Part shown: positions 1 to 64,000 of the stretch, one piece after another
How the letters are laid out: each line of letters begins with the position of its first letter
Position numbering within the stretch: the stretch's first letter is position 1
IMG/VR virus record: IMGVR_UViG_3300030433_002269
Span: 18,715 to 82,714 of that record
Direction: 5' to 3' (one strand)
Source of the DNA: a virus
Lineage: Duplodnaviria > Caudoviricetes
DNA length: 64,000 bases
Notes under the pieces: generated by a model
What the model saw: the letters and a program-made list of their open reading frames with translations, nothing else
What the model was told of the DNA's origin: nothing
The model's database searches: none
Position numbers and translations under genes: made by a program

Positions 1-2
1 CA

Positions 3-197
3 GAGCACTTGGCCGGTAACACCACTTTTGGACCTGATATTGAGAACGGTGGCACTACCTGTATGGTCGAAGCAAATGTCTGGGAGCCACTAGACTTAGT
101 CCGTCAGGCCGTCTTGTCTGCTAGCGAGGTATCTATCAGCATCCTCAGAATTGACGACATCATCAGTCGTCGTTCAGATAATCAGGGTCCTCAATGA
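3..197 (+). CDS. ths: Group II chaperonin (thermosome) subunit, C-terminal fragment (5' end outside window)
   Basis: FGPDIENGG..MVEANVWEPLDLVRQAVLSASEVSISILRIDDII matches the thermosome C-terminus ([30 protein letters not shown]). Confidence 0.85.
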   Translation, partial: EHLAGNTTFGPDIENGGTTCMVEANVWEPLDLVRQAVLSASEVSISILRIDDIISRRSDNQGPQ

Positions 198-462
198 TGT
201 GCGTTTCCCTACGAGCATGAGCCATTAGCAACTTGCTCAGACGACCATTATATTTGGGCCTGTTTTTATGGTAAGGTCTGGTAGTGAGGCCTAGTGACCC
301 ATGCTTAAGCACGGTGTGGCAGTTAGGGCATTCGTGAAGAATGACCCTTTCACCTGCAAGGTAGACACCCGATATCGACAACGGTAACGCTGTCGCTTTA
401 CATACCCTGCACCGACGCATAAGTGCGGTCACTAGGCCCCCCATTCCAGCGGCCCCCATCAT
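163..462 (-). CDS. Zinc-ribbon protein (about 99 aa), last gene of the tail module
   Basis: CRVC...CPNC; ATG at 462 overlaps the upstream stop (ATGA). Confidence 0.65.
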   Translation of the reverse strand: MMGAAGMGGLVTALMRRCRVCKATALPLSISGVYLAGERVILHECPNCHTVLKHGSLGLTTRPYHKNRPKYNGRLSKLLMAHARRETHIIEDPDYLNDD

Positions 463-1601
463 AGGCTCACTACATGGAACATTGTCTTCCATGCTGAGCC
501 ATCATAAACGAAACGAGCATACTCGTTGAGCCCAATCACTACACCTTGGAAAGTTATAGTGTCAGTGCCAGCACTGTTGCCGTTTCTGATTTCGATTGCA
601 TGACCGTGAGGGAAAGCACCAGTGGTGCCGATTGTAATTGATGCACTAGGGGTAAGATGGAATATATTAGCCTCGTCGAACTTGATGTTAAAGTTACCAG
701 ACGGTGAATCGGACCTAATTTCAGGATTGATTCTCCATGTATGTCTTACTGGAGTAGTCTGCATATCACGCCTTGCGGTATAATATAGAACTGCATGTCC
801 TTCTCTTGAGTGGCTCTGCCAAAGTGCGCCGAAGTTAGAAGCAGCCAGATTTCCGACCTCAGGTGCACCATACAGGTCATCTAAACTGTATGTTATACCG
901 TTGACTTCGTTGCCGTCAGATACATCGTCATTGGCACCCTTGGTCAAAGGCTGCAAATAAATCGGGCTGTTTCTAATGAAAGTGCGCCTATCGTGGATGA
1001 CAGGGGCAGCGCTGTTTAATCCGGTAGGTAGAGCAGTATTGGCAGTCCAAGTGTATCTAACGATTGCTAATACTGTAGTTTGGCGATTAAGATTTGCACC
1101 TGCTGCTGGGTCTGATAAGAAAGTGTATGGTAACAAAGGGGTGCCAGTAGATATGACAGTAGGTGTGCCGATTTCATACTTTACATGCTGGGATGTATCA
1201 TCTGAATCTAAATAGACTACGACATAAAAATCACTTAATGTAGTAGGAGTTGCTGGAATTGTGCCACTATAATTGCTACTGGTACCTACAGTAAATGTGT
1301 AGGTATTACCCGGTCCGCCTGCAAATTGATACAGTACTCCATCCAGCGTGCAATAGCCACCACTGACAACCAGTTCACCGTCACTAGCACCTGCGTCTAC
1401 AAATCCGGGCGTAGGGCTAATTGTGCTGTTTCTACTCGATGCACCAATTGCTCCATCTTCAAGTCTAACGATACCGTTACCATGTATGCCCTCATACGGA
1501 TTAGTAAGTGAAGGAGAGGTAAGTCCATCTCCATCTCTAAGTCCTTGTGCGCTTGCTCCAAAGCCGGTTGTGCTTGTATGTCCTGATAATGGGTTACTCA
1601 T
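459..1601 (-). CDS. Putative distal tail/tail-fibre-like protein (380 aa)
   Basis: SD GAGGTGA; T/S/G-rich beta-type sequence; C-terminal YARFVYDGSAW typical of fibre beta-sandwiches; end of the tail operon. Confidence 0.5.
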   Translation of the reverse strand: MSNPLSGHTSTTGFGASAQGLRDGDGLTSPSLTNPYEGIHGNGIVRLEDGAIGASSRNSTISPTPGFVDAGASDGELVVSGGYCTLDGVLYQFAGGPGNTYTFTVGTSSNYSGTIPATPTTLSDFYVVVYLDSDDTSQHVKYEIGTPTVISTGTPLLPYTFLSDPAAGANLNRQTTVLAIVRYTWTANTALPTGLNSAAPVIHDRRTFIRNSPIYLQPLTKGANDDVSDGNEVNGITYSLDDLYGAPEVGNLAASNFGALWQSHSREGHAVLYYTARRDMQTTPVRHTWRINPEIRSDSPSGNFNIKFDEANIFHLTPSASITIGTTGAFPHGHAIEIRNGNSAGTDTITFQGVVIGLNEYARFVYDGSAWKTMFHVVSL

Positions 1602-1954
1602 TCGCTCACCTCTATAATTGCTGAGAATCTTATCTCGGTATCCGAGTCTTTATTTATGCCGTTGTAAGCATAACGGAAGATTGCTGTAGTATCAGTATCA
1701 TCACTCGGATTTCTATACTGAAGCACTACTTCACGGAATGGCCTAGTGAAGACTTCAGTGATTGGTACACTAGCCTCCACGAATATGGATGTGTCATCTA
1801 TCACTCTGACAGTTGGTGTAACTACAATACCGGGCTGACCTGCACCACCATCGTCTTGGGTAGCCAGTGACCCATCAAATCCAAAGACAACTTCGTTTAT
1901 ACGGGCTGCTAATTGGTCTACCAAAAATCTAGTTCCTTCTAATAATAACGGCAT
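1598..1954 (-). CDS. Small tail/baseplate-associated protein (118 aa; start moved to ATG 1954)
   Basis: MPLLLEG start just after the upstream stop; beta-rich; between tail genes. Confidence 0.5.
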   Translation of the reverse strand: MPLLLEGTRFLVDQLAARINEVVFGFDGSLATQDDGGAGQPGIVVTPTVRVIDDTSIFVEASVPITEVFTRPFREVVLQYRNPSDDTDTTAIFRYAYNGINKDSDTEIRFSAIIEVSE

Positions 1955-1955
1955 A

Positions 1956-3368
1956 TCAACCCTTCCTTGATGTTTCAAATGATAATAGCGAAGATTGTAT
2001 TTTGAGGTTAGCATTGCGGGCCTCTGGGAAATCAGACCTTCCGTGAATAGTTGACCTGCCATCGTGACCAATGATAATACCTACGCCACGATTACGAGAC
2101 TTTCTGGCTCCAATCTGCCATGCTACTTTGATAGTGAACCCAGCCCCAGTTGCAAACTCTTCTCGCTTTATTTGGCGATTGAATTCTGGATTATCTGATT
2201 CTGACTTTGCTATCTCTACTTCTTGGAATTGCTGTATAATATCCTCAAGGTTGTTAGGTGTAGAGTTAATGTAAAGTTCACTGTTCCTAGCAATCAAATT
2301 GTGCTTAGCCCTTAAAACGACTTTTCTGTCATCGCTATTGCTTTTACGATAAGATATAATATCACCCGGGTAAACAGTACTAGCGTGTATCACTTCTGAT
2401 AGCGTTTCACCCGACTTGACTCTTTTAGCACTGGCTAGGAACCTCTGTCCTATTCTTCTTGCACTCGCCTTGGTAACTGCAGTCGGGGAATAGATACCAC
2501 CGGGTACCTCTATGATTCCACTGGACTGATTACCGAAATCGTCTACTTGCACTACATTCGAATCGTTGTTAGCACGATTCTGGCCCCTTACTACTACACG
2601 ATTAGGGACATTTTCAGTCTTATCTTCAATAGAGCCACCTAATACAGTGTTCTCTGTAACTATGTGCTCTCGATTAAACTGCTTTTGATGAGAATAGTGT
2701 AGGTTGCCAAACTTGTCGCCTCTAGCAGAGTACCCGTCGTGCCTAGAAATGAACCTCAGTGCGCTACTGGCACTTGTGCCATAGAAATCATGCGCTATGA
2801 AAGCATTACTCGGGCGCTTTAGTTCAACTGCATTGACAGAGGATGGCGTGGCCTTGATAATGCGACCTGCTAAATCAGATGTGCGTAAACCTACACTCGC
2901 TTTTTGGGCAAACTGGACATCTTTACCGTTGAAGCCAATCCTCTGCAAATTCCTACCCTTCATATTTTCCAATCTAAAGCGCACGCCCTTGTTCACATCT
3001 TCAATTTTCGACGGTACCAAGGATTCTGAGGGATTCTTAGAGTTAACGACGAGGGGTGGTAATTGACTAGAAGGCCCTACCTTTTCTGTAGAAAAGAACA
3101 CTTCTTTTTCGTAACGATGTCCGTCACTTGACTTGTGTGTAAGTCTAATTGCTTCTTCTTCCTCAACTATAGAATAGCGTCTGTCATGAGAAGGCACGAA
3201 GTCACCTTGTGTGGGAGGTTTAACCACGAATCCTTTCTTATCTTTCACGACTTCTGCGTGATTGACAGCGTTATCTACGAACCTAGGTTTACGAACACGC
3301 TTCATCACAGTGTTCTGTGTCGCATCAAAGCGACCTGTGGTTCGATTGTAACCGTTCGCCATAATCAC
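1956..3368 (-). CDS. Baseplate hub-like tail protein (470 aa)
   Basis: GNLHY...VPNRVVVRG...ARRIGQRFL...VYPGDIISY resembles hub/gpD-type proteins; follows the giant tail protein. Confidence 0.55.
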   Translation of the reverse strand: MIMANGYNRTTGRFDATQNTVMKRVRKPRFVDNAVNHAEVVKDKKGFVVKPPTQGDFVPSHDRRYSIVEEEEAIRLTHKSSDGHRYEKEVFFSTEKVGPSSQLPPLVVNSKNPSESLVPSKIEDVNKGVRFRLENMKGRNLQRIGFNGKDVQFAQKASVGLRTSDLAGRIIKATPSSVNAVELKRPSNAFIAHDFYGTSASSALRFISRHDGYSARGDKFGNLHYSHQKQFNREHIVTENTVLGGSIEDKTENVPNRVVVRGQNRANNDSNVVQVDDFGNQSSGIIEVPGGIYSPTAVTKASARRIGQRFLASAKRVKSGETLSEVIHASTVYPGDIISYRKSNSDDRKVVLRAKHNLIARNSELYINSTPNNLEDIIQQFQEVEIAKSESDNPEFNRQIKREEFATGAGFTIKVAWQIGARKSRNRGVGIIIGHDGRSTIHGRSDFPEARNANLKIQSSLLSFETSRKG

Positions 3369-6300
3369 TCCCCGCTATGGTCTCCTGTATTATAAGATGC
3401 ATCACCTTTGCTACCCTTAGGGTGTAGTGTCTGGCTATATCTAGGCTCTACGGAATAATCTCCTTCGTCGTCGTCAACGGACTTTCGATTAGCGTCTGCT
3501 CTGAAGTGCTCCAGTGTGTTCTCGGACATGACTACTCTTGCGACAGGGTTGGTAATGTCCTTCTTGTCATATCCTGTTACATCCACACCCGGAATTTTTG
3601 GCCCTTGGCTATCTGGTACAGTTAAACTTCCGGCAGGGTCTATATCGAAGACCGGAGCATATGGTGGTGCACTAGGTGTTCCCGTTCTGGCATTAGGTGC
3701 ATCACTAAGGAACAGTCCATACTTACCACCGCTAGTTGCCCTGTAATAGTTAGAGCCGCTCTGAGGACCATAGTCTGTAGCAGGTGGGTGTCTAAACAAT
3801 ACAGCATGTGAATTGTCTAAAATCTGGGCAGGTCTAAACAGGAACTCGATTGTGCTATCTTTTTCGTTAGTCTTCTGCTTAGTCGAATCATGATTACTAT
3901 CTTGGTAAGGGTTAGATGAAGAGGAAGCGCCCGCTTTGCCCCAGCCCTCATCGCTTAGGCTACCAGCATATTGCTGCCAAGTCATTACATAAGTTCCACC
4001 AAGGCTCCAATAAGCATGAGCGTTTGATAATTTCACAACTCCAGACTTAGGCTGGGCAGAGAAGTCTTGGTTAGTCAAGTCTAAGTCCTTGAGAGTTCTA
4101 TCTCCACCGTCGTGTGCTCCACGGATGTTAGTTCGCTGACCTACTTCTTTGTCAGTGTGTAGACTGTAAGCCTGTGTAGACATAGTGATGTATTCTCTGT
4201 GGACACCATCATTGAGTTCACCTAGTGTATCAACATCAAGTCCAATTCTCATACCGTCACGACCGACAGGTTCTGCTAACTGTCCGCCAGCGAACTCTCC
4301 ACTCTTAGATTCAATTGATTCACCTACCATTACTTCTGGCTTTAGTAGCCCATCATCAGATTCAACATCAAGGCGAGAACTAATTCCTTTTTCGACTTCG
4401 CCTGCTTGCAACTTTTCATTAGATGGCCTGACATACCCTGTACCAAAGTTAGGTTGGGCAGTGCTGTGACTAAGAACTAGTCCCGTTGCATCTACAACTT
4501 CGCTGACATCCATGAGCATACTTTCATTGAATACTGTAGGCCAGCGAACTCCTCTTCCGTCACCTCTATCTCCCACTCTTAACGCACTAGGTGGGTTAAA
4601 CCAGTCGACCTTTGACATGTTAACACCATTATTGTTGTCAGTGTTGTCATTACCTTGGTAAGCATCAGTTCCATCGCCACCGAATAACTTTGTATTGGAT
4701 GGGCGATGTGTAGACCAAGTATCTTTGTAAGCATCTTCAGGGTCCCAAGATGGTCTAATTCCAAATCCTCTTACAGGGAACCTACGGACATCTTCTCCAC
4801 GAGTATTACCCCACCAGTCTACCATGTAATAGCGATGAGCCTCTGCTAAGTCAGATATACCCTTACCTGATGCATCTCCCGGGTAAAGTCGCCTTACAGT
4901 TGATGCGTTTCTGATAGTTCTGACAGCACAACCGAAAGGAGCAGTATGCCTGCGACCGTCACTGTATCTTACTTGTCGACCTAACTGGTCTTGATTTAAT
5001 AGCGCAGTAACTTGCGTCAATCGCTCTAATATACCTACATAGGTAGTAGGGAAATCCTTGTCAAGTATACCCCCTGTAACACCTACATAATCCCAACCGT
5101 TAGTCTTGCCATCTTGCTGCACGAACGGACCGTGATAGTACCCTAGTAGCGCATTAGCGTCAGGTAATTCATCCCATCCTCGCACAAATGGCCCCCATCT
5201 TGGGCGATTGTAAGCCTGCCTGAGAGCAAATCTGTATCCAAAGCAATAGTTCCTAGCGTAATCAGAAGAGGATGTCATTTGTGTATAGGTACGAGTCTCT
5301 ATACCTGTATTATCGTGGTAGCCTATACAATCCATATCGAATGTTTGACCACTCCAACCGATGAGGCTATCACCATAAGTTTCCAGTCGACTTACAGCAC
5401 CACCACCATGGCTTCCACTAGGCCACATACCACCAAAGTTGAATTTATTACTACTTTCGTCTGTACCTCCTTGGTGGGAAAGGTTAGCGTCTGCATCAAT
5501 TGCAGTTGCTGTATAAACAGTACCATCATCACTCAGGCCCGCAGAGCCCGGAGGACTTAGCCATTTCATCTTTAGTCCGAATGGACCCTTAGAAGCAGAG
5601 TAATAGAAGTCATGGTAATGTATAGTCTCAAAGTGTTCAGGTATACTGTTGAAGCCCTTCTTTGTTACAGGGCTATCAGGTCCACCTGTCTTATCGTAAA
5701 ATGCTCTGCTAGAATCATCGCTATACCAAGTGAACGGACGGCCAAGATTATGATGCCATAAGCAAAGATAAGCGTCTGGTGTGTGTAGGCTATTCGTATC
5801 TCTACTGCCATGCATGGTTTGTGGCAACAATCTAGTTATTGCACTGACTTCAGAGTTAGTAAATACTGCTCCAGTCTCACGGTTGTCGAAAGGACCGCTG
5901 AGCCTTAATACAGTGCCGGGTACCAAGAAGTCCCAGAACTTGTTACTAGGGGCAGCAGTTACACCCTCAAAGGTCGTGGAATGCCCTAAGGTTGCATATG
6001 TGTTAGTACCTGTTCTGTTGTTGTAGCCACTAGTGTATCTTCGACCATTGTTGAAATACTCCAAAACTTCGCCGTAATATGGCTCGACAGGGAACAAATC
6101 ATTGTTATCGACTATGATTACATGAGCAGCAGAATCTACACCAATGACAGTGCAACTTGGGTTTAGGCTGCGCAACCTCTTGTGCTCCTCATATATGTCA
6201 AGGTAAGTGGTTGGATACCCAGCCAGTGTCAATTGGGCACCTACGCTACCGTAAGATGCACGGCAGAATTCGTAATAGTTGTCAGGCTTATGCCATTCTA

Positions 6301-9300
6301 AATGTTTGAACTTGTCAGCACCACTAGCATTAACACCTTCTCTATGCAATATACCCCACCAAGGTATTGTTGAAGTATAGCCCGGTGTAGCACTGATGAA
6401 CATACCCGGTCTGTAAGGTAGGCTGCGGCGAGTTAGGCTTGGGCTACTTGTTTCTTGTACACCTAGTGGGTTGTAAAGACCAAGTGAAGGTATGTTAGTG
6501 AATTGGCTACCAGCGTCTGGCTCCATATCAAGTATAACTTCGTTGATGATTACCTCACAACCTCTGACATCGGCCATGGTGGCTTCGGCTAGAATAAGTG
6601 CAAATGCTCCATTAGTTGCACTGGTATCATGCTCGATTGCTACAACTGTATTGACTTGCTGTCCAGTAAGTTCAGTGACCTTAGTCCCACTTTCAGATGG
6701 AGCCTTAGTAGCGTCACTGTGGTTTTGGTGGAATCCTTTCAACTGCTGTGCGAATAGATTTGGCTGGATTACAATCTGGTATGCACCTACTTCCATAGGG
6801 TCTGGGAAGTGGTCCTTCAGAGTGTAAGCAGCAGCGGCTTCCATTACTAATGCGTGGCCACCTTGGCTGTTGGTAGTTCCACCCGGTCCTACACTTGCTG
6901 CAATACCATATCCTTCGTATTTGACTTTGGTCTCAGTAAGTAGAGTAAAAGCGCCGCCGTGTATGTCACTTGGTCCGAAAGCAGCAGTAATGCCGGAGAA
7001 CCAAATTAGTGGGTCACGCCCCGGTACTTTGTCAAGAATGTTAGTTGAATCGTAACCACTTTCTAAAGTAGCGACGGTGCTACTACGACAGGCTTGATTT
7101 AAGTCATACAATCTCTGATAAGCAGGGTGAGCATAATGGCCCGGAAGTAAAGCCATCGTAGGGGTGACATAGTGATGACCCATTCTAGGGATTGGCATAG
7201 GTGTCATGATTGGCTCAATCATATCTTCATATGGTTTAATCGCATTTAGGTTCTCATAATCGATGACCTTCATGTCAGGACTTGCACCACTGTATTCGCT
7301 GTGGTCACGAAGTCTGCGAGCAGCGAAGAACCTAGTGCTACCTGCTGGCATGTAGTAAGAAGGAACTATTTTTAGACCAGATTTACCCTTTACGAACTCT
7401 GCAAAATCGGGTGCAAATACAACATCGATGAAGTCGTTACCTGAAACACTTTCGTAACTTGCAATGACACCCTTATCGGTTGTAGGGTCGTAAACCCTTA
7501 GGAACCATCGGCCTCCACTCTTTTCAGAAGCATCTTCCCATACAGATGGGGTCGGAGCAGTAAGTGCAGTAATAGTATCGGCACCATTGGTATCGAAATC
7601 TAACTCGTCTACATCATCGCGATGGGTCATGCTAATACCCATTCTAGTTACATGGAAGTATAGGCTTCTGTCATGCGGCTCATAGGATGTGTTCAGAGGA
7701 TTGTTGTTAGTATGCTTACTCCAACCCTCATTGGTACTATCAGGGAACGATATACGAGAGCGACCAGTTGCTAGTCCAGCAGATGTTAAGACATTAGTAT
7801 CCTTGACATCTTGGCTTAGGTGCTCCCAACCATTAATTTCCCAAGTAGGCCAAAGACGAGGACCAGCACCTTCATTGTCAAACATTTCACGAATTCCAAG
7901 GGAGCCTTGTGATGGGTGGTGCAATCCTCCAGAACCAATAGTTTCGTTTTGATAAGCCTGAATGCGGTCAAAGCCGGGTCTAACTATGATGTTACCCGGT
8001 ATTTCGTCAGGATTTGGTAATCTAATTTTCATATTAGGGGAGACACCGGTACCCGCTAAGGCAGGGGCTAAGCCCTCTACATCTCTGTCACTTACATGTC
8101 TGAAATCGTAGATGACAGTACCTAATGGGCTACCACCTTCCAAGCGATGCTCTTGACCAGTATCATCAGTGACGAGTAGACTTTGGAACTGCATTTCTTC
8201 ATTAGGGATAGCCAATGCATTGCGGACTTCAAACGGATGCTGCTCTGCAATCTGCGGGTGACTCAATTCTTGTGCCTGTATAATTGGGAACATTGCCCCA
8301 TTAGTAGTTTCAAAGGAGAATCTTACATTGCCCAGAATCTTTTCACCAACTAGTTTGTATTCACTACCGTCCTTTCGCTTGACCCAAGGCATTAGACCTA
8401 GACCCCTTGCACTTGGTCCCGGCATAGTGAGGCTTCCGCCATCCATACGCTTCCATACTACATGTTCAGCACTAAAGTTTCTAGCAGCGGCCTTATCTTT
8501 GTAGAAAGCATAGATACCATTAGTAGTATCCATGTAATAATCTTGATTAGTTACACCTTCACACTTTACACCTTTAGTGCTGAAGTCTTCGTGGAATACA
8601 GAGCCCGGTACAACCTTTTCGTCCCAGAATAAATCACCTGTTGGGCTAAGACATGAGTCTGCCTGTAATGACGGATGACCCGGTCTGACATGTGCATGCC
8701 ACCATGTAGCAGGTCCACCTACAACAGGATAATCAGAATCAGTAGAAGGTATAGATGTACTAGGTGCAATTTGCGCTTCAACTCTAGGTCCAGCAGTTGC
8801 TGGGCCAACATAACGGTCTTTGTTGTGAATCTTGTCAGTATCCCATGCTACGGTACCGGCATTGGCAAGTGTAGATGTGGCTTTGAGTTCAAGCCAATCC
8901 CCTGCGCACAATATTCCATCACGGTCAGCCTTAGCAATCAATGGTAACTCACTTTCATGCGTAACTGCAATCAAGTGTCTGCTGGAAAGGCCAGTAACAC
9001 AATGGTCGCCTGCTAAAGCCGTAGGTGTGTCATTTGCCCCAACCGGAGGTGGTGCACCTACACAGGTCTCTGCAGAGCCGTAAGGACTGAAGCCAAGCAA
9101 CGGATGCCAAGCACCTTTACCAGCAGGGTAAACATCACCGGTCAAACTCGGATTTAATACTTGGTAAGAATTCATGTAAGAATATGCTTCACCATGCCAC
9201 CCAAGGGCACCGATTGGCTTAGTTCTATCAACTGCATCTGTTAAGCCATTAAAGTGGACTTGACACATATGGTCACGGCTAGTGTCTGTAGGATTGTTGT

Positions 9301-12300
9301 TGTATCGATGCGTACCCGCTTTAGTCCAAACATAAACGAAATCGCCGGGTAGTGGCATAAATGGTGCTGCGGTATCAGGTTCAACTGGGTCGCTGTTAGG
9401 AGATTGAGGGTTAGAGCCTAGTGTAAAGGAACTACCACTAAATCCAACATAAGAGGCGTATCCCGCCTGTCCAGTGGCCGAAGTAAATCTTAACCAACCA
9501 TAATCTGGTAAAGTGGTAGGTATAGCACTAAAAGTGTTAATGATGGCAGCACTAGTCGAAGGAACTTCTGGTATAAATGAATCTACTTCTAATTGGACCC
9601 AGCCATATCGGTCTTGTTTGTGCGCATTTTGCATAGAAGGAAGGAATGTGCCACCAATTGCTTTAAGCGGGTCCTTACCGGGGAATGTGTTGATTGCTGC
9701 GGCAACAACTGCTCCTAACTCTTCTGCGTTTTGACAGCGGGTTGCATCGACTAAGATTACATTTTCATTACCAGTCATGTCCTCTTCTGTAGTAAAACTG
9801 GCAAGATAACCAGTCGCTAGTTGCCCACCAGCACGGAACATAGTTACATTTGGCTGAGCACCTGAACCAGACGCTAATCTGTTTGTGCTAATTGGGTGCT
9901 TAGGATTACGAGTATAGTGATTGTCAAGGAAATGACCTCCGGGGTGATAGCCACCGTCCATTTGCCAGACCATACTACATGTCCGTGTTTTGCTTCCCAA
10001 GGATGCACCTGTATAGTCTGTAATTACATAATCCATAGGGTGAGCATATTTAGGATAAATTAGAGGTGGAGTAACAACCAAACTCGTGTTGTAATATAAT
10101 GCCTCTATATCTAAATTGCAATATCCTATACCAGTAGTAGATGTATAATTAGGAAAACCTTTCGTTGGCTCCCAATTCATCAAGAGGTTATAACCTCTAA
10201 CATTTCCTATTAAGTAATCAGCAGTAGGTGGTAAAAACTCTTGTGCACCACTTCTATCAGGTCCACCTTGAGTAATTTGGTTAGGTAAATACGAATCGCC
10301 AAACGGCGAATCTATAGGAACTGCACTGTAACCATTACCGATAACTATCGAATCCATTGCCTGTGGCTCAAATGTAGCAGTATTATGCGGGAATGACTGA
10401 CCGGGGCCGTAAATCATGAACACAGTTTGGTCATTTTTCTCACCAGCAGCAGAGTATCTAGCGTGTGGGTGAGCAAATCTTAGCACTATAGGGCTAGGTC
10501 GAGTACATATTGTACCCGAATAGGATATGCCTGTATGAGGTGCAGACTGACTATTACCAGTATCCATGTCGTAAGGTAACAATGAATCTTGGTTGAAGAA
10601 AGGAGGATTGTTTTGTCCTCTATGTTGGTCTAAGTAAGGAGTTCCGGGGAACATGGCTAACATAGCGTTAGCATCGAGTAGGGCATATGCACCAGCGATT
10701 TCTCCTACATTCTGTAAACCAGCAGAACCTGTCGGACCACTAGAGTAAGGGTGAGTATAGAATTCAGTATAATCATTCTGAGTGCCGTCATTGATGTCAA
10801 TAGTTACACCCGAAAAGCCACCTCCGAAGTAGAGTGGCACCCAGTGGTCAGGGCTATCTCTACCTCCTCTAAAGTAAAGGAATGGGCTTGACTTTTTACT
10901 ACCGGCTCTGCGGACACCCTCTACCTGTATAGCATGAAGGTGGTCACCGTATTGACAGAATACAGGGTCAGGACCGGAAGAACCACCGGGTCGAAGTTTA
11001 GTTTCGAAGTTTGCAGAAATTTCAACCTCATCGTATTTCAAACGAGTTTCCGGTGTAGTATGAGTATTATCACTTCTGACTACACCCCATTCAGTATCGT
11101 CTACATACATAGTAAATTTGTTACCCCAACTATTACTGTTAGCAGAAGCAGGTGTACATATCAAGAATAGATTAGTCCCTGTAATCAAATTCATATAATT
11201 ATGATTGGTACTAGCACTACTATTATCAATTTGAATCATTGGGTTATTTACCATAGGTATGATATGGTCACCTACAAACTTGGTATAGTCTTCTCCTCTC
11301 AAGTTTCTTTGCCACTTAGTCACATCCACTACATTGTTGTTAGTGTCGACTAATACAGGTGTTGCAGTATTCGCATTAGCACCACGATACTTGGTGTTAA
11401 TATGGAGAACTGTTTTGGGAATATAACCAACATCTAGGCGTGTATCACTATCGATTTCTGCCTCAGTCAGCCCACCAAGGTGGTCAGTGCCAACAGTGTC
11501 GGTACTCGCTCCATCTTGTAAGCCCCAATCGGGGGCACAACTAACTTCAAACAAATGTCTGAGAGGAAGAACTCTATGCTTGTCGCTGTGGGCTCTAATC
11601 CTAATTGCCGTATCACTAAGTCCCCAGTCACCCAAAGTTCTACCGTCAGGTGCCCAAAGATGAGAAACATCTAGTGATGTGGTTCTAACATCATTACTAT
11701 TCGGGTCTTCCATATTGATAGCATGCTCTACTGCGGCAGCAATTACCTCGTCTGTTAGTAAGGTAGTGAAGTTGATTCTAGCACTGATGTAATGCGGGGA
11801 AGCAGGTAAAGTACCTACACCCTTTACACCATAGAACTCATGGACTCCGGTGTTGTCATTATGGGTACGGCTAGTGTAATGGAAAGTCATACCTTGCAGA
11901 CCACTAGCAGTAGAAAGTTGAATCATTCCAGAATCTGGGAAACCAAGGTAGCCTAGCATGTCTGGGTGACTGAGGCTGGTTGAAGCAGTGTCATAAGGTG
12001 CTGAAGAGAAAACAACTGTCAACTTACGAGAAGACCCTGCACCACTTGAAGTCGCTGCACAGTGTAAACCTGCAGCAGGGCTAGGATAGTTGTTCCAGAG
12101 GTTGCCTTTGAATGGACTGGCGGTACCACCTGTTAGTTCCCCACAGACTTCTCCTTCTCCCACCATATGCTGACCAATTGTGAAACCACCTTGTGATACA
12201 TCCCTATCATCAAAGTGAATGACAATCTCATTATCTATTGTAGGTGGAAGCGTTGTGAGGTCATTGGCAAAAGGATACCCATATTGACGGTAAACCATCC

Positions 12301-15300
12301 TGATTGTGTGGGAGCCGCCCCTGTGGTCTACCAGTCTAATACCATACAGTTGACTGTCACCAATAGCATTCTTTTGAACATCTTCTTCTGGAATGTATCC
12401 GTCAGAAGCAGTCTTTGCTATAGATATGTCATACATTGCTTCGTGAGTTCTGCTGTTATTACCGTAGATGTGGTTGAACCTATCATCCTGTAAGTCCCTA
12501 CCGAATCCCCACTTACCTGCATCTGGTGCCCATCCCGGGAAACCTGCTTGGGTAAATCCACCAAAGTTAATCCTAGCCTTGGCAGTTGTTCCGACCCTAA
12601 GTCCGTCTACAAGCGTAGAGGAAGGACTCTTTGTCTCAAAAGACTCGTCCATGACAGTGTTAGCATTGCGACCACTAGCACCTTCATTAGTAGAGTCACT
12701 GGCAAGGTCAGTTACCGTGTATATTTCAGGTCCAAATTCTAAATTGTTTCTCAACGGCTCATCTACTTCTTCTGGTGGAAGGAACTCCTTTAGCGTAGTA
12801 ATAGGAGCAAATGGCCTACCGAATCTATTGATTGGCATAGGAGCAGGGTGCATGTTTTCACCAGTTACTTCGTCTGGCTGACACCAATAATTACGGAAAC
12901 GGCCACCATGACCAATTAGATATTGAGGTCGGTAAGGAGTCTGTGCCTTGGAATTGTCCAACCATGTACAGAAATTGCGACCTTCTGCACCGGGAATAGT
13001 ACTGTGAATGATGATGGAATAGCCTTTGTTACCGTGAGAATCCAAGACAACTCTACCGATGTGGGCCCTGACATAACCCATGTGGGTACCACGGTCATGG
13101 TTAGCAAAGCCCTGCTTGACATCCCAGAATGGCGCAGGGTCGTGAGTCGAGCCGGTTGCCGAGAAGTCAGCGTGTATGTGACTTGCAGTCGGGTCTTTTC
13201 GTCGGTTAGTGCTATCTGCTTTCACACCAATATGCGTGATGTCGAACCTTTCGCTCTCTCCTAAGTATTGGTCAGCAGGTCTGCGAGCATGACTCCTACC
13301 ATTCTTGGCACCCGCTTGGTTGATTAATCTAACAACTTCATTTGCAGCGGCCTCTATGTCAGTTACGCCCTCTTTGAAACCTACTTCTCCTAAATCAACA
13401 GTCAGTCTTCTGACGAAATCCATCTTGGACCAGTGGTCTAAATGTTGCAATCTGTCTTCTTCGTGGTCTGATAAGTCCAATGCTGATGCACGAATTCCTT
13501 TCAAAGCAAGGAATGCGGGTATAGCACGAGTTCCGTCAGGAGTATCAAAGAATGTTGAGTTTTCACGCTCTCCACTTGTTATCTCTGCGTGCTTATCCTT
13601 AGCAACTTCTCCGTCAACCACGGCCTCATTAGTACGAACCGGACTACCCGGTATACTGGTGCTAACCCGTGGGATATGGTCAGGTAAACCATCTGTTGCA
13701 TTGGCATTCCAATCACTCTTGTGAGCCATTGCACCTTCCATGAATTCGGACTTTTCGATGCTGATTAGATTCTTATTTTGACTAGGGAACCCGGCTGCTA
13801 CATCTAATCCAGTTCCAGAACCAGCAACCGCGTTGTCTACAACTCCACTGGTAGTAGATGGCTCATTTCCTAAAGTAGTAGCCTCAGCACTAGATTGGAC
13901 CTGCATCCATAAGTCTTGGAAGGCAATAAATTCACGGTCATGACCTACATCATAAAGTAAAACACGAGTGAATTCTTCAGTGCTCTGATAAGGGTCGATA
14001 TAAGCCACAACTGGTGCATTGTCAGCATCTAAGCCTAATGCTTCGTAATTTAGTTCGATAGTCTTATTGACATGTTGCACGAAATTCTTTGCAGTTTCAA
14101 GGCAGGTATTACCAATCAAGAAGTTCTCCATCGGGATTGAATCCCTAGGGTTTGCATCCATTATGCCTTCTCCACCGTTGAATGATGTCCATACACTTGC
14201 TTCGTTTAAAACGCCTCTTGATTTACAGAAAAGGCCTTCGATTGCATGTGGGTTAGTATAGTGCATATTCATCCAAACGGTATCGCCGTCACGCAATCCA
14301 CCCGGTGCATAAGGGTAAGACCAAGCCTTGTTTAAGAAGAAATCCTCTCTTACCTTAGGAAAATTAAAACCAGTTGGACTTTCGTGAACATCCCATAGGA
14401 TAATTTCGTCACCTACTGAAGGGTTGAAACTAGCATCTATGTCAAGTAAAGGTAGGATGTTACCATTTTTAGTATCGTAGTGAGCGTATATGTAAGCGTT
14501 AGTGGTGCTATTGTAGTAAGCAACCCTGTAGCGATAATTAGCAGTGCCGCTGATATCATCGGGGAACAAACTAGCATCATCAAGTGTCAAGTTAGGCACT
14601 AAGTATTCTGTAACTTTGGCTCTTGCCCTACCTACTTGGATACGCTCTAAATGCGGATTAGTTGTTGGCCCTGCTCTAAACTCAATAGCACTGACATACT
14701 GCTTGAGCCCATAGTCTACATTACCACCCTGAGTCATGGTGTTAGCACGGTCATAGTAGTAAGGTCGTCGTGATTCTAAACCAGCACTAGGGACTAATGG
14801 GTTGTCAGATATACTTGCATAATCGCTATCTCTGTGACCATGTGCAGGTGTAAGCGATATACCCACCTGTAAGTCTCTAAGGAAGTTTTCAGAAAAGGCG
14901 AAACTATCAGCGTCTGAATCCGAGCCACCTGCGACCTGTAAGTAGTTGTTAGTGGTGTCCCTAGACTCATATATGACCCACTCATCAGTATTGATAAACG
15001 CCCTTCTGTATCTCAGGCTACCGTCGATTTGAGCAACTGTAGAGGCGGTAGTGGTGGGTATTGGGAATATACTTGCATCTTGGACATACACTCTGCGATT
15101 GGTAGCATCATAATTCTGCGTAATCATTGTCCCTGTGCGGTGCTCGTTGATATTGAAACCATAAGAAAACGCACTGTGGACTTCAGGGTCTGCAGGTGCA
15201 ATATCATCTGGCCTGCGACCTACAGGGTTAGGAGCCCAAGTATGAGCAGTATGGGTCGCATCTATGTGCAACTTCATACTGTTATCAGGCCCGGGGAAGA

Positions 15301-18300
15301 TACCTAACTCGGGCTTGTCAAAGAAGAACTCTTCAAACAGCGGTATCTCTACCATTGCACGAGTGCTTGCATATTGGGTGCCCAATTGATAATCATGAGT
15401 AACCGTATCTAGTGTTTGGAATAGACGGTCATTGATGGTCGTACCATCGTTACAGATGGCTTCTTCTGAAAACTTATCGTCAACATGTAGGTTACTACCT
15501 TTAATCAAACCTACTCCACTGGTCCAATCAGCCAAAGATGCTACTTCTCTACCACTAGGTAAGATGTATTTCCCAGACCCGATTGAGCCAGCAGAGAAGG
15601 TAAATGTATCACCATCTTTAGAATCATATTCCGCAGAAGCAAATCTAGTCTGCTCACTACTATTGTCCTTAGGTAATGCGAAGTAAACCTTACCCTCTTT
15701 GGGGAAGCAATATGTGCCCCAAGATTGAAGGTCAGTTGACTTGTTATTCAATGGGGCTACAGTAATGGTAGTGGTGTTGAAAGCAGTTACACGAGTAGCA
15801 CAATCTCTACGAGTGCTCCAACCTAAACGGGCAGTAGGGCTCGGGTCCCAAGTTTCCTTAGTATTGATTGCACCTTGTCCCGGACCACCAAGGGTCATAG
15901 TGACTACAGGTGCACCGGGCATGATTTCCTTGACTATGTGAGAATCGGGTGCCCCATCACCCTTGACATTGATATTAGAAGAGCCAAGGTCGCTAAGAAG
16001 GCCATGTGCTCTCATCATAGAGCGACCTTGTGCATCTTCAGAAAAGGAAAGAACCCTAGCCCTACTAACAAGGTTCTTAATGGATACTGTGTTTGTTTGA
16101 GAAGCAAATAGATTTAACTTAGAAAGTTGGCTGAATCTTCTTCTGTCAGAAGGCTGAACGATTAGCCTAACGATATCGTTCGGTAGATTCTTCTGGTCAA
16201 TAATATCAAACACTTCGTTAACCGTAGTGCTTTGATTGACAGTACCCAAGGAAGTTCTGACAGGAGTAGGGAATAACTCTTCGTTGTCTAAGGTATCTTC
16301 GGTACTACCAGAGCCGATAGTAATAGATGTAATAGTGACACCAGTAATAGTCCCTAATTTCTTACCATTCATTCTATAGAGTGACTGACCGACAACAAAT
16401 TTTGTAGTTGCATCCGTCCCATCTACTGTAAATGTAAGTGTCCCTGCTGGGAAATTACCGTTAACTAATACTCCAGTTCTAGGCCTGATATCTTGCACAG
16501 GCCTTTGTTTGATGAAGTTACCTTGGTCGACTAGATTTTGTTGGTCGGAGTTGGTGCGAGATAAAACTAATCTGTTAAACACAGACTCGTGGTCCACTAA
16601 GTCCTCTCGGGCTAATGGAATTGGGCTATTGATTTGCTGAGGCTTATCACTAGAGTGAACTGGAAGATAATTAGCCGGAGCAAATTCGGATACTTGGTAA
16701 TCAATTTCATAGGAATTACCTTCAGTGTCATCTCCATTAAGGTCGCCATCCTTAAACGGGAATATGGTCGGTTTCTTAAGTTCAATAATACCACCGGGTG
16801 CGTGAACATTGAGAGCCCCACTGTCTATATCTGTATGAATCAAATCGATAATTCTAGTAGAGCCCGCTACAACTTTACTTACATCCGGTATGGTCTTCTC
16901 TACCAACAGTAAGTTGTTATTAGTATTAGCATGGACTAATACATCTGCAGTAGCCGCCTCTGTTTGGAAAGCCGATGTTGTTGCGCTACTAAATGTAATC
17001 GTGTTAGTAGCATAGGCTATAGTTGCAGTAATCGAATGGCTTCCGCCTAACTCACCGTTAATTGATATCTCGTCAGCCCTAAGCACGGTGCCATCTGCAC
17101 CGAATGCCTTCACGCTATTGAGTGTTAATACAGTGCCTCCTCCAGAAATACCTGTAGTGAGTCTGGCTGTAGCCTTGTGCTTAGTTACTTTAGCAAGTGG
17201 GTCAATTGCATTATAGTGAACTTGTATGAAAGGAGCATAGTTGTAAGTAGCGAGGCTTGGCACTTCTAGTATCGCAATTCTACTTTCTTTAGAAGGAATG
17301 GTGTATTTCCTATCTAGTTTGTTTTTACCTATCAAGCCATCAATCGCTTTAAGTGAAAATAGTTCCAAGTTCAAATCCGAAGAGCCGATTGCTAGTAGCC
17401 CTCTTTTATCATCATCGATACCAGTCATTCCATTTTCTACAATAGTGGTAATTTTATCACTAGAAGTTACAGAGTGTATGTGAATAGGACCGTGAGAACT
17501 ATAGGTAGATATTACAGAGTCAGCGGGCACTTGTGCCTTTATGTTAGAATGCTGCTCTGGGAAAACTGCAACTACTACATCAGAGGTAGCATCGAGTTGC
17601 TGCTCTACTTCTAACTGCTGAGGTTCCGGTAAAGTGCCCATGAAGGGGTGGCTTTTGACATGGTTTAGAGTGTGCCTACCTGTGTGCCCAATCAAGAAAT
17701 TTTGACCCATATTACTAGTAGCAGAATACTTATTGTAATCGTCTAATACAACAGCCATACTCATAGAGAACATCAGGCCATGATTTTCGTATACACTCTC
17801 ATCAATAATTACCTGACCTTGTCTGTGAGAAAACTGCGTGCCTGTGCCTGCGGACTGATAAGGTGTACCAGAGCCACCATCGACCAGTGCATCGCCGGTA
17901 ACAAATACTGCTGTAGAAGGAGAGTGACTCATCAAGATTCCACGACGACCGTTAGTAGGACTTCCTCCAAAGTCGATGTGTATAGATTCCACTGTGATGG
18001 TACCTGCGCTAGCATCTACAGCCATCAGTCTAACTCGCTCAGGAGATTCGTTGTTGGGCTTTCCTGTAACGCTATCATAACCTAGTGGATTGATTAGCAT
18101 ATTGTAAGGGACCTGAGGAATGTTAACTGTAGTTTTAGAGCCTGAAGTAATCTTGTCTACTTTGTATTGACCTACACTGTAAGGACTTTCTGTGAAATTC
18201 ATCGCTGTAAGTCCACTTCTACCACTAAGTTGGTCTACTATTGATTGGGCAACTGTAGTACCTACCGATATAACCGATGCAGATGTGCTAGCAGTAAGAG

Positions 18301-19048
18301 CAGGTAAATCAAGTGTCAATGTAAGAGGAGTAACAGGCTCTTCAAATCTCCAAAAACCAAGAGTATTTTCTGTCTTTACAGGACCATAAGGTGCAGAAGC
18401 AGATTGCTTTTCACCTACCGACCAATGTATGGCCTCCATCGTACCTCTATACTCTCCACCTCTTCCACCGAGGAAAATACGAGAGCCGACTAACAGTAAT
18501 TCTTGCTCTTCGTCAAACTCGTGAGAAGAAACAACATCACCATTTATCAAGAGGGCTAAACGGTTACGGTTGAAAGTCACCACTACATTGAGTAGTTCTC
18601 TGTGACCATCATTAAGTGCAGTAATATCATTACTATTGCCGTCTTTTGCCAAGTAAGAATTGTGTATATCAAGCCCTGCTCTTGGGAAAAGTATGCCATC
18701 CCAATAAGCCACATCGCCATTAGGGTCATAGACAGGTTGGGCGCTGGATATGTTGTAGACATTCGCTACACCAGAGCCCTTTTTCTGAAGTCGGCACTCA
18801 AATGTAGCAGGGGCTGGACTAGAAGGCGAGCCGACACTCAACCGGAACAAGTTCTCGTATTCTATGACTACTCCGCCAGCATCTGGAATAATCCAACTTT
18901 CTATTGTAAATGAATTAAGTGACCTTGGAAGTTTACTACGGTTGCTCCCTTCCTCCGATTGCAGAGATACCCTTGTAGGGGGCACTAGCACAGAGTCGCT
19001 GATTCCGTTAAATTTCAGTGCATATCCCGGGTCAACCATTAATGTCAT
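3365..19048 (-). CDS. Giant virion protein (5227 aa) with N-terminal LamG/ConA-like domain; putative adhesin or tail-associated protein
   Basis: Uninterrupted 15.7-kb ORF; N-terminal FTIESWI..LNVVVTFNRNRLALLINGD..YRGTMEAIHWS..LGFWRFEE is LamG-like; repeated V.D.S.FP..G modules. Confidence 0.75.
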   Translation of the reverse strand: MTLMVDPGYALKFNGISDSVLVPPTRVSLQSEEGSNRSKLPRSLNSFTIESWIIPDAGGVVIEYENLFRLSVGSPSSPAPATFECRLQKKGSGVANVYNISSAQPVYDPNGDVAYWDGILFPRAGLDIHNSYLAKDGNSNDITALNDGHRELLNVVVTFNRNRLALLINGDVVSSHEFDEEQELLLVGSRIFLGGRGGEYRGTMEAIHWSVGEKQSASAPYGPVKTENTLGFWRFEEPVTPLTLTLDLPALTASTSASVISVGTTVAQSIVDQLSGRSGLTAMNFTESPYSVGQYKVDKITSGSKTTVNIPQVPYNMLINPLGYDSVTGKPNNESPERVRLMAVDASAGTITVESIHIDFGGSPTNGRRGILMSHSPSTAVFVTGDALVDGGSGTPYQSAGTGTQFSHRQGQVIIDESVYENHGLMFSMSMAVVLDDYNKYSATSNMGQNFLIGHTGRHTLNHVKSHPFMGTLPEPQQLEVEQQLDATSDVVVAVFPEQHSNIKAQVPADSVISTYSSHGPIHIHSVTSSDKITTIVENGMTGIDDDKRGLLAIGSSDLNLELFSLKAIDGLIGKNKLDRKYTIPSKESRIAILEVPSLATYNYAPFIQVHYNAIDPLAKVTKHKATARLTTGISGGGTVLTLNSVKAFGADGTVLRADEISINGELGGSHSITATIAYATNTITFSSATTSAFQTEAATADVLVHANTNNNLLLVEKTIPDVSKVVAGSTRIIDLIHTDIDSGALNVHAPGGIIELKKPTIFPFKDGDLNGDDTEGNSYEIDYQVSEFAPANYLPVHSSDKPQQINSPIPLAREDLVDHESVFNRLVLSRTNSDQQNLVDQGNFIKQRPVQDIRPRTGVLVNGNFPAGTLTFTVDGTDATTKFVVGQSLYRMNGKKLGTITGVTITSITIGSGSTEDTLDNEELFPTPVRTSLGTVNQSTTVNEVFDIIDQKNLPNDIVRLIVQPSDRRRFSQLSKLNLFASQTNTVSIKNLVSRARVLSFSEDAQGRSMMRAHGLLSDLGSSNINVKGDGAPDSHIVKEIMPGAPVVTMTLGGPGQGAINTKETWDPSPTARLGWSTRRDCATRVTAFNTTTITVAPLNNKSTDLQSWGTYCFPKEGKVYFALPKDNSSEQTRFASAEYDSKDGDTFTFSAGSIGSGKYILPSGREVASLADWTSGVGLIKGSNLHVDDKFSEEAICNDGTTINDRLFQTLDTVTHDYQLGTQYASTRAMVEIPLFEEFFFDKPELGIFPGPDNSMKLHIDATHTAHTWAPNPVGRRPDDIAPADPEVHSAFSYGFNINEHRTGTMITQNYDATNRRVYVQDASIFPIPTTTASTVAQIDGSLRYRRAFINTDEWVIYESRDTTNNYLQVAGGSDSDADSFAFSENFLRDLQVGISLTPAHGHRDSDYASISDNPLVPSAGLESRRPYYYDRANTMTQGGNVDYGLKQYVSAIEFRAGPTTNPHLERIQVGRARAKVTEYLVPNLTLDDASLFPDDISGTANYRYRVAYYNSTTNAYIYAHYDTKNGNILPLLDIDASFNPSVGDEIILWDVHESPTGFNFPKVREDFFLNKAWSYPYAPGGLRDGDTVWMNMHYTNPHAIEGLFCKSRGVLNEASVWTSFNGGEGIMDANPRDSIPMENFLIGNTCLETAKNFVQHVNKTIELNYEALGLDADNAPVVAYIDPYQSTEEFTRVLLYDVGHDREFIAFQDLWMQVQSSAEATTLGNEPSTTSGVVDNAVAGSGTGLDVAAGFPSQNKNLISIEKSEFMEGAMAHKSDWNANATDGLPDHIPRVSTSIPGSPVRTNEAVVDGEVAKDKHAEITSGERENSTFFDTPDGTRAIPAFLALKGIRASALDLSDHEEDRLQHLDHWSKMDFVRRLTVDLGEVGFKEGVTDIEAAANEVVRLINQAGAKNGRSHARRPADQYLGESERFDITHIGVKADSTNRRKDPTASHIHADFSATGSTHDPAPFWDVKQGFANHDRGTHMGYVRAHIGRVVLDSHGNKGYSIIIHSTIPGAEGRNFCTWLDNSKAQTPYRPQYLIGHGGRFRNYWCQPDEVTGENMHPAPMPINRFGRPFAPITTLKEFLPPEEVDEPLRNNLEFGPEIYTVTDLASDSTNEGASGRNANTVMDESFETKSPSSTLVDGLRVGTTAKARINFGGFTQAGFPGWAPDAGKWGFGRDLQDDRFNHIYGNNSRTHEAMYDISIAKTASDGYIPEEDVQKNAIGDSQLYGIRLVDHRGGSHTIRMVYRQYGYPFANDLTTLPPTIDNEIVIHFDDRDVSQGGFTIGQHMVGEGEVCGELTGGTASPFKGNLWNNYPSPAAGLHCAATSSGAGSSRKLTVVFSSAPYDTASTSLSHPDMLGYLGFPDSGMIQLSTASGLQGMTFHYTSRTHNDNTGVHEFYGVKGVGTLPASPHYISARINFTTLLTDEVIAAAVEHAINMEDPNSNDVRTTSLDVSHLWAPDGRTLGDWGLSDTAIRIRAHSDKHRVLPLRHLFEVSCAPDWGLQDGASTDTVGTDHLGGLTEAEIDSDTRLDVGYIPKTVLHINTKYRGANANTATPVLVDTNNNVVDVTKWQRNLRGEDYTKFVGDHIIPMVNNPMIQIDNSSASTNHNYMNLITGTNLFLICTPASANSNSWGNKFTMYVDDTEWGVVRSDNTHTTPETRLKYDEVEISANFETKLRPGGSSGPDPVFCQYGDHLHAIQVEGVRRAGSKKSSPFLYFRGGRDSPDHWVPLYFGGGFSGVTIDINDGTQNDYTEFYTHPYSSGPTGSAGLQNVGEIAGAYALLDANAMLAMFPGTPYLDQHRGQNNPPFFNQDSLLPYDMDTGNSQSAPHTGISYSGTICTRPSPIVLRFAHPHARYSAAGEKNDQTVFMIYGPGQSFPHNTATFEPQAMDSIVIGNGYSAVPIDSPFGDSYLPNQITQGGPDRSGAQEFLPPTADYLIGNVRGYNLLMNWEPTKGFPNYTSTTGIGYCNLDIEALYYNTSLVVTPPLIYPKYAHPMDYVITDYTGASLGSKTRTCSMVWQMDGGYHPGGHFLDNHYTRNPKHPISTNRLASGSGAQPNVTMFRAGGQLATGYLASFTTEEDMTGNENVILVDATRCQNAEELGAVVAAAINTFPGKDPLKAIGGTFLPSMQNAHKQDRYGWVQLEVDSFIPEVPSTSAAIINTFSAIPTTLPDYGWLRFTSATGQAGYASYVGFSGSSFTLGSNPQSPNSDPVEPDTAAPFMPLPGDFVYVWTKAGTHRYNNNPTDTSRDHMCQVHFNGLTDAVDRTKPIGALGWHGEAYSYMNSYQVLNPSLTGDVYPAGKGAWHPLLGFSPYGSAETCVGAPPPVGANDTPTALAGDHCVTGLSSRHLIAVTHESELPLIAKADRDGILCAGDWLELKATSTLANAGTVAWDTDKIHNKDRYVGPATAGPRVEAQIAPSTSIPSTDSDYPVVGGPATWWHAHVRPGHPSLQADSCLSPTGDLFWDEKVVPGSVFHEDFSTKGVKCEGVTNQDYYMDTTNGIYAFYKDKAAARNFSAEHVVWKRMDGGSLTMPGPSARGLGLMPWVKRKDGSEYKLVGEKILGNVRFSFETTNGAMFPIIQAQELSHPQIAEQHPFEVRNALAIPNEEMQFQSLLVTDDTGQEHRLEGGSPLGTVIYDFRHVSDRDVEGLAPALAGTGVSPNMKIRLPNPDEIPGNIIVRPGFDRIQAYQNETIGSGGLHHPSQGSLGIREMFDNEGAGPRLWPTWEINGWEHLSQDVKDTNVLTSAGLATGRSRISFPDSTNEGWSKHTNNNPLNTSYEPHDRSLYFHVTRMGISMTHRDDVDELDFDTNGADTITALTAPTPSVWEDASEKSGGRWFLRVYDPTTDKGVIASYESVSGNDFIDVVFAPDFAEFVKGKSGLKIVPSYYMPAGSTRFFAARRLRDHSEYSGASPDMKVIDYENLNAIKPYEDMIEPIMTPMPIPRMGHHYVTPTMALLPGHYAHPAYQRLYDLNQACRSSTVATLESGYDSTNILDKVPGRDPLIWFSGITAAFGPSDIHGGAFTLLTETKVKYEGYGIAASVGPGGTTNSQGGHALVMEAAAAYTLKDHFPDPMEVGAYQIVIQPNLFAQQLKGFHQNHSDATKAPSESGTKVTELTGQQVNTVVAIEHDTSATNGAFALILAEATMADVRGCEVIINEVILDMEPDAGSQFTNIPSLGLYNPLGVQETSSPSLTRRSLPYRPGMFISATPGYTSTIPWWGILHREGVNASGADKFKHLEWHKPDNYYEFCRASYGSVGAQLTLAGYPTTYLDIYEEHKRLRSLNPSCTVIGVDSAAHVIIVDNNDLFPVEPYYGEVLEYFNNGRRYTSGYNNRTGTNTYATLGHSTTFEGVTAAPSNKFWDFLVPGTVLRLSGPFDNRETGAVFTNSEVSAITRLLPQTMHGSRDTNSLHTPDAYLCLWHHNLGRPFTWYSDDSSRAFYDKTGGPDSPVTKKGFNSIPEHFETIHYHDFYYSASKGPFGLKMKWLSPPGSAGLSDDGTVYTATAIDADANLSHQGGTDESSNKFNFGGMWPSGSHGGGAVSRLETYGDSLIGWSGQTFDMDCIGYHDNTGIETRTYTQMTSSSDYARNYCFGYRFALRQAYNRPRWGPFVRGWDELPDANALLGYYHGPFVQQDGKTNGWDYVGVTGGILDKDFPTTYVGILERLTQVTALLNQDQLGRQVRYSDGRRHTAPFGCAVRTIRNASTVRRLYPGDASGKGISDLAEAHRYYMVDWWGNTRGEDVRRFPVRGFGIRPSWDPEDAYKDTWSTHRPSNTKLFGGDGTDAYQGNDNTDNNNGVNMSKVDWFNPPSALRVGDRGDGRGVRWPTVFNESMLMDVSEVVDATGLVLSHSTAQPNFGTGYVRPSNEKLQAGEVEKGISSRLDVESDDGLLKPEVMVGESIESKSGEFAGGQLAEPVGRDGMRIGLDVDTLGELNDGVHREYITMSTQAYSLHTDKEVGQRTNIRGAHDGGDRTLKDLDLTNQDFSAQPKSGVVKLSNAHAYWSLGGTYVMTWQQYAGSLSDEGWGKAGASSSSNPYQDSNHDSTKQKTNEKDSTIEFLFRPAQILDNSHAVLFRHPPATDYGPQSGSNYYRATSGGKYGLFLSDAPNARTGTPSAPPYAPVFDIDPAGSLTVPDSQGPKIPGVDVTGYDKKDITNPVARVVMSENTLEHFRADANRKSVDDDEGDYSVEPRYSQTLHPKGSKGDASYNTGDHSGE

Positions 19049-19053
19049 GTTTA

Positions 19054-20643
19054 TCAGACTCCTATCACGAAATCGCTAGCGATTAATTTCATATCAAAGT
19101 TGTAATGCTTGTTACCAGCATCATACCTTGCGTGGAATGTGACAGGTAAAATTCGCATACCACCCGGGTTACTAACCGGGGTGCGGTCGAGGGTAGCCAT
19201 TAATGTGTCTGTTGCAGAGCGCAAAAAGTCATAAAAGTCTCTAACGAATTCTTCAGTAGCCCCTAATAAATCCTCAATATCTTCATCAGGGTCACTTTCG
19301 TTACCGACCCCACCATAACCCTTACCCAAACTAACCATTTTATCAGAAGCAGGTAGCAAGTTGCCTTCTGATGTCTTAGACGCTGGCGTAACATTACCCG
19401 CTGTTAAGAAAAAGTTCCTCGCAACTGGAGTAACATTATCACTAGTAATTAGGCTATCATAAGGTATCTGGATGCCTCTAATTTGGTCCTCGAATTCATC
19501 AGCATTAGCAAATATACCGATTAAATCTTGAACTTTATCACCAGCGCTTTTAGAAGTATTAGAGTTTGCAGGTGGACCTTGGTTACTCTGATAATCGAGG
19601 CGCTGTCTTAACTGCGATTCTGAAGAAGTGGTTACACCACTTAGAGGTGTAGGAGGCTGATACTTCTGTTTAACAATTAAGATGGAGTCAACTACTGTCA
19701 CATCGAATGCATCAGCCAAAGTTCTACCACCGTTAGGGTGAATCTTACCGTTAGTTATGACATTAGTAGCAAGCGTAAGTGCATCCTTAACTACAAGTGC
19801 TAGTGTTTTAGCAGGGTCGCCATTAGTAGAAAATAACCAAATCCCTCCTATGGGTACATTTACCTTGATGGCACTGTTTACATCGGCACTATCATATGGT
19901 GAAACAAGACTAGGGCCATAAGTAGCAGTAGTCAGAGTCGTGCGATTAGAATCATGTTCTTCATCAAATTCTAATACTACAGTGCCAACTAATCCAGTTG
20001 GAGTATTATTTGTATCCCTCCAATAATTGGGATAAAATGACAGTTGCTTTTCGTGTATTACGAAAGAATCTGGGTTGATAGGGCTCCAACTATAGTTATA
20101 TGCTGTTATGTAGACCCTTTCACCCTGTGCTATATCTACAGGGCTACCGGCAATAATTTCGAAGTTTGTTATAGTATTTACACCACCTGATGAAGATACT
20201 GAGTATCCTATAATTATACCTACAAATTCACTATTTAGGGTATGTATTTTTCCACCAATGAAATGACTCACTGAATCAGTTTCAAAGTTATAGACATTTA
20301 TTATAGTGTCACCAACTGTAACTGCATTAACCCTGTGTTTCGGCGCTTCTTTATTACTGGCATAGTTACCTCTAGGATGGATACCAGCGAAGTTAAACAC
20401 TTCTGCATCACTTATGTCCGAAATCGACAGCGTAGATTCAGATGTTATTGGCAAATCGTCATCGACTAAAACGCCATTAATCTCTATTTCAATCTGGGGC
20501 AAGTTCATATCAATTGCCACTCTATCACCGGGGCCCGGGACAGGGAATGCACTGAGTTGCCTTTGCACACTAATGTCCATGGACTCAGCCACTAAAGGTA
20601 TCACTGTTCGGTCTCCAGAAATAACTCTAATTGGAATAGCCAC
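19054..20643 (-). CDS. Tail protein, paralog A (529 aa)
   Basis: GTG start with SD GAGGTGA; shares N- and C-terminal blocks with 20653-23058. Confidence 0.6.
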   Translation of the reverse strand: MAIPIRVISGDRTVIPLVAESMDISVQRQLSAFPVPGPGDRVAIDMNLPQIEIEINGVLVDDDLPITSESTLSISDISDAEVFNFAGIHPRGNYASNKEAPKHRVNAVTVGDTIINVYNFETDSVSHFIGGKIHTLNSEFVGIIIGYSVSSSGGVNTITNFEIIAGSPVDIAQGERVYITAYNYSWSPINPDSFVIHEKQLSFYPNYWRDTNNTPTGLVGTVVLEFDEEHDSNRTTLTTATYGPSLVSPYDSADVNSAIKVNVPIGGIWLFSTNGDPAKTLALVVKDALTLATNVITNGKIHPNGGRTLADAFDVTVVDSILIVKQKYQPPTPLSGVTTSSESQLRQRLDYQSNQGPPANSNTSKSAGDKVQDLIGIFANADEFEDQIRGIQIPYDSLITSDNVTPVARNFFLTAGNVTPASKTSEGNLLPASDKMVSLGKGYGGVGNESDPDEDIEDLLGATEEFVRDFYDFLRSATDTLMATLDRTPVSNPGGMRILPVTFHARYDAGNKHYNFDMKLIASDFVIGV

Positions 20644-20652
20644 GATATCACC

Positions 20653-23058
20653 TCAAACAATAATGTTAGCCGCTATAAACTTCAGACTAAATTCGTATGC
20701 TTGCATCTCTGCATCTCTGTGAATCACAAAGTCGCTAACAACACCTTGTATCCCTGACATCCTATGACCTTCTAAACTTGGTCTAAAATATGTAGAAGCA
20801 TGAGTTAAATTACTAACTGATAATTTGTCATATGGGTTAACGCTACCGTGGGTAACAAAGAAATTTCTTTGAGCCACTTCACCATCCTTATTAGCCATAC
20901 CTTTAGTAACCAAAGTGTCATAAGGGACCTGTATTCCATGAATGTAATCACCCATATTACCCTCATAGTAGACACTTCGGTTAGCAGCGCCGACTAAACC
21001 TGTATAGAGGGCATCAGTGACCCAATGTGCGTTCTCAGCAGGCGCTAGATTTTGGCTGTTACCTAGTATTCCTAAGATGTCCTGTGCTTTATCACCGGAA
21101 CTCTTGACTTGTTTACCGCGCTGTCCAGAGCCAAACGACTTTACCAAAGGCAAATAATTTTCACTGATATTATGATTAATGGCCCCATCTAACTTTCCAA
21201 TTTCAGTAGCATGCTTCTGAGTAATATTTACTCTAGCATTGAGGTTATTATCGGTTTTACCTATTGATGTTTCAAATACATAATTTAGTGATAAATTACC
21301 ATCGGCATCAACCGCTCTGTCACCCAACCATTCTCCAGAAGTAAGAGACTTGGACACCATATAGGCTAGATATTCGGCTGCGTTAGTATAATTACCCGCC
21401 CCCGGGTCAATAGGTGAGCCATCAGCATGATTGCCGGGGTCTTCATAATCGGTAATATGCTTAACCGGAATGACAAAGCAAGGCCTAGATTGACTTGATG
21501 AGGTATGCGTCAAGTTAGTATTCTTAGCAATTGTCACTTCAAGCGGGTCGGTAAAACTAGTTACCGGCGAATTGACAATAATTTCTGTAGCAGTAACACT
21601 TGTCACTTGATGTTTACCATAAGAAATTCCAGCGAAAGAATCCTCTAGGATTATTTCAAACATATTATCGCTTGTTTCAAAGTAAGACAAAGGATTACCA
21701 TCAACTTGTATAGCCCAACCCACACTAGGAACAAATGCAACTGAAGTAGCCCGTAAACCTGTTTGGCGATTTCTATTGACATAACCATAAGGCTCAACTG
21801 CAGATGGCTTACGGTCATTATCAAACACAAACCTTACGCTAGAGTTAGAGTACTTAGTGTCCTTATAGGGGTGACCTGATTTGAGAGAGATATTATACTT
21901 GGCACTCAAGTAACCTTCTACTTTCTGGATTTCTTCTAGGGAAAGGGCCCTATTGTAAATTAATATCTCTAATACATCACCTTCTAATTCAGCGGAACCA
22001 TAGTCGCCTATACCATCAACATCTGAGCCTGTATTAGGTGAATAACTAAAGCCAGTATCCCTGTCTTTTTGGTCACCATTCACATAAAGTGTAACTTGGT
22101 CTGATTCACCATCACCAGTGGTGTCTTGTATATGCCCTGTAACAATGTAGTTTCTGTGAGTCTTAACAAAATTGTTGGCGGTCCTAACTGCGTTAAAAGA
22201 ACCATTATCTTTAGCGTACCAAAAAGCAATTCTGTCAACATTCATTTCATAATATATATTGTAACCTCTATTCGGGCTCGATTGGCGAGAAGCAATTACA
22301 GTGTTATACAAGTTACTGTCGACATTTATATCATTGACAGCAAAAATTGTCATTTGTTCACTATTCAAATTTGAGTTATAAGGTATAACCAGTCTATCGT
22401 TGATACCATCAAATCTAATGATAGGCTTACCATTCGGTCCACTTTCAAAAAACTTAGGTTGCTTAGTTGGGTCACTCTGCACAGCGTCATTACCGTGACC
22501 ACTTGAATCGGGCCAAGAGGATACAGAGTCAGCATGACTAAGCGTTGAACTTAGGCTATCAGATTTCAACCATAATCTCAAACCATCAGTGATAGGAGTA
22601 GTTATGTCATTTTTATTTTCAACCCAATAGGCTACAGGGAGGTCAATGTATTTATCATGCATCATATAGAGACCTGTATCTATATCGGCTGTAAGGCCCC
22701 CACCTTGCACTGAGCCTTGGAAACCATTGAACCAACTCATCAGTCCTCCACCAAAGACTGTACCAGTAGGCTTTTTGTCAGCCGGTATGTCTATAGTTTG
22801 CGATTGGTCAAAGTCAATGTAGCCAGTAGACTTTATCTTGGCTTCTTGTCCCTCTTCATTGGTAAATACACCTTGTATTTCGAAACCTACCATAGCCTGA
22901 TTTAAGTCAACTCCTACTTTACGGGCTTGTAGAAGTGGTATTGCAAAGTTAGACTGGACCTTGTCCACGAAGATGTCAATAGAAGTGGCATCCAATTCAA
23001 TGGTCTCGCCATTTTCCTTGACCAATCTTACAGGTACTCGCTCTACCAAATTATACAC
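20653..23058 (-). CDS. Tail protein, paralog B, with inserted LamG-like domain (801 aa)
   Basis: GLRLWLKSD..SSWPDSSGHGNDA..FDGINDRL..LYVNG..GDVLEILIYNRALS is a LamG-like insert. Confidence 0.65.
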   Translation of the reverse strand: MYNLVERVPVRLVKENGETIELDATSIDIFVDKVQSNFAIPLLQARKVGVDLNQAMVGFEIQGVFTNEEGQEAKIKSTGYIDFDQSQTIDIPADKKPTGTVFGGGLMSWFNGFQGSVQGGGLTADIDTGLYMMHDKYIDLPVAYWVENKNDITTPITDGLRLWLKSDSLSSTLSHADSVSSWPDSSGHGNDAVQSDPTKQPKFFESGPNGKPIIRFDGINDRLVIPYNSNLNSEQMTIFAVNDINVDSNLYNTVIASRQSSPNRGYNIYYEMNVDRIAFWYAKDNGSFNAVRTANNFVKTHRNYIVTGHIQDTTGDGESDQVTLYVNGDQKDRDTGFSYSPNTGSDVDGIGDYGSAELEGDVLEILIYNRALSLEEIQKVEGYLSAKYNISLKSGHPYKDTKYSNSSVRFVFDNDRKPSAVEPYGYVNRNRQTGLRATSVAFVPSVGWAIQVDGNPLSYFETSDNMFEIILEDSFAGISYGKHQVTSVTATEIIVNSPVTSFTDPLEVTIAKNTNLTHTSSSQSRPCFVIPVKHITDYEDPGNHADGSPIDPGAGNYTNAAEYLAYMVSKSLTSGEWLGDRAVDADGNLSLNYVFETSIGKTDNNLNARVNITQKHATEIGKLDGAINHNISENYLPLVKSFGSGQRGKQVKSSGDKAQDILGILGNSQNLAPAENAHWVTDALYTGLVGAANRSVYYEGNMGDYIHGIQVPYDTLVTKGMANKDGEVAQRNFFVTHGSVNPYDKLSVSNLTHASTYFRPSLEGHRMSGIQGVVSDFVIHRDAEMQAYEFSLKFIAANIIV

Positions 23059-23530
23059 CTCTACTAAATCCAGTATTATTCAATCCGCCACCAATCTTAG
23101 CCTTGAGTTCTTTAGATACCATTTCGCTAATTTCTTTGGCAAGTGCACGCTTGTCAGTCTTATCGGTAACACCACTTACATCTATCCTTAGTGTTTGTAT
23201 AGTTACATTTTGACTAGGGCCTTCACCTGCCATAGTGGCTCTATCAGCAACACGATTAGCAAAGTTAGACCTATTATTCCTGTTGTTCTCTAGGCTTCCC
23301 CTTACTTCTTCTATAGATTCATCTAAAGGATTTTGAGTAACCTGCCTACTAAGACCTTTAAGTGAATCTACTAACTCTTGTGTTCTAACTCCACCCATTG
23401 CCATAGCCTTGTTGAAGTCAACCATTTGCTGCTTTAATTGGACCATAGTGCCCTGTGCGGACTCAGCATATTCACTGAAATCTTTCATGGCCCTAGCGGA
23501 CCTTGGGTCAAAGTCTTCGTCTACCATCAA
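23051..23530 (-). CDS. Very short tape-measure-like protein (159 aa)
   Basis: Occupies the tape-measure position; helical N-half; C-terminal QNVTIQTLRIDVSG..ALAKEISEMVSKEL resembles tape-measure C-termini. Confidence 0.4.
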   Translation of the reverse strand: MMVDEDFDPRSARAMKDFSEYAESAQGTMVQLKQQMVDFNKAMAMGGVRTQELVDSLKGLSRQVTQNPLDESIEEVRGSLENNRNNRSNFANRVADRATMAGEGPSQNVTIQTLRIDVSGVTDKTDKRALAKEISEMVSKELKAKIGGGLNNTGFSRGV

Positions 23531-23796
23531 TCTGCCTCCAGTGGGGGCACGAAGTCATACCCCAAGTAAACTGTGTTCCCTGAGGGCTCTTCTTGCTCTT
23601 GCATAGCCTGTGCCCAAGACAATAACTGCTTTGCATCATCGACTGACAAATTTCTCACTTCCTGTAATCCCATGCTATAGTGTGTCATTAGAAGGTATTC
23701 CATCCCTTCGCGTTTGTACCGAAGCCTGTCGGTAACTGCTTTTCCGTTGATGAAGTGTTTGATTTGGCCGACTTCGGCTCCCGAAAAAGTAACCAT
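23527..23796 (-). CDS. Tail assembly chaperone, gpT-like part (89 aa)
   Basis: -1 frame relative to, and overlapping, 23688-24056; YLLMTHYSMGLQEVRNLS resembles gpT-like segments. Confidence 0.5.
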   Translation of the reverse strand: MVTFSGAEVGQIKHFINGKAVTDRLRYKREGMEYLLMTHYSMGLQEVRNLSVDDAKQLLSWAQAMQEQEEPSGNTVYLGYDFVPPLEAD

Positions 23797-24056
23797 TCCA
23801 TCACCTCGTTGGGGCTTGGTAAAATAGAAGCAAGGGCTTTTCCTTCTTCAGGAGTTAAACTTTCCACATCGAAGTAATCATCATAAAATAACCAATTTAT
23901 GAAAGCATGTCGCCAGTAATCAGAAAAGTCCACGGTACCACTCATCAGCAAAGGAGCCACTGCTTGGACATCGAAGAATGTCAAGGGCTTTGCTGATATC
24001 TCATGAAGTAATCCGTTTATTTCAATTTCAATACTATTCTTCTTCTCCTGTGACAT
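23688..24056 (-). CDS. Tail assembly chaperone, gpG-like (122 aa)
   Basis: Downstream of tail tube; EISAKPLTFFD..ESLTPEEGKAL resembles tail chaperones. Confidence 0.55.
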   Translation of the reverse strand: MSQEKKNSIEIEINGLLHEISAKPLTFFDVQAVAPLLMSGTVDFSDYWRHAFINWLFYDDYFDVESLTPEEGKALASILPSPNEVMEWLLFREPKSAKSNTSSTEKQLPTGFGTNAKGWNTF

Positions 24057-24255
24057 ACTTACTCACTTCTTTATCATCGGATGCAGCCGAATCTTCGGGG
24101 GCATCCTCCAGTGCAAGGTGGGCGAACGGGTCATCGCTGGCCTTACCTGCTTCTGGGTCAAAGAGGTACTCTCCGCCCTCTTCCTCTTCCTCTTCGATGG
24201 GAGCCACAAATGTAGTGTAGGAAGGTTGGATAGGTTCCCAGACTTTTAATGGCAT
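24034..24255 (-). CDS. Small acidic protein (73 aa)
   Basis: SD GAGGAG; D/E-rich; between tube and chaperone. Confidence 0.55.
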   Translation of the reverse strand: MPLKVWEPIQPSYTTFVAPIEEEEEEGGEYLFDPEAGKASDDPFAHLALEDAPEDSAASDDKEVSKYVTGEEE

Positions 24256-24264
24256 ATTATCTCC

Positions 24265-26283
24265 TCAACAATGGAATAGTGTATCTTCACTTACAACTTT
24301 GATATTGCGTGGATGCAGCATGACTTTAGTCCTCAGTAGACCTTTGTCATCTGGCACTGGAATAGGGGCCTCAGTAATAATATAGTCGTCCATAAGTATT
24401 CTGAGAGACTGAGGGAATGTGCCACTACCGGTCGTTGGCTTAGTGAAGTATAGATGAATCAAGTTACCATCATCACCTACAGTCCCACTCTTTTCAAGAT
24501 GGCTTCTGAGTTCGTGCCAAAGTAACGGGTCTGTAAGTACCAAATCAAGTTCTAGTTCGTATTCTTCACGACCCTCACGAATAATGCTTGCATTACGGGT
24601 ACCGCCCCAAGGAACTTGCTTTGTGCTGCGATTATTGGAATCTACTGCTTCAGGCACCGGGTTACTTTGGATAGTATGATACAATTCTACGCCAGTTTTA
24701 CCCCTCAATTCAAAGCCTGTGATAAATCCAATAGAATCACCAAATGCCTCTATACTACCATTGTAAAACATAAACGGCTTTTCGCTGCACTTGGCGATAC
24801 CGCTAGCCTTCCTACCCTTAGCGTCAGTAGCGATGTTTTGGAACATACGGTGAGAAGTATAGCGGTCACCCTTTGTGGTTTCTAAGCGACCGGTATCAGT
24901 ATAGCAAGAAAGTGCATTAAAGATGCATCTGTATTTTAATTCAGCATCGACTGTAGAAGAAATTTCCCACTCTACTATTTTACAGCCACGGAACACTCTT
25001 GTCAACTGCTTAGAATCTGTAGATGAGGCGGGAGTAGGCCCACCTTCTTGACTATGAGAGCCAACATCTCTAGTTCTAATGCTATGCTCTATACAGAAAG
25101 ATGGGATGGTATCAGAAGAATAAAGGAGTTTTCTGACAGGGTTAGTAATGAAATTGTTATCACCGATATGCGGACTATTGTTAGTAGCATCATTTTCATA
25201 GCGGTGCAAAGTAACTGAGTCGGCATCTGTATGAGCAAAAGACCAAGGGTCATCTACAAAGAAACGATATCCTGTCGTCAGTGCTTGGATAGCAGTGACT
25301 CTTCTAATTTCACTAGTCTCGGCATACTCAAAGTGCTGAGTGTCATCTGTTAAACTACTGAGAGTTGCTGGCCAATACTTATTATCTGACTGGTCAACAT
25401 TTTTGTAAGTCGTAACAGGAGCAGTAGTGCTATCTCTAATCATCAAATAGTCTCCGGGTACAATGGTTTGTCCCCCGAGCAAATTACCACCTAAATCGAC
25501 ATAGACTTGTCCCGGCTCAACAGTTGTGCCACTCTTAATGGTGCCTGCAGCCCAAGCGCTAGCAAGACTTTGCCTGTCAACTGTTTCTCTACCAAGAGAG
25601 TAGTAAAGCCACCTAGGGCTATGCAATGGCATTTCAAGGGCACCACCAGTATGATGAACACGACCTGTCTGCTGTACAGCCACTTGGCGACCCAGCCCTA
25701 CTACATGATAGCGATGTAGTTCTACCTTAGTATCGGGTAAGGTCATGAAACTAGCAAGTCCAATAAATTGGTCTATGTTACTACTTTCCTTGGATACATC
25801 TGCACTGGCATTAAGTGCCACGGATGTTCCACTTTTGATTGTGGGTAATCCGACAGAGAAGATATTTATCCCGTCACCATCTCCACTAGCAAGAGTCGTT
25901 ACGCCATTTAACTTGGGTACAATCTTAAGAACAGTCTTTCCACCAGTTAAAGTGTGGTCAACGATAGTATGTATTTTACCATTGGTACCATCATAATAGT
26001 GTATAATGAAATTGTTACCACTAGAGTCAGCATTCTGAAATGCCATCTTGGTACCAATCAACATACCAATTGGTATCTTTAATACAGGAGTAGCATCTTC
26101 AAAGATAGCATTATCGCCTAATGAAGCAGTCCCTTCAAAAGTGATGGTAGTATAATCTGGAGTAGATGCTGAATTAGTCGCAGTCCATGTGCGCTGTGTT
26201 GAATTACTTTGAATCCAAAGTCCAGTCTCATGGCCCATTGTGACCTCTGAGACATCACCCTTGTAGACTGTACCTACACTCAT
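24265..26283 (-). CDS. Major tail tube protein with insertions (672 aa)
   Basis: PSFCIEHSI, RVFRGCKIVEWEISSTVDAELKYRCIF, FMFYNGSI..ITGFEL, IREGREEYELELDL match tail-tube beta-strands; follows the terminator gene. Confidence 0.7.
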   Translation of the reverse strand: MSVGTVYKGDVSEVTMGHETGLWIQSNSTQRTWTATNSASTPDYTTITFEGTASLGDNAIFEDATPVLKIPIGMLIGTKMAFQNADSSGNNFIIHYYDGTNGKIHTIVDHTLTGGKTVLKIVPKLNGVTTLASGDGDGINIFSVGLPTIKSGTSVALNASADVSKESSNIDQFIGLASFMTLPDTKVELHRYHVVGLGRQVAVQQTGRVHHTGGALEMPLHSPRWLYYSLGRETVDRQSLASAWAAGTIKSGTTVEPGQVYVDLGGNLLGGQTIVPGDYLMIRDSTTAPVTTYKNVDQSDNKYWPATLSSLTDDTQHFEYAETSEIRRVTAIQALTTGYRFFVDDPWSFAHTDADSVTLHRYENDATNNSPHIGDNNFITNPVRKLLYSSDTIPSFCIEHSIRTRDVGSHSQEGGPTPASSTDSKQLTRVFRGCKIVEWEISSTVDAELKYRCIFNALSCYTDTGRLETTKGDRYTSHRMFQNIATDAKGRKASGIAKCSEKPFMFYNGSIEAFGDSIGFITGFELRGKTGVELYHTIQSNPVPEAVDSNNRSTKQVPWGGTRNASIIREGREEYELELDLVLTDPLLWHELRSHLEKSGTVGDDGNLIHLYFTKPTTGSGTFPQSLRILMDDYIITEAPIPVPDDKGLLRTKVMLHPRNIKVVSEDTLFHC

Positions 26284-26726
26284 GCTATCAACTCCGCTAG
26301 TATGACTACCTCTACTTGGAATGTGTGCCTAAACAGTTTTTTAGTTCTGTCAGATAAATCTGTCCTTGTTTTAAAGACAAGCCTGTCGAAGTTTGCACCA
26401 TCGCCTTTGCGCTTAGTGTGGATTAATCGCCTGATTTCATCCTCCATTTTACGCAATCTGGAACGCCCTCTAACTGTCCTAGCATCAACTGTGATATTAA
26501 TGCGAGTGGTTACATAGTTGTAAAACAAGTCAGGAACTTCTTCGTTATGTGCAGTTTCGTAAACTAAAATAAAGTCACTTCTTTGAAGGTCTAAGCGCTT
26601 ACCACGCTCTGGACCTTCGGAAGCGACATCAAGTATCACTGGCATGATGTTATCGGTATTCGCACGGTTCCAACCCTTGAGGACATCGATTACTGATTCG
26701 AGTGCTTCTTTGGGTACAGATGTCAT
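26280..26726 (-). CDS. Tail terminator/completion protein (148 aa)
   Basis: Size and position between adaptor and tube; INITVDART and FRHTFQVEV strands. Confidence 0.55.
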   Translation of the reverse strand: MTSVPKEALESVIDVLKGWNRANTDNIMPVILDVASEGPERGKRLDLQRSDFILVYETAHNEEVPDLFYNYVTTRINITVDARTVRGRSRLRKMEDEIRRLIHTKRKGDGANFDRLVFKTRTDLSDRTKKLFRHTFQVEVVILAELIA

Positions 26727-26735
26727 GTTAAAACC

Positions 26736-29024
26736 TCAAGCGAATACTATAATCTCCTTGTATCGAGAAAGAATCTTCTCTGCGTCATTCCTCCATAACT
26801 GAATCTTGGAACCAAGGTCTACATTCTGCGTACCTTCTGGAATAAGCACAGAGCGGTCATCAGCCATCAATAACTCAACTGCTACCATTTTAGTAGCAAC
26901 TTCTTCTATGGCCTTCTCAAGATACCTTTCGCCATATATGTAAGATACTTTGATTGCATTCCACTCAAAGTAAGGATAGGAATTGTTGAAGTAAATGATA
27001 CCCATCTCGTGGTCCATCCACCAATCTCGTCTACGGGCTTGGTCTCCACCTGCACCAGAAAAGGCACCAATATCAGTTTTGAAATAATACTGACTTACTG
27101 TGCTAATACTATTGTTCAATAAACTGATAGAAGCACCACTAACACTTGCTATTCCACCAAAATAATTACTTCCCTTAGTGGTATAAGAATAAACATTTGT
27201 GGCTTCCCCATTGACAACCATAAGGAAACCTTTGGAAGGGAAACCATCAGTAGATTCGACATAGAGTGTACTGCTTTCCAAGATAGTCTGATAATGTAAT
27301 TGACCTACATGACTAGAGGTGTCGCTCAATCGTATATCGTCGCCAACATAACTAGCAAATGTACCGACAGCAGTGCCTGCTGAATCATAAATGGTTTCAC
27401 CTGCAGTATATGTATGCCCGCCAACTAGTATACCTCCACCAGTAACCTCTGTGTCAAAGTAAGCCCTATTGTAAAGTTTAGCACCGGCTGTTAACTTACT
27501 AACTGGTGCAGAAAAACTAAGGTAACGAGTAGCCCCATCAGAAGCCGCTGTTACAGTTCCATAAACCGCACCAGAAGCATCGTAAATAGGAGAAGAATCA
27601 CCACTAGCCAAATATCCACCATTGGCTATAGGATTTTTACCAGAAGTATCCAAATCTACTCTTTTGAAATCATGAATTGCAGTACCGATTGAAGGCCGAG
27701 CATCCGAAGGGATTGCTCCTTCAAAATAAATTTGATAAGCCCCTGCACCGCCTCCAAACAAAGCAATTATTCCCATACTGTTACCATCGGGTGTAAATAC
27801 TTCCTGTCCCACAGTAAATACAGTCGCAGGGTCATTTGCTGCACTGTCAAGTATGATTCTAGTATAACCTGATAGATAATTACCAATTGTCAATGTAGCG
27901 TCAGGTGCGGGATAAGATAAGACTGTCACTCCATTATCAAGAGAAGACCAACCACTATGACTGTTATTATATCTGGTCTTAGTACTCCTTTCACCATATT
28001 GTGACATAGATAAATTGGTCAAATCAGTCGCTGCTATTTGTAGAGCCTCGCCACCTTTGGTTTGCCTTTTACTGGTAAGTTTGACTTTACCATTACCATA
28101 ATCAGAGTTAGCGGTCGCTAATACTTCGTCATGGACAGCAATGTTTGATGATGAACCTTCCAAAGTAAACGATGGGCTAAATTCAACACTTGCTTTGCTT
28201 ACCCTGTCTTCTTTATTGATAAGGTCCGCTAGATTTTGCGCAGTTGAAACCCTATCGAAATCGGCTCTCCACTTTGTTGACTCAGTGCCAACTTCTAATG
28301 TAGCAATAGAGCCATTACCAAGAGTGAGATAGATTGAGTCGCCGCTTAATCCAGCATGGTCGACGACCTCTAACCTCACTTCTGCACCAGCAAGTTCTCT
28401 ATAATCGTCACCTTGCCATACCTCAAGGCGCAGAATTTGCTGAACATTCCTAAACAAAAGTGGAGATGTACCAACATAGTCTGTATAGTATCGTCTTCTG
28501 TAAGGCTTGTATGTATCGAAGTTAATGTATTCGGCCATGACCGCACTGGGTCTCCAAGCATTGTGAGTAAGATTGTCAATTTTATCTTGAACTTCCTTTA
28601 TCCTCTGCTCGACATGGTCCCTAGTAACCCCACGGGTCTTACCATTGGTAAATGAAGCCTGATTCTGAACATAGGTGTTTAGTGCAACTGTATAGTCAGC
28701 ATTAGTCTTACCTGCAGGGAATGTATCATCGAATACTAGTTTTACACCTGAAGAACTGGATTCAATAGAATCTACTGTTATAGTGAAACCCATTGGGTCG
28801 TTATCACTGTAAATGGTTACTGAATCTCCTACTGTAAAGCCATGGTCACGATAGTCTGCACCAGTAACATAGACACCATCAGTAGCCGTATCAGTCTTAA
28901 TCAATACGGCTTCACCGGGTCCTATACCTAAAAGGTCAGCCACTTTTTGGGCTGTAGTATAGACAATTGCTTCTGGGTCAAGAGGTCTTGTTTCAGCCTC
29001 GCCGGGTGAGAATACTGCTGGCAT
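26736..29024 (-). CDS. Head-tail adaptor (SPP1 gp15/HK97 gp6-like) with large beta-rich insertions (762 aa)
   Basis: N-terminal YTTAQKVADLLG; C-terminal IKVSYIYG..AIEEVATKMVAVELL. Confidence 0.6.
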   Translation of the reverse strand: MPAVFSPGEAETRPLDPEAIVYTTAQKVADLLGIGPGEAVLIKTDTATDGVYVTGADYRDHGFTVGDSVTIYSDNDPMGFTITVDSIESSSSGVKLVFDDTFPAGKTNADYTVALNTYVQNQASFTNGKTRGVTRDHVEQRIKEVQDKIDNLTHNAWRPSAVMAEYINFDTYKPYRRRYYTDYVGTSPLLFRNVQQILRLEVWQGDDYRELAGAEVRLEVVDHAGLSGDSIYLTLGNGSIATLEVGTESTKWRADFDRVSTAQNLADLINKEDRVSKASVEFSPSFTLEGSSSNIAVHDEVLATANSDYGNGKVKLTSKRQTKGGEALQIAATDLTNLSMSQYGERSTKTRYNNSHSGWSSLDNGVTVLSYPAPDATLTIGNYLSGYTRIILDSAANDPATVFTVGQEVFTPDGNSMGIIALFGGGAGAYQIYFEGAIPSDARPSIGTAIHDFKRVDLDTSGKNPIANGGYLASGDSSPIYDASGAVYGTVTAASDGATRYLSFSAPVSKLTAGAKLYNRAYFDTEVTGGGILVGGHTYTAGETIYDSAGTAVGTFASYVGDDIRLSDTSSHVGQLHYQTILESSTLYVESTDGFPSKGFLMVVNGEATNVYSYTTKGSNYFGGIASVSGASISLLNNSISTVSQYYFKTDIGAFSGAGGDQARRRDWWMDHEMGIIYFNNSYPYFEWNAIKVSYIYGERYLEKAIEEVATKMVAVELLMADDRSVLIPEGTQNVDLGSKIQLWRNDAEKILSRYKEIIVFA

Positions 29025-29068
29025 TGTTCATCCCCTCACCTGACCGTAAAGTGTACCTCACAATAACC

Positions 29069-31849
29069 CTATTGATACATCCTAGTCAAAACAGCCTTCA
29101 ACATTTCATCACCATTGTATGGGTTGTAAAGGCCCATAGACTGCTGGATTGTATCATCTTCCCTTGGTGGTGCTGGTGGCTTATCAGCCATTGGAATAAG
29201 TGGGACATCAGGTGCACCTGCTACTGGGGCGGCGGCACCTCCGAATTCTGGTAACGGCATATCGCCCCTTGGTACTTCATCTACAGGAATGTGCTCAGCA
29301 CTTTCTTCAGGAGCATCTTCTTCCTCTGGCTCTGCTGGAGCCTCAGTCATCATAGGAATTTCCTCTGCTGCTGGTGCTTCTGCCTCTTGCTTTTCTGGAG
29401 TAATAGTTGCATCCTCAGTCAGAGGAGTAGGTTGCGATTTAGGAGCCTCGCCGTGAGCAGGGACATTAGTGTAGTCTGAAGTAGTAGCGGCCTGTAAAGC
29501 AGCCATTTCTTCTTCACTGATTGCTAGTGGGTCCTCGTCTATCATACCCATTCGCTCTAACACTTCATCACGAGTTGCACCCCAGTCTTCCGCTGGGATA
29601 ATACCCATAGGGTCTAATGGAACTTTTTCTTTGTAGTCGGGTTCTGGAGGGTCTAGTGTTTGTACTGCTGGACTTGTTTCGAATGCTTCTGGAACAGAAT
29701 ACTTCTCTTCGGCCTCGTTCTCTGCTCTTATATCTTCAACTGCTTGGTCAGGATTAATTCCTAGTTTTAACTTACCCGCAAATCGAGATGCAAAGGAGTC
29801 TTCTCCAGTATCACCAGCATCATATTGCATACCTGCTTTACGGGCCCAAACTTCCAGTTTCTTACGAGTTCTCTCTCTTTCTGATATTTCTGGAGTAATA
29901 GCGTCGATTGCGGCTTGCCTAGCCTGCTGTGCAGATAGACCTGCTTTACCTTGGCTTTCCATCTGTGCCCTCAGTGCAGCAAGTTCGTTAGCACGGGCTT
30001 GAGTAGCACCTCTGTTGTGAGTCAAACCAAATCTTCCTAACTGATTATCTTCAATTCGCTTATCGATATCTGCCAGTAACTTTTGAGCCTCGCCCACCTC
30101 TATTTCACCAGCCTCAAGTCTAGCGTTAACATCTTCACGCTCTTGCAAGGCCTCACCGTGTTGTCGGACATTTTCTTTGATTTCTTCAGCAAGAAGTTCA
30201 GTAACAAGTCTTTTCTCCCTTGCCTTCTGCTCTTGGACTGCTCTCTTACCTTCTTCGGTAAGTTGACGGGTGCCGCCTCTACCAGAGCCAGTTACGGCTG
30301 CTGCCCTAAGCCTGCGTTCCATCTCTTTCTTTCGCTCTGCAGCCTTCCCTGCCCTTCTAGTAGCCTGTTCACCAGAAGTCATTGTAGTCTCTTTAACGCC
30401 ACCAGATGGTAGCCTGCGCCTAATCTTCTTCTCCTCTTCAGTCAAAGAAGTCGGCATGTCGGCAGCCTGAGATAGAGAGCGATATCGTTCATCGATTTCT
30501 CCTGTCTCAGGGTCCCAGCCTTCGCCTCTCTTAGGTGCAGTAGACCTGATATTAATTTCAGGAACCATCTCAAACATAGGCTTTCCAGTTTCTGGGTCAA
30601 TCTTTTGCTCGCCAGTTGCTGGGTCAAGGATTGGGTCTCCTTGCACTAGATTGGTCGTACCTTGCTCTGTCTTAGGGTCTCCGCCTCCGACTTGTCTACC
30701 AAACTTAACACGAGTGCCACCTCTAATCTTCTGAGAGGCTTTTCCTTCATACGCAATATCCCTTGCCGTATTCCAATCTTTATCATACATTTGCCTTGCA
30801 AGGTCAATGGCACTGATTACATTACCCTCTTCGTCATGATACATCTCAGGGTGTTCTACTAATTCGTCCAATTGACGACCTAGTCTTTCATCACGGCGCT
30901 GGACCTTAACTTGCCTCTTTTGCGCAAGGGCCTCGTTAATTGCATCGATTTGTGCTTGACCTTCTTCTGGAGTAATTTCTTTAGACTTTACCTTTTCACG
31001 AATAGCCTCACGCTCTGCTTTGGCCTGTGCTCTATGTCCGGGTTTGCGCTCTGGCTCTGCTGGAGGTGCACTAGGCCTTGCTGTTCCGGCCCTGAGAGAA
31101 GCCATCGCTGACTCCATAACAGATTTCTGCTGGTCAGGAGTCATATTCATAGTAGCACGCCTGAGCATATAGTTCAGTAATTGCTCCCTTTCTCCTTCTT
31201 CAGGAGGATGGCCTGCTGCTCTACGCTGTGCTAACCTCTCTTCGACCCGAGGGCTAATGACTTCATCGACCCAAGCATCATATATTGCATTATTAGCCAT
31301 ATTATGGCCGTAAAGTTGATTCAATTCTTCAGCGAATCCGAATTGAGATAACAATCGCTGAGCAGCCATTTGTTGCTCTTTATTAGCACCTGCGGTTTCT
31401 CCGCCTTCTTTCTTATGTTCCCCAAGCATCATTTCTGCTCGTTGTCTAGCCAAAGATTCATGCTTGGAGTCTTTTGGTTGATGTCGAACGGATGTTAGTT
31501 CGGTATACTTTTCTGGTTCAATTCCCAATGGTTCGGCTGGAGTCACTGAAGGTGCAGGTTCGGGAGAAGGTGTAGGTTTAAATTGAGGAACAGAGCCTGC
31601 TTCTCTAGTAGGCCCTATGTCTCTGGGATTTACCTTTTGTTGTGAAACAAACTTTTCGTCTGGTTGTTCCCCTTCCTTTAGGCCCGATAAATGCTCTTGT
31701 CGCCTTTGTGATACTAAACTACGAAGTCTGTTACCTTCAGTTTGCTCAGCAAGCAATCTATCTCTATCGTCTTTACGCTTCTTAGCACCAGATGAAATGA
31801 CTTTAGTTCTTTTCGGTTCCTTAGCCTTTAGGATTCTGATGCGAGCCAT
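29069..31849 (-). CDS. Charged coiled-coil/low-complexity protein (926 aa), possible internal/ejection protein
   Basis: E/R/K/A-rich helices; acidic Pro-rich C-terminus; ILKA and MLKA at the ends. Confidence 0.6.
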   Translation of the reverse strand: MARIRILKAKEPKRTKVISSGAKKRKDDRDRLLAEQTEGNRLRSLVSQRRQEHLSGLKEGEQPDEKFVSQQKVNPRDIGPTREAGSVPQFKPTPSPEPAPSVTPAEPLGIEPEKYTELTSVRHQPKDSKHESLARQRAEMMLGEHKKEGGETAGANKEQQMAAQRLLSQFGFAEELNQLYGHNMANNAIYDAWVDEVISPRVEERLAQRRAAGHPPEEGEREQLLNYMLRRATMNMTPDQQKSVMESAMASLRAGTARPSAPPAEPERKPGHRAQAKAEREAIREKVKSKEITPEEGQAQIDAINEALAQKRQVKVQRRDERLGRQLDELVEHPEMYHDEEGNVISAIDLARQMYDKDWNTARDIAYEGKASQKIRGGTRVKFGRQVGGGDPKTEQGTTNLVQGDPILDPATGEQKIDPETGKPMFEMVPEINIRSTAPKRGEGWDPETGEIDERYRSLSQAADMPTSLTEEEKKIRRRLPSGGVKETTMTSGEQATRRAGKAAERKKEMERRLRAAAVTGSGRGGTRQLTEEGKRAVQEQKAREKRLVTELLAEEIKENVRQHGEALQEREDVNARLEAGEIEVGEAQKLLADIDKRIEDNQLGRFGLTHNRGATQARANELAALRAQMESQGKAGLSAQQARQAAIDAITPEISERERTRKKLEVWARKAGMQYDAGDTGEDSFASRFAGKLKLGINPDQAVEDIRAENEAEEKYSVPEAFETSPAVQTLDPPEPDYKEKVPLDPMGIIPAEDWGATRDEVLERMGMIDEDPLAISEEEMAALQAATTSDYTNVPAHGEAPKSQPTPLTEDATITPEKQEAEAPAAEEIPMMTEAPAEPEEEDAPEESAEHIPVDEVPRGDMPLPEFGGAAAPVAGAPDVPLIPMADKPPAPPREDDTIQQSMGLYNPYNGDEMLKAVLTRMYQ

Positions 31850-32136
31850 TAGTCTTGCCTCCTACTGAGATTGTATTCCATTTGTCGTCCACAAGTTCTG
31901 CAGTTGTCTACCCAACAAAAGTAGAGCATACCACAATGTTTGCATCGAGTGCCAGACCCGATGTTAACAACATCACCGACTGTGGACTTGTGACGGTTGC
32001 GTTGTTTGAGTGTGATGCCTTGGAGCGGATTGTTCTCGTTTAATACGGAACCTGCCCCATAGGACTCGGCTAATCGAACTCCTCTCTTCTGAAGGCGTTC
32101 GATGTCATCCAAACCGAGATTAGAGTTAGACTTCAT
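31849..32136 (-). CDS. Zinc-ribbon protein (95 aa)
   Basis: CKHC..CWVDNCRTCG; SD GAGGTGT. Confidence 0.65.
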   Translation of the reverse strand: MKSNSNLGLDDIERLQKRGVRLAESYGAGSVLNENNPLQGITLKQRNRHKSTVGDVVNIGSGTRCKHCGMLYFCWVDNCRTCGRQMEYNLSRRQD

Positions 32137-32145
32137 CTATACACC

Positions 32146-32301
32146 TCAGGATGTGAATACGGTATAGACACTGAGTCCTCTAACGATTTGGTGGGTAACT
32201 GTGATAACAGTCTTACCTGACATGTATGTGTCAAGTTCACTTTCTATGTTCGCTTGAGTCTCCGCCGGGGCAAACTCAAACACCTTTGCTGCATTGGCCA
32301 T
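32146..32301 (-). CDS. Small protein missing from the ORF track (51 aa, MANAAKVFEFAPAETQ...)
   Basis: Translated by hand; SD AGGTGA; TTTATATT about 25 nt upstream; fills the intergenic gap. Confidence 0.65.
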   Translation of the reverse strand: MANAAKVFEFAPAETQANIESELDTYMSGKTVITVTHQIVRGLSVYTVFTS

Positions 32302-32334
32302 GGTTAGTCACCTAGTATCTTGAATATAAATTGT

Positions 32335-32389
32335 GGGGAGCCTCCCCGAAGGCCGAAGCCCTCGAAGAGGCCAAATCGAGCAATGCTCG
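32335..32389 (-). terminator. Cluster of short GC-rich hairpins with UUCG loops after the capsid operon
   Basis: Minus strand CGAGC-AUU-GCUCG, CCUC-UUC-GAGG, GGC-UUCG-GCC, CC-UUCG-GG, GGGGA-GGC-UCCCC. Confidence 0.45.
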
Positions 32390-32419
32390 TATTCATTACT
32401 GCTGAGATATTATCTATCT

Positions 32420-32692
32420 TCAAGAGCGTGGGCCCATTACTGCCCATGTACCGCCTTCGCCTACTTCTACTGCAAGGAACTTAACTGTTGTTCCATCGAT
32501 AGTGAAATCAATTAAGCCTGTAGCAGCAGGATGACTCGCAAGTACATTGGCAAGTTTGATTTCTGCTAATAGTGCAGACAAATCCAAATCGCCAGTCGGT
32601 GTAGCCGCAGCATCATCAGTAAATGTTCCAGTGTACATAATCAGATTACCAACTACTGTTGGTCTTGGGTCAGTTGTAAAAGTTACAGTCAT
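32420..32692 (-). CDS. Putative capsid decoration/head-fibre protein (90 aa)
   Basis: T/A/G-rich beta-type sequence two genes after the capsid gene. Confidence 0.5.
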   Translation of the reverse strand: MTVTFTTDPRPTVVGNLIMYTGTFTDDAAATPTGDLDLSALLAEIKLANVLASHPAATGLIDFTIDGTTVKFLAVEVGEGGTWAVMGPRS

Positions 32693-33090
32693 ATTTCTTC
32701 ATCTCCGTTATTTTCGTCCTCGATTGTCTCGACCTCTTCAGGTTCAGCGACTTCTTCTGCAGAGGGCTCCACAGGGGCCTCCTCGACTGGGGCAGGCTCT
32801 GGGTTCAGAACCTTGCCAACCAGACCGAGAAGGGCACCCTTGGTAGCATACTTGGTTGGGGCAGACCCACGCTCAGCAAGCCAAGCGGTGATGTCTTTCT
32901 TTGTCCAACCAGAATCCGGTAAACCATCTCCGTCGTCGACAGAGCCGACCACGAATGTGGAATACCTTCCCGCATATTCGTCAATCCATTCCTGAGAGAC
33001 TTCGACAGGGCGACCTCGGCGGACTGTGATGCCGAGAGATTCGACAAACACAGACCTGTGAGGCCCACCTACGAGAGTCACCTTAGGCAT
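32689..33090 (-). CDS. Protein with HeH/LEM-like domain (start ATG 33090)
   Basis: GWTKKDITAWLAERG...ATKGALLGLV; SD GAGGTG; common position just after the capsid gene. Confidence 0.55.
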   Translation of the reverse strand: MPKVTLVGGPHRSVFVESLGITVRRGRPVEVSQEWIDEYAGRYSTFVVGSVDDGDGLPDSGWTKKDITAWLAERGSAPTKYATKGALLGLVGKVLNPEPAPVEEAPVEPSAEEVAEPEEVETIEDENNGDEEI

Positions 33091-33101
33091 CCTTGGACAC
33101 C

Positions 33102-34262
33102 TCACTGTAGGTCACGGATACAGCCTTGTGCACCGAAGAAAGTAGCCCATACTTCACCGAGGGTTCGGTATAGTCCTTCCTGACCTAGTCTGTTAATTGC
33201 GAATGGGTCACCAGTCTCAATACCACTTTCGAAGTATTGCGTTGGGATACCAGTGCTAAAGTAGACATAGTCTGTGTCCAAGACATACATTCTGCTTAGT
33301 GTGTCAGTTGCTCCGACTGCTCCAATGTCCTTAGATGGGATGATTGGAACACCGTTGTAGGTTGCTACAATGAATCCAGCCTCAACACCCGGAACACCCT
33401 TTACACCGTTAAAGGTAGGTACTACACGCTTCTCTTCCATGAACCTCTGTTGGCTCTGTAGGAGTTGCTGTAGACGGGTTAGAGTGTCATATCCAGTTAG
33501 GATAACCTTAGGTGAACCACCACGCTTCCAGACACGCTGGAAAACATCGTCTAGTTGGTCTAGTGCTAGAGTGCGGTTAACTGCTGCTGCGCTTCCGTCT
33601 GAACCAGTGTTAGCCTCTGCAGAGTGGAAGTCAGCACTGCCGTCACGAGTGATTCCGTAGATGTCGTGGTCAGTGATTGCGCTCACAGTAGTAGAGGTAG
33701 TGTTCATGGTGTCAGGGTCAGAAGTGATTCTGTCAAGAGATTCTAGGTCATCACCTGCTAATGTGTCAACATCGCCTACTAGCATTCTGTTGATGTGCTC
33801 AGCGTGGTGCTTACCCATTTCTTCTTTCAAGACAGCACGGACATCTCCTAGACCATCATCTTTGTCAGCAAGGAACATTGCAACTTCAGACATGTCGAAG
33901 GTGTGTGCAACGGTCTTTGGCTTGGTGCTAACTTCAAGGAAAGTTGGCTTGATGGTGTCAGGTAGAACGCCGTTCTCTGCAGTGCCACCGCCAGTACCGA
34001 AGGTAGGCTTTGCAGTGACCAAACGCCATCCAGAGCGGTCCCATGGTTTCTTAGGAAGAATGCTAAATGCATTAAATTCCTGATTCAGTTGACTCCATAC
34101 CTTTCGACCGTAGATAGCCTGATAGGTACCGGTAGTTGTGCTTAGCAATGGTGCGTCAGCCTTTAGAAGTTCGCTTCCGCTGTAGGAATATCCCATTGCG
34201 GTGCCTGCTCCGTAGTAGTAGCGCTCCATATCTTGTACAGTTCTCATATAATTTCGTGCCAT
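33102..34262 (-). CDS. Major capsid protein, HK97 fold (386 aa)
   Basis: VSTKPKTVAHTFDMSE, EEMGKHHAEHINRMLVGD, GGSPKVILTG, TYNGVPIIPSKDI; follows the protease. Confidence 0.85.
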   Translation of the reverse strand: MARNYMRTVQDMERYYYGAGTAMGYSYSGSELLKADAPLLSTTTGTYQAIYGRKVWSQLNQEFNAFSILPKKPWDRSGWRLVTAKPTFGTGGGTAENGVLPDTIKPTFLEVSTKPKTVAHTFDMSEVAMFLADKDDGLGDVRAVLKEEMGKHHAEHINRMLVGDVDTLAGDDLESLDRITSDPDTMNTTSTTVSAITDHDIYGITRDGSADFHSAEANTGSDGSAAAVNRTLALDQLDDVFQRVWKRGGSPKVILTGYDTLTRLQQLLQSQQRFMEEKRVVPTFNGVKGVPGVEAGFIVATYNGVPIIPSKDIGAVGATDTLSRMYVLDTDYVYFSTGIPTQYFESGIETGDPFAINRLGQEGLYRTLGEVWATFFGAQGCIRDLQ

Positions 34263-34277
34263 ATTTCATTCCTCCAT

Positions 34278-35681
34278 TTAATTCCATACGCTCCCAGCAA
34301 GGTTGTGGACTTCGTCCCACGACATACTTGCAAGGTCCTCTGTTGATGGAATTTCAACATTGGACTGAGTTTCCGACTTGCGGATAGTGGTGGAGTTGTC
34401 TGGAGATGCTGATGCAATCTCCTCAATTCGTGCCGAGAGAGCCTCTAGGGACTTCTCGATAGTAGACAATGGTGAGCGAGCATCGAATGCTGCTGCTGCC
34501 TTTGCATCTGCTTCTGCAGTTAGTTCCTTTTGTAGGCGCTCTGCGAAGACATCGTTTAGGCTTGACTTGAAGCGTTGCTCCAATGCCGCTGCCTTGTAAA
34601 CTTCGTATCCAGCCTCAATATCTGCTGCTGTTACATCGTTAGGGTTTAGGTAGCCTTTTGCTACTTTGCCCTTAGCGTTCAGTCTTTCCAATGCACCTGC
34701 TGAAGGGTTACCTGCTTCGTGACCGCCACCTGTGGATTGGCCACGGAAGTAAGTTGCTCCGTCTACAGTTTCTGGGTTGTCAAAGCCACCAAGTTGGGCT
34801 TTATTCATCTGGTCGAAGTGCGCACGAGCACCATCTGTGTCAACACCTGCGGATTTGAGAGTACTCTCCATCCAGTTCAGGTAGTCGCTTGAGATAGTAT
34901 CTGCGTATGCACCATCAGCCTTCGCTGCTATGTCAAGGTCTTCGTTCATATCTTCGTCCTCCTGTTCTTCGTCGTCCTCACATTCCTCTTCTTCGTCCAT
35001 GAAGGCCTTTTTAGGGTCTTCAGTGTCTGCTTCTTCCTCTTCAGACTTCAAGACTAATGCCTCTTCATCTGCCTTTTCCAAAGCATCTAGCCTACCATTT
35101 AGGCGGTCTAGGACTCCCGAGAGTTCGGAGAGCGTATCATTTTCGTTGTTCATATTTGTGTCCTCCTTCAAAATTCTGAAGGTTGCTTCAGGGTTGATAC
35201 CCTTTTCACAAATGGTCACTTCATGTAGTTCTAGTTTAGAAATCTCGGTGTAATCACCGTGCTTCTGGTCGGATTTGTTAACACGCTTGAAAGCCTGTCC
35301 TCCGATACTAAAACCAGTTAGGTTACCCTTGCGAATTTCACTGGCAACTTCTCTTGCCTTCTCAATGTCATCTCTCAATTGGATGACTACGAACATACCT
35401 GCGTCATCTACTCCAGATTTCCACAGTCGTCCATCACTGTCAGTGTAAGATGGTATTACTTCACCGACTTGTATATTGGAATGTGCTAGTTGTACATTCC
35501 TGTAGTTTGCTGCTTTCATGAAGTCACCAAATGCATTCTTCAGAGCAGAGCGAGTAATGAGGTCACCTTGCTTGTCTACCATCTCTACAGATGCATATCC
35601 CGCTATAACAAGGTCGTTACTACTCTTTAGGAGAGAGATACCTGCAGGGTTGGATGCCCTGAGTGCTCCAGCAGTAACCAT
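34278..35681 (-). CDS. Prohead protease fused to scaffold (467 aa)
   Basis: IAGYASVEMVDKQGDLI, VQLAHS, GFSIGG, LELHEVTICEKGINPEA (HK97-type protease); acidic helical C-half. Confidence 0.9.
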   Translation of the reverse strand: MVTAGALRASNPAGISLLKSSNDLVIAGYASVEMVDKQGDLITRSALKNAFGDFMKAANYRNVQLAHSNIQVGEVIPSYTDSDGRLWKSGVDDAGMFVVIQLRDDIEKAREVASEIRKGNLTGFSIGGQAFKRVNKSDQKHGDYTEISKLELHEVTICEKGINPEATFRILKEDTNMNNENDTLSELSGVLDRLNGRLDALEKADEEALVLKSEEEEADTEDPKKAFMDEEEECEDDEEQEDEDMNEDLDIAAKADGAYADTISSDYLNWMESTLKSAGVDTDGARAHFDQMNKAQLGGFDNPETVDGATYFRGQSTGGGHEAGNPSAGALERLNAKGKVAKGYLNPNDVTAADIEAGYEVYKAAALEQRFKSSLNDVFAERLQKELTAEADAKAAAAFDARSPLSTIEKSLEALSARIEEIASASPDNSTTIRKSETQSNVEIPSTEDLASMSWDEVHNLAGSVWN

Positions 35682-35704
35682 TGAAGGGTGTTACTTGACT
35701 CATA

Positions 35705-35712
35705 CTATTTAA
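35705..35712 (-). promoter_or_regulatory. TATA box for a leaderless protease-capsid transcript
   Basis: TTAAATAG 24-31 nt upstream of ATG 35681; no SD. Confidence 0.55.
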
Positions 35713-38700
35713 TGAGTTTTGAATGTAGCAGAGTCTTGAGTGACAGTCAATACCCCCTCTGGAGTAGCCACAACACCATGGTCTATAGAGACTGAGTCAT
35801 GCGGTTCTTCCTCTTCTTTTTCGGGGTCTTCTCCGGGTCTATGGCGATTATCGAAGTCTGGCATGGTACTATCGTCACGAAGACTAGTCGGTCCAGTTGG
35901 CGACTCTATAGGAGTTGCATAGTCAATACCAAGTCCTTGTGTACCACTACTTGCATGACCTACTGCACCTACCCCACTTTTGAGGAGTTTCTCTATCAAA
36001 GTAAAGCCCTTTACTAACACTCTACCGTAATCTTTGTCACCCCAGTAATCAGTACCTTTGACTTTCTTAGGCTCAATTAATGGCTTAGCATCACCTTCAG
36101 ATTCATGCACTTCAGCCTTATGTTCATCTTCAGACATCTCAAGGCCTGCTTTGAGCATAACTCCAACCACTGGAGACCAGTAAGGACGCTGACTTTCACT
36201 AAGTCTGATTAGATAGTCGTTATCAGCCCTAGGGCTGTGTATCGCCCAACCTTCGTCGGTAGGAGTAGTGCGATAACTGATGTCACCTACAGAGAATGTA
36301 ATGTTAAGTCTCTCTCCCTTTCTAGTAATTTCGTGAGGCCATATATCACTAGACTTAGAAAGCATACCAAGGGTTTCAGCACTACTGATACCTTCGCCTT
36401 CAGCATCATCTGTGATATCTCCACCATTGATAGTGTATACTTTATGGCCATCAGATTGCTCTGTCTGAGTAACGCTATCTACATTGACTTGAACTATGTC
36501 ACCCTTTTCGTATTTCTTATCAGTGCTGAAAATAGTACCAACATCCATGTAATGCTCCCCATCAAATTCAACTGCCCTATCACCTATTTCTTCAAAGTTG
36601 GTGATTGGGCCAGTCCCTAATTGGTAAGTGTAAGGGCCCTTACCTTTGCAATCTAAAACAATGAGGTTGACATCTGAACCCTTCTCAAGAACTACCCACT
36701 TAGGGTGGCGATGTTCGCCTTTAATGTAAGTAGAATTAGCATCTCTCAATAGTAACCTATCATGCTCCTTTGAAAGATTATTAACAGCAACTTCAAGTCC
36801 AGCGTCGTCAGTTAACCTAGTGTTGTGCGCAGCAGGTAACAATACCTTCTCATGACTTTCCATAGCACCCCTTAGAATCTTCATTCGCTCTATGATGTTC
36901 ATGTCATGCACACCCTTACCGTCATATTCGATAAGGTCCAAAACATGGCACTCATCACCTACACATACAGTATCGATGAGGAAATCCTTCTTACTAATCT
37001 TGAGCAGGGATTCTTTGTTTTCATCAGTAAGTAGTGACTTCTCACCCTTGACAGCAGACCATGACTTAACATCATCACCTTTGCGCTCTACAAAATGGCG
37101 ACTGCCACGAGGCCAAGCAGTTACCATCCAGTCACCAGTGAATCCTCTTAGGTGTTCAAGGTCATCGAGTTCAAAAATTCTATGCATTGGCTGCAAGAAA
37201 GGCATTCCTTCTGCAGACTTGTATAGTATATCTGGGTTAGTTAATGACGCAAGTAGTGTCGGTCCATCTGACATTTGTATTATTGGTCGTATGCTCATGC
37301 TGTGTCCTCCTCGTTGTATTCTAAAGTAAGCGCCTCTGCGTTGTTCATCCATTGTGTCTTCATTATGCGGCCCCATCAAGGGTAATATTTCAGGTAAGAC
37401 TGCACTAACATCTTCTTTAGACCAATTAGGGACAACAATTGACTTTGATTGCGGCAATCTGACAAAGTGATGCGAGCCATCTGAATCAACCGCCACATGT
37501 AAATCTGTATCAAACTTGTGCCCACCGTGCGCACCAAGTCCCTTAGATGAGAAGTGACTGGTAATGCCGTAGCCATTAGGACCACTAGCACCACCCACTG
37601 GAACTTCCCCAAACTTGTAATCGTGATACCGCTTATTCGTTGCTTTATCACCAAAAGGAGCGCTGATTAAATAAGAGCCAAGCCTTTGCTCTTTGAGGTA
37701 TCTTGCGATTTCATCTCTCTCTTCACCTTTAGGCTTAGATGTAACTTGCCTACCTACAGTATGAGTGCTCTCTTTAGGCTTTTCAGGGTCTTTACTATCA
37801 GCATGTACCCAACCTAAACCTAATTGGTTCTGAAGATTCTTTATTCCTTTAGATTCCCTAGCGACATAGTCATGGTTAAACTCACGCACCAAAGTGTCAT
37901 AGTATACTTCCCTGTCCTCATCGGGTAAGCCTTCCAACATTTGATTAATGTTCATAACCCTGAATATATCATTTTTATCAAGGCCAAACCTATCACTAAT
38001 TTTAGTCATATGATTTCTCATTCGCTCAACCAATCTTCGATTATGCTGATATTCCTTTGCTCTTTCTTGACCAGCAGACCACTCCTCTTTGATTTCGTTG
38101 GCTTCTTGCCCTAACTCCATGGCGCGTTCTCGACTAGGTGCTCTGGATATTCTGCGCCTATAATCATTATATTCTCCCTTTAATTCATCCAATTGTTGTA
38201 AAAACATCACATACGGTAAGCCATCTAAAGTGTCCATACCTAACTTAGACATAATTCCTTCCGGTTCCATATCTAGGCTTATGTGGTCACCATTGCCATG
38301 TACAAAGTCCTTAGCAGCGCTATGAATTGCTTGCATATCTTCACTGATAGGGCGGTCAACCATAGTGTGAGAATTACCCATAGTAGTATAACCACTACCA
38401 GTCGGCATACGATTTGCCTTAACTTCGGCCGCTCTGAGAAGACTGAACGCTCTTGCTTTAGATAATTCGATATTAGTAGGGTCAAACAGAGGACCATGCT
38501 GTGCTTCGTAATCCTGTCTCAGTTTGGCAGCGATATCTCTGACAACCATTGCATCATGATGTTGTTTGGTTTTGCGCATTTCATCATGCTTGGAGTCTTT
38601 AGGTATACCGAACTTTTTCATAAATTCCGATTTCATATCTTCCCTGTCTTGCTTCTCTTCCATAAGGGCATGTGCCTTATCCTCGTCACCTTCTTCTTGT

Positions 38701-41378
38701 GCAAGATGAATATCATGAATCAAATCCTCTATATCATTGTTAATGAATTCCAATTCCTTTAACTCCTGTGGTCCAACTTTACCACTCAGGAAACCAAATT
38801 CTGCAGGCAGTTGCGGAGCATCTCCAATAGTATTATCTTGAGCATTCAAAGGAGCCCTAGCAAGTCCTCTTTCCGCTATCTTTCTTTGTATAGCGGCAGA
38901 AGAGCGTAATCGCTTATTTTCAGACCGAGTTAATCTAGTAATAAATTTACCATATTCTCGACGACTAGCGGGTAGATATGTATCGTCTTTTCCTCTAACC
39001 TTACTTAATGCTAAAGATGCAGGGGTTCTGGGGTGAATAGTACCATCTGGTGTACGAAGACCAGCATTTATTTCTCTAAGTAAACGGTTGTTAGTAGCAG
39101 AAGAATGTGACGACATTGCCGGATTTTTGGCACCTGCTACCCCTTTACCGGCATGGATTTGTCTGTTATGGTCATTGAGTACATCTACAGGGCCAATTCT
39201 GAATTGCAAATCCTTATACTTCTCTTGATAGATTTCTTCTTCCCGTACTCTACCATCTTCGCCAATTGCTCTCTTGTGGGTCCTAGGCCTTTTACCTATA
39301 TTTATTATAGTATCTTTCTCCTTCCTTGGGTCTCTTCTTACTTCTATACCAGCAGGTGCAATCCTAGCAAAGGCAATGCCTGCTTGGTCAGTAAAGTCCG
39401 TTACTTCACCAGAGGCATCTTTGAGAGTGAACATACTAGGATACGCACTATCGAATTCCCTGTCTCCAGAAGGGCCTCTAATTGACACAGGGGTAGCGTC
39501 TTCACTTTCATAATAAGCAAGCATATCATGAAGTAGGTCTCTAATTACAGGTTTAGTTAATTGCAATCCACCGTGACCAGCCCATATTTTAGAAAAGTGA
39601 TTTTTGAGTCCGGTCCTTCTACCAGCCAAAAGACTACCTTCGTCGAAGTAATCTTCTGACAAGTAATTAGCCGCTAATACATTATGTGAATTTCTTGCTA
39701 AAGATGCCATGAAAGGTTCTAATTTACGATTATCCATATTGTCTATAGCCGCTTCAATGTCTTCTTGTCGAATATCATGGCCAATCTCATCAATGCCACG
39801 CTGCTGTTGCCCAAGAATGAGTCTTTCTGCCTCGTCATAAGGTTTAACCCAATCTTCACCCCATAAAGGATGTTCACCCGATTCGTAGAATTGCATGGTA
39901 TTAGGGTTTATACCTACAGCCATAAGGAAACCTTCACGGGTCCAATTAGTAACATCTAATGGGGAATACTCGCCGTTGTGTATCGACCTTCTTTTGAAAA
40001 TAAACCTGTTCTCTTTTGGAGACCAGATAGGAATATCAGACTTATCATCAAGTGTTTCACCATAAGCATCATGGATTAATTCTCTTAACTCTTCAGCCAT
40101 GTTATATCCCATAGAGTTGTGGATATGGTCAGGTCTAGCGTCAGGACTATGTGGTACATGTTCTCTAAATTTTTCACTATTCTCAGCAATGTGCTCATGG
40201 TCTCTTTCAAAGAAATCGAAGTAAGCATCACCCCTTGAAATTATGTTAGCCTGTAAATTACCAGTCGAAATTTTAGTACCATCAGCGAAGGTGATATACC
40301 TGTTATGCTCTTCTTCTGGGTTAAAGCCGTGTTCTCTTTGATGGTCATACACCTTGGTCCTTTCAACAGGGTCGAGCATAACTAGCCCCATCATCCAATC
40401 CATCATACCTACACCTTCCTGATGTGGAACACCATTAGAATCGACAAACTGCTGGTCCTGTAGCATAGCAGTCTTCATCAATTGCATCATGTGCATATCC
40501 TCAATCTGCTTATCGGTAAAAGGATAATCGGGATACTGTCGATTTAATTTTTCTTTAGTCCGCTGCAAGGCCCTCTGGTAAAGTGCAAAGGGTGTACCAG
40601 TAGCACTAACAGGACCTAAGTAATCGTTACTATTGTAAGGGTTCAAGTGATGATTATTAGCCTCATTCACCATAGCCATTAATGTATCATGTTGGTCTTG
40701 TGCTATCGTCTTGTTAGGATTTTCTTCAGAAGGTTGAGTGAAGAAATCATATAAGTTTTTCAAGTAATAGGGGACAGTTATTGGTTGGCCTCCTATCTCT
40801 ATAGTAAAAGGGTCATGCATCGGATTCATAGCATTTAGTAAATCTATGTTATTGTAAGGAACAGTGTCATCGTCAGTAGTAGACATACCCGGCCAATTTC
40901 TACCAACTATTGCAGGGTGAGATGTCTCTACAGGCATAAAGGGATGGTCGGGCCTACTGATATTTTCGATATAATTTGGTAGACCCTCCATATCTTCGTA
41001 ACTTTCTATCACTTCTTGCGACTGCATTGGTGCGCTTGCCATAGCAGCAGCCTGCTCTTGTGTATAATAACCAGTGAATTGCGGGCCTTCTTCTACAACC
41101 TCACCTACTACTAGTTCATCAGACTGCTGTGCAGGTGCTGGCTGTGCAGGCATTTGCCAATCCATACCAGCATACGGGTCTTCTTCTGCTTTAGCCAGTC
41201 TAAGGAGCGCCTTCTCATCGCTAGGCATATCGTAATACAAATCGCTACGCCATATATTTTCGTAGCAAGATAGGTATTCTTTGGCAGCCTCAGACTTACC
41301 AATACCATCTATGAGTGAAGCATAGAATATCTGACGGGCCCTAGCCAAAGTAACCTCAGGAGACTCCACATTCATCAC
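35709..41378 (-). CDS. Large head-module protein (1889 aa) with degenerate ATP-dependent DNA ligase domain near the C-terminus
   Basis: About 36360-37205: LQPMH, VTAWPRGSR (motif I position, Lys absent), FLIDT, HVLDLIEYDG..ERMKIL, LLLRDANSTY..HPKWV, then OB-like YMDVGT. Confidence 0.75.
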   Translation of the reverse strand: MMNVESPEVTLARARQIFYASLIDGIGKSEAAKEYLSCYENIWRSDLYYDMPSDEKALLRLAKAEEDPYAGMDWQMPAQPAPAQQSDELVVGEVVEEGPQFTGYYTQEQAAAMASAPMQSQEVIESYEDMEGLPNYIENISRPDHPFMPVETSHPAIVGRNWPGMSTTDDDTVPYNNIDLLNAMNPMHDPFTIEIGGQPITVPYYLKNLYDFFTQPSEENPNKTIAQDQHDTLMAMVNEANNHHLNPYNSNDYLGPVSATGTPFALYQRALQRTKEKLNRQYPDYPFTDKQIEDMHMMQLMKTAMLQDQQFVDSNGVPHQEGVGMMDWMMGLVMLDPVERTKVYDHQREHGFNPEEEHNRYITFADGTKISTGNLQANIISRGDAYFDFFERDHEHIAENSEKFREHVPHSPDARPDHIHNSMGYNMAEELRELIHDAYGETLDDKSDIPIWSPKENRFIFKRRSIHNGEYSPLDVTNWTREGFLMAVGINPNTMQFYESGEHPLWGEDWVKPYDEAERLILGQQQRGIDEIGHDIRQEDIEAAIDNMDNRKLEPFMASLARNSHNVLAANYLSEDYFDEGSLLAGRRTGLKNHFSKIWAGHGGLQLTKPVIRDLLHDMLAYYESEDATPVSIRGPSGDREFDSAYPSMFTLKDASGEVTDFTDQAGIAFARIAPAGIEVRRDPRKEKDTIINIGKRPRTHKRAIGEDGRVREEEIYQEKYKDLQFRIGPVDVLNDHNRQIHAGKGVAGAKNPAMSSHSSATNNRLLREINAGLRTPDGTIHPRTPASLALSKVRGKDDTYLPASRREYGKFITRLTRSENKRLRSSAAIQRKIAERGLARAPLNAQDNTIGDAPQLPAEFGFLSGKVGPQELKELEFINNDIEDLIHDIHLAQEEGDEDKAHALMEEKQDREDMKSEFMKKFGIPKDSKHDEMRKTKQHHDAMVVRDIAAKLRQDYEAQHGPLFDPTNIELSKARAFSLLRAAEVKANRMPTGSGYTTMGNSHTMVDRPISEDMQAIHSAAKDFVHGNGDHISLDMEPEGIMSKLGMDTLDGLPYVMFLQQLDELKGEYNDYRRRISRAPSRERAMELGQEANEIKEEWSAGQERAKEYQHNRRLVERMRNHMTKISDRFGLDKNDIFRVMNINQMLEGLPDEDREVYYDTLVREFNHDYVARESKGIKNLQNQLGLGWVHADSKDPEKPKESTHTVGRQVTSKPKGEERDEIARYLKEQRLGSYLISAPFGDKATNKRYHDYKFGEVPVGGASGPNGYGITSHFSSKGLGAHGGHKFDTDLHVAVDSDGSHHFVRLPQSKSIVVPNWSKEDVSAVLPEILPLMGPHNEDTMDEQRRGAYFRIQRGGHSMSIRPIIQMSDGPTLLASLTNPDILYKSAEGMPFLQPMHRIFELDDLEHLRGFTGDWMVTAWPRGSRHFVERKGDDVKSWSAVKGEKSLLTDENKESLLKISKKDFLIDTVCVGDECHVLDLIEYDGKGVHDMNIIERMKILRGAMESHEKVLLPAAHNTRLTDDAGLEVAVNNLSKEHDRLLLRDANSTYIKGEHRHPKWVVLEKGSDVNLIVLDCKGKGPYTYQLGTGPITNFEEIGDRAVEFDGEHYMDVGTIFSTDKKYEKGDIVQVNVDSVTQTEQSDGHKVYTINGGDITDDAEGEGISSAETLGMLSKSSDIWPHEITRKGERLNITFSVGDISYRTTPTDEGWAIHSPRADNDYLIRLSESQRPYWSPVVGVMLKAGLEMSEDEHKAEVHESEGDAKPLIEPKKVKGTDYWGDKDYGRVLVKGFTLIEKLLKSGVGAVGHASSGTQGLGIDYATPIESPTGPTSLRDDSTMPDFDNRHRPGEDPEKEEEEPHDSVSIDHGVVATPEGVLTVTQDSATFKTH

Positions 41379-41385
41379 CCGCCGT

Positions 41386-41781
41386 TCAGTGTAGACGGCG
41401 GGACAGATTGTCGAGAGATTTGCGGATTTCCATCACTGCGTCGTCTGACTTCTTTAGTGGGGCACCTTTGCCCTCAGTGAGGTGTGCCGCCAAAGTACTA
41501 GGGTAAGTTGGATTCTTTGATTCGAGGTCTACATTTTCTTTCTTGGGCTTTTTAGCCTTGACATCCTCGACTTCTATTGGAACATTGTTAGTGTTATAGT
41601 GAGCACTCCTGACTTCAGTGCCTCCGCCTACTTCTGTAGCAAAATGACTTGGTCCGATTTTGGACCCTTCTTTCTGACCCTTGAAGTCAGGCTCAGCCTT
41701 AGAAAGACGCTCTTCAAGTGCCTTTGCTTCCATAAGCATAGTTTCGATTGTGCGAGTAGGTGGGTCCCATCTTGGCTTCAT
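41386..41781 (-). CDS. Hypothetical head-module protein (131 aa)
   Basis: SD GAGTGA; several xxK-A/S sites. Confidence 0.65.
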   Translation of the reverse strand: MKPRWDPPTRTIETMLMEAKALEERLSKAEPDFKGQKEGSKIGPSHFATEVGGGTEVRSAHYNTNNVPIEVEDVKAKKPKKENVDLESKNPTYPSTLAAHLTEGKGAPLKKSDDAVMEIRKSLDNLSRRLH

Positions 41782-41791
41782 ATTATCACTC

Positions 41792-42133
41792 TCAGTTCTT
41801 TGCTTGCTCTGCTAGAGCATGGATGTCATCCCAAGAAGTATTATGGAAACCTTCGTTGGTTGTCGGTAATGTTAGGTCATCACCCTTTAGGAATATATCA
41901 TCTTGCCCCACATCGTTTCTAAAAATATCAGGCTCGACATCTCTTGGCATAGAAGTAGTAGCCCTTACGAATCCGGCCTTTCTCAGCATCTGTGCTGGGT
42001 CCTTTACCATATTCTTTAGAGCAGCATTCTCGGCCTTCAGTAGTTGAAGGTCACTATCCATGCTTTCCATTTTAGAAATAAGTGTGCTCATTAGTCTCTC
42101 TGCGACATCGCCCTCTTTCGATTCGTCAGACAT
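41792..42133 (-). CDS. Scaffold-like protein (113 aa)
   Basis: N-terminal coiled coil; C-terminal SWDDIHALA mirrors SWDEVHNLA of the protease-scaffold. Confidence 0.55.
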   Translation of the reverse strand: MSDESKEGDVAERLMSTLISKMESMDSDLQLLKAENAALKNMVKDPAQMLRKAGFVRATTSMPRDVEPDIFRNDVGQDDIFLKGDDLTLPTTNEGFHNTSWDDIHALAEQAKN

Positions 42134-42142
42134 TTATTCACC

Positions 42143-42526
42143 TCAGTATAATCTGTTACCAGTTAGTCGGCGGTTCTGTGGACCGACACGACTGGTTCGG
42201 ATGTGGCCCGGTAAGACTTTGTCAGTAGGTGCATGGACATATCTGTCAGGTGAGACCTTAATGACCGGCACTCCACCTGCGAAGATTTCGTTAGGGCCCA
42301 TAGCCACTTTTTCTTCTGCCTTGTAGATTGCAGTGTCTACTCCCTTTTGCAACTGACTTGCAGCGGCCATAAGACCGTTCAAGTGCTCACTTGCAGCGTT
42401 TCCATCATTCTCTTCCATTGCCTTGTAGAATCCATCTACGCAAGCCTTGAGTCTTCTTGCGAACGGGTCTAACTTCTTCAGGTCCATGTTCATCCCATCA
42501 CCTACTTTATCTTTAACCTTACTCAC
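42143..42526 (-). CDS. Hypothetical head-module protein (127 aa)
   Basis: GTGA overlap with the portal stop; helical N-half. Confidence 0.6.
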   Translation of the reverse strand: MSKVKDKVGDGMNMDLKKLDPFARRLKACVDGFYKAMEENDGNAASEHLNGLMAAASQLQKGVDTAIYKAEEKVAMGPNEIFAGGVPVIKVSPDRYVHAPTDKVLPGHIRTSRVGPQNRRLTGNRLY

Positions 42527-44286
42527 GCACCCTTGAATTGCCGTGCGTTAAGTATACCTTGAGATGCTTGCTGAACTGCACCCGGTTGAGAGCCTCTTTG
42601 TTGAACACTAGAAAACGGTGCACCTGCTCCCATACTGGTTCTATTCTGAGGGCTTGCAGGGCCTCTATTCCTCATTCCCATCCCCTCTCCGCCGGGATTA
42701 GCCATACCCGCCATACCAGCGGCGGCTTGCCCACCCATCACGCCCGCTAATTGCGGAGGAATATTACGACCCGGTAATTGACCGGGGTTAGCCATAGGTT
42801 GCCCCGGCATACCCATACCCGGCATACCCATACCCGGCATGCCCGGTTGGCCACCCATTTGCTGTGGGGCCGGTTTGTAGATGAATCGAATATCTCTGTT
42901 ACCTTCTTCGATAAGTTCAGGTTGGAAACCAAGCATAACCATACGCTGAGCGATGTTGACTTCCATCTCATCACGGCGTAGTCTGGTAACCTCATCCTCT
43001 TCTTCATTCGGATAAAGTGTAAGTTTCCAATCGCTAATGTCTAATTGCTCCATCATTCTAGGGAATAGATTCTCAGTATACACTTTGTGTCCACGCTCTA
43101 CAGCACGGTTAGTTACAAGAATCTGCATACCTTCATTGTTAAGTCCACCAGACTTACCGGTGTCCATCATGAATACATTTGACACACCATAGAAAGAAGC
43201 AATGCGCTGACGCATTTCATCACGGGCAGGTATGTATTGCATCTCTTCAAGTGTGTCCATGAACTTAGTCCAGTTTACAGCACCTTTACCACCCTGTGCT
43301 TCGACAGCAACCTTAGGGATGTAATGTGGGTCACGCTCCATCTTTTCATCCATTACTTTGAAGAAAGACTTCATGGACTCAAGATTATCAGTAGATACAG
43401 AAATCAAACCTCTTGGGATTCTTCTTCTGCTGTAAGCAGTATACATGTAATTGTCCATTGCTGTCAAGGTCATAGCCTGTCGCCATAGAGTAGAAACAGG
43501 TGACCTACCATACAACTTAGAAGGCTGATACTTACTTACATGTAGCACCTCTCCTTCAAGGTAATACTGTGTCTTACCTGCACCTGCAGTATTGACATAA
43601 TGAACATCCTCTAGTTTGTGACCGCATATACTACAAGTATGCTCTTCTTCGATAAAGGATTTAACTTCGCTACGGTGCAAAGGACATACTTTGTATCTAC
43701 CTCCTCTTACACCACGCTTGTCAGCAATGATACGCATAAAGATAGGGTCGCCTCTAATGACCTCTCTTACTCTATAGAAATCGATATCCTTAGTATCAGG
43801 ATTCTGATAGTATTCTTTGACCAGTATCATGTAAGCGTCATCCATGATATTGAGGTCATACTCAATTTCACGAAGCACATCAATGAACTCTTGTTCCATA
43901 GAGTTGCGTTGCTGCGTCAACCACTTACCATAAACAAGTTGACTTGGGTCAGGGTCGGACAATTCCATGTGACCACAGTTCTGACACTGCTCTACATCGT
44001 GCTGGTGCTCATGACCACAGTTCTGACATTTCTTATGGAATGCCTTTTCCCAATAATAACCTCTTCTAAATATTTCTTGCTGAAGGGTAGTAAGCACAGT
44101 TCTTAGAATGAGGTTTTCGTTAGAAACTGCATAAAGAGCAGGGATAGTAATACCCTGAACTAATACTGGTTCTTGTATACCAGTGCTCCACAAAGGCATT
44201 TGCGGTGCAGGTGTACGCCTACGCCTAAATGCCCCTGCTAAGGAGTCAAGCATTCTTCCTACTCTACTACGGTCTTTCTTCGCCAT
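42523..44286 (-). CDS. Portal protein with two zinc ribbons and M/P/G/Q-rich tail (587 aa)
   Basis: EVLHVSKYQPSKLYGRSPV, RQRIASFYGVS..GGLNNE; CQNC..CQNC and CPLH..CSIC. Confidence 0.85.
   Translation of the reverse strand: MAKKDRSRVGRMLDSLAGAFRRRRTPAPQMPLWSTGIQEPVLVQGITIPALYAVSNENLILRTVLTTLQQEIFRRGYYWEKAFHKKCQNCGHEHQHDVEQCQNCGHMELSDPDPSQLVYGKWLTQQRNSMEQEFIDVLREIEYDLNIMDDAYMILVKEYYQNPDTKDIDFYRVREVIRGDPIFMRIIADKRGVRGGRYKVCPLHRSEVKSFIEEEHTCSICGHKLEDVHYVNTAGAGKTQYYLEGEVLHVSKYQPSKLYGRSPVSTLWRQAMTLTAMDNYMYTAYSRRRIPRGLISVSTDNLESMKSFFKVMDEKMERDPHYIPKVAVEAQGGKGAVNWTKFMDTLEEMQYIPARDEMRQRIASFYGVSNVFMMDTGKSGGLNNEGMQILVTNRAVERGHKVYTENLFPRMMEQLDISDWKLTLYPNEEEDEVTRLRRDEMEVNIAQRMVMLGFQPELIEEGNRDIRFIYKPAPQQMGGQPGMPGMGMPGMGMPGQPMANPGQLPGRNIPPQLAGVMGGQAAAGMAGMANPGGEGMGMRNRGPASPQNRTSMGAGAPFSSVQQRGSQPGAVQQASQGILNARQFKGA
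42803..42840. repeat. 15-bp tandem repeat (CCCGGCATACCCATA, about 2.5 copies) encoding MPGMG
   Basis: Read directly from the sequence in the portal 3' end. Confidence 0.8.
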
Positions 44287-45506
44287 CAGGCCTCACCTCT
44301 GTATGATTGTATGATTTCCCGCATGGAAGACGCTTCCTTTTCACTGTTACTGGTAACAAATACTCCCATTGCTTTAGCAATAGTCTGCTTATCTTCTAAG
44401 TGTGGCAACATACCTGCCAATAATTTAGCCACTTCATCATGACCATAGAACACCACTTTATGTTCCATCAAATCCTTCTTAATGACATTATCTAACTGAA
44501 GGCTACCAAAGCCCAAGTGCGTATGTAAGTCAACGCAATGCCTTCTACCTTCCATACCTTTACTGACAAAAATTGCTCTGGGCTCATCCCTTTCAGTGAT
44601 TGTAAGGCGACCACTGTGGTCCATGAACCCAGCAGCATAAGGCCATACATCCTTTATGACAAGACCAGAATTATCCATTATCATATACTCACTTTTTCTG
44701 TGACCCTTGACAATAGCAATCTCTTCGCCATACATCTTGAGTAACTTAGCCAATTGATTACTCTCAAGTCGCTTAGCACCTTTACCAATCAATCGCTCGG
44801 TGATTCTACGAGCAGTAAGCGGGCCTTCTTGTTTTAGAATCTCAGCGGAGTCTAGTAGCCAATTTTGCTGCATCTTATTGAGAGTGTCAAATTGATGTAG
44901 GGTGTTATGCCAAGTCTTTCTGGCAGATTGCCTTTCTTGCATAGCATTCTCCCAAGCCGCCCTTTCTTCTTCTCCCCATACATCTTCATACTGGTCTAGC
45001 ATTTTGAGCGCCGCATCTGCCGATTCCCATTGTTGACAAGCCCTAACAAGAGAGGCTTCCCTAGAGTTACCAAACAGTCTGAGTGACTTGAGTGCCCTTT
45101 CTGAAAGCCCTAACTCTTTGATTACAGAGTGATAATTATCTGCCCACGGTAATGAATCCAGTGTGGCTTGAATCTCAGCCTCCTTAAGAATTTCAACAGC
45201 CTTTTTGATTTCTTCAAACTCTTCGCCCATTCCAACTTCAGTAGCCTTGTTGAGGGTAGCGAGTACTTGGTCGGCACTTTGACCTAAATGGGTTTCAAAG
45301 ATACCCGCCCCATTAGGTGGGAATGAAGGCCTGATATGTTGCACATGTTGCTCTTTACGGATAGCGTCTTGTGCTATCTTAATTGCAGCACCCGGATTAG
45401 ATTTCAGCATGGGATGAGATGCGAGAGTAGAAGCGACCATAGTCCTAAGTTCGTCACCGAGGTCGATGATAGAATCAACTCTACCTACTACCGTCGATGA
45501 CCACAT
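44286..45506 (-). CDS. Protein with degenerate C-terminal LAGLIDADG domain (406 aa)
   Basis: WPYAAGFMDHSGRLTI resembles the LAGLIDADG helix; helical N-domain and winged-helix-like segment precede it. Confidence 0.6.
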   Translation of the reverse strand: MWSSTVVGRVDSIIDLGDELRTMVASTLASHPMLKSNPGAAIKIAQDAIRKEQHVQHIRPSFPPNGAGIFETHLGQSADQVLATLNKATEVGMGEEFEEIKKAVEILKEAEIQATLDSLPWADNYHSVIKELGLSERALKSLRLFGNSREASLVRACQQWESADAALKMLDQYEDVWGEEERAAWENAMQERQSARKTWHNTLHQFDTLNKMQQNWLLDSAEILKQEGPLTARRITERLIGKGAKRLESNQLAKLLKMYGEEIAIVKGHRKSEYMIMDNSGLVIKDVWPYAAGFMDHSGRLTITERDEPRAIFVSKGMEGRRHCVDLHTHLGFGSLQLDNVIKKDLMEHKVVFYGHDEVAKLLAGMLPHLEDKQTIAKAMGVFVTSNSEKEASSMREIIQSYRGEA

Positions 45507-45520
45507 TTCAATCTCCCCTT

Positions 45521-45535
45521 TTTGTGGTCACTAAA
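45521..45535. promoter_or_regulatory. Putative operator TTTGTGGTCACTAAA
   Basis: Near-identical to 62662-62676; 15-30 nt upstream of ATG 45506. Confidence 0.45.
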
Positions 45536-45556
45536 TCAACCCACTTTAAGTTATGG

Positions 45557-47041
45557 TCAGGCGACAAACCAATTCACCCCTGCCACACTCCTAGTGTCAG
45601 AACCACCATCCAACCAATTACCAAATTCTGGCATGTAATCATCAAGGTCAATGACTGCACCTCTGAACTGCTTAGTAGCCCAGTTAGCAAGAGCCAAAGC
45701 CATTGCCAAGTCATCGTGTACACCAACAGACTCTAGTCGACCTTTCTTGGTCATACCAAATCTGTTCAGTTGTGTCTCAAGGGTTCTTGTGAACTCTTTG
45801 CTCTTTTCGTCACCCCAAGGGGTCTTGATTCTACCTTGCTCAAATGCCATCAGTAGTGACATGAACATACTTTCCTTCTTTTGCCTTGTAGTCATGAAGG
45901 TCCTGATAGGAATGTCATTACGCATTTCTCGCAACTCTGCCTCAAACATTCGCTGGAAATTGTTACCTTCAAGTTTGATAAGGTCAGGTTGGAACCTGTG
46001 GTTGAGTAATACGACTTGTTTCTTCTGTGCTGCCCCGGATAGTCCCTTTTCATTAAGAGCGAATACAATCTGCTTGTGTTCACTATCGGGTAACATTCTG
46101 ATACCGACCATTGCCGTGTAGTCAGCGTTTGAATCTGAAGCAATTGCAGGGTCCCAACCAAAGAAGTGTTGACCATATACGCCATTGGGCTCACCGTTTT
46201 CATCATAATCGGTGTCAGCCTTGTGCATCAATGTCAATTCAGGGTCTCTTGCCTTCTCCAAGATATCTGCTGGGAACATACTTGACATATCGTGAATAGG
46301 CTCACACAGATACTCACGAGCGAATTTGATAGCAGGCATAGATGCCTCACGCTGGCGCAGTGCATCGAGTGGCCATCTACTAGGCCAAAGCGGCTCGCCA
46401 TTAGATAGAATAGCGGGATAAGTCTCAACCTTGAATGTATCTTTCTGTTCAAGTTCAGCGTAAAGGTCATTGTAACTGAACGGTGTTCCTACCATCATCA
46501 GGCGACCTGTGTGGTGAAGAACAGGTAAAAGAACAGTATAGAACCAATCAGCGGCTCTCTGAAGTTCAGTTGCAGTAGTTCCCCATAGGATATCGTCACA
46601 TACTACAACATCAGGGTGGAAACCACGAGTAGCACCACCAACCGACTTAGCCATCATACGGCTACCATTGCTGAATTCAAAGTAAGATTTATTCCAAGGT
46701 CTACCTGCTGGCTTAAGGTGTTTAATTACCGGATTAGTATCGATAAGATTTCTGATAAAGCGCATGTGTTCTAATGTCTGCTCTAAAGAGTGACTGAACA
46801 CCATAACATGCGTGCCCGGATTAAACGCTGCAATCCAAAGAGCATAACTCATGAAAAATACAGATTTGCCGTGGTCACGGCTCGCTTTAACACAGTAGTA
46901 TCTGTTCTCGTTAAGTCCCTGTTCCCACTGACCATGATGTTTAGAATAGTCAAATTCGAGCATTTCCTCAAAAAAATAACGAAATGATTTGGTGCACATT
47001 TCCCTATCCATTTCTAGGATAAACTGCTCGGTGTCGGTCAA
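45557..47041 (-). CDS. terL: Terminase large subunit (494 aa)
   Basis: Walker A ASRDHGKS, Walker B VVVCDD, coupling motif VGTP, nuclease GWDPA, LEGN and HDDLAMALAL. Confidence 0.93.
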   Translation of the reverse strand: MTDTEQFILEMDREMCTKSFRYFFEEMLEFDYSKHHGQWEQGLNENRYYCVKASRDHGKSVFFMSYALWIAAFNPGTHVMVFSHSLEQTLEHMRFIRNLIDTNPVIKHLKPAGRPWNKSYFEFSNGSRMMAKSVGGATRGFHPDVVVCDDILWGTTATELQRAADWFYTVLLPVLHHTGRLMMVGTPFSYNDLYAELEQKDTFKVETYPAILSNGEPLWPSRWPLDALRQREASMPAIKFAREYLCEPIHDMSSMFPADILEKARDPELTLMHKADTDYDENGEPNGVYGQHFFGWDPAIASDSNADYTAMVGIRMLPDSEHKQIVFALNEKGLSGAAQKKQVVLLNHRFQPDLIKLEGNNFQRMFEAELREMRNDIPIRTFMTTRQKKESMFMSLLMAFEQGRIKTPWGDEKSKEFTRTLETQLNRFGMTKKGRLESVGVHDDLAMALALANWATKQFRGAVIDLDDYMPEFGNWLDGGSDTRSVAGVNWFVA

Positions 47042-49731
47042 ATAACTGCACCTCCTTTACTTTGTTCTGCCAAGGCTTTAATTTTATCAAAACTATCATC
47101 GATAGGTTTGCCGCCAAGTTCTGGTAGTTCTGAGGGGTCAATTTCTGTAACCCCGCGATTATGGTCAATTAATTCTGGTGGTAAATCCCCTTGGTCATTT
47201 ATCTCTAATTCGGGTTGAGCACCACTAGCATGCTGTAAAGGCGGTACTGGCATTCCTTTAGCATTAGCACCTAGTAGTGGAGAAGCCGTGGGCGGCGGAG
47301 CAGTAGTAGCCATAGGTATCGTAGGAGGCCTTTGCATTCTTTCCCCCGTTTGAGTACCTGCTGCAGCCGCTCTAGCCTCGTTCTGACGAGCAAGGGCCTT
47401 TGCTTCGTATTTTTTCTTTTCATGTGCTAATTTGTTAGCCAACCTTTGCTCTTGCTCAGCAAGTCTCTCTTTTGTCTTAGTTCCTCTGACACCCGCTTCG
47501 AACTTTTCTTTCGCTTCCCATCCTCTTTGTGCTCGGGCTAATTTAGCGGCTTCTTGTTGCTGTGACTGTTTTTCTGAAATCTGACCTAACATCTGACGCT
47601 TCTCGTCCATGCTAGCCTTTGTTCCGAAAGGAATGAGGCCTTGTGCTTGTGCTCTGGCAAAAGCCATGTGAACATTCTCTTTTTCTGCTGCTTCAGCCTT
47701 TTGACGCCTTGTCGAAAGCCACTGACCTAACCCCTGACCTGCCCTAGCACCCTGTTGACCACCAAAGTAAACATTACTTGCAACTTGACCGAGGCTGCGG
47801 CCACCTGCAGCAAGGCCACCAAATGCACCTAGGGCTCTACCTATTTCCCTTCCGATTTTACCCCGTCTAGTAGGAGGTGCCCTGTGCCCTCCCGGTCCGC
47901 CTACAACATATACTGGCTTACCAGTGATATCATATTGCATCTCAACAGCGGCTTTCTTCAACATTGCTAATTTATTGTCGCTCCAGTCTATATTCCACCA
48001 TAGGTCCTCCTTAGTCGCCATTGGTATCTGTGGCGGTGATGCTTGAGGTGATGACGGAGGAGGAGGAGATGTAGCCATTGGTATAGGAGGTGCTGGAGCA
48101 GTAGGTGCTTCGACTGGTGTTCTACCCGGAATAGGTAATTGCAAACGAGGGCGAACAGGCTCTTCAGGTTGAGCCGGAGGATGAGGCTCATTACCCGGTG
48201 GTGCTAAGTTGGCACTAGTTAGAATCCTAGATTGCATATGCGAAGGAGCCTGAGATGTAACCGGTGCGTTTTGGAATACAGGTGCCATTTCAGATGTATC
48301 GATACCTGTCTCTGACAAATCGAATGGTTTCCAGCCCTTTGCATCTCTTATACCGGTAAGTAAAGGCTCGACCAATGCCCTGTGGTCAGGGCTATACTTA
48401 GCGTCAAGTGTCGAGTCTTCGTAATTCCTAATCATTTCCTCTGCCATTTTGACGGCTTTATCTTGTGGATGTCCTTCTGCCATAAGTTTGACACTCAAAC
48501 CTCTGTAAAGCGTTGCTAATTCGGCACCTCTGACACCTTGGCCTACATTACTTCTAGTGGTACCACCCATGCGCCTTCTACTTTTGTCGTGATGAGAATC
48601 GTCACCGGGCGTTATGCCAAAATGCTGAAACATCCTTCGCATGCCCTCTTTGTAGCGACCGCCTGTTGTACCTGCTCTGTGATAACTAGCCTGTATAGCA
48701 GGGGTTTTCCAAAGAGTGCTGAGTGTTGCAGGGTCAGATATATCATGCTTTACACCTTCCATCTCTAATGCTTCTGCCATTTTGTCCGAGTTATCTTTAC
48801 TACCCTTTCTACCTTTAGCGGTAGGTACGAACATCCAGTCTGGCATCATCCTGAGCATTCGACTAGGGTGCAAGTCCTTATGGGTGATAGAATCTTCCAT
48901 TGCTGCAGGTACCCCTAATCGATTCCTGACATTAGGGTGCATGGTACCACCCATCAGTGCTTTTTGCTCACCCTGACTTAATGCTATTACTCTACCATTG
49001 GTCAGTTTACTAATCGGTACCTTTGCACTTTGAGTGAAATAATATTTGTCTATGTCAGGGAAAGGAGCAGGTAATCCCTTAGAATATTCCCGTTTATTTA
49101 TGGCATCTAATATGAGGCGTGCAGACTCATAAGGTACGAAAAGACCAGCGTCAATTGATTGGCCTCGGTCAGCAGCAGCAACATCAGGTGTACCATGTTT
49201 GTAAGAATAATTCTGCTTCATGCCCAGTGAACCGTCAGTATTTCTGCGTCCTCTAACTTGATGGGTTCTCGCGTCTAACTTTCCCCCCTCAGGGTATCCA
49301 CCAACTACATTCTTTCTCCAAGAAGGATGGGCGAAAGGGCTCAATTTGTGATGGCTACCTTCAGGCTGTTGTTTGTTATGGTGATTAAAAATAGCGTCCA
49401 TTACACCCTCATGGCGGGTTATATCATGCATAGTGATGTCAGTCCTACCAGCAGCGTGCGCCGCTTCTAACAAATCTTTAGCAACAGCATCAACGGGGTG
49501 ATGACCTTCAATCAATTCTCCAGTCAGAGGATTATATGCAAGTGCAGGGTGGTCGGGGTCATCGCCTTCACCCAAAGCGTGTTCAGGAGGCCAACCCTCC
49601 ATAAAGTGCATTTCCCCATCGTCATCGATGAAGACCAAGTTAGCATTCTTTAGAATAGAATTTTCGTCATGGACAAAGTCTCGCCAAGTCTTAGTGACTT
49701 TACTGGGAATGTAAGTAGACTTGAACATCAA
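47038..49731 (-). CDS. Large hypothetical protein (897 aa), possible internal/ejection protein
   Basis: Pro-rich linkers with IPMAT x3; Gly/Ala amphipathic segment and coiled coil after MLKKA. Confidence 0.65.
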   Translation of the reverse strand: MMFKSTYIPSKVTKTWRDFVHDENSILKNANLVFIDDDGEMHFMEGWPPEHALGEGDDPDHPALAYNPLTGELIEGHHPVDAVAKDLLEAAHAAGRTDITMHDITRHEGVMDAIFNHHNKQQPEGSHHKLSPFAHPSWRKNVVGGYPEGGKLDARTHQVRGRRNTDGSLGMKQNYSYKHGTPDVAAADRGQSIDAGLFVPYESARLILDAINKREYSKGLPAPFPDIDKYYFTQSAKVPISKLTNGRVIALSQGEQKALMGGTMHPNVRNRLGVPAAMEDSITHKDLHPSRMLRMMPDWMFVPTAKGRKGSKDNSDKMAEALEMEGVKHDISDPATLSTLWKTPAIQASYHRAGTTGGRYKEGMRRMFQHFGITPGDDSHHDKSRRRMGGTTRSNVGQGVRGAELATLYRGLSVKLMAEGHPQDKAVKMAEEMIRNYEDSTLDAKYSPDHRALVEPLLTGIRDAKGWKPFDLSETGIDTSEMAPVFQNAPVTSQAPSHMQSRILTSANLAPPGNEPHPPAQPEEPVRPRLQLPIPGRTPVEAPTAPAPPIPMATSPPPPSSPQASPPQIPMATKEDLWWNIDWSDNKLAMLKKAAVEMQYDITGKPVYVVGGPGGHRAPPTRRGKIGREIGRALGAFGGLAAGGRSLGQVASNVYFGGQQGARAGQGLGQWLSTRRQKAEAAEKENVHMAFARAQAQGLIPFGTKASMDEKRQMLGQISEKQSQQQEAAKLARAQRGWEAKEKFEAGVRGTKTKERLAEQEQRLANKLAHEKKKYEAKALARQNEARAAAAGTQTGERMQRPPTIPMATTAPPPTASPLLGANAKGMPVPPLQHASGAQPELEINDQGDLPPELIDHNRGVTEIDPSELPELGGKPIDDSFDKIKALAEQSKGGAVI

Positions 49732-50891
49732 GCCGCCCTCCCACTACCAAGTCCTACGAAGATTTTGCCAGAAGCACCCATGTTTTTGTTTTCATCAGCA
49801 TCTATGCTTTCGGTACCACCTTGTGGATTAGTCGTACCACCATCCCTGTGCCCCGCTTCGTTATTTTCACCTTGTGTGGGGAATGCTTTCTGTGCATTTT
49901 CTTTAGCCTCAAGTTTGCGCTTTAGGTCTCTAAGCAGCCTTCTTATTTGAGAGAAGTGAAGATAATCCATATTCTTCTGCACTTCTTCCAAGTCCCCCTT
50001 GATATCTTGGTAAGCCTTGAGCGTGATGCTTGATTCCTTAATGTGAGGCTCTCCTACATTTTTTATCTTCTTTGGCTTAGTCATAGGCTTTGATTCTGAG
50101 CCGGGCATTTCTACAGGTTTATTCGGACTGGTAGTTCTTTCACCGAACTGACCGTGCCCTTGAATTTGACGAGGCATAGATATGCCACCTTGTGTGCGCT
50201 GACGAGCCATTTGGCCTCTCCAGTGTTTGTAACCACCAACATCTAGTTTCTTAGGATTAGTTGTCGAAAGGTGCTCCATACCAACTGCCAAAGGTGCATC
50301 CATTAGTCCTCCACCTTTATTGCCATGCTCGTGGTGTAACTCTCTGGCCTTCCCTTTAGCCCTTCTAGGATTAGCAGTCCAAATATCTCTACCGCCCGGT
50401 GTAGGCTCAAACTGAGGTTGTCCCCAAGGCTTCTGAGTTTTCAATAACTCTGACCAAGCAGCCTCCATTGGCTCACCAGTCATAACCGGCCTATAGCCAC
50501 CAAGCACACCATTAGTCTGAGCACCAATCGCTGTACTAACATCAGGTCCAGCCTGACCGGGCATACCAGTCAACTGACTGACTTCGGCACCAATGGCATT
50601 TTCATCTTCACCCATCATCTGAGGGTCTTCACCCGGACTCATAGGTGGTAGACCTAAATCCATTGGCTCTTCATCAATTTCGACTTTAAGGTGAGGGAGG
50701 TTCTGTACTTTATCATCAGCCTCTTGCTTTGCTTGCTTCTTGTCACGCATCTGCTCTAACTGCTCTGGGTCACCAAAGCCATATTTTGACTCATCGATAT
50801 CGTCACGAGTATAGAGATTTTCAGCCTCAGAACGAGGATTATACATTCTGGTATCAGAACCAGTTCCCATTCCTCCCTGTCCACTCGGCAT
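49728..50891 (-). CDS. Hypothetical protein (387 aa) with internal GEPMEAAWSELLK motif
   Basis: Acidic N-half, basic C-half, separated by the motif. Confidence 0.7.
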   Translation of the reverse strand: MPSGQGGMGTGSDTRMYNPRSEAENLYTRDDIDESKYGFGDPEQLEQMRDKKQAKQEADDKVQNLPHLKVEIDEEPMDLGLPPMSPGEDPQMMGEDENAIGAEVSQLTGMPGQAGPDVSTAIGAQTNGVLGGYRPVMTGEPMEAAWSELLKTQKPWGQPQFEPTPGGRDIWTANPRRAKGKARELHHEHGNKGGGLMDAPLAVGMEHLSTTNPKKLDVGGYKHWRGQMARQRTQGGISMPRQIQGHGQFGERTTSPNKPVEMPGSESKPMTKPKKIKNVGEPHIKESSITLKAYQDIKGDLEEVQKNMDYLHFSQIRRLLRDLKRKLEAKENAQKAFPTQGENNEAGHRDGGTTNPQGGTESIDADENKNMGASGKIFVGLGSGRAA

Positions 50892-50896
50892 TCAAT

Positions 50897-51613
50897 TCAC
50901 TCCAATACTTCGATTATATCTGGGTCAAGTTCGCCATCTGCTTGTGACAGAATCTGTTGCTTGATACGCTTCCAAGTGTCTGGACTTTCTTTACCCAGTT
51001 CCAACTTGAGGATATTGATTGTGTTAGTAGATGCAGCCTTGGTTGGCTCTGCCCACTTCTCTTGATACTTGCTTAAGTCTTTGAGAGTCTCTCTAACTTC
51101 TTTGTGCAACTTGACCATATCGGATACAACTCCATCGTCATGTATGCTGGTTTCAGCCATGAACTGACTTAATTTTGCATTAAGCCCTTCTACATTGGAG
51201 CGCATCAAGTCTACTTCTTCTCCTACTTTCAATGCTACAACCGCAGTTGCACTTTTCTTGACAAGTGGTTGGAAATGATGCTTCATATGACGGAATACCA
51301 ACTGCTCGGAGCAATCAAGTTCTTTGGAAATCTCGTCAGTAGTAATTTCTCCCTCAAAGTAAGAAACCTCATACGCCTTTCGATTATCACTAGTGCAGAC
51401 TACACAAGAGTGATTTGCACCAGCGTGATAATCCCCCATATGATTGTTCATATGACGCTCTGTAGTGTTGGCTCTCCAACCCATTTCTCGGTCTAAGTCA
51501 CGAGGCTCTAGTATACCATCTACTAGATTTTGCTCAAGGTCATCCCTGTCTTCTTGTTGACACAAGGGGCAAGATGCTCTTGTCTGGCGACCGGTCCCCA
51601 TACGCATTCCCAT
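50897..51613 (-). CDS. Putative terminase small subunit with two tandem Zn/HTH units (start 51613, 51607 or 51601)
   Basis: CPLC...ERHMNNH and CVVC...FRHMKHH repeats, then coiled coil; upstream of terL. Confidence 0.5.
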   Translation of the reverse strand: MGMRMGTGRQTRASCPLCQQEDRDDLEQNLVDGILEPRDLDREMGWRANTTERHMNNHMGDYHAGANHSCVVCTSDNRKAYEVSYFEGEITTDEISKELDCSEQLVFRHMKHHFQPLVKKSATAVVALKVGEEVDLMRSNVEGLNAKLSQFMAETSIHDDGVVSDMVKLHKEVRETLKDLSKYQEKWAEPTKAASTNTINILKLELGKESPDTWKRIKQQILSQADGELDPDIIEVLE

Positions 51614-51693
51614 GACAAAGGTATGAATAACCCTTTTGTATGGAAAGGTTGAGAATAGGTCTGATGAAACTACCAAGAGCGAAGCCCAGAATC

Positions 51694-52002
51694 ATGGGAG
51701 TTCCCATATCTATAGAGACCGTAAAAGGCCTTACTAAAGCGGGTAGAGACATATTTACCAGAAGATTTGTCGACGATGATGTCAAGAAAATAAGACAGGA
51801 CATCTGTATGGTATGCCCAAGTTGGGAACACAAGAGTAACCGATGCAAAGAATGTGGGTGCCAGATGAGAATCAAGACTAGCCTTGCTTCTAGTTCATGC
51901 CCACTTGGTAAATGGTATGCTCACGGCGAGTCACTACATCTCACTGATTCTGGAATAGATAGTGCCGAGCATGAAGAAGGCACCGAAGAGACCAGCGACT
52001 AA
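51694..52002 (+). CDS. Cys-rich small protein (CxxC...CxxCGC...K...CPxGKW)
   Basis: CMVC..CKECGCQMRIKTSLASSSCPLGKW, a pattern common in phage proteins; opposite strand to neighbours. Confidence 0.65.
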   Translation: MGVPISIETVKGLTKAGRDIFTRRFVDDDVKKIRQDICMVCPSWEHKSNRCKECGCQMRIKTSLASSSCPLGKWYAHGESLHLTDSGIDSAEHEEGTEETSD

Positions 52003-52185
52003 ATAGGCCATTACGGTACTACTAATCGAATCTGAACCTACTAACAAGATAATCCCTAATGTGACAATTATCGATAATAACTGAACCATCACCATATCAA
52101 CAATAACGGTTTTCTTAGGAGCAAAAACCCCTAATGTACCGCTAGCAAAACCTACTCCTAATTTGTCTCTGTCCATCATAATCAC
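51934..52185 (-). CDS. Small two-TM membrane protein (83 aa)
   Basis: Two hydrophobic stretches; SD GAGGTGA. Confidence 0.65.
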   Translation of the reverse strand: MIMMDRDKLGVGFASGTLGVFAPKKTVIVDMVMVQLLSIIVTLGIILLVGSDSISSTVMAYLVAGLFGAFFMLGTIYSRISEM

Positions 52186-52823
52186 CTCATTCCCATCATC
52201 TTACCCATGAAAGAGCCAGCATTACTACTAACTTTGTTCATGAATCCTTCATCTTGCAATGCTGCATTCAAAGCACCGCCCATCATACTTTGTTGAGCAA
52301 GAGCCGCAATCTGTTGCTGCTGCATCTCCGCTTGCTGAATATTGGTTTGACTTGCCATCTGCAGTGCGTTAAACTGACTTGTGACATTCTCAGCACTCAT
52401 TGTCTGAAGATTAGAAGGAAGGCTGGTTATATCCATCTTCATGGTGTCACTCTCGCCATCAATTGTAAAAGTGGCGTTCTTCAGTATCTCCAATACAGAG
52501 AAACTAACAAGGTCATTGAGCAACTGAAGCATAGTAGCCATCTGTGCACTACCGATGAACCTATCCATAGGTGCCAGCGTCTTCATCAAAGCAAGTTGTA
52601 TCTCTGCTTCGCTTGGAGGAGTCATAGGTTGACCCATCATTCCCATTTGTTGTTGGTTCATCCCCATACCTGCCATGAAACCTTGTGCCATTCCATTTTG
52701 AGCAAAGCCTTGTTGCTGTTGCGGAGCAAATGGGTTTGCAAAGTTATTACCTTGCGATGCTTGGTTATTCACACCCAGATTTAGGGCTCCGTTTTGCTGT
52801 CCTGTATTACCAAATAGACTCAT
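52182..52823 (-). CDS. Q/M/G/N-rich low-complexity protein (213 aa)
   Basis: Composition; central helical segment. Confidence 0.7.
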   Translation of the reverse strand: MSLFGNTGQQNGALNLGVNNQASQGNNFANPFAPQQQQGFAQNGMAQGFMAGMGMNQQQMGMMGQPMTPPSEAEIQLALMKTLAPMDRFIGSAQMATMLQLLNDLVSFSVLEILKNATFTIDGESDTMKMDITSLPSNLQTMSAENVTSQFNALQMASQTNIQQAEMQQQQIAALAQQSMMGGALNAALQDEGFMNKVSSNAGSFMGKMMGMR

Positions 52824-52832
52824 ATTATCACT

Positions 52833-53861
52833 TCATTGTTGGGGTAAAGTCATCTGCTCTTGAGGGGCGGCTATAGTTTGGGCAGAAGGTACTCCCTCAT
52901 TATTGATTGCCCCGTTAACCGCTGCAACGGCAGATGGATTAGGATTCTGCATAATACCAAGATTATTAATTGCGTCAGCCAATGTAGGCTGCTGAGAAAG
53001 AATCTCCTGTTGGAAAAGCCTGAGGTCGAACACAATCATAGTTACATCGTTGATTCCGGTCTCAGGGTTCTTGTAATGTAACAAATTGATACCGGCTTGT
53101 GTCTTAGAGTCCTTTTCAAGTTCGACGAAGAAAGGCTCATACTTCTTGAGGAACTCAGGCGTGTTATCCTTTTTCTTAACTATAGAAATTGGTACTGCTA
53201 CAGTAGATACACCTTTCTTCATCATTTCCTTGAGGCCGATTTTAGTCTTGTTGTGGTCCTTATCGTTTTCAGATTCCCACTTACAAAGAAGATGGTAAAG
53301 GTGTAGATGCTCAGGGCAATAAGTCCCTTTCATCTTGCGACCATTGGTCACTTGCTCTCTAGCAACAAATGGTTCAGGAGTACCAGTCACTGGATTTTTC
53401 CAATAAAGGTCCCAAAGACTCTTACCTGTCTCCTCATCACAAATCTTAGCATACAGATTATCGTATTTGATTAACTCTTCACAGTCACATCCGTCAATAA
53501 CACATAGGTTGCTCTGTCGGTTGTAACGGTATTTTCGCCCCCAGACCCAACGAACTGGGTTATACCAAGCCCTCTTAGTAGGCGTTAGTAATTTGCGAGC
53601 CTGCTTGATATCTTGCTTTCTGGCCTTTCTTGGGTCAGGGTTCCTACTAGGGTAGAAATTAACCTGAGGGACCTCTATGTTTTGCTTTTGTGCAACATCT
53701 TTCATCCCTTGCTGCGCTGCCTGCATTTCAAGCAACTGCTCGTGACTTGCATTACCTTGTTGACCAAGTGCCATCAAGTGCGCTTGGCTCATGTTAGCAA
53801 GGTTAGCATCGCCCCTTGGAACTCTACCGTAACCACCAAATCCCATACTCATTCTATTCAT
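52833..53861 (-). CDS. Hypothetical protein with split Zn-binding motif (342 aa)
   Basis: CVIDGCDC...YCPEH; Q/M-rich termini; SD AGGTGA. Confidence 0.7.
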   Translation of the reverse strand: MNRMSMGFGGYGRVPRGDANLANMSQAHLMALGQQGNASHEQLLEMQAAQQGMKDVAQKQNIEVPQVNFYPSRNPDPRKARKQDIKQARKLLTPTKRAWYNPVRWVWGRKYRYNRQSNLCVIDGCDCEELIKYDNLYAKICDEETGKSLWDLYWKNPVTGTPEPFVAREQVTNGRKMKGTYCPEHLHLYHLLCKWESENDKDHNKTKIGLKEMMKKGVSTVAVPISIVKKKDNTPEFLKKYEPFFVELEKDSKTQAGINLLHYKNPETGINDVTMIVFDLRLFQQEILSQQPTLADAINNLGIMQNPNPSAVAAVNGAINNEGVPSAQTIAAPQEQMTLPQQ

Positions 53862-53890
53862 TCTCTCTCACCTTTTGATAAATAATTTAC

Positions 53891-54613
53891 TCACATCGAT
53901 AACAAATCAATCATCGTATTCTCGACATTCCACCCAATGCGTGTGGCCATCATACTCCTTTTAGTAGGTATACCCGCTTTTTGTAACCTAATCAAGTCTT
54001 CTCTGAACGGGTCAAATATCTTGTGTTCACCTAAACGCTGTTGCTGCCAGAGGACATTCGCTGGCTCATCCCACCACTGGTCCGCTTTATTGGCAACCAA
54101 CATAATTACCTTGGGGCAATACTTCTTACCCCGCCACCAAGACCTAATAGTTCGATATCGATATTGTCGATGAAGTATAGCGTCTACCAAATACTTGAAT
54201 CCACCGACAGCCTGCACAGCGTCATCTCCACCAAGTCCTACTCGGTGGTCAAATACGAATACTATTGCCTCTACCTGTCGATTAACCATATCATCAATCC
54301 ACAGATTCCAAAACCTATCTTCACCAGCGATATCAGAGGAGTATACTACACGATGGTCACCTTTCCAACTCAACCGTTTGCGAGTAGGATTGGGTAAAAG
54401 AAACCGATTCATGCCCGGGACTTTGAAGTGCTTAGTTCTCTCATCTATAGAAATCTCTTCCATCTCACCGGGTGTAGTCATGTAACGGTCTAGCGTCGTC
54501 TTCCCTACCATAGTGGGCCCATAGATACCGACTCGTCGTGGCTTCCAATAGTGCCACAGTTCCTTGGCGAACACCATACCCCCAACAAGTGCAGAACCAC
54601 CCATTACAGACAT
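53891..54613 (-). CDS. Small Ras/Arf-like P-loop GTPase with hydrophobic N-terminus (240 aa)
   Basis: G1 GPTMVGKTT, probable G2 Thr (ERTKH), G3 DIAGE, G4 ANKAD; strand EAIVFVFD. Confidence 0.8.
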   Translation of the reverse strand: MSVMGGSALVGGMVFAKELWHYWKPRRVGIYGPTMVGKTTLDRYMTTPGEMEEISIDERTKHFKVPGMNRFLLPNPTRKRLSWKGDHRVVYSSDIAGEDRFWNLWIDDMVNRQVEAIVFVFDHRVGLGGDDAVQAVGGFKYLVDAILHRQYRYRTIRSWWRGKKYCPKVIMLVANKADQWWDEPANVLWQQQRLGEHKIFDPFREDLIRLQKAGIPTKRSMMATRIGWNVENTMIDLLSM

Positions 54614-54621
54614 GATATCAC

Positions 54622-54879
54622 CTAGTCAAAAATTGCATTGGACCATTCTGCAAGTTTGTTTTTCAACCAGTTACCACTAGATTCCCAGAGATTCCAGTCT
54701 GAATAAAACTCAAAGGCGCTTACTACGAAGGCGGTTAGCGTAGAAAAGATGACCACTTTAATCCAACCAACAGTGCGCTCATATGCTACATCTACAGTGT
54801 TAGCAATATGCATGCTCCTCAGAGTTTCTTCGACTGCATCGTCGGAAGGAGTCTTGAATATACGGCCCAAATGCATCAC
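54622..54879 (-). CDS. Single-TM membrane protein (85 aa)
   Basis: WIKVVIFSTLTAFVVSAFEF. Confidence 0.65.
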   Translation of the reverse strand: MMHLGRIFKTPSDDAVEETLRSMHIANTVDVAYERTVGWIKVVIFSTLTAFVVSAFEFYSDWNLWESSGNWLKNKLAEWSNAIFD

Positions 54880-55451
54880 GCCTTAGTCTTCTTCTCATAT
54901 CTTTTGTCTGGAGTCCCGTCTTTCTTCAAGCGGACCGGTTCCTCGTTATCAGAAAAGTCGATACCAAGGCTAAGTGGAGCCTTTTCTTTAGTGACTTCTG
55001 GTATGAAATCAACGGTGTTAGTGCTACTACCTACTACCCTAGATTCAAGCCAAGGTGGAGTTTTACCGGGATTACTTTCCATCCAATTTAATTCAGCGTT
55101 GAGTTGCGCTTCTTGCATTTTCATTTCCATGTCCATTCGTCTTTGGTCAAAAGATGTCTCCATTACACGGTAGCGCATGCGGCGCTCTCTTTCTTGAGTA
55201 GCAATTCTGGCTTTTTCGTCCATCCCTTGCTGGAAAAACATCTTGAAAATATAGTAAGCAATCCCTTGCACGGCAAACGCAGCCATTGCATAGGTTATTC
55301 CATTCATTCCGGGTTCGTCTAATACAATCCATAATTCAGCGTCAAATATGCCTACTGCAAGTCCAATAGTCATAGCCTGTACTAGGATTAAACCCATCAG
55401 GCGAATCTCGCTTTGGTCGTGCTCAGGCATGGGGTTAGATGAAGATATCAT
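54876..55451 (-). CDS. Two-TM membrane protein with coiled coil (191 aa)
   Basis: Two N-terminal hydrophobic helices, R/M/E/Q coiled coil, KKDGTPDKRY tail. Confidence 0.7.
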   Translation of the reverse strand: MISSSNPMPEHDQSEIRLMGLILVQAMTIGLAVGIFDAELWIVLDEPGMNGITYAMAAFAVQGIAYYIFKMFFQQGMDEKARIATQERERRMRYRVMETSFDQRRMDMEMKMQEAQLNAELNWMESNPGKTPPWLESRVVGSSTNTVDFIPEVTKEKAPLSLGIDFSDNEEPVRLKKDGTPDKRYEKKTKA

Positions 55452-55476
55452 TAAGGCTCCCTCTCATGTAACCGAA

Positions 55477-55491
55477 AGTATAGTGTCACAT
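55477..55491 (-). promoter_or_regulatory. Putative operator TATGTGACACTATAC(T)
   Basis: 14-bp exact match AGTATAGTGTCACA to 61141-61154; upstream of the GTPase operon. Confidence 0.5.
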
Positions 55492-55516
55492 AAATGATTC
55501 TATGATAAATTAAGGT

Positions 55517-55547
55517 GGGCATAGGCCAAGAGGGATAGGCCTCGCCC
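55517..55547 (-). terminator. Intergenic hairpin after the 55584 gene
   Basis: GGGC/GCCC plus AGGCC/GGCCT stems. Confidence 0.35.
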
Positions 55548-55583
55548 AAGCCCAATTATTCATTCATTCTATTCAAATTCTTC

Positions 55584-56759
55584 TCACTCAGCCTTTTCGG
55601 AGTCCAACTTGTCAGGCTTGCCTTCGGTACTTGGACCGGGCTTACCATGACCCATTACAAGGATAAGGGCAGCGCCGCCTTTCTTGGGCTTCTTCTCTTC
55701 CTTTTCTTTGTACATGTTCTCCTTGGCTTTGTTGAGAAGGTCATCACCTAAACTCATATTCTCACCTAATCTAATATCGCCATATTCTGGCCTTTCCTCG
55801 AATTCCTTCATTTCCTGACCATAATGCCCTTGGGCAGCCTTTTCTCCTTCATATACTGCGAAGTTAGGACCACCTTGTGAATACCCTGTTGCTAAATCCC
55901 CCATACCGTGACCTTGTCCAAATTCAAAGTCACCTTGAGGGTCACCGAAGCCGAAGCCAGATGACTGTCCACCATAACCAGCAGCACCAAAGTCACCAGA
56001 GGTAGGCACATCCCAATCGTCGGCAAGTTGATTCGCAAACCAACTTAGGGCCAAAGGACCGGAGCGCTGCGCCACTCTACCCAATGCTCCTCTAACTTTA
56101 CCAACATCCATGATGTCTTTATCTACGAGTCTCATCTTAGGGATACCGTCAGCCGTTCTAACTACATTACCGAACTCGTCAGTCACAGGTATCCATTGTC
56201 TACCCATCTGTGAAGCGCCCATACGATGGCCGACTCTTTCAACCGCTCTACCGGGGGCCCCTGTAACATGAGGCAAGATATTACTTCTAGGCATAATTCT
56301 ACCCGCTGCAGTACCCACATCGGTAGCCGCTGGTTGCATTGCTCTTCCTAATCTGGAAACCTGTGGACCAGCGGTCCTCATAGCAGCACCGCCGCCACGA
56401 GCAGCAGCCCTACCGTAAGAAAATGGATTGAGGCCCTGCATAGCACCTAGACCAAGTCCCAAAGCCCTGTGACCAAGATTAGGGTCATCTGTTGTGCCCC
56501 ATGTCATTCCAAGAATCGGGTCTTCATACCTGACCATATTCGGGTCAAATCCAAAGAAGTCTTTTTCGTCATCACCAATAGCATCTAAACCGTGCATACC
56601 TTGTGAGCGAGCGGCACCATAAGCAGCGAATAGAGCAGGTACTGCGAGTGCTAACGGTGCAATTTTTTCCAAATTGTCCCCAGACTCTGCAATCTCAAGC
56701 CCTCTGTCGGACTTAATCAAATTCATAGCCGAATCAATCGGATTTGATGAATTCGACAT
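55584..56759 (-). CDS. Gly/Ala-rich amphipathic protein with N-terminal NPIDSAMNLIKS motif; possible ejection protein
   Basis: Hydrophobic LALAVPALFAAYGAA and ALGLGLGAMQGL; start moved to ATG 56759. Confidence 0.65.
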   Translation of the reverse strand: MSNSSNPIDSAMNLIKSDRGLEIAESGDNLEKIAPLALAVPALFAAYGAARSQGMHGLDAIGDDEKDFFGFDPNMVRYEDPILGMTWGTTDDPNLGHRALGLGLGAMQGLNPFSYGRAAARGGGAAMRTAGPQVSRLGRAMQPAATDVGTAAGRIMPRSNILPHVTGAPGRAVERVGHRMGASQMGRQWIPVTDEFGNVVRTADGIPKMRLVDKDIMDVGKVRGALGRVAQRSGPLALSWFANQLADDWDVPTSGDFGAAGYGGQSSGFGFGDPQGDFEFGQGHGMGDLATGYSQGGPNFAVYEGEKAAQGHYGQEMKEFEERPEYGDIRLGENMSLGDDLLNKAKENMYKEKEEKKPKKGGAALILVMGHGKPGPSTEGKPDKLDSEKAE

Positions 56760-56967
56760 GTAAACCCCCACGAAGTCGTTGGTCATAAGCGTGTTGTATG
56801 AAGTGGTGATTATCAGCGGCCATCATTAGTAGTGACAAAACATCCCAAGAATCGTCTTTGTCTACAGTCTCCTCTATCTTGATGAGGTCTTCTAAAGCCA
56901 TAGATTCCATGGCACGGAGCACATTGCTCCACCAGTCGGTGGGCATGATAGGTGCCTCTTCGGGCAT
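56734..56967 (-). CDS. Hypothetical protein (77 aa)
   Basis: SD GAGGT; AT-rich promoter-like sequence upstream. Confidence 0.6.
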   Translation of the reverse strand: MPEEAPIMPTDWWSNVLRAMESMALEDLIKIEETVDKDDSWDVLSLLMMAADNHHFIQHAYDQRLRGGLHVEFIKSD

Positions 56968-57044
56968 ACCTCACTCTATAGAGTAATAGTAAAAAGTCAT
57001 TGTGGACAAAACAATCATGTATAACTATACTTGACAGATAAGCG

Positions 57045-57236
57045 ATGGAAGCCAATCTACAGTATATTTGGTACATCGCATTAGCAGTTTGGGCAACTAC
57101 CTTTGGGATGCTTTGGTGGTGGGCTACTTCAGAGTTCCCCGACTCGCAAAGTGACGAGCCCTATTCTTGTGGGGGTCCTCGGCAACCATGCTTCCGTCTT
57201 TTGTGTGAGACATGTCGGGACCACCTTGACCCATGA
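57045..57236 (+). CDS. Possible small membrane protein (63 aa)
   Basis: Trp-rich TM; TATAACTATA about 20-25 nt upstream; 3' part overlaps the opposite gene. Confidence 0.4.
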   Translation: MEANLQYIWYIALAVWATTFGMLWWWATSEFPDSQSDEPYSCGGPRQPCFRLLCETCRDHLDP

Positions 57237-58071
57237 TACCACGCTTACGGCGCTCACGGGCTAACTCCCTGCGATACTTTTTGCGCTTAGGTGACGACTC
57301 ATACTTGGTATTGTAAGCATTCTTGTGGGCTATAGCCTCAGGACTAGTAGCCTCTTTGAGCATACGCCAAGCAAGGTCCATTGGTTCACCCGCCTGTATC
57401 ATGTCAGGCTGTTGTATAGGTGGTGGCAACATACTCGCTACTTGCTGCTGCTCTTGCATTGAAGGATAATAACCAAATTGGTCTGCCCTTATTTGACTAT
57501 ACATATCACCAGTATCAGGGCGTTCCGCTAAATATGAATTTACACCGGGTTGACTCGATTGGTCTGCTTGATGTGCCCCATACTCATGAGCATAGGACTT
57601 AGCCTGTTCTCTTAATGCTAATCTTTCTTTATCAGCGTCAATTTCAGATTGATTAAGAATAGGTCGTTTTTGAAAACGATTCCTCCTCCTTCCCGAAGGT
57701 TGTTCCCTCGGCTGCGATTCGCCAAAGACTGGGGCCATTAATTGAGGCGAGCCAAATTTTTCAGTTGCGAAATCTTCCATTTCGCCTTCAATCAAACTAT
57801 GTACATGCTCGTGTGCAAGAGTGTCTGCTAAATCTTGTACAGATTCATCACTGTCATCTGTATCTCTTCCGACCCTAGCCCCAACAAAAGAGCCATCGGG
57901 TTGAAGCCGTGGGAAAGAGCCGCCTTTTGTGTAGGGAGAGCGTATATTTCTAAAATGGCTTAGTGCATCTTCTGAATCCTCGCCGGGTGTTGTGAAGAAA
58001 CCCCTAGAACTATCATTATCATCTATGTAGAAATCTTTCAACAAAAGCCAAGCAGACTCAAACGGCGACAT
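57124..58071 (-). CDS. Two-part protein: zincin-like metallopeptidase plus basic HNH-like tail, each preceded by the AWxxLK motif (315 aa)
   Basis: LAHEHVH (HExxH) and YAHEYGAH; SPFESAWLLLK and GEPMDLAWRMLK; DMSH..NRAR tail. Confidence 0.65.
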   Translation of the reverse strand: MSPFESAWLLLKDFYIDDNDSSRGFFTTPGEDSEDALSHFRNIRSPYTKGGSFPRLQPDGSFVGARVGRDTDDSDESVQDLADTLAHEHVHSLIEGEMEDFATEKFGSPQLMAPVFGESQPREQPSGRRRNRFQKRPILNQSEIDADKERLALREQAKSYAHEYGAHQADQSSQPGVNSYLAERPDTGDMYSQIRADQFGYYPSMQEQQQVASMLPPPIQQPDMIQAGEPMDLAWRMLKEATSPEAIAHKNAYNTKYESSPKRKKYRRELARERRKRGIMGQGGPDMSHTKDGSMVAEDPHKNRARHFASRGTLK

Positions 58072-58107
58072 CTACTCACCTGTCCACGCTGCTTCAAGAG
58101 GATTCAT
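58072..58107 (-). CDS. 11-codon mini-ORF MNPLEAAWTGE (motif-only peptide or gene relic)
   Basis: ATGA overlap with the upstream stop; TAG directly abuts ATG 58071; contains the GGTGA SD. Confidence 0.45.
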   Translation of the reverse strand: MNPLEAAWTGE

Positions 58108-58304
58108 CCTTCATACACCACCACGACAATGAACATACCACGACAATTCTCCATGTGAACTGCCCTAACTTTACTGCCATCTCCGCCGCCACCTCCAGTG
58201 AGTGCTCTCAATTTTGTTTGTAAGTCACCGGCGAGGTCGTGACCAGTTGAGCCTAAAAAGTCAGCAGGTGCGTATTCATACTTTACTACATGTAAGTCGC
58301 CCAT
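58104..58304 (-). CDS. Small protein (66 aa), possible paralog of 32146-32301
   Basis: KYEYAPAD..RGMFIVVVVY vs VFEFAPAE..RGLSVYTVF. Confidence 0.55.
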   Translation of the reverse strand: MGDLHVVKYEYAPADFLGSTGHDLAGDLQTKLRALTGGGGGDGSKVRAVHMENCRGMFIVVVVYEG

Positions 58305-58323
58305 TAACAGTTCCACCTCTTCA

Positions 58324-58908
58324 TTACCACTTCACCTTATCTGCCCAGTATGCTGCGCTCATTGGACCGCGCTTAATATTCTTAGCATGGCGGGCCTTAA
58401 ACGATGCACGCTTCTTTGCTCTCTTACCTTTTGGATTATCTTCGGTTACAGTATCTGCACCTTGTTCACCGAATCGAATTGTCTTGACTTTACCACCTGA
58501 CCTCGCTACAACCACATGGGATTTCTTAGGGTGATTGGGAGTACGCTTTGGCTTGTTGTAGCCAGATACACCAGCACGAGCAAGCCTTGGGTCCTTTTCT
58601 TTCTTCAGCAAGAGCCAAGCGTCTTCAAACGGGTCACCACTCTTAACGACAGTAGGCTTACCACCCACTCCTTGCTTCTTTGAGCGCTTCCTCTTAGTAG
58701 CCGCTCTCTTTTGACCACTGGTCATTTCACCACTGGTCTTAGGTGTTTTACTACTTACTCGCACACTAGGTCTACACTTGGGGTAACCTTTGCTAGATGT
58801 CTTTGCCTTGGACCTACCACAAGGTGGATGCTTACCATCCTTATCTTTACGAGAAACATCAACCCACTTTTCTTTGAACCAACGGTTCAAATTTTTCTGC
58901 ACCGTCAT
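58324..58908 (-). CDS. Highly basic two-domain protein split by GDPFEDAWLLLK (194 aa)
   Basis: RWFKEKWVDVS..CGRS..YPKCRP and KSHVVVA..IRFGEQGA..SFKARH..SAAYWADKVKW, both common in marine phages. Confidence 0.75.
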   Translation of the reverse strand: MTVQKNLNRWFKEKWVDVSRKDKDGKHPPCGRSKAKTSSKGYPKCRPSVRVSSKTPKTSGEMTSGQKRAATKRKRSKKQGVGGKPTVVKSGDPFEDAWLLLKKEKDPRLARAGVSGYNKPKRTPNHPKKSHVVVARSGGKVKTIRFGEQGADTVTEDNPKGKRAKKRASFKARHAKNIKRGPMSAAYWADKVKW

Positions 58909-59225
58909 TTCTTCTTCCCCTTTTTACCTCGGAACTTACCCTTGCAGTATTGCACTGCCCAACCATTTGCGTAGGCTGAAGGGTAAACCTTGAATTTGCG
59001 CTTGGCCGCAGCCTTGCCTTCAGGGCATAATTTCTTAGCAACATTCTCAGGAACCACTAGGATTTCGCCCTTCATCATACGGAATGCGATGTCCATTGGT
59101 TCGCCCATTGTGAACATAGAGTCCTTGTCACCAGAGTCGTCAATATTGTAATGCATCCTGTCTATGTGGTTACCTAGTTGCACAGGATGTGCGAACTGAG
59201 CACCGCATATATCGCAGGTCGGCAT
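58905..59225 (-). CDS. C2H2 zinc finger plus motif plus basic YPSAYANGW domain (106 aa)
   Basis: CDIC..LGNHIDRMH; GEPMDIAFRMMK; KFKVYPSAYANGWAVQYCKG. Confidence 0.7.
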   Translation of the reverse strand: MPTCDICGAQFAHPVQLGNHIDRMHYNIDDSGDKDSMFTMGEPMDIAFRMMKGEILVVPENVAKKLCPEGKAAAKRKFKVYPSAYANGWAVQYCKGKFRGKKGKKK

Positions 59226-59385
59226 GGCCTATGCACTAAGGCCGCTGATAATAAAAGTGGCCCTTACCCCGAGAAAGGAAATACTAGTTAGAAAAAATAG
59301 CGACAACAAACAAGTTATTAGGGTTGGGGTAGGGTAAGAACCGATTCACCCCTTTTCGTCGTTTCTATAAGAACATTTCCCTAAA

Positions 59386-59529
59386 TCAGTCCTCTGCCAT
59401 CCACATATCATCACATTTCTGACAAAGCCATGCGTGACCCCTGTGGACTCCACCGACTTTAATGTACAATCTCTTGGTAGGATGTGCCCCACAACTAGGG
59501 CAAACCGGGCTTGCTTTGCGACCATTCAC
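59386..59529 (-). CDS. Zinc-ribbon microprotein missing from the ORF track (47 aa)
   Basis: Hand translation MNGRKASPVCPSCG..WLCQKCDDMWMAED; GTGA overlap. Confidence 0.6.
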   Translation of the reverse strand: MNGRKASPVCPSCGAHPTKRLYIKVGGVHRGHAWLCQKCDDMWMAED

Positions 59530-59687
59530 AATTCTTCCTCCTTATCCATGATGTATCTTCCCATCACACTAACCTTGAACTCAAGTTTTCTGAGTTTTTT
59601 GTTTAGTTCCTCAACCTGCTTGACATAAGACCAGACAAGTCCACCTGCCAAAACCAAGATGATGAACCAAACAAGACCTAGGCTCAT
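59526..59687 (-). CDS. Single-TM plus coiled-coil microprotein missing from the ORF track (53 aa)
   Basis: Hand translation MSLGLVWFIILVLAGGLVWSYVKQVEELNKKLRKLE; TTTTAA about 25 nt upstream. Confidence 0.65.
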   Translation of the reverse strand: MSLGLVWFIILVLAGGLVWSYVKQVEELNKKLRKLEFKVSVMGRYIMDKEEEL

Positions 59688-59701
59688 GTTAGTGCGATAG
59701 G

Positions 59702-59716
59702 TTTGTGACCCTTAAA
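59702..59716. promoter_or_regulatory. Putative operator TTTGTGACCCTTAAA overlapping a TATA box
   Basis: 13/15 match to 62662-62676. Confidence 0.4.
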
Positions 59717-59721
59717 ATTAA

Positions 59722-60027
59722 TCATCGCTGTGGTCGTATTTGGTCTAATACAGAAATCTCTTCTGGAGTTAAACCACCAAATCGGGCACGATGATACATG
59801 TTCATCCCTCTTGTTACTGGGTCTGCTGACGCTTTAGGAGGAAGCGGTGGTACTTGCATCATACCTTCCTGTATCTCCTCTTCGCTCAAATCTGATAATC
59901 TACCAGTGCTCGAAACAAGGCCCATAGGATTAGGAGGCTGAGAAGGAGCAGGGGTAGCCTGCATTTGTGAAAACGAAGGTAAAGATTGCTTCAACACAGT
60001 CCAAGCCTGCTCAAATGGACTCAACAT
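59722..60027 (-). CDS. Hypothetical protein with N-terminal SPFEQAWTVLK motif (101 aa)
   Basis: Motif at residues 3-13. Confidence 0.7.
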   Translation of the reverse strand: MLSPFEQAWTVLKQSLPSFSQMQATPAPSQPPNPMGLVSSTGRLSDLSEEEIQEGMMQVPPLPPKASADPVTRGMNMYHRARFGGLTPEEISVLDQIRPQR

Positions 60028-60029
60028 GA

Positions 60030-60878
60030 TTAAGCGGATAGGGTTTGGGCTAAAGAAGGTTCTGCTATCTTCAAAGCAATGCGCTTGGCGTTGGCAAGGT
60101 CATCTATAGACACGCCACAGTCGTAGCCCCTAGCGGTCAACCAGTTGACCAGTGTCTCGGTTGCCAAGTTACCGGGACTCCCCTCTACAAACGGACAGCC
60201 TCCTAATCCGGCAATGCTAGCATCGAATTCAGTAATTCCACACTCGATACCCTTGCGAACCAGCGAAAGCGCAGCCAACTCACGCTCAGCACGGTGATGA
60301 AGATGAAGTGCGGGGCGAAGCCCAAACTTCTCACAGATACCAGCACCAACCTCAACCTCATGCTCAGTGCCCACTCCGACAGTATCTGACAACACCACAG
60401 TGTCACCAAACAGTTTCGCAGCCTGAATAGCCTTGACACGCTTACCCATAGGGATGTCACCCTCGTAAGGACAGCCGAAGTAGCACGATATATAGACACG
60501 GACATTAGCCTTCGGCACACCTTCAAGCATGAACATGTAGCGAGCCAAAGCCTCATTGAGTTCACAACCAAGGTTTCTTCTGTTGAATTCCTCAGATGGC
60601 GAGAATACTATATTGAAGTGAGTGACCCCTGACTTAAGCGCCCGGTCCATCCCACGCTGATTCATAACGAGTGCAGCCCCCTGTCCGTCAAAAACCCGCT
60701 CGGCATCTGCCATCTGGGGAACATAAAGGGGATGAGCGAAACTCACAGTTTCTATAGAGTTGAGGCCTGCGCTCCTAAGTGCATCGATTAGTGCCCGCTT
60801 CATACGAGTGGGTACAAGTTTCTTGATTGTCTGTAATCCGTCACGAGGGCCGACTTCGTAGATTGAAATCTTCTTCAT
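60030..60878 (-). CDS. hmgL: Hydroxymethylglutaryl-CoA lyase (DRE-TIM)
   Basis: YEVGPRDGLQ, ETVSF..VPQMAD, LSDTVG, LHLH, FDASIAGLGGCPF..GNLATE; SD GGTGA before ATG 60878. Confidence 0.9.
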   Translation of the reverse strand: MKKISIYEVGPRDGLQTIKKLVPTRMKRALIDALRSAGLNSIETVSFAHPLYVPQMADAERVFDGQGAALVMNQRGMDRALKSGVTHFNIVFSPSEEFNRRNLGCELNEALARYMFMLEGVPKANVRVYISCYFGCPYEGDIPMGKRVKAIQAAKLFGDTVVLSDTVGVGTEHEVEVGAGICEKFGLRPALHLHHRAERELAALSLVRKGIECGITEFDASIAGLGGCPFVEGSPGNLATETLVNWLTARGYDCGVSIDDLANAKRIALKIAEPSLAQTLSA

Positions 60879-60893
60879 CGCCCTCACCAACAC

Positions 60894-61055
60894 TCACTCG
60901 AGGAAAAACAGTATCTTTGTTATCCTACGCCAAGCCTGCTGCCTAGCGGTCAACTTCTCTCCAGTCACAAATTCAATGCCCGTTTCTTTTTCGACACGGT
61001 CTAGTCTAGCAGATTGATAATCAAACCATTCGTCGAGTAAATTACACCGCGTCAT
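60894..61055 (-). CDS. Small protein missing from the ORF track (53 aa, MTRCNLLDEWF...)
   Basis: Hand translation; AT-rich box about 25 nt upstream; abuts the hmgL SD. Confidence 0.55.
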   Translation of the reverse strand: MTRCNLLDEWFDYQSARLDRVEKETGIEFVTGEKLTARQQAWRRITKILFFLE

Positions 61056-61140
61056 GTTGACTCCGAAAGTCGTCTAAGAGTTAAATTTTACTGCTCAAAC
61101 TCCCCTAAATTGATAATAATTGGCGGTTCTTGCTTGGGCC

Positions 61141-61155
61141 AGTATAGTGTCACAA
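61141..61155 (-). promoter_or_regulatory. Putative operator TTTGTGACACTATAC(T)
   Basis: 14-bp exact match to 55477-55490; intergenic. Confidence 0.45.
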
Positions 61156-61234
61156 AAAATGAAATCAAACCTAGTATGACGCATAACACCCAAAGTGGCA
61201 AGCCTGTCACTTCAACGGGGTCAGGGAGCATACA

Positions 61235-61999
61235 TCACATCAGGTCCATGACATTGCCACCGTACATCGAAGGTACTGGCTGAGAGCGGTCAACATAAGG
61301 CATCTGATTAGCCAAAGCAGTCTGGTACGAACCAGAGTTAGCATTAGTCATTATAGCAGCAAGTGCATCTGCCGGGAGATAAGCAGTCTCATCGCTATCA
61401 ATAATTGAGTCATACTCTCCACCATGCATCAGTTCGGTAAGCGCCCCTTGCTGAAGAGCGGGAAGCACTTTGTCATGCAAATCTAACTGGTATTGTGGAG
61501 AGCGTATGTCAGGTCTCTGTGTTTCTACAGGCAGTCCCATAGTCGAAGCCGTGTTGTAAAGTCGCATCTCGTTACCCGGAACAGGCCGACGACCACCTAA
61601 CATACCAGCCGCCGCCATACTACCGGGACCAGTAAAGTCAGCAGCGTGACCAGAAACAGGCTCTCTGTCGTGATACATTGTGCCATCTGCATCTACCGTG
61701 TGGTCACCACCATGAAGAGAGGCATCCATACCACGCAAATCCATGTCGCCCATTGCCGAAGCCAACTGTTCTAAAGAAGGCTTGGAATGTTCTGCCCCTG
61801 CTAACCCCATGTTACGAAGCATCTGCCTGTAAGCCATACCTTGAACGGCTGGATGAACCGCACCTAACTGCGTGTTTTTCATTTCAGGCTCAGATAAATT
61901 CATCCTACCCCTATGCTGAGAATAAGGTAAAAACATCTGCGTCCTAGGGTCAGCCTTCAAAAATTGCCAAGCAGCGTCTATTGGTCTCATGGTCATCAC
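61235..61999 (-). CDS. Hypothetical protein with N-terminal RPIDAAWQFLK motif (254 aa)
   Basis: Motif at the N-terminus; overlaps the upstream stop. Confidence 0.75.
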   Translation of the reverse strand: MMTMRPIDAAWQFLKADPRTQMFLPYSQHRGRMNLSEPEMKNTQLGAVHPAVQGMAYRQMLRNMGLAGAEHSKPSLEQLASAMGDMDLRGMDASLHGGDHTVDADGTMYHDREPVSGHAADFTGPGSMAAAGMLGGRRPVPGNEMRLYNTASTMGLPVETQRPDIRSPQYQLDLHDKVLPALQQGALTELMHGGEYDSIIDSDETAYLPADALAAIMTNANSGSYQTALANQMPYVDRSQPVPSMYGGNVMDLM

Positions 62000-62424
62000 T
62001 GCTGCACAAACTGATTAATCTGTTGTGGGTCTAACTGCCCCATACCCTCATAGTTAAACATGTCATTAGGTAAACCTAACTGATTTGAAAGATGAGTGTT
62101 AACCGCCTGATTAGTGTAGTTTGAAACATCAATGCCTCCTGTGTCAGGAACCATAGTTCTCATCGCCATCGGCTGAGCAATGCTAGGGTCTTTACTTGGA
62201 GGATTCAGATTTCTTTTGTCACCATACTGGTTTGCGTAGTGAGCCCCTCCAAACGCTTCAGGTCTATCCCTCATGAGTTTATGCTGAGTAGCAATATCTG
62301 CCTGATTGAAAAGTTCAGCGTTTTTTCGACCTCTGTCAAAATAACCCGGTGCTGGCATAGATTGCATAGGCCTCTCTGCCATCATGTCTTTCAATATCTG
62401 CCAAGCCTGCTCAAAAGGTCCCAT
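61996..62424 (-). CDS. Hypothetical protein with N-terminal GPFEQAWQILK motif (142 aa)
   Basis: Motif at residues 2-12. Confidence 0.75.
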   Translation of the reverse strand: MGPFEQAWQILKDMMAERPMQSMPAPGYFDRGRKNAELFNQADIATQHKLMRDRPEAFGGAHYANQYGDKRNLNPPSKDPSIAQPMAMRTMVPDTGGIDVSNYTNQAVNTHLSNQLGLPNDMFNYEGMGQLDPQQINQFVQQ

Positions 62425-62458
62425 TAGATAACCGGAGGCTGTTCTAAGTAAAAAGCAT

Positions 62459-62626
62459 TTATTCTGTATCCAAAATATCCGCAGCCAAATCTAAAAGGAA
62501 AGTAACAGCATCATCACAACTAGAAAATTTCTGGTCACGCTTGAACTGACCAAGTCGCCACTTAGTCGCATGACGCATCGCTACACTTCCCCACTCTCGG
62601 TAATGGTCGTTACTCTTCCGGCTCAT
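62459..62626 (-). CDS. Ribbon-helix-helix-like DNA-binding protein (55 aa)
   Basis: WGSVAMRHATKWRLGQFK..SSCDDAVTFLLD fits strand-helix-helix; TATA 26 nt upstream. Confidence 0.5.
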   Translation of the reverse strand: MSRKSNDHYREWGSVAMRHATKWRLGQFKRDQKFSSCDDAVTFLLDLAADILDTE

Positions 62627-62647
62627 ATAGAACGCTACACGGCGCAC

Positions 62648-62657
62648 TTTTATAAAA
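62648..62657 (-). promoter_or_regulatory. TATA box TTTTATAAAA with A-rich BRE-like upstream
   Basis: Centred about 26 nt upstream of ATG 62626. Confidence 0.6.
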
Positions 62658-62661
62658 TTTT

Positions 62662-62676
62662 TTTGTGACCACTAAA
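62662..62676. promoter_or_regulatory. Putative operator TTTGTGACCACTAAA
   Basis: Imperfect dyad GTG-AC-CAC flanked by T/A tracts, adjacent to the TATA box. Confidence 0.45.
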
Positions 62677-62724
62677 GTCAGTTTACGAAAATTTTTGTCG
62701 AGCGCTGTATGGGGTTAAGAGAGC

Positions 62725-62781
62725 GCAAATTCGGCTGCAAATTCCATTCCTCCGCCTAACGGGGGTCTGCAAATTCGGCTG
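62725..62781 (+). repeat. Short direct repeats GCAAATTCGGCTG x2 plus GCAAATTC at the strand switch
   Basis: 62725-62737, 62769-62781 and partial at 62737. Confidence 0.6.
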
Positions 62782-62841
62782 GTTATAAACCCCCTAGATA
62801 CGATACTTATGAGCCCTCTTCATGGATGGGGGGCGTAACCT

Positions 62842-63489
62842 ATGCGCATGTGTGCGCATGGGGAGCGGGGGCCGGTGGAGGCTGAATCCCACTACGCTAT
62901 GGGTCAATGGCCAGACCCAAGTGACATGGTGAGCAACATCGCAACCGCAGGGGAGACCCTAAACCGCGTGGACTGCGCTGCAGAATTACTGCTAGCGCAT
63001 TCTGAAAACCGAGCGACCATGCCGTTGCCTATGCGTCTAAACGCAAAGGAAGCAACGCACACATGGACAAGCAACAAGGACATGCACTACAGCAAGGCTG
63101 AAACCGTGCGTCTGTTCTTGCACAACGCTGTCGTGCGCATTGCTAATGGGCAGGCTGGTCACAAACTGAAAGCATTGCAAGCAGATGCCGCTAAACAGCA
63201 CGCTGAGACTGGATTCTCACACAGCGTAGTTGCAAGCATCTTGTCTACACCTGTAGGCAACTACAACGCATTGACTGCTTTCCTGTATGCTACTAAGGCG
63301 AACAGGAAGAAAAGCAAAGGCCAGCGCAGCCGTGCAAAAGCACCTGCGCCTAAGTCTAAGGCACGCAAGTCTAAGACCGTTGTAAAAGCGTCTGCTTCTG
63401 CACCAGACTACAACGCCATCTTCGCAGCCGCAAAGGAGCAAGATGTCAAAGTAGGCTTTGGCGCAGACGGTAGCGTCTACATGCTTTGA
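62842..63489 (+). CDS. Hypothetical protein with K/A/S-rich C-terminal region (start 62842 or 62899)
   Basis: Long ORF on the opposite strand after the switch; TTATAAA at about 62783. Confidence 0.65.
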   Translation: MRMCAHGERGPVEAESHYAMGQWPDPSDMVSNIATAGETLNRVDCAAELLLAHSENRATMPLPMRLNAKEATHTWTSNKDMHYSKAETVRLFLHNAVVRIANGQAGHKLKALQADAAKQHAETGFSHSVVASILSTPVGNYNALTAFLYATKANRKKSKGQRSRAKAPAPKSKARKSKTVVKASASAPDYNAIFAAAKEQDVKVGFGADGSVYML

Positions 63490-63490
63490 G

Positions 63491-63506
63491 CCTCGCTTTA
63501 GCGAGG
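63491..63506 (+). terminator. Hairpin CCTCGC-TTTA-GCGAGG just after the stop
   Basis: Perfect 6-bp GC stem. Confidence 0.4.
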
Positions 63507-63843
63507 AAATCTATACGCTTGGATAGAAAAACCATCCAGCGCACAGGCCAAAAAGTCCAGCACGGCAAAAGTCGTGAGGCCCTGCTTTCCAAAACGCAGG
63601 GAATCGTCAATCTTGGCATGAGGTATGGCGGCCTCAACCCATCTGTATGGGCGTATGCTTTCAATTGAAAACAAGCCTGCGCCCAACAGACTATGGATAT
63701 ACGAATGCCACAAAACGAGCCCGTTGTAGTTTGCCTCCCCCATTGTGGGGTAAGTGAATGCGCCACAAATGCCTGCCCTTGCAACAATAAGGGTTGACAG
63801 TAGAGAAGCGCGCCGCTTTAAAACAAGCCGCCGCTTCCTACAC

Positions 63844-63987
63844 ATGTCACAAAAGAAAGCGACAAAAAAGCAGCCTAGTGCTAAGAGCATCGAACACAAC
63901 ACCCCTGCGCCTGACATGACTTTAGGCGACTACGGATTTAACATGGTGATTGAGATTGTAAAAGCGATGCCTGAGCGAGAGGCGTGA
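63844..63987 (+). CDS. Small protein MSQKKATKKQ... (47 aa)
   Basis: TTTAAAA about 21-27 nt upstream, consistent with a leaderless start. Confidence 0.45.
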   Translation: MSQKKATKKQPSAKSIEHNTPAPDMTLGDYGFNMVIEIVKAMPEREA

Positions 63988-64000
63988 GTAGCCTAACCCA

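What the first reader, a model, noticed from the sequence alone, without database searches (positions are those of the whole stretch)
49728..62424. Shared P[FMIL][ED]xAWxxLK tag on unrelated proteins: a candidate archaeal-virus capsid-targeting system
Seen at N-termini: GPFEQAWQILK, RPIDAAWQFLK, SPFEQAWTVLK, SPFESAWLLLK, NPIDSAMNLIK. Seen internally between domains: GEPMDIAFRMMK, GDPFEDAWLLLK, GEPMDLAWRMLK, GEPMEAAWSELLK. Also as a mini-ORF (NPLEAAW). The sequences after the tag are unrelated (peptidase, basic domains, amphipathic protein). Established analogy: T4 internal proteins share a 10-aa capsid-targeting sequence removed by the prohead protease, and IPI* blocks GmrSD restriction. Inference: a plug-and-play signal that loads cargo into the prohead, is cut after Lys, and delivers effectors into the host. 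I know of no described equivalent in archaeal viruses.
Basis: partly seen in the sequence, partly recalled or inferred. Interest (0 to 1): 0.88.

Follow-up and report, generated by a model that had tools for sequence, protein, structure and literature searches.

The report
Shared address tag on magrovirus proteins
An uncultured ocean virus of archaea (a magrovirus) puts the same 10-residue helical peptide at the start of, or between the domains of, dozens of otherwise unrelated fast-changing proteins encoded beside its head-assembly genes; it most likely loads them into the capsid and is then cut by the head protease, as phage T4 does, but packaging has not been shown.

Summary
The 82.7-kb magrovirus genome has nine copies of [S/N/G/E]-P-[FMI]-[ED]-x-A-[WFM]-x-x-[LIM]-K plus one truncated copy. 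All lie on the structural-gene strand at window 50439-62418, where about 0.02 are expected by chance.

A degenerate-codon scan of IMG/VR found the tag in 84 loci. At least 48 are magrovirus relatives, with up to 10 copies per 15 kb. In 68 distinct cases it sits 2-6 residues after the start codon. The sequences that follow fall into about 70 BLAST-unrelated groups. A stricter N-terminal pattern (tag preceded by ATG-NNN) gave five chance-like hits in 185,579 prokaryote genomes, and a relaxed pattern gave none in two haloviruses.

Tagged genes form a fast-changing array and also occur inside the head module. Internal tags sit directly before small basic domains that are stand-alone proteins in marine bacteriophages. 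The tag ends in hydrophobic-Leu-Lys, as do three conserved boundaries in the capsid protein and the S78 (HK97-type) prohead protease.

The best reading (about 50%) is a capsid-loading and processing tag that works like the T4 capsid-targeting sequence. Packaging, cleavage and delivery are all untested. The "peptidase" cargo is unsupported. I found no published description. This scan has noted similar tags on at least seven other magrovirus genomes.

The parts
61996..62424 (-). 142-aa protein with an N-terminal tag (M-G-PFEQAWQILK; tag at 62389-62418). The rest is poor in hydrophobic residues and has no family match.
61235..61999 (-). 254-aa protein with an N-terminal tag (MTM-R-PIDAAWQFLK; tag at 61955-61984). 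It shares a second motif, HPA[IV]QGM, with some tagged proteins of relatives.
59722..60027 (-). 101-aa protein with an N-terminal tag (ML-S-PFEQAWTVLK; tag at 59989-60018).
58905..59225 (-). 106-aa protein: weak, sub-threshold C2H2 zinc-finger match (Pfam E 0.003, 18.5 bits against a 27-bit cut-off), internal tag GEPMDIAFRMMK (59070-59099), then a small basic domain (phrog_27331, N-terminal part of DUF5872).
58324..58908 (-). 194-aa protein: DUF5872 domain (residues 5-78), internal tag GDPFEDAWLLLK (residues 93-102; 58603-58632), then a basic domain (phrog_7595) that starts at residue 103, directly after the tag's Lys. Roseobacter phage CRP-5 gp32 is a stand-alone homologue of this last domain and starts at the same point.
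58072..58107 (-). Mini-ORF MNPLEAAWTGE*. It is the remnant of a 68-aa tagged zinc-ribbon gene that is intact in relatives (L034:156-359). About 170 nt were deleted between two GCN-TGG (Ala-Trp) sites.
57124..58071 (-). 315-aa protein: N-terminal tag (58036-58065), a variable domain with an HExxH string (no family match), internal tag GEPMDLAWRMLK (57355-57384), then a basic domain (phrog_6437) that is a stand-alone protein in cyanophage S-CRES3 (gp107).
55584..56786 (-). 400-aa Gly-rich protein with the weakest tag (NPIDSAMNLIK, 56712-56741; 9.1 bits). The likely start is the ATG at 56759 (MSNSSNP...), as in relatives (MSESSLP...).
49728..50891 (-). 387-aa low-complexity protein with an internal 11-residue tag variant, GEPMEAAWSELLK (50439-50471). 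It is conserved in synteny upstream of the 897-aa protein and TerL in relatives.
34278..35681 (-). Prohead protease (Peptidase_S78, HK97 type) fused to an acidic, scaffold-like C-terminal region; the candidate processing enzyme. Conserved hydrophobic-Leu-Lys sites end the variable leader (LLK, 35625-35633) and sit at the protease/scaffold junction (FRILK, 35166-35180). The Trp-bearing C-terminal tail MSWDEVHNLAGSVWN is conserved (34281-34325).
33102..34262 (-). HK97-fold major capsid protein (SU10_MCP), the candidate docking surface. The conserved site [DE]-[IL]-L-K|A-D lies at residues 31-36 (ELLK at 34161-34172). It aligns with MSK|AD in the halovirus HVTV-1 capsid protein.

Best explanation
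The peptide is a portable address-and-processing tag of magroviruses. It forms a short N-capped amphipathic helix: a cap residue, then Pro; an acidic residue at position 3; and Phe/Met, Ala, Trp and Leu on one face.

Inferred mechanism: the helix docks the protein that carries it onto a conserved component of the assembling procapsid (capsid-protein interior, scaffold or portal). The S78 prohead protease then cuts after the terminal hydrophobic-Leu-Lys. N-terminal tags are removed, and fusion proteins are split at internal tags into separate modules. The cargo is a fast-changing set of mostly small, low-complexity or very basic proteins. It would end up inside the head and could leave with the DNA at infection.

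Shown here: the tag, its modularity, its restriction to this virus group, its genomic association with the morphogenetic genes, the equivalence of N-terminal and internal copies, and the shared hydrophobic-Leu-Lys ending. Inferred only: docking to the capsid, cleavage, and delivery to the host.
For: (1) The tag is real and modular.
- There are 9 copies against 0.02 expected, and the HMM separates them cleanly from noise.
- There are 155 distinct tag contexts in IMG/VR loci plus this genome. In 68 of them the first in-frame ATG lies 2-6 codons before the Pro.
- The downstream parts fall into 74 BLAST clusters, with almost no Pfam families in common.

(2) It is specific to this virus group.
- At least 48 of the 84 IMG/VR loci carry homologues of this window's genes (TerL 69-77%, MCP 69-81% identity).
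- The N-terminal pattern hit only 5 places in 596 Gb of prokaryote genomes. All are internal positions in bacterial frames, about the chance number.
- Haloviruses HVTV-1 and HCTV-1 have none.

(3) The genomic context is morphogenetic.
- All tagged genes lie on the structural strand.
- Besides the array upstream of TerL, relatives carry tagged genes between TerL and the portal gene, 4-5 genes after MCP, and after the giant tail ORF.

(4) The array is hypervariable.
- In relatives with TerL 75-78% identical, the flanking untagged core genes are 64-92% identical.
- Most of their tagged genes have no BLAST match in the window.
- The window's mini-ORF is a deletion scar of one such gene.
- T4-type internal-protein genes are described the same way: diverse, with only the capsid-targeting sequence conserved (PMC3012670).

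(5) Internal tags behave as N-terminal tags of downstream modules.
- The phrog_7595 match starts at the residue after the tag's Lys.
- The stand-alone bacteriophage homologue starts at the same point.
- The same domain occurs as a 108-aa N-terminally tagged protein (P0018) and behind internal tags.

(6) The cut site is plausible.
- Hydrophobic-Leu-Lys is invariant at three boundaries of expected protease substrates across dozens of relatives, even though the protease leader itself varies. These are MCP residues 31-34, the end of the protease leader, and the protease/scaffold junction.
- HK97, the type member of the S78 family, matures its capsid protein by cleavage after Lys103 (my own knowledge). 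Residues 103 and 104 read K and S.

(7) AlphaFold models, both of low confidence, place the tag in a helix flanked by coil. The helical hydrophobic moment is 0.5-0.6.
Against: - There is no direct evidence. The virus is uncultured, so there is no virion proteome, no cleavage data and no complex model.
- The tag HMM finds no tag-like segment in MCP, scaffold, portal or the 1889-aa head protein.
- Resemblance to the conserved scaffold tail (ELAxMSWDDVHRLAG) is limited to [AS]-W-x-x-[LV]-[KH].
- Hydrophobic-Leu-Lys is a common tripeptide, and I chose the three boundaries after the fact.
- The residue after Lys is not conserved.
- The main array sits at the far upstream end of the leftward gene block, next to the divergent junction with the replication genes. 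Early expression is therefore not excluded.
- The array is interleaved with a conserved membrane/GTPase gene set that could equally be the partner.
- Most cargos are neutral or acidic rather than basic.
Confidence: 0.5

Rival explanations
1. The tag is a docking helix for a common partner that is not the capsid. Candidates are the conserved membrane/GTPase module encoded inside the array, the virus-encoded chaperonin, or a host hub protein. Under this reading the tag gathers a changing set of accessory proteins at one site in the infected cell.
For: - A 10-residue conserved amphipathic helix with an invariant Trp looks like a binding peptide.
- The array is interleaved with a syntenic membrane/GTPase gene set that is 40-90% conserved in all relatives.
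- The genome encodes a thermosome subunit.
- The array lies at the start of the gene block, so it could be expressed early.
- No tag-like segment is detectable in the head proteins.
Against: - Tagged genes also occur between TerL and portal and a few genes after MCP, far from the GTPase module.
- The strict hydrophobic-Leu-Lys ending shared with the MCP and protease boundaries is not explained.
- The strict N-terminal form of the tag (PFExAWxxLK preceded by ATG-NNN) is absent from 185,579 prokaryote genomes, so mimicry of such a host motif is unlikely; looser or internal forms were not searched there.
- Philosof et al. report chaperonins in only 12 of 26 magroviruses (PMC5434244).
Confidence: 0.25
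2. The tag is a processing signal only. A protease (the prohead protease or another) recognises it, removes N-terminal propeptides and splits fusion proteins. It plays no part in targeting, and the proteins need not be packaged.
For: - Internal tags sit exactly at module boundaries.
- The ending is shared with conserved MCP and protease boundaries.
- Precedent, from my own knowledge: the N-terminal extension of ribosomal protein L27 and of the phage 80alpha capsid and scaffold proteins is removed by the Prp protease.
Against: - Ten conserved residues, including Pro-Phe-Glu-x-Ala-Trp, are far more than the three-residue ending shared with the MCP and protease sites. Those sites lack the first seven positions.
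- Removing 12 residues from the start of about 70 unrelated proteins has no obvious purpose unless the peptide does something before it is cut.
- HK97-type prohead proteases act inside the procapsid (my own knowledge), so cleavage by this enzyme would itself imply packaging.
Confidence: 0.15
3. The tag is a relic of common descent. The tagged proteins are one fast-diverging paralogous family whose N-terminal helix alone stays recognisable, for example because it nucleates folding or self-association. There is no shared partner.
For: - Many cargos are low-complexity and would lose detectable similarity quickly.
- Some N-tagged proteins share a second motif, HPA[IV]QGM.
- Tandem arrays suggest duplication.
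Against: - The tag sits in front of domains of clearly independent origin. These include three different small basic families with untagged stand-alone homologues in bacteriophages, zinc ribbons, a DnaJ-type zinc finger and a glycine zipper.
- It occurs internally as well as N-terminally.
- Degenerate copies show that the tag decays in some lineages.
Confidence: 0.07

Closest known systems
Capsid-targeting sequence (CTS) of phage T4 internal proteins IPI-III and Alt, and the diverse internal-protein genes of T-even phages
   Same: - A short N-terminal peptide is the only conserved part of a diverse set of proteins (PMC3012670).
- The tagged genes are clustered and differ between close relatives.
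- The tag ends at a plausible prohead-protease site.
- The cargos are mostly small.
   Different: - There is no sequence similarity to the T4 CTS.
- The protease family differs: S78 (HK97 type, cut after Lys) here, against T4 gp21, which cuts after Glu in L/I-x-E (my own knowledge).
- Here the tag also occurs internally, between modules.
- The host is an archaeon.
- Packaging, cleavage and ejection are shown for T4 and not here.
Propeptide-bearing ejection and inner-body proteins of giant phages (phiKZ, SPN3US), processed by the prohead protease
   Same: Many head-internal proteins are cut at a short consensus site by the prohead protease (PMC7411985 and PMC10052503, listed).
   Different: In those phages the propeptides are long and not a single portable 10-residue peptide. 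The proteins were identified by virion mass spectrometry, which is not available here.
C-terminal capsid-targeting tail of the HK97 protease gp4, and capsid-binding C-terminal helices of scaffolding proteins (P22, 80alpha)
   Same: - A short terminal peptide docks a protein to the inside of an HK97-fold shell (my own knowledge).
- This virus's protease-scaffold ends in a conserved Trp-bearing helix.
- That helix shares [AS]-W-x-x-[LV]-[KH] with the tag, and the full spacing with the 387-aa protein's variant (AWSELLK against SWDDVHR).
   Different: - The tail is C-terminal and occurs on one protein.
- The tag is N-terminal or internal and occurs on many.
- The tag HMM does not detect the tail, so mimicry is unproven.
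Encapsulin cargo-loading peptides
   Same: A short peptide on unrelated cargo proteins binds the interior of an HK97-fold shell (my own knowledge).
   Different: Encapsulins have no portal, protease or DNA. Their peptides are usually C-terminal and are not cut. There is no sequence similarity.

Membership tests
T4-type capsid-targeting sequence system | A short N-terminal peptide is shared by otherwise unrelated proteins of one virus. | tested here: met
   68 distinct N-terminal contexts and 74 downstream BLAST clusters.
T4-type capsid-targeting sequence system | The tagged genes form variable loci that differ between close relatives. | tested here: met
   Gene maps of 14 loci show a conserved core and a variable tagged array. 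The window also holds a deletion scar of one tagged gene.
T4-type capsid-targeting sequence system | The peptide is necessary and sufficient to load a protein into the prohead. | not testable with these tools
   This needs tag-reporter fusions or virion proteomics. Multi-chain structure prediction was not on offer.
T4-type capsid-targeting sequence system | The peptide is removed by the prohead protease at its consensus site. | tested here: inconclusive
   The tag ends in hydrophobic-Leu-Lys, as do three conserved boundaries in MCP and protease. The protease is S78, and HK97 gp5 has K103|S104. There are no cleavage data.
T4-type capsid-targeting sequence system | Sequence relationship to the T4 CTS, the gp21 site L/I-x-E, and a gp21-type protease. 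| tested here: not met
   The tag consensus is xPFExAWxLLK and the protease is Peptidase_S78. This is an analogue, not a homologue.
Scaffold or protease C-terminal capsid-binding tail (HK97 gp4, 80alpha, P22) | The peptide resembles the virus's own scaffold tail closely enough to compete for the same site. | tested here: inconclusive
   The tail ELAxMSWDDVHRLAG is conserved in 46 variants. It shares only a four-position Trp-centred pattern with the tag, and the tag HMM gives no hit on it.
Prp/L27-type N-terminal extension removed by a host protease | The same extension occurs on a host protein. | tested here: not met
   Only 5 chance-like matches, none at a protein's N-terminus, in 185,579 prokaryote genomes, and none in archaea.
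IS630/Tc1 transposase catalytic-Glu helix (NPIExxWxxLK) | The motif lies within a DDE transposase domain. | tested here: not met
   One of the five prokaryote hits looked to me like an IS630/Tc1-type motif (L136; from memory, not tested against a transposase family). None of the tagged proteins scanned against Pfam (the window's eight and 45 representatives from relatives) matches a transposase domain. The resemblance is that of an N-capped helix.

The most novel reading that the evidence does not exclude
Magroviruses are among the most abundant archaeal viruses of the surface ocean. Under this reading they use one portable 10-residue peptide as a cargo code. Any protein that acquires it, at its start or in front of a module, is loaded into the HK97-type capsid, released by the head protease at hydrophobic-Leu-Lys, and delivered with the DNA. 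That would give these viruses a rapidly exchangeable set of injected proteins, including small basic proteins shared with marine bacteriophages. It would be the first protein-delivery and capsid-loading system described for an archaeal virus.
Probability: 0.4. Interest if true: 0.85.

Novelty: new variant of a known kind. Interest (0 to 1): 0.75.

Why it matters
If the tag loads proteins into the capsid, it marks out, from sequence alone, the set of proteins that an uncultured and globally abundant archaeal virus carries into its host. That set is the most likely place to find anti-defence and host-takeover functions of Poseidoniales (marine group II archaea) viruses.

The hypothesis is sharp and cheap to test: a tag-reporter fusion co-expressed with two genes, the capsid protein and the protease-scaffold. 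It would also extend the T4-style capsid-targeting principle to archaeal viruses and to the HK97 protease family.

The tag also explains much of the "dark matter" next to the head genes of these viruses. In addition, it is a simple sequence marker for recognising this magrovirus lineage in metagenomes.

Tried and rejected
- Chance or a nucleotide-level element: rejected by simulations, the HMM separation and synonymous codon variation.
- A host-derived motif: rejected. The prokaryote genome scan gave only chance-like hits.
- Tag-like segments in MCP, protease-scaffold, portal, or the 897-aa or 1889-aa proteins: none found with the HMM.
- 'MSWxDILK'-type tags noted by this scan in other magroviruses: absent from this genome.
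- The protein between TerL and portal (406 aa) as a tagged protein: rejected. In relatives the tagged 254-aa gene is an extra gene inserted between TerL and the 406-aa homologue.
- The 315-aa protein as a peptidase: no support from Pfam, PDB sequences or the ESM Atlas.
- A tagged protein of relatives (L036:12136-12810) as an ADP-ribosyltransferase, which would parallel T4 Alt. There was only a weak ESM Atlas lead (PARP on 16% of one cluster's members, Tox-ART-HYD1). AlphaFold gave pLDDT 34.5, so no fold search was made.
- AlphaFold of the 194-aa protein: mean pLDDT 53.6. The tag is a helix (residues 93-103) between low-confidence linkers. This is suggestive only.
- One relaxed-pattern hit in a Methanomassiliicoccales virus: a single copy that is not N-terminal, lying well inside a long open frame. 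I treated it as chance.
- The published N-terminus of the HVTV-1 capsid protein (Pietilä et al. 2013, J Virol 87:3248): the paper is not held.
- Shine-Dalgarno sites before the tagged starts: present for some genes only, so uninformative.

Full report
**What the window is.** The window is bases 18715-82714 of a single 82.7-kb contig. The plus-strand block outside the window encodes a clamp-loader-like AAA+ ATPase, a family B DNA polymerase, a PD-(D/E)XK nuclease and a thermosome subunit. The long minus-strand block encodes, in order of transcription:
- the region of the finding;
- an 897-aa protein;
- the large terminase (TerL);
- a 406-aa protein;
- the portal;
- a 1889-aa protein;
- an S78 prohead protease fused to an acidic scaffold-like region;
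- an HK97-fold capsid protein (MCP);
- tail genes, including a 5227-aa ORF.

This is the gene set described for magroviruses, the viruses of marine group II archaea (PMC5434244). The closest cultured relatives by capsid protein are the haloviruses HVTV-1 and HCTV-1, at 34% identity.

**The observation.** A pattern for the motif matches nine times in the genome. All matches are on the minus strand between window 50439 and 62418, and none lies elsewhere. Simulated sequence gives 0.02 matches on average. An HMM built from 102 tags scores the nine copies at 8.6-21.2 bits and nothing else above 6.9 bits. Synonymous codons vary at the conserved positions, so selection acts on the peptide.

**Beyond the window.** A degenerate-codon pattern for PFExAWxxLK found 84 stretches in IMG/VR.
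- A looser pattern found further copies in the same loci, up to 10 within 15 kb (L066).
- Across all loci there are 155 distinct tag contexts. In 68 of them the first in-frame ATG lies 2-6 codons before the Pro, most often as M-x-P.
- The N-terminal consensus is M-[SNRQK]-P-F-[ED]-Q-A-W-x-[LVIF]-L-K. The internal consensus is [GS]-E-P-M-[DE]-[IL]-A-[WF]-[RQ]-L-L-K.
- At least 48 of the 84 loci carry homologues of this window's genes, with TerL at 69-77% and MCP at 69-81% identity.
- More than 600 IMG/VR contigs encode this type of capsid protein.
- The N-terminal pattern matched only five places in 596 Gb of prokaryote genomes. All five are internal positions in bacterial frames, about the number expected by chance.
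- A relaxed pattern found nothing in HVTV-1 or HCTV-1.

The tag is therefore a feature of this virus lineage, not of cells or of the nearest cultured archaeal viruses.

**Modularity.** The sequences downstream of the tags fall into 74 BLAST clusters.
- Of 45 representative tagged proteins, only a handful match any Pfam family: DUF5872, DUF6321, a DnaJ-type zinc finger and glycine zippers.
- Tagged proteins are poor in hydrophobic residues, about 21% against 26-33% for the globular proteins of the window.
- Internal tags sit directly in front of small basic domains:
  - In the 194-aa protein the phrog_7595 match begins at residue 103, the residue after the tag's Lys.
  - The stand-alone homologue in Roseobacter phage CRP-5 begins MAKKDPRLERAGVSGYN, against K|KEKDPRLARAGVSGYN here.
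  - The C-terminal domain of the 315-aa protein is likewise a stand-alone protein in cyanophage S-CRES3.
  - In the large protein database the same basic domain occurs as a 108-aa N-terminally tagged protein and also behind internal tags.
- Internal tags therefore look like N-terminal tags of modules that became fused to an upstream gene.
- Degenerate copies also exist that my pattern misses, for example MTSLETAWTLLK and MTAWWELLK.

**Genomic context.**
- Relatives share a syntenic core. It runs from the membrane proteins, GTPase and the 342-, 213- and 259-aa proteins, through the 387-aa tagged protein and the 897-aa protein, to TerL. These genes are 40-90% identical to the window's.
- The tagged array upstream of that core, around an HMG-CoA-lyase-like gene, differs in number and content. 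In L055 and L058 only one or two of seven tagged genes have a BLAST match in the window.
- The window's mini-ORF is the remnant of a 68-aa tagged zinc-ribbon gene that is intact in relatives. An internal deletion occurred between two Ala-Trp codon pairs.
- Tagged genes also occur between TerL and the portal gene (L044, L021, L011, L030), four to five genes after MCP (L024, L033, L040, L043, L071), and after the giant tail ORF (L023). In every locus inspected they are on the structural strand.

**The possible cut site.** The tag ends in [LVIF]-L-K in nearly all copies. Across dozens of relatives the same ending is invariant at three boundaries of expected protease substrates:
- [DE]-[IL]-L-K|A-D at residues 31-36 of the capsid protein;
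- the end of the otherwise variable leader just before the protease catalytic domain;
- FRILK|E at the protease/scaffold junction.

The capsid site aligns with MSK|AD in HVTV-1. The protease is of the HK97 (S78) family. HK97 matures its capsid protein by cutting between Lys103 and Ser104 (my own knowledge), and one search confirms those residues are K and S. This makes cleavage after the tag's Lys plausible. However, the tripeptide is common, and I chose the boundaries after seeing them.

**The possible docking site.**
- The protease-scaffold tail (ELAxMSWDDVHRLAG) is strongly conserved.
- It shares only [AS]-W-x-x-[LV]-[KH] with the 10-residue tag. It shares the full spacing only with the 387-aa protein's variant, AWSELLK.
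- The tag HMM does not detect the tail.

Mimicry of the scaffold tail is possible but unproven.

**Structure.** The spacing of the conserved residues puts Phe, Ala, Trp and Leu on one face of a helix, with a hydrophobic moment of 0.5-0.6. The S/N/D-Pro-x-Glu start is a helix-capping box (inference). Two AlphaFold models place the tag in a helix flanked by coil, but both are of low confidence (pLDDT 34.5 and 53.6).

**Interpretation.** The pattern matches what is described for T4-type internal proteins: diverse proteins that share only a capsid-targeting sequence (PMC3012670). I rate a capsid-loading and processing tag at about 50%. The rivals are:
- a docking helix for another partner, about 25%;
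- a processing-only signal, about 15%;
- a relic of common descent, about 7%.

Nothing here shows packaging, cleavage or delivery.

**Novelty.** Three magrovirus papers do not mention such a motif. A full-text search for the peptide strings found nothing. This scan has recorded similar tags, some with other consensus sequences, on at least seven other magrovirus genomes. Those are unchecked AI notes, not independent evidence.

Noticed in passing
window 58324-58908 and 57124-57384; L140:2507-2770; L139:2507-2770: Small basic domains of this archaeal virus are 55-74% identical to stand-alone proteins of marine bacteriophages (Roseobacter, Celeribacter and Lentibacter podoviruses, cyanophages, pelagiphages). 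There they lie in clusters of several tiny basic genes. This implies recent gene exchange between archaeal and bacterial viruses, or a conserved unknown function.
   Followed up: partly
window 35625-35633, 35166-35180 and 34161-34172: Hydrophobic-Leu-Lys is invariant at the end of the variable protease leader, at the protease/scaffold junction (FRILK|E) and at MCP residues 31-34 across dozens of relatives. These are candidate maturation cut sites.
   Followed up: partly
window 34281-34325: The protease-scaffold protein ends in a strongly conserved Trp-bearing tail (ELAxMSWD[DE]VH.LAG...). It is a likely capsid-binding helix.
   Followed up: partly
window 60030-60893: An HMG-CoA-lyase-like gene (Pfam HMGL-like, E 2e-21) sits inside the tagged array. 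It is conserved at 36-97% identity in many relatives and acts as a fixed landmark within the variable array.
   Followed up: no
L036:12136-12810 (also L018 and P0001-P0009): This tagged 225-aa protein family of relatives has a conserved YHGTS motif and a weak ESM Atlas lead to PARP/Tox-ART families. In P0009 it is fused, through a degenerate tag (PFVDSFSLLK), to a DUF5872 domain. The fold prediction failed.
   Followed up: partly
L029:7455-7784; L019:4729-4953: The tagged cargos of relatives include a glycine-zipper protein (possibly membrane-active) and a DnaJ-type CXXCXGXG zinc-finger protein.
   Followed up: no
L136:940-975: From memory, the IS630/Tc1 transposase motif around the catalytic Glu (NPIExxWxxLK) resembles the tag. 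One of the five prokaryote hits looked like such a motif; I did not test that frame against a transposase family. It is probably the same kind of N-capped helix, not homology.
   Followed up: partly
L012 and L013 (215-aa and 141-aa proteins ending in the PSAYANGW domain): Some multi-module proteins of relatives start with tag variants that lack the Pro (MTAWWELLKK, MTSLETAWTLLKK). They carry a second, decayed tag (G[MI]xxAFDFLEKK) before the basic domain. Simple patterns therefore undercount tags.
   Followed up: partly

Follow-up and report, generated by a model that had tools for sequence, protein, structure and literature searches.

What would a tailed virus of marine archaea do with a small GTPase that is encoded among its own membrane proteins? 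For tailed archaeal viruses, the machinery of egress is described as completely uncharacterised (PMC10791045), and the locus presented here is a candidate for the means by which they act on, or exit through, the host membrane. It lies in a 64-kb stretch of DNA, hereafter the window, that belongs to an 82.7-kb record of a virus with a genome of roughly 100 kb. An earlier, sequence-only reading had assigned the DNA to a tailed archaeal virus, which was borne out, and the element carrying the locus is magrovirus-like. The same reading had proposed a block of six membrane-related genes at 51934-55451; all six open reading frames are present there, on the minus strand. To our knowledge, small Ras-superfamily GTPases are essentially unreported in prokaryotic viruses, and we found no description of this cassette in the searchable literature.

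The products of the cassette are, in order, a 191-aa protein with two hydrophobic helices, a charged/coiled-coil segment and a basic tail (g1, 54876-55451), an 85-aa single-pass membrane protein (g2, 54622-54879), a 240-aa small GTPase that is Arf-family-like but divergent and carries a hydrophobic anchor helix at its N-terminus (g3, 53891-54613), a 342-aa soluble orphan with invariant Cys and His residues (g4, 52833-53861), a 213-aa protein whose N-terminal third is of low complexity and rich in Q, N, G and M (g5, 52182-52823) and an 83-aa two-pass membrane protein (g6, 51934-52185). Neighboring genes overlap by 4 nt at g1/g2 and g5/g6, and the remaining gaps are 8-29 nt. The block was also thought to have its own promoter region, and the upstream sequence agrees with this. 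A candidate archaeal promoter and ribosome-binding region is found at 55457-55494 on the minus strand, with a TATA-like TTTAT at 55490-55494, about 43 nt 5' of the g1 start, and GAGAGGGAG at 55457-55465. The TTTAT columns are conserved at a level of at least 70% across 70 aligned upstream regions, and the Shine-Dalgarno-like box GAGAGGGA recurs ahead of the start codon in the upstream regions of relatives. The cassette forms the head of a co-directional run of late/structural genes of more than 50 kb and is the sole cluster of transmembrane (TM) proteins in the window. It terminates at a conserved gene on the opposite strand (51640-52002), absent from the earlier reading, which overlaps the 3' end of g6. 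For the six proteins, scans with Pfam, PHROGs and NCBIfam gave nothing usable.

The GTPase motifs of g3 are intact, as had been claimed for G1, G3 and G4, and G2 and G5 are conserved as well. In 22 relatives, G32-x4-G37-K38-T39, T60, D94-x-x-G97, N175-K-A-D178 and M222-A-T224 are invariant. G32, G37 and K38 are also invariant across 14 deep family members; T60 of G2, D94 and G97 of G3 and N175-K176-x-D178 of G4 are conserved, and M-A-T at 222-224 (G5) becomes S-A-x in distant members. The position of the catalytic Gln is occupied by Glu in g3 and by E, D, Q, H or A among its relatives. Because this position is variable, intrinsic GTP hydrolysis by g3 is uncertain. In the AF2 model (pLDDT 70), g3 has a genuine small-GTPase fold of the Arf/Sar/SRβ type. 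The best 500 Foldseek matches listed against the PDB are all small GTPases (probability 1.0), and the VIA Z scores of the model against Arl2, RagA-like, SRβ, Gs, Arf6 and Sar1 structures are 11-12.7, the highest over 179 residues. Compared with Arf1, the interswitch has about 14 additional residues, and it carries a conserved basic P-x3-RKR patch. Two further inserts are present besides the long interswitch, and a basic/aromatic insert lies at 149-167.

Among known GTPases, g3 is closest to the Arf/Arl/Sar/SRβ group, though very divergent. A shallow profile of its close relatives gave nothing significant against PDB sequences, and g3 itself has no Pfam match at E<=1. With a deep family profile, the best PDB match is Asgard ArfR (8OUN, E 5.9e-10), followed by Arl8, Arl1, Arl5 and Arf1. 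Pfam Arf (PF00025) matches five of the 14 family members (best E 5.2e-9), and SRPRB matches two (best E 5.9e-6). The Arf family (Arf1, Arf6, Arl1, Arl2, Arl8, Sar1 and the ArfR GerdArfR1, PDB 8OUN/8OUM) shares with g3 the small-GTPase fold and gives the best sequence-profile and Pfam affinities of the g3 family; a membrane-seeking N-terminal helix, in g3 a predicted one, is a further likeness. In deep family members G3 is of the D-x-G-G-Q/H type with a Trp 11 residues after the Asp, as in Arf1. Unlike the Arf proteins, g3 is encoded by a virus together with dedicated TM partners and has Glu in place of the catalytic Gln. Giant viruses also encode Ras-superfamily GTPases (mimivirus Rab, PDB 5XC5; Rab/Ran/Ras of Nucleocytoviricota). 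However, these are recent captures of host Rab/Ran/Ras that are readily recognized by sequence, whereas the g3 family is an isolated lineage in the virus of a prokaryote. The only viral structural neighbors of g3 among the BFVD matches listed are GTPases of giant eukaryotic viruses, with no small GTPase from a prokaryotic virus among them.

The family is specific to viruses and comprises 85 clusters in a set of 1.84 billion representatives. A tblastn search with g3 of 50,697 GenBank phage records gave no match. In 185,579 species genomes there are three matches, all on short MAG contigs that carry the whole cassette and are thus probably mis-binned viral DNA. Fused forms of the GTPase were looked for and none was found, which is weak evidence. 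The order and orientation of the six genes are identical in 80/80 related loci, in line with the operon proposed earlier. Both are also kept in a clade whose GTPases are about 40% identical to g3 and, despite different neighbors, in an element at 38% identity (L133/L136). The distant GTPases P0126, P0146 and P0202 are on contigs shorter than 2 kb without gene context, and P0127 and P0158 yielded no viral loci for synteny. In four genomes, the identities of the major capsid protein (MCP), terminase (TerL) and GTPase to those of the window are 77/73/84, 78/77/77, 75/73/70 and 64/47/41. Since the GTPase diverges about as much as the capsid protein and the terminase, it looks like a core gene. We conclude that these are six co-transcribable genes which magrovirus-type tailed archaeal viruses inherit together, and that the cassette is a core, vertically inherited unit in which an Arf-like switch is paired with membrane proteins of its own. 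The cassette offers specific genes to clone as candidates for a new type of interaction between virus and host membrane.

The partners of g3 are conserved with it. Family-averaged hydropathy gives g1 a strong helix at about 18-43 and a weaker one at 49-72, followed by a conserved charged/coiled-coil segment at about 80-125 and the basic tail. The protein is present in 80/80 loci and in distant clades (E 1e-5 to 4e-18), belongs to no Pfam or PHROG family, and its Atlas neighbors are viral hypotheticals only. g2, also in 80/80 loci, has one TM helix at about 38-62, a conserved stretch of 35 residues at its N-terminus and a Trp-rich C-terminus; in distant clades its slot is filled by an open reading frame of 70-79 aa with one TM helix. 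g4 had been read as a Zn-binding protein. In a 34-sequence alignment its C120, C182, H185, H187 and H190 are indeed invariant, but C193 is not, and the pattern suggests that a single metal site is probable. None of its 779 homologues has a Pfam domain. The AF2 model of g4 (pLDDT 72) has no fold match: BFVD gave one viral protein of no given name, and a likeness to connexins (best VIA Z 5.7) was treated as noise. The Atlas gave no usable match for g4. Behind its low-complexity third, g5 has a weakly hydrophobic helix in the centre and a C-terminal half rich in Q, and is found in 80/80 loci and in distant clades (E 2e-21 and 3e-10). g6 has TM helices at about 25-50 and 57-80, its C-terminus is short and only weakly charged, and it is likewise found in 80/80 loci and in distant clades (E 1e-6 to 1e-9).

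We tentatively favor the view that the cassette encodes a virus-owned, late, GTP-switched membrane complex for virion release. This is our best guess, and its basis is purely positional and compositional. In this model, the hydrophobic helix at the N-terminus of g3 would tether the GTPase to the host membrane on the cytoplasmic side; an aromatic belt and K-P-R-R follow this helix and suggest an N-out, C-in orientation. There g3 would be located with g1 (with its coiled coil in the cytoplasm), g2 and g6, while g4, the soluble Cys/His protein, and g5, rich in Q and M, would act as its regulator/effector pair. Late in infection, the nucleotide state of g3 would gate a change in the membrane proteins and so time or execute the disruption of the membrane of a host that has no murein wall. 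g6 may be the hole-former, and g3 the clock or licence. Slightly more doubtful is the specific form of this proposal, in which a membrane-anchored Arf-like GTPase times or drives a GTP-gated opening of the host membrane by a release machine without bacteriophage counterpart.

Release is supported by the invariant motifs, strong fold matches and Arf-type affinities of g3, by the constancy of the unit from the 80 loci to the 40% clade and the 38% element, and by a core status in which GTPase identities are comparable to those of MCP and TerL. It is consistent with the uncharacterised state of egress in these viruses, with the hydrophobic helix of g3 and the lack of any other TM-protein cluster in the 64 kb, and with a place at the head of the late genes behind a conserved TATA-like box. 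This position is equivalent to that of the lambdoid lysis genes, which sit just upstream of the packaging genes. In the holin lysis cassettes of tailed phages, small multi-TM proteins stand at the start of the late genes and upstream of packaging genes, as here. The earlier statement that no holin or endolysin is recognizable also stands: about 38 window proteins scanned against Pfam contain no hydrolase or holin family and no other lysis candidate, and no cell-wall hydrolase family adjoins the small TM proteins of the cassette. On the other hand, the cassette differs from holin cassettes in having no endolysin or spanin, and no enzyme domain at all, and in including a GTPase and two soluble orphans. 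Lysis cassettes are usually fast-evolving and mosaic, whereas conservation here matches that of the capsid and terminase genes. Holins typically have a highly charged C-terminus; g6 matches a class-II holin in size and topology but lacks such a tail. The variable catalytic Gln position also speaks against a GTP-driven release step, and a separate release system could hide among the many orphan proteins of the window.

The genes that follow the cassette point to another role, that of a membrane-bound platform that would nucleate or license head assembly or DNA packaging at the cytoplasmic membrane, with the GTPase as a checkpoint of assembly. In 80/80 magrovirus loci the cassette is directly upstream of dn_259, dn_387, an 897-aa protein, TerL and the portal, and its rate of divergence, equal to that of MCP and TerL, is expected of a morphogenesis core gene. 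There is a parallel in T4, where gp40 helps the portal to start proheads on the membrane. However, in L133/L136 the cassette is intact with no dn_259 or terminase-type genes within about 17 kb, and its neighbors are glycosyltransferases, a TFIIB-like protein and a resolvase. A further 8.7 kb of L133 has no capsid or terminase match and only a weak hint of a tail fibre; an extra 252-aa gene in this element is not a GTPase paralogue. In addition, none of the six products is similar to a known scaffold, chaperone or portal partner. We consider an assembly platform unlikely, and it fits the data about half as well as release does.

Somewhat less likely again is a host-membrane remodeling or vesicle device unrelated to lysis, serving vesiculation, a viral factory, a nutrient-uptake compartment or superinfection exclusion. 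Arf, Sar1 and archaeal ArvA deform membranes via N-terminal helices (PMC10927574; bioRxiv 10.1101/2024.02.28.582541). The euryarchaeal ArvA/OapA-ArvB-ArvC operon resembles the cassette in having an Arf-like GTPase with an N-terminal helix, a neighboring gene for a Zn protein and an implied role in membrane deformation (PMC10927574). In hhalign comparisons with the viral profile, Arf and ArvA obtain higher scores than Ras-like GTPases do, a result that is uninformative about family since the reference profiles differ in depth. A kinship with ArvA/OapA, to which the earlier reading had pointed, is not supported. When the viral family is placed in a tree beside Asgard Arf, ArvA and Ras-like references, the four groups form clean clades, with no firm branching order among them and with long-branch warnings; the viral and ArvA clades are separate, each with 99% ultrafast bootstrap and 97-99% SH-aLRT support. 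The reference ArvA loci show the expected ArvA-OapB-OapC arrangement and, in those examined, no TM proteins, whereas the viral cassette has three. OapB (PF09846) is absent from the whole 82.7-kb record, in a search where the positive controls matched, and the 342-aa g4 has no OapC/DUF2072 match in Pfam. The N-terminus of g3 is hydrophobic, as noted before, with a predicted helix at about 3-23 that is weakly hydrophobic in family-averaged hydropathy. Arf helices are amphipathic, and that of g3 has a mean hydrophobicity of about 0.5 and a low moment of about 0.3. In its predicted form it seems closer to a permanent membrane anchor than to the amphipathic helix that toggles in Arf proteins. Tailed virions, moreover, have no envelope that would require budding. 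The cassette is nevertheless a candidate for another case in the archaeal world, besides ArvA and Asgard ArfR, of Arf-type GTPases at non-eukaryotic membranes.

SRβ is also an Arf-like GTPase with an N-terminal hydrophobic tether, and the cassette could be imagined as an SRβ-like aid to membrane-protein targeting or insertion, with an anchored GTPase and g5 as a Met-rich binder. SRβ has an N-terminal TM anchor, and its chains are near the top of the structural matches (Z 12.4, 11.8, 11.1 and 10.9; the best with an rmsd of 3.0 over 157 aligned residues), with weak support at the sequence level from SRPRB, which matches two of the 14 family members. But SRβ is eukaryotic and pairs with the SRX domain of SRα, and no SRX-like or SRP-like partner was noticed beside g3 in the Pfam scan or the g4 fold comparison. 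Beyond the three membrane proteins of the cassette, hardly any that would need insertion are encoded in the window, and we regard such an aid as highly improbable. Equally hard to credit are virion-carried ejection proteins that form a DNA-delivery channel on entry: the cassette adjoins head genes and tailed-phage ejection proteins often contain TM segments, but the x-E-x-A-W-x-x-L-K tag of five neighboring proteins is missing from all six, and we know of no precedent for a GTPase switch within a capsid.

As regards the replication genes of this group, the MCM Pfam model matched none of five related records, and PolB is present in four of the five.

The cassette that holds the GTPase consists of six minus-strand genes (g1 to g6), and the extent proposed for it in the sequence-only reading, 51934-55451, is borne out exactly. 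Overlaps of 4 nt join g1 to g2 and g5 to g6, and the remaining intergenic gaps are 8-29 nt. When hydropathy is averaged over about 70 orthologues, two hydrophobic helices are seen in g1, one in g2 and two in g6, together with a weaker one at the N-terminus of the GTPase itself (g3, 53891-54613). Besides the cassette, no second membrane-protein cluster was found across the 64-kb window. A GAGAGGGA box and a TTTAT element, the latter about 43 nt 5' of the g1 start, recur among relatives; the pattern would suit an archaeal TATA box with a ribosome-binding site. We suggest that the cassette would combine a membrane-tethered switch with three small membrane proteins and two soluble partners, and that it would act late, in a GTP-gated manner, on the host membrane. 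This is the most economical reading of its composition, its position heading the late genes, the lack of a murein wall in the host and the lack of another lysis candidate, a Pfam search for which found none among about 38 window proteins. We tentatively favor virion release as its purpose, this being the most likely of the readings considered here.

The cassette is conserved as a unit. A search with the GTPase retrieved 80 loci, and in every one g1 to g6 keep their order and orientation and are followed by dn_259 and then dn_387. The same layout is present in a clade with about 40% GTPase identity. On a distant 59-kb contig (L133) where the GTPase has 38% identity, g1, g2, the GTPase, g4, g5 and g6 are all kept, with one gene inserted after the g2-like gene and before the GTPase, a 252-aa orphan (L133 7241-7999, plus strand). 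This insert was rejected as a GTPase paralogue on comparison. The flanks of the L133 cassette are different: one carries glycosyltransferases and a TFIIB-like gene, and at the opposite end lies a resolvase block. The module, intact amid these neighbours, therefore moves as a block and is not tied to the packaging genes. An alternative is that the cassette forms a membrane assembly platform. Its high conservation and its place adjoining the morphogenesis genes are in favor of this, though the L133 context counts somewhat against it, and we regard it as unlikely. In four genomes the identities of major capsid protein (MCP)/TerL/GTPase to the window are 77/73/84, 78/77/77, 75/73/70 and 64/47/41%; judged from these sequences, the GTPase diverges alongside MCP and TerL, which is the behavior of a core gene.

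Direct scans of the GTPase against Pfam, PHROG and NCBIfam gave no usable match, and a shallow profile found nothing among PDB sequences. Despite these failed scans, the case for a small GTPase rests on several independent lines. The G1, G3 and G4 motifs, reported as intact from the sequence, are invariant in close relatives together with the G2 Thr and G5, and G1, G3 and G4 are retained by family members down to about 21% identity. The PDB matches listed for the AF2 model (pLDDT 70) are small GTPases only. At the top of an exhaustive structural scan stand Arl2 (Z 12.7), a Loki RagA-like protein (12.6), SRbeta (12.4), Gs (12.0), Arf6 (11.9) and Sar1 (11.3), with Rab and Ras about 2 Z units below this group. 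With distant members included, the best match of the profile is the Asgard Arf-like GerdArfR1 (8OUN, E 5.9e-10), and then Arl8, Arl1, Arl5 and Arf1. The best Pfam family is Arf, matching 5 of 14 members. Distant members carry D-x-G-G-Q/H with a Trp 11 residues downstream, which we take to be the Arf-type switch II signature; the window GTPase has Glu at the Gln position.

A close kinship with ArvA/OapA, the vesicle-forming GTPase cited as a precedent, is not supported. Using ArvA-OapB-OapC operons, Arf-like genes and Ras-like genes from one Asgard MAG and its phylum as references, the viral HMM scores Arf at 26-29 bits, ArvA at 16-24 and Ras-like proteins at 4-16. The tree has four clean clades, with the viral GTPases outside the ArvA clade and the branching order among the four without support. 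OapB was not found in the 82.7-kb virus record, and g4 was ruled out as OapC, having no match in the family scan. Together these results argue for a GTPase family that is Arf-like in kind, which we file under no named subfamily. A device for vesiculation or other membrane remodelling is less likely again than an assembly platform, and we consider SRbeta-like help with insertion very improbable, and a set of ejection proteins equally so. As for the partners, g4 has 779 homologues, none with a domain annotation, five invariant Cys/His residues and a predicted fold that is confident yet without a match in structure searches. In family searches g1, g2, g5 and g6 are orphans too.

The GTPase family is rare. 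A search of 1.84 billion representatives gives just 85 matching clusters, none of them cellular GTPases. In 185,579 species genomes there are only three matches, each on a short MAG contig with the whole cassette (L086, L087 with accession JABLTJ010000060.1, and L088; 8-16 kb). The bins are one Asgard MAG, with 40 Arf-family matches in its genome, and two alphaproteobacterial MAGs; viral DNA mis-binned into MAGs is the likeliest explanation. Among the matches listed in a viral structure library, there are no small GTPases from prokaryotic viruses. Three papers on magroviruses make no mention of a GTPase, and full-text searching of the literature turned up no account of the cassette.

In the window, the genes of a tailed virus form a single long series on the minus strand, including TerL (45557-47041), portal (42523-44286), prohead protease (34278-35681) and an HK97-type MCP (33102-34262). 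The nearest proteins to this MCP are those of the haloarchaeal viruses HVTV-1 and HCTV-1/5 (34% identity). The parent record (82.7 kb, 78% complete by CheckV) also encodes a family-B DNA polymerase, and the related marine contigs measure about 90-109 kb. The gene content and size of the virus and its relatives match the published description of magroviruses (PMC5434244). The element is here termed magrovirus-like, and we place it in no particular magrovirus group.

Past g6, an apparent gap of about 250 bp before dn_259 holds a Cys-rich ORF of 120 aa (C-x2-C ... C-x2-C; 51640-52002, plus strand) that overlaps the 3' end of g6 by 69 nt. In 70 related loci the protein is conserved (29-74% identity), and it is missing from about 13, where the gap is only about 70 bp. 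Therefore, a convergent gene bounds the cassette downstream in most lineages. A weak hint of DUF6171 is its only match. The dn_259 gene (50897-51676, minus), next after the cassette in all 80 magrovirus loci, has a conserved start about 20 codons inside the ORF that is listed as beginning at TTG, conserved Cys/His pairs and a C-terminal half rich in helices. A family search gave no match, and its product may, to judge from the location of the gene, be regulatory or resemble a small terminase. The gene that separates dn_387 from the terminase (47038-49731, minus) encodes an 897-aa protein, also without a match in a family search, with long Pro-rich linkers, three copies of an I-P-M-A-T motif and a stretch rich in Lys, Glu and Ala that appears helical. 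A 287-aa protein (60030-60893, minus) matches the HMGL-like family (E 2.3e-21) and is a candidate auxiliary metabolic gene. Upstream of the cassette, five otherwise unrelated proteins (57124-62424, minus) share x-E/D-x-A-W-x-x-L-K near the N-terminus (FESAWLLLK, FEDAWLLLK, FEQAWTVLK, IDAAWQFLK and FEQAWQILK), a tag found in none of the six cassette proteins. One of the five has a second, internal copy (MDLAWRMLK), and looser copies are present in neighbors of 400 and 387 aa.
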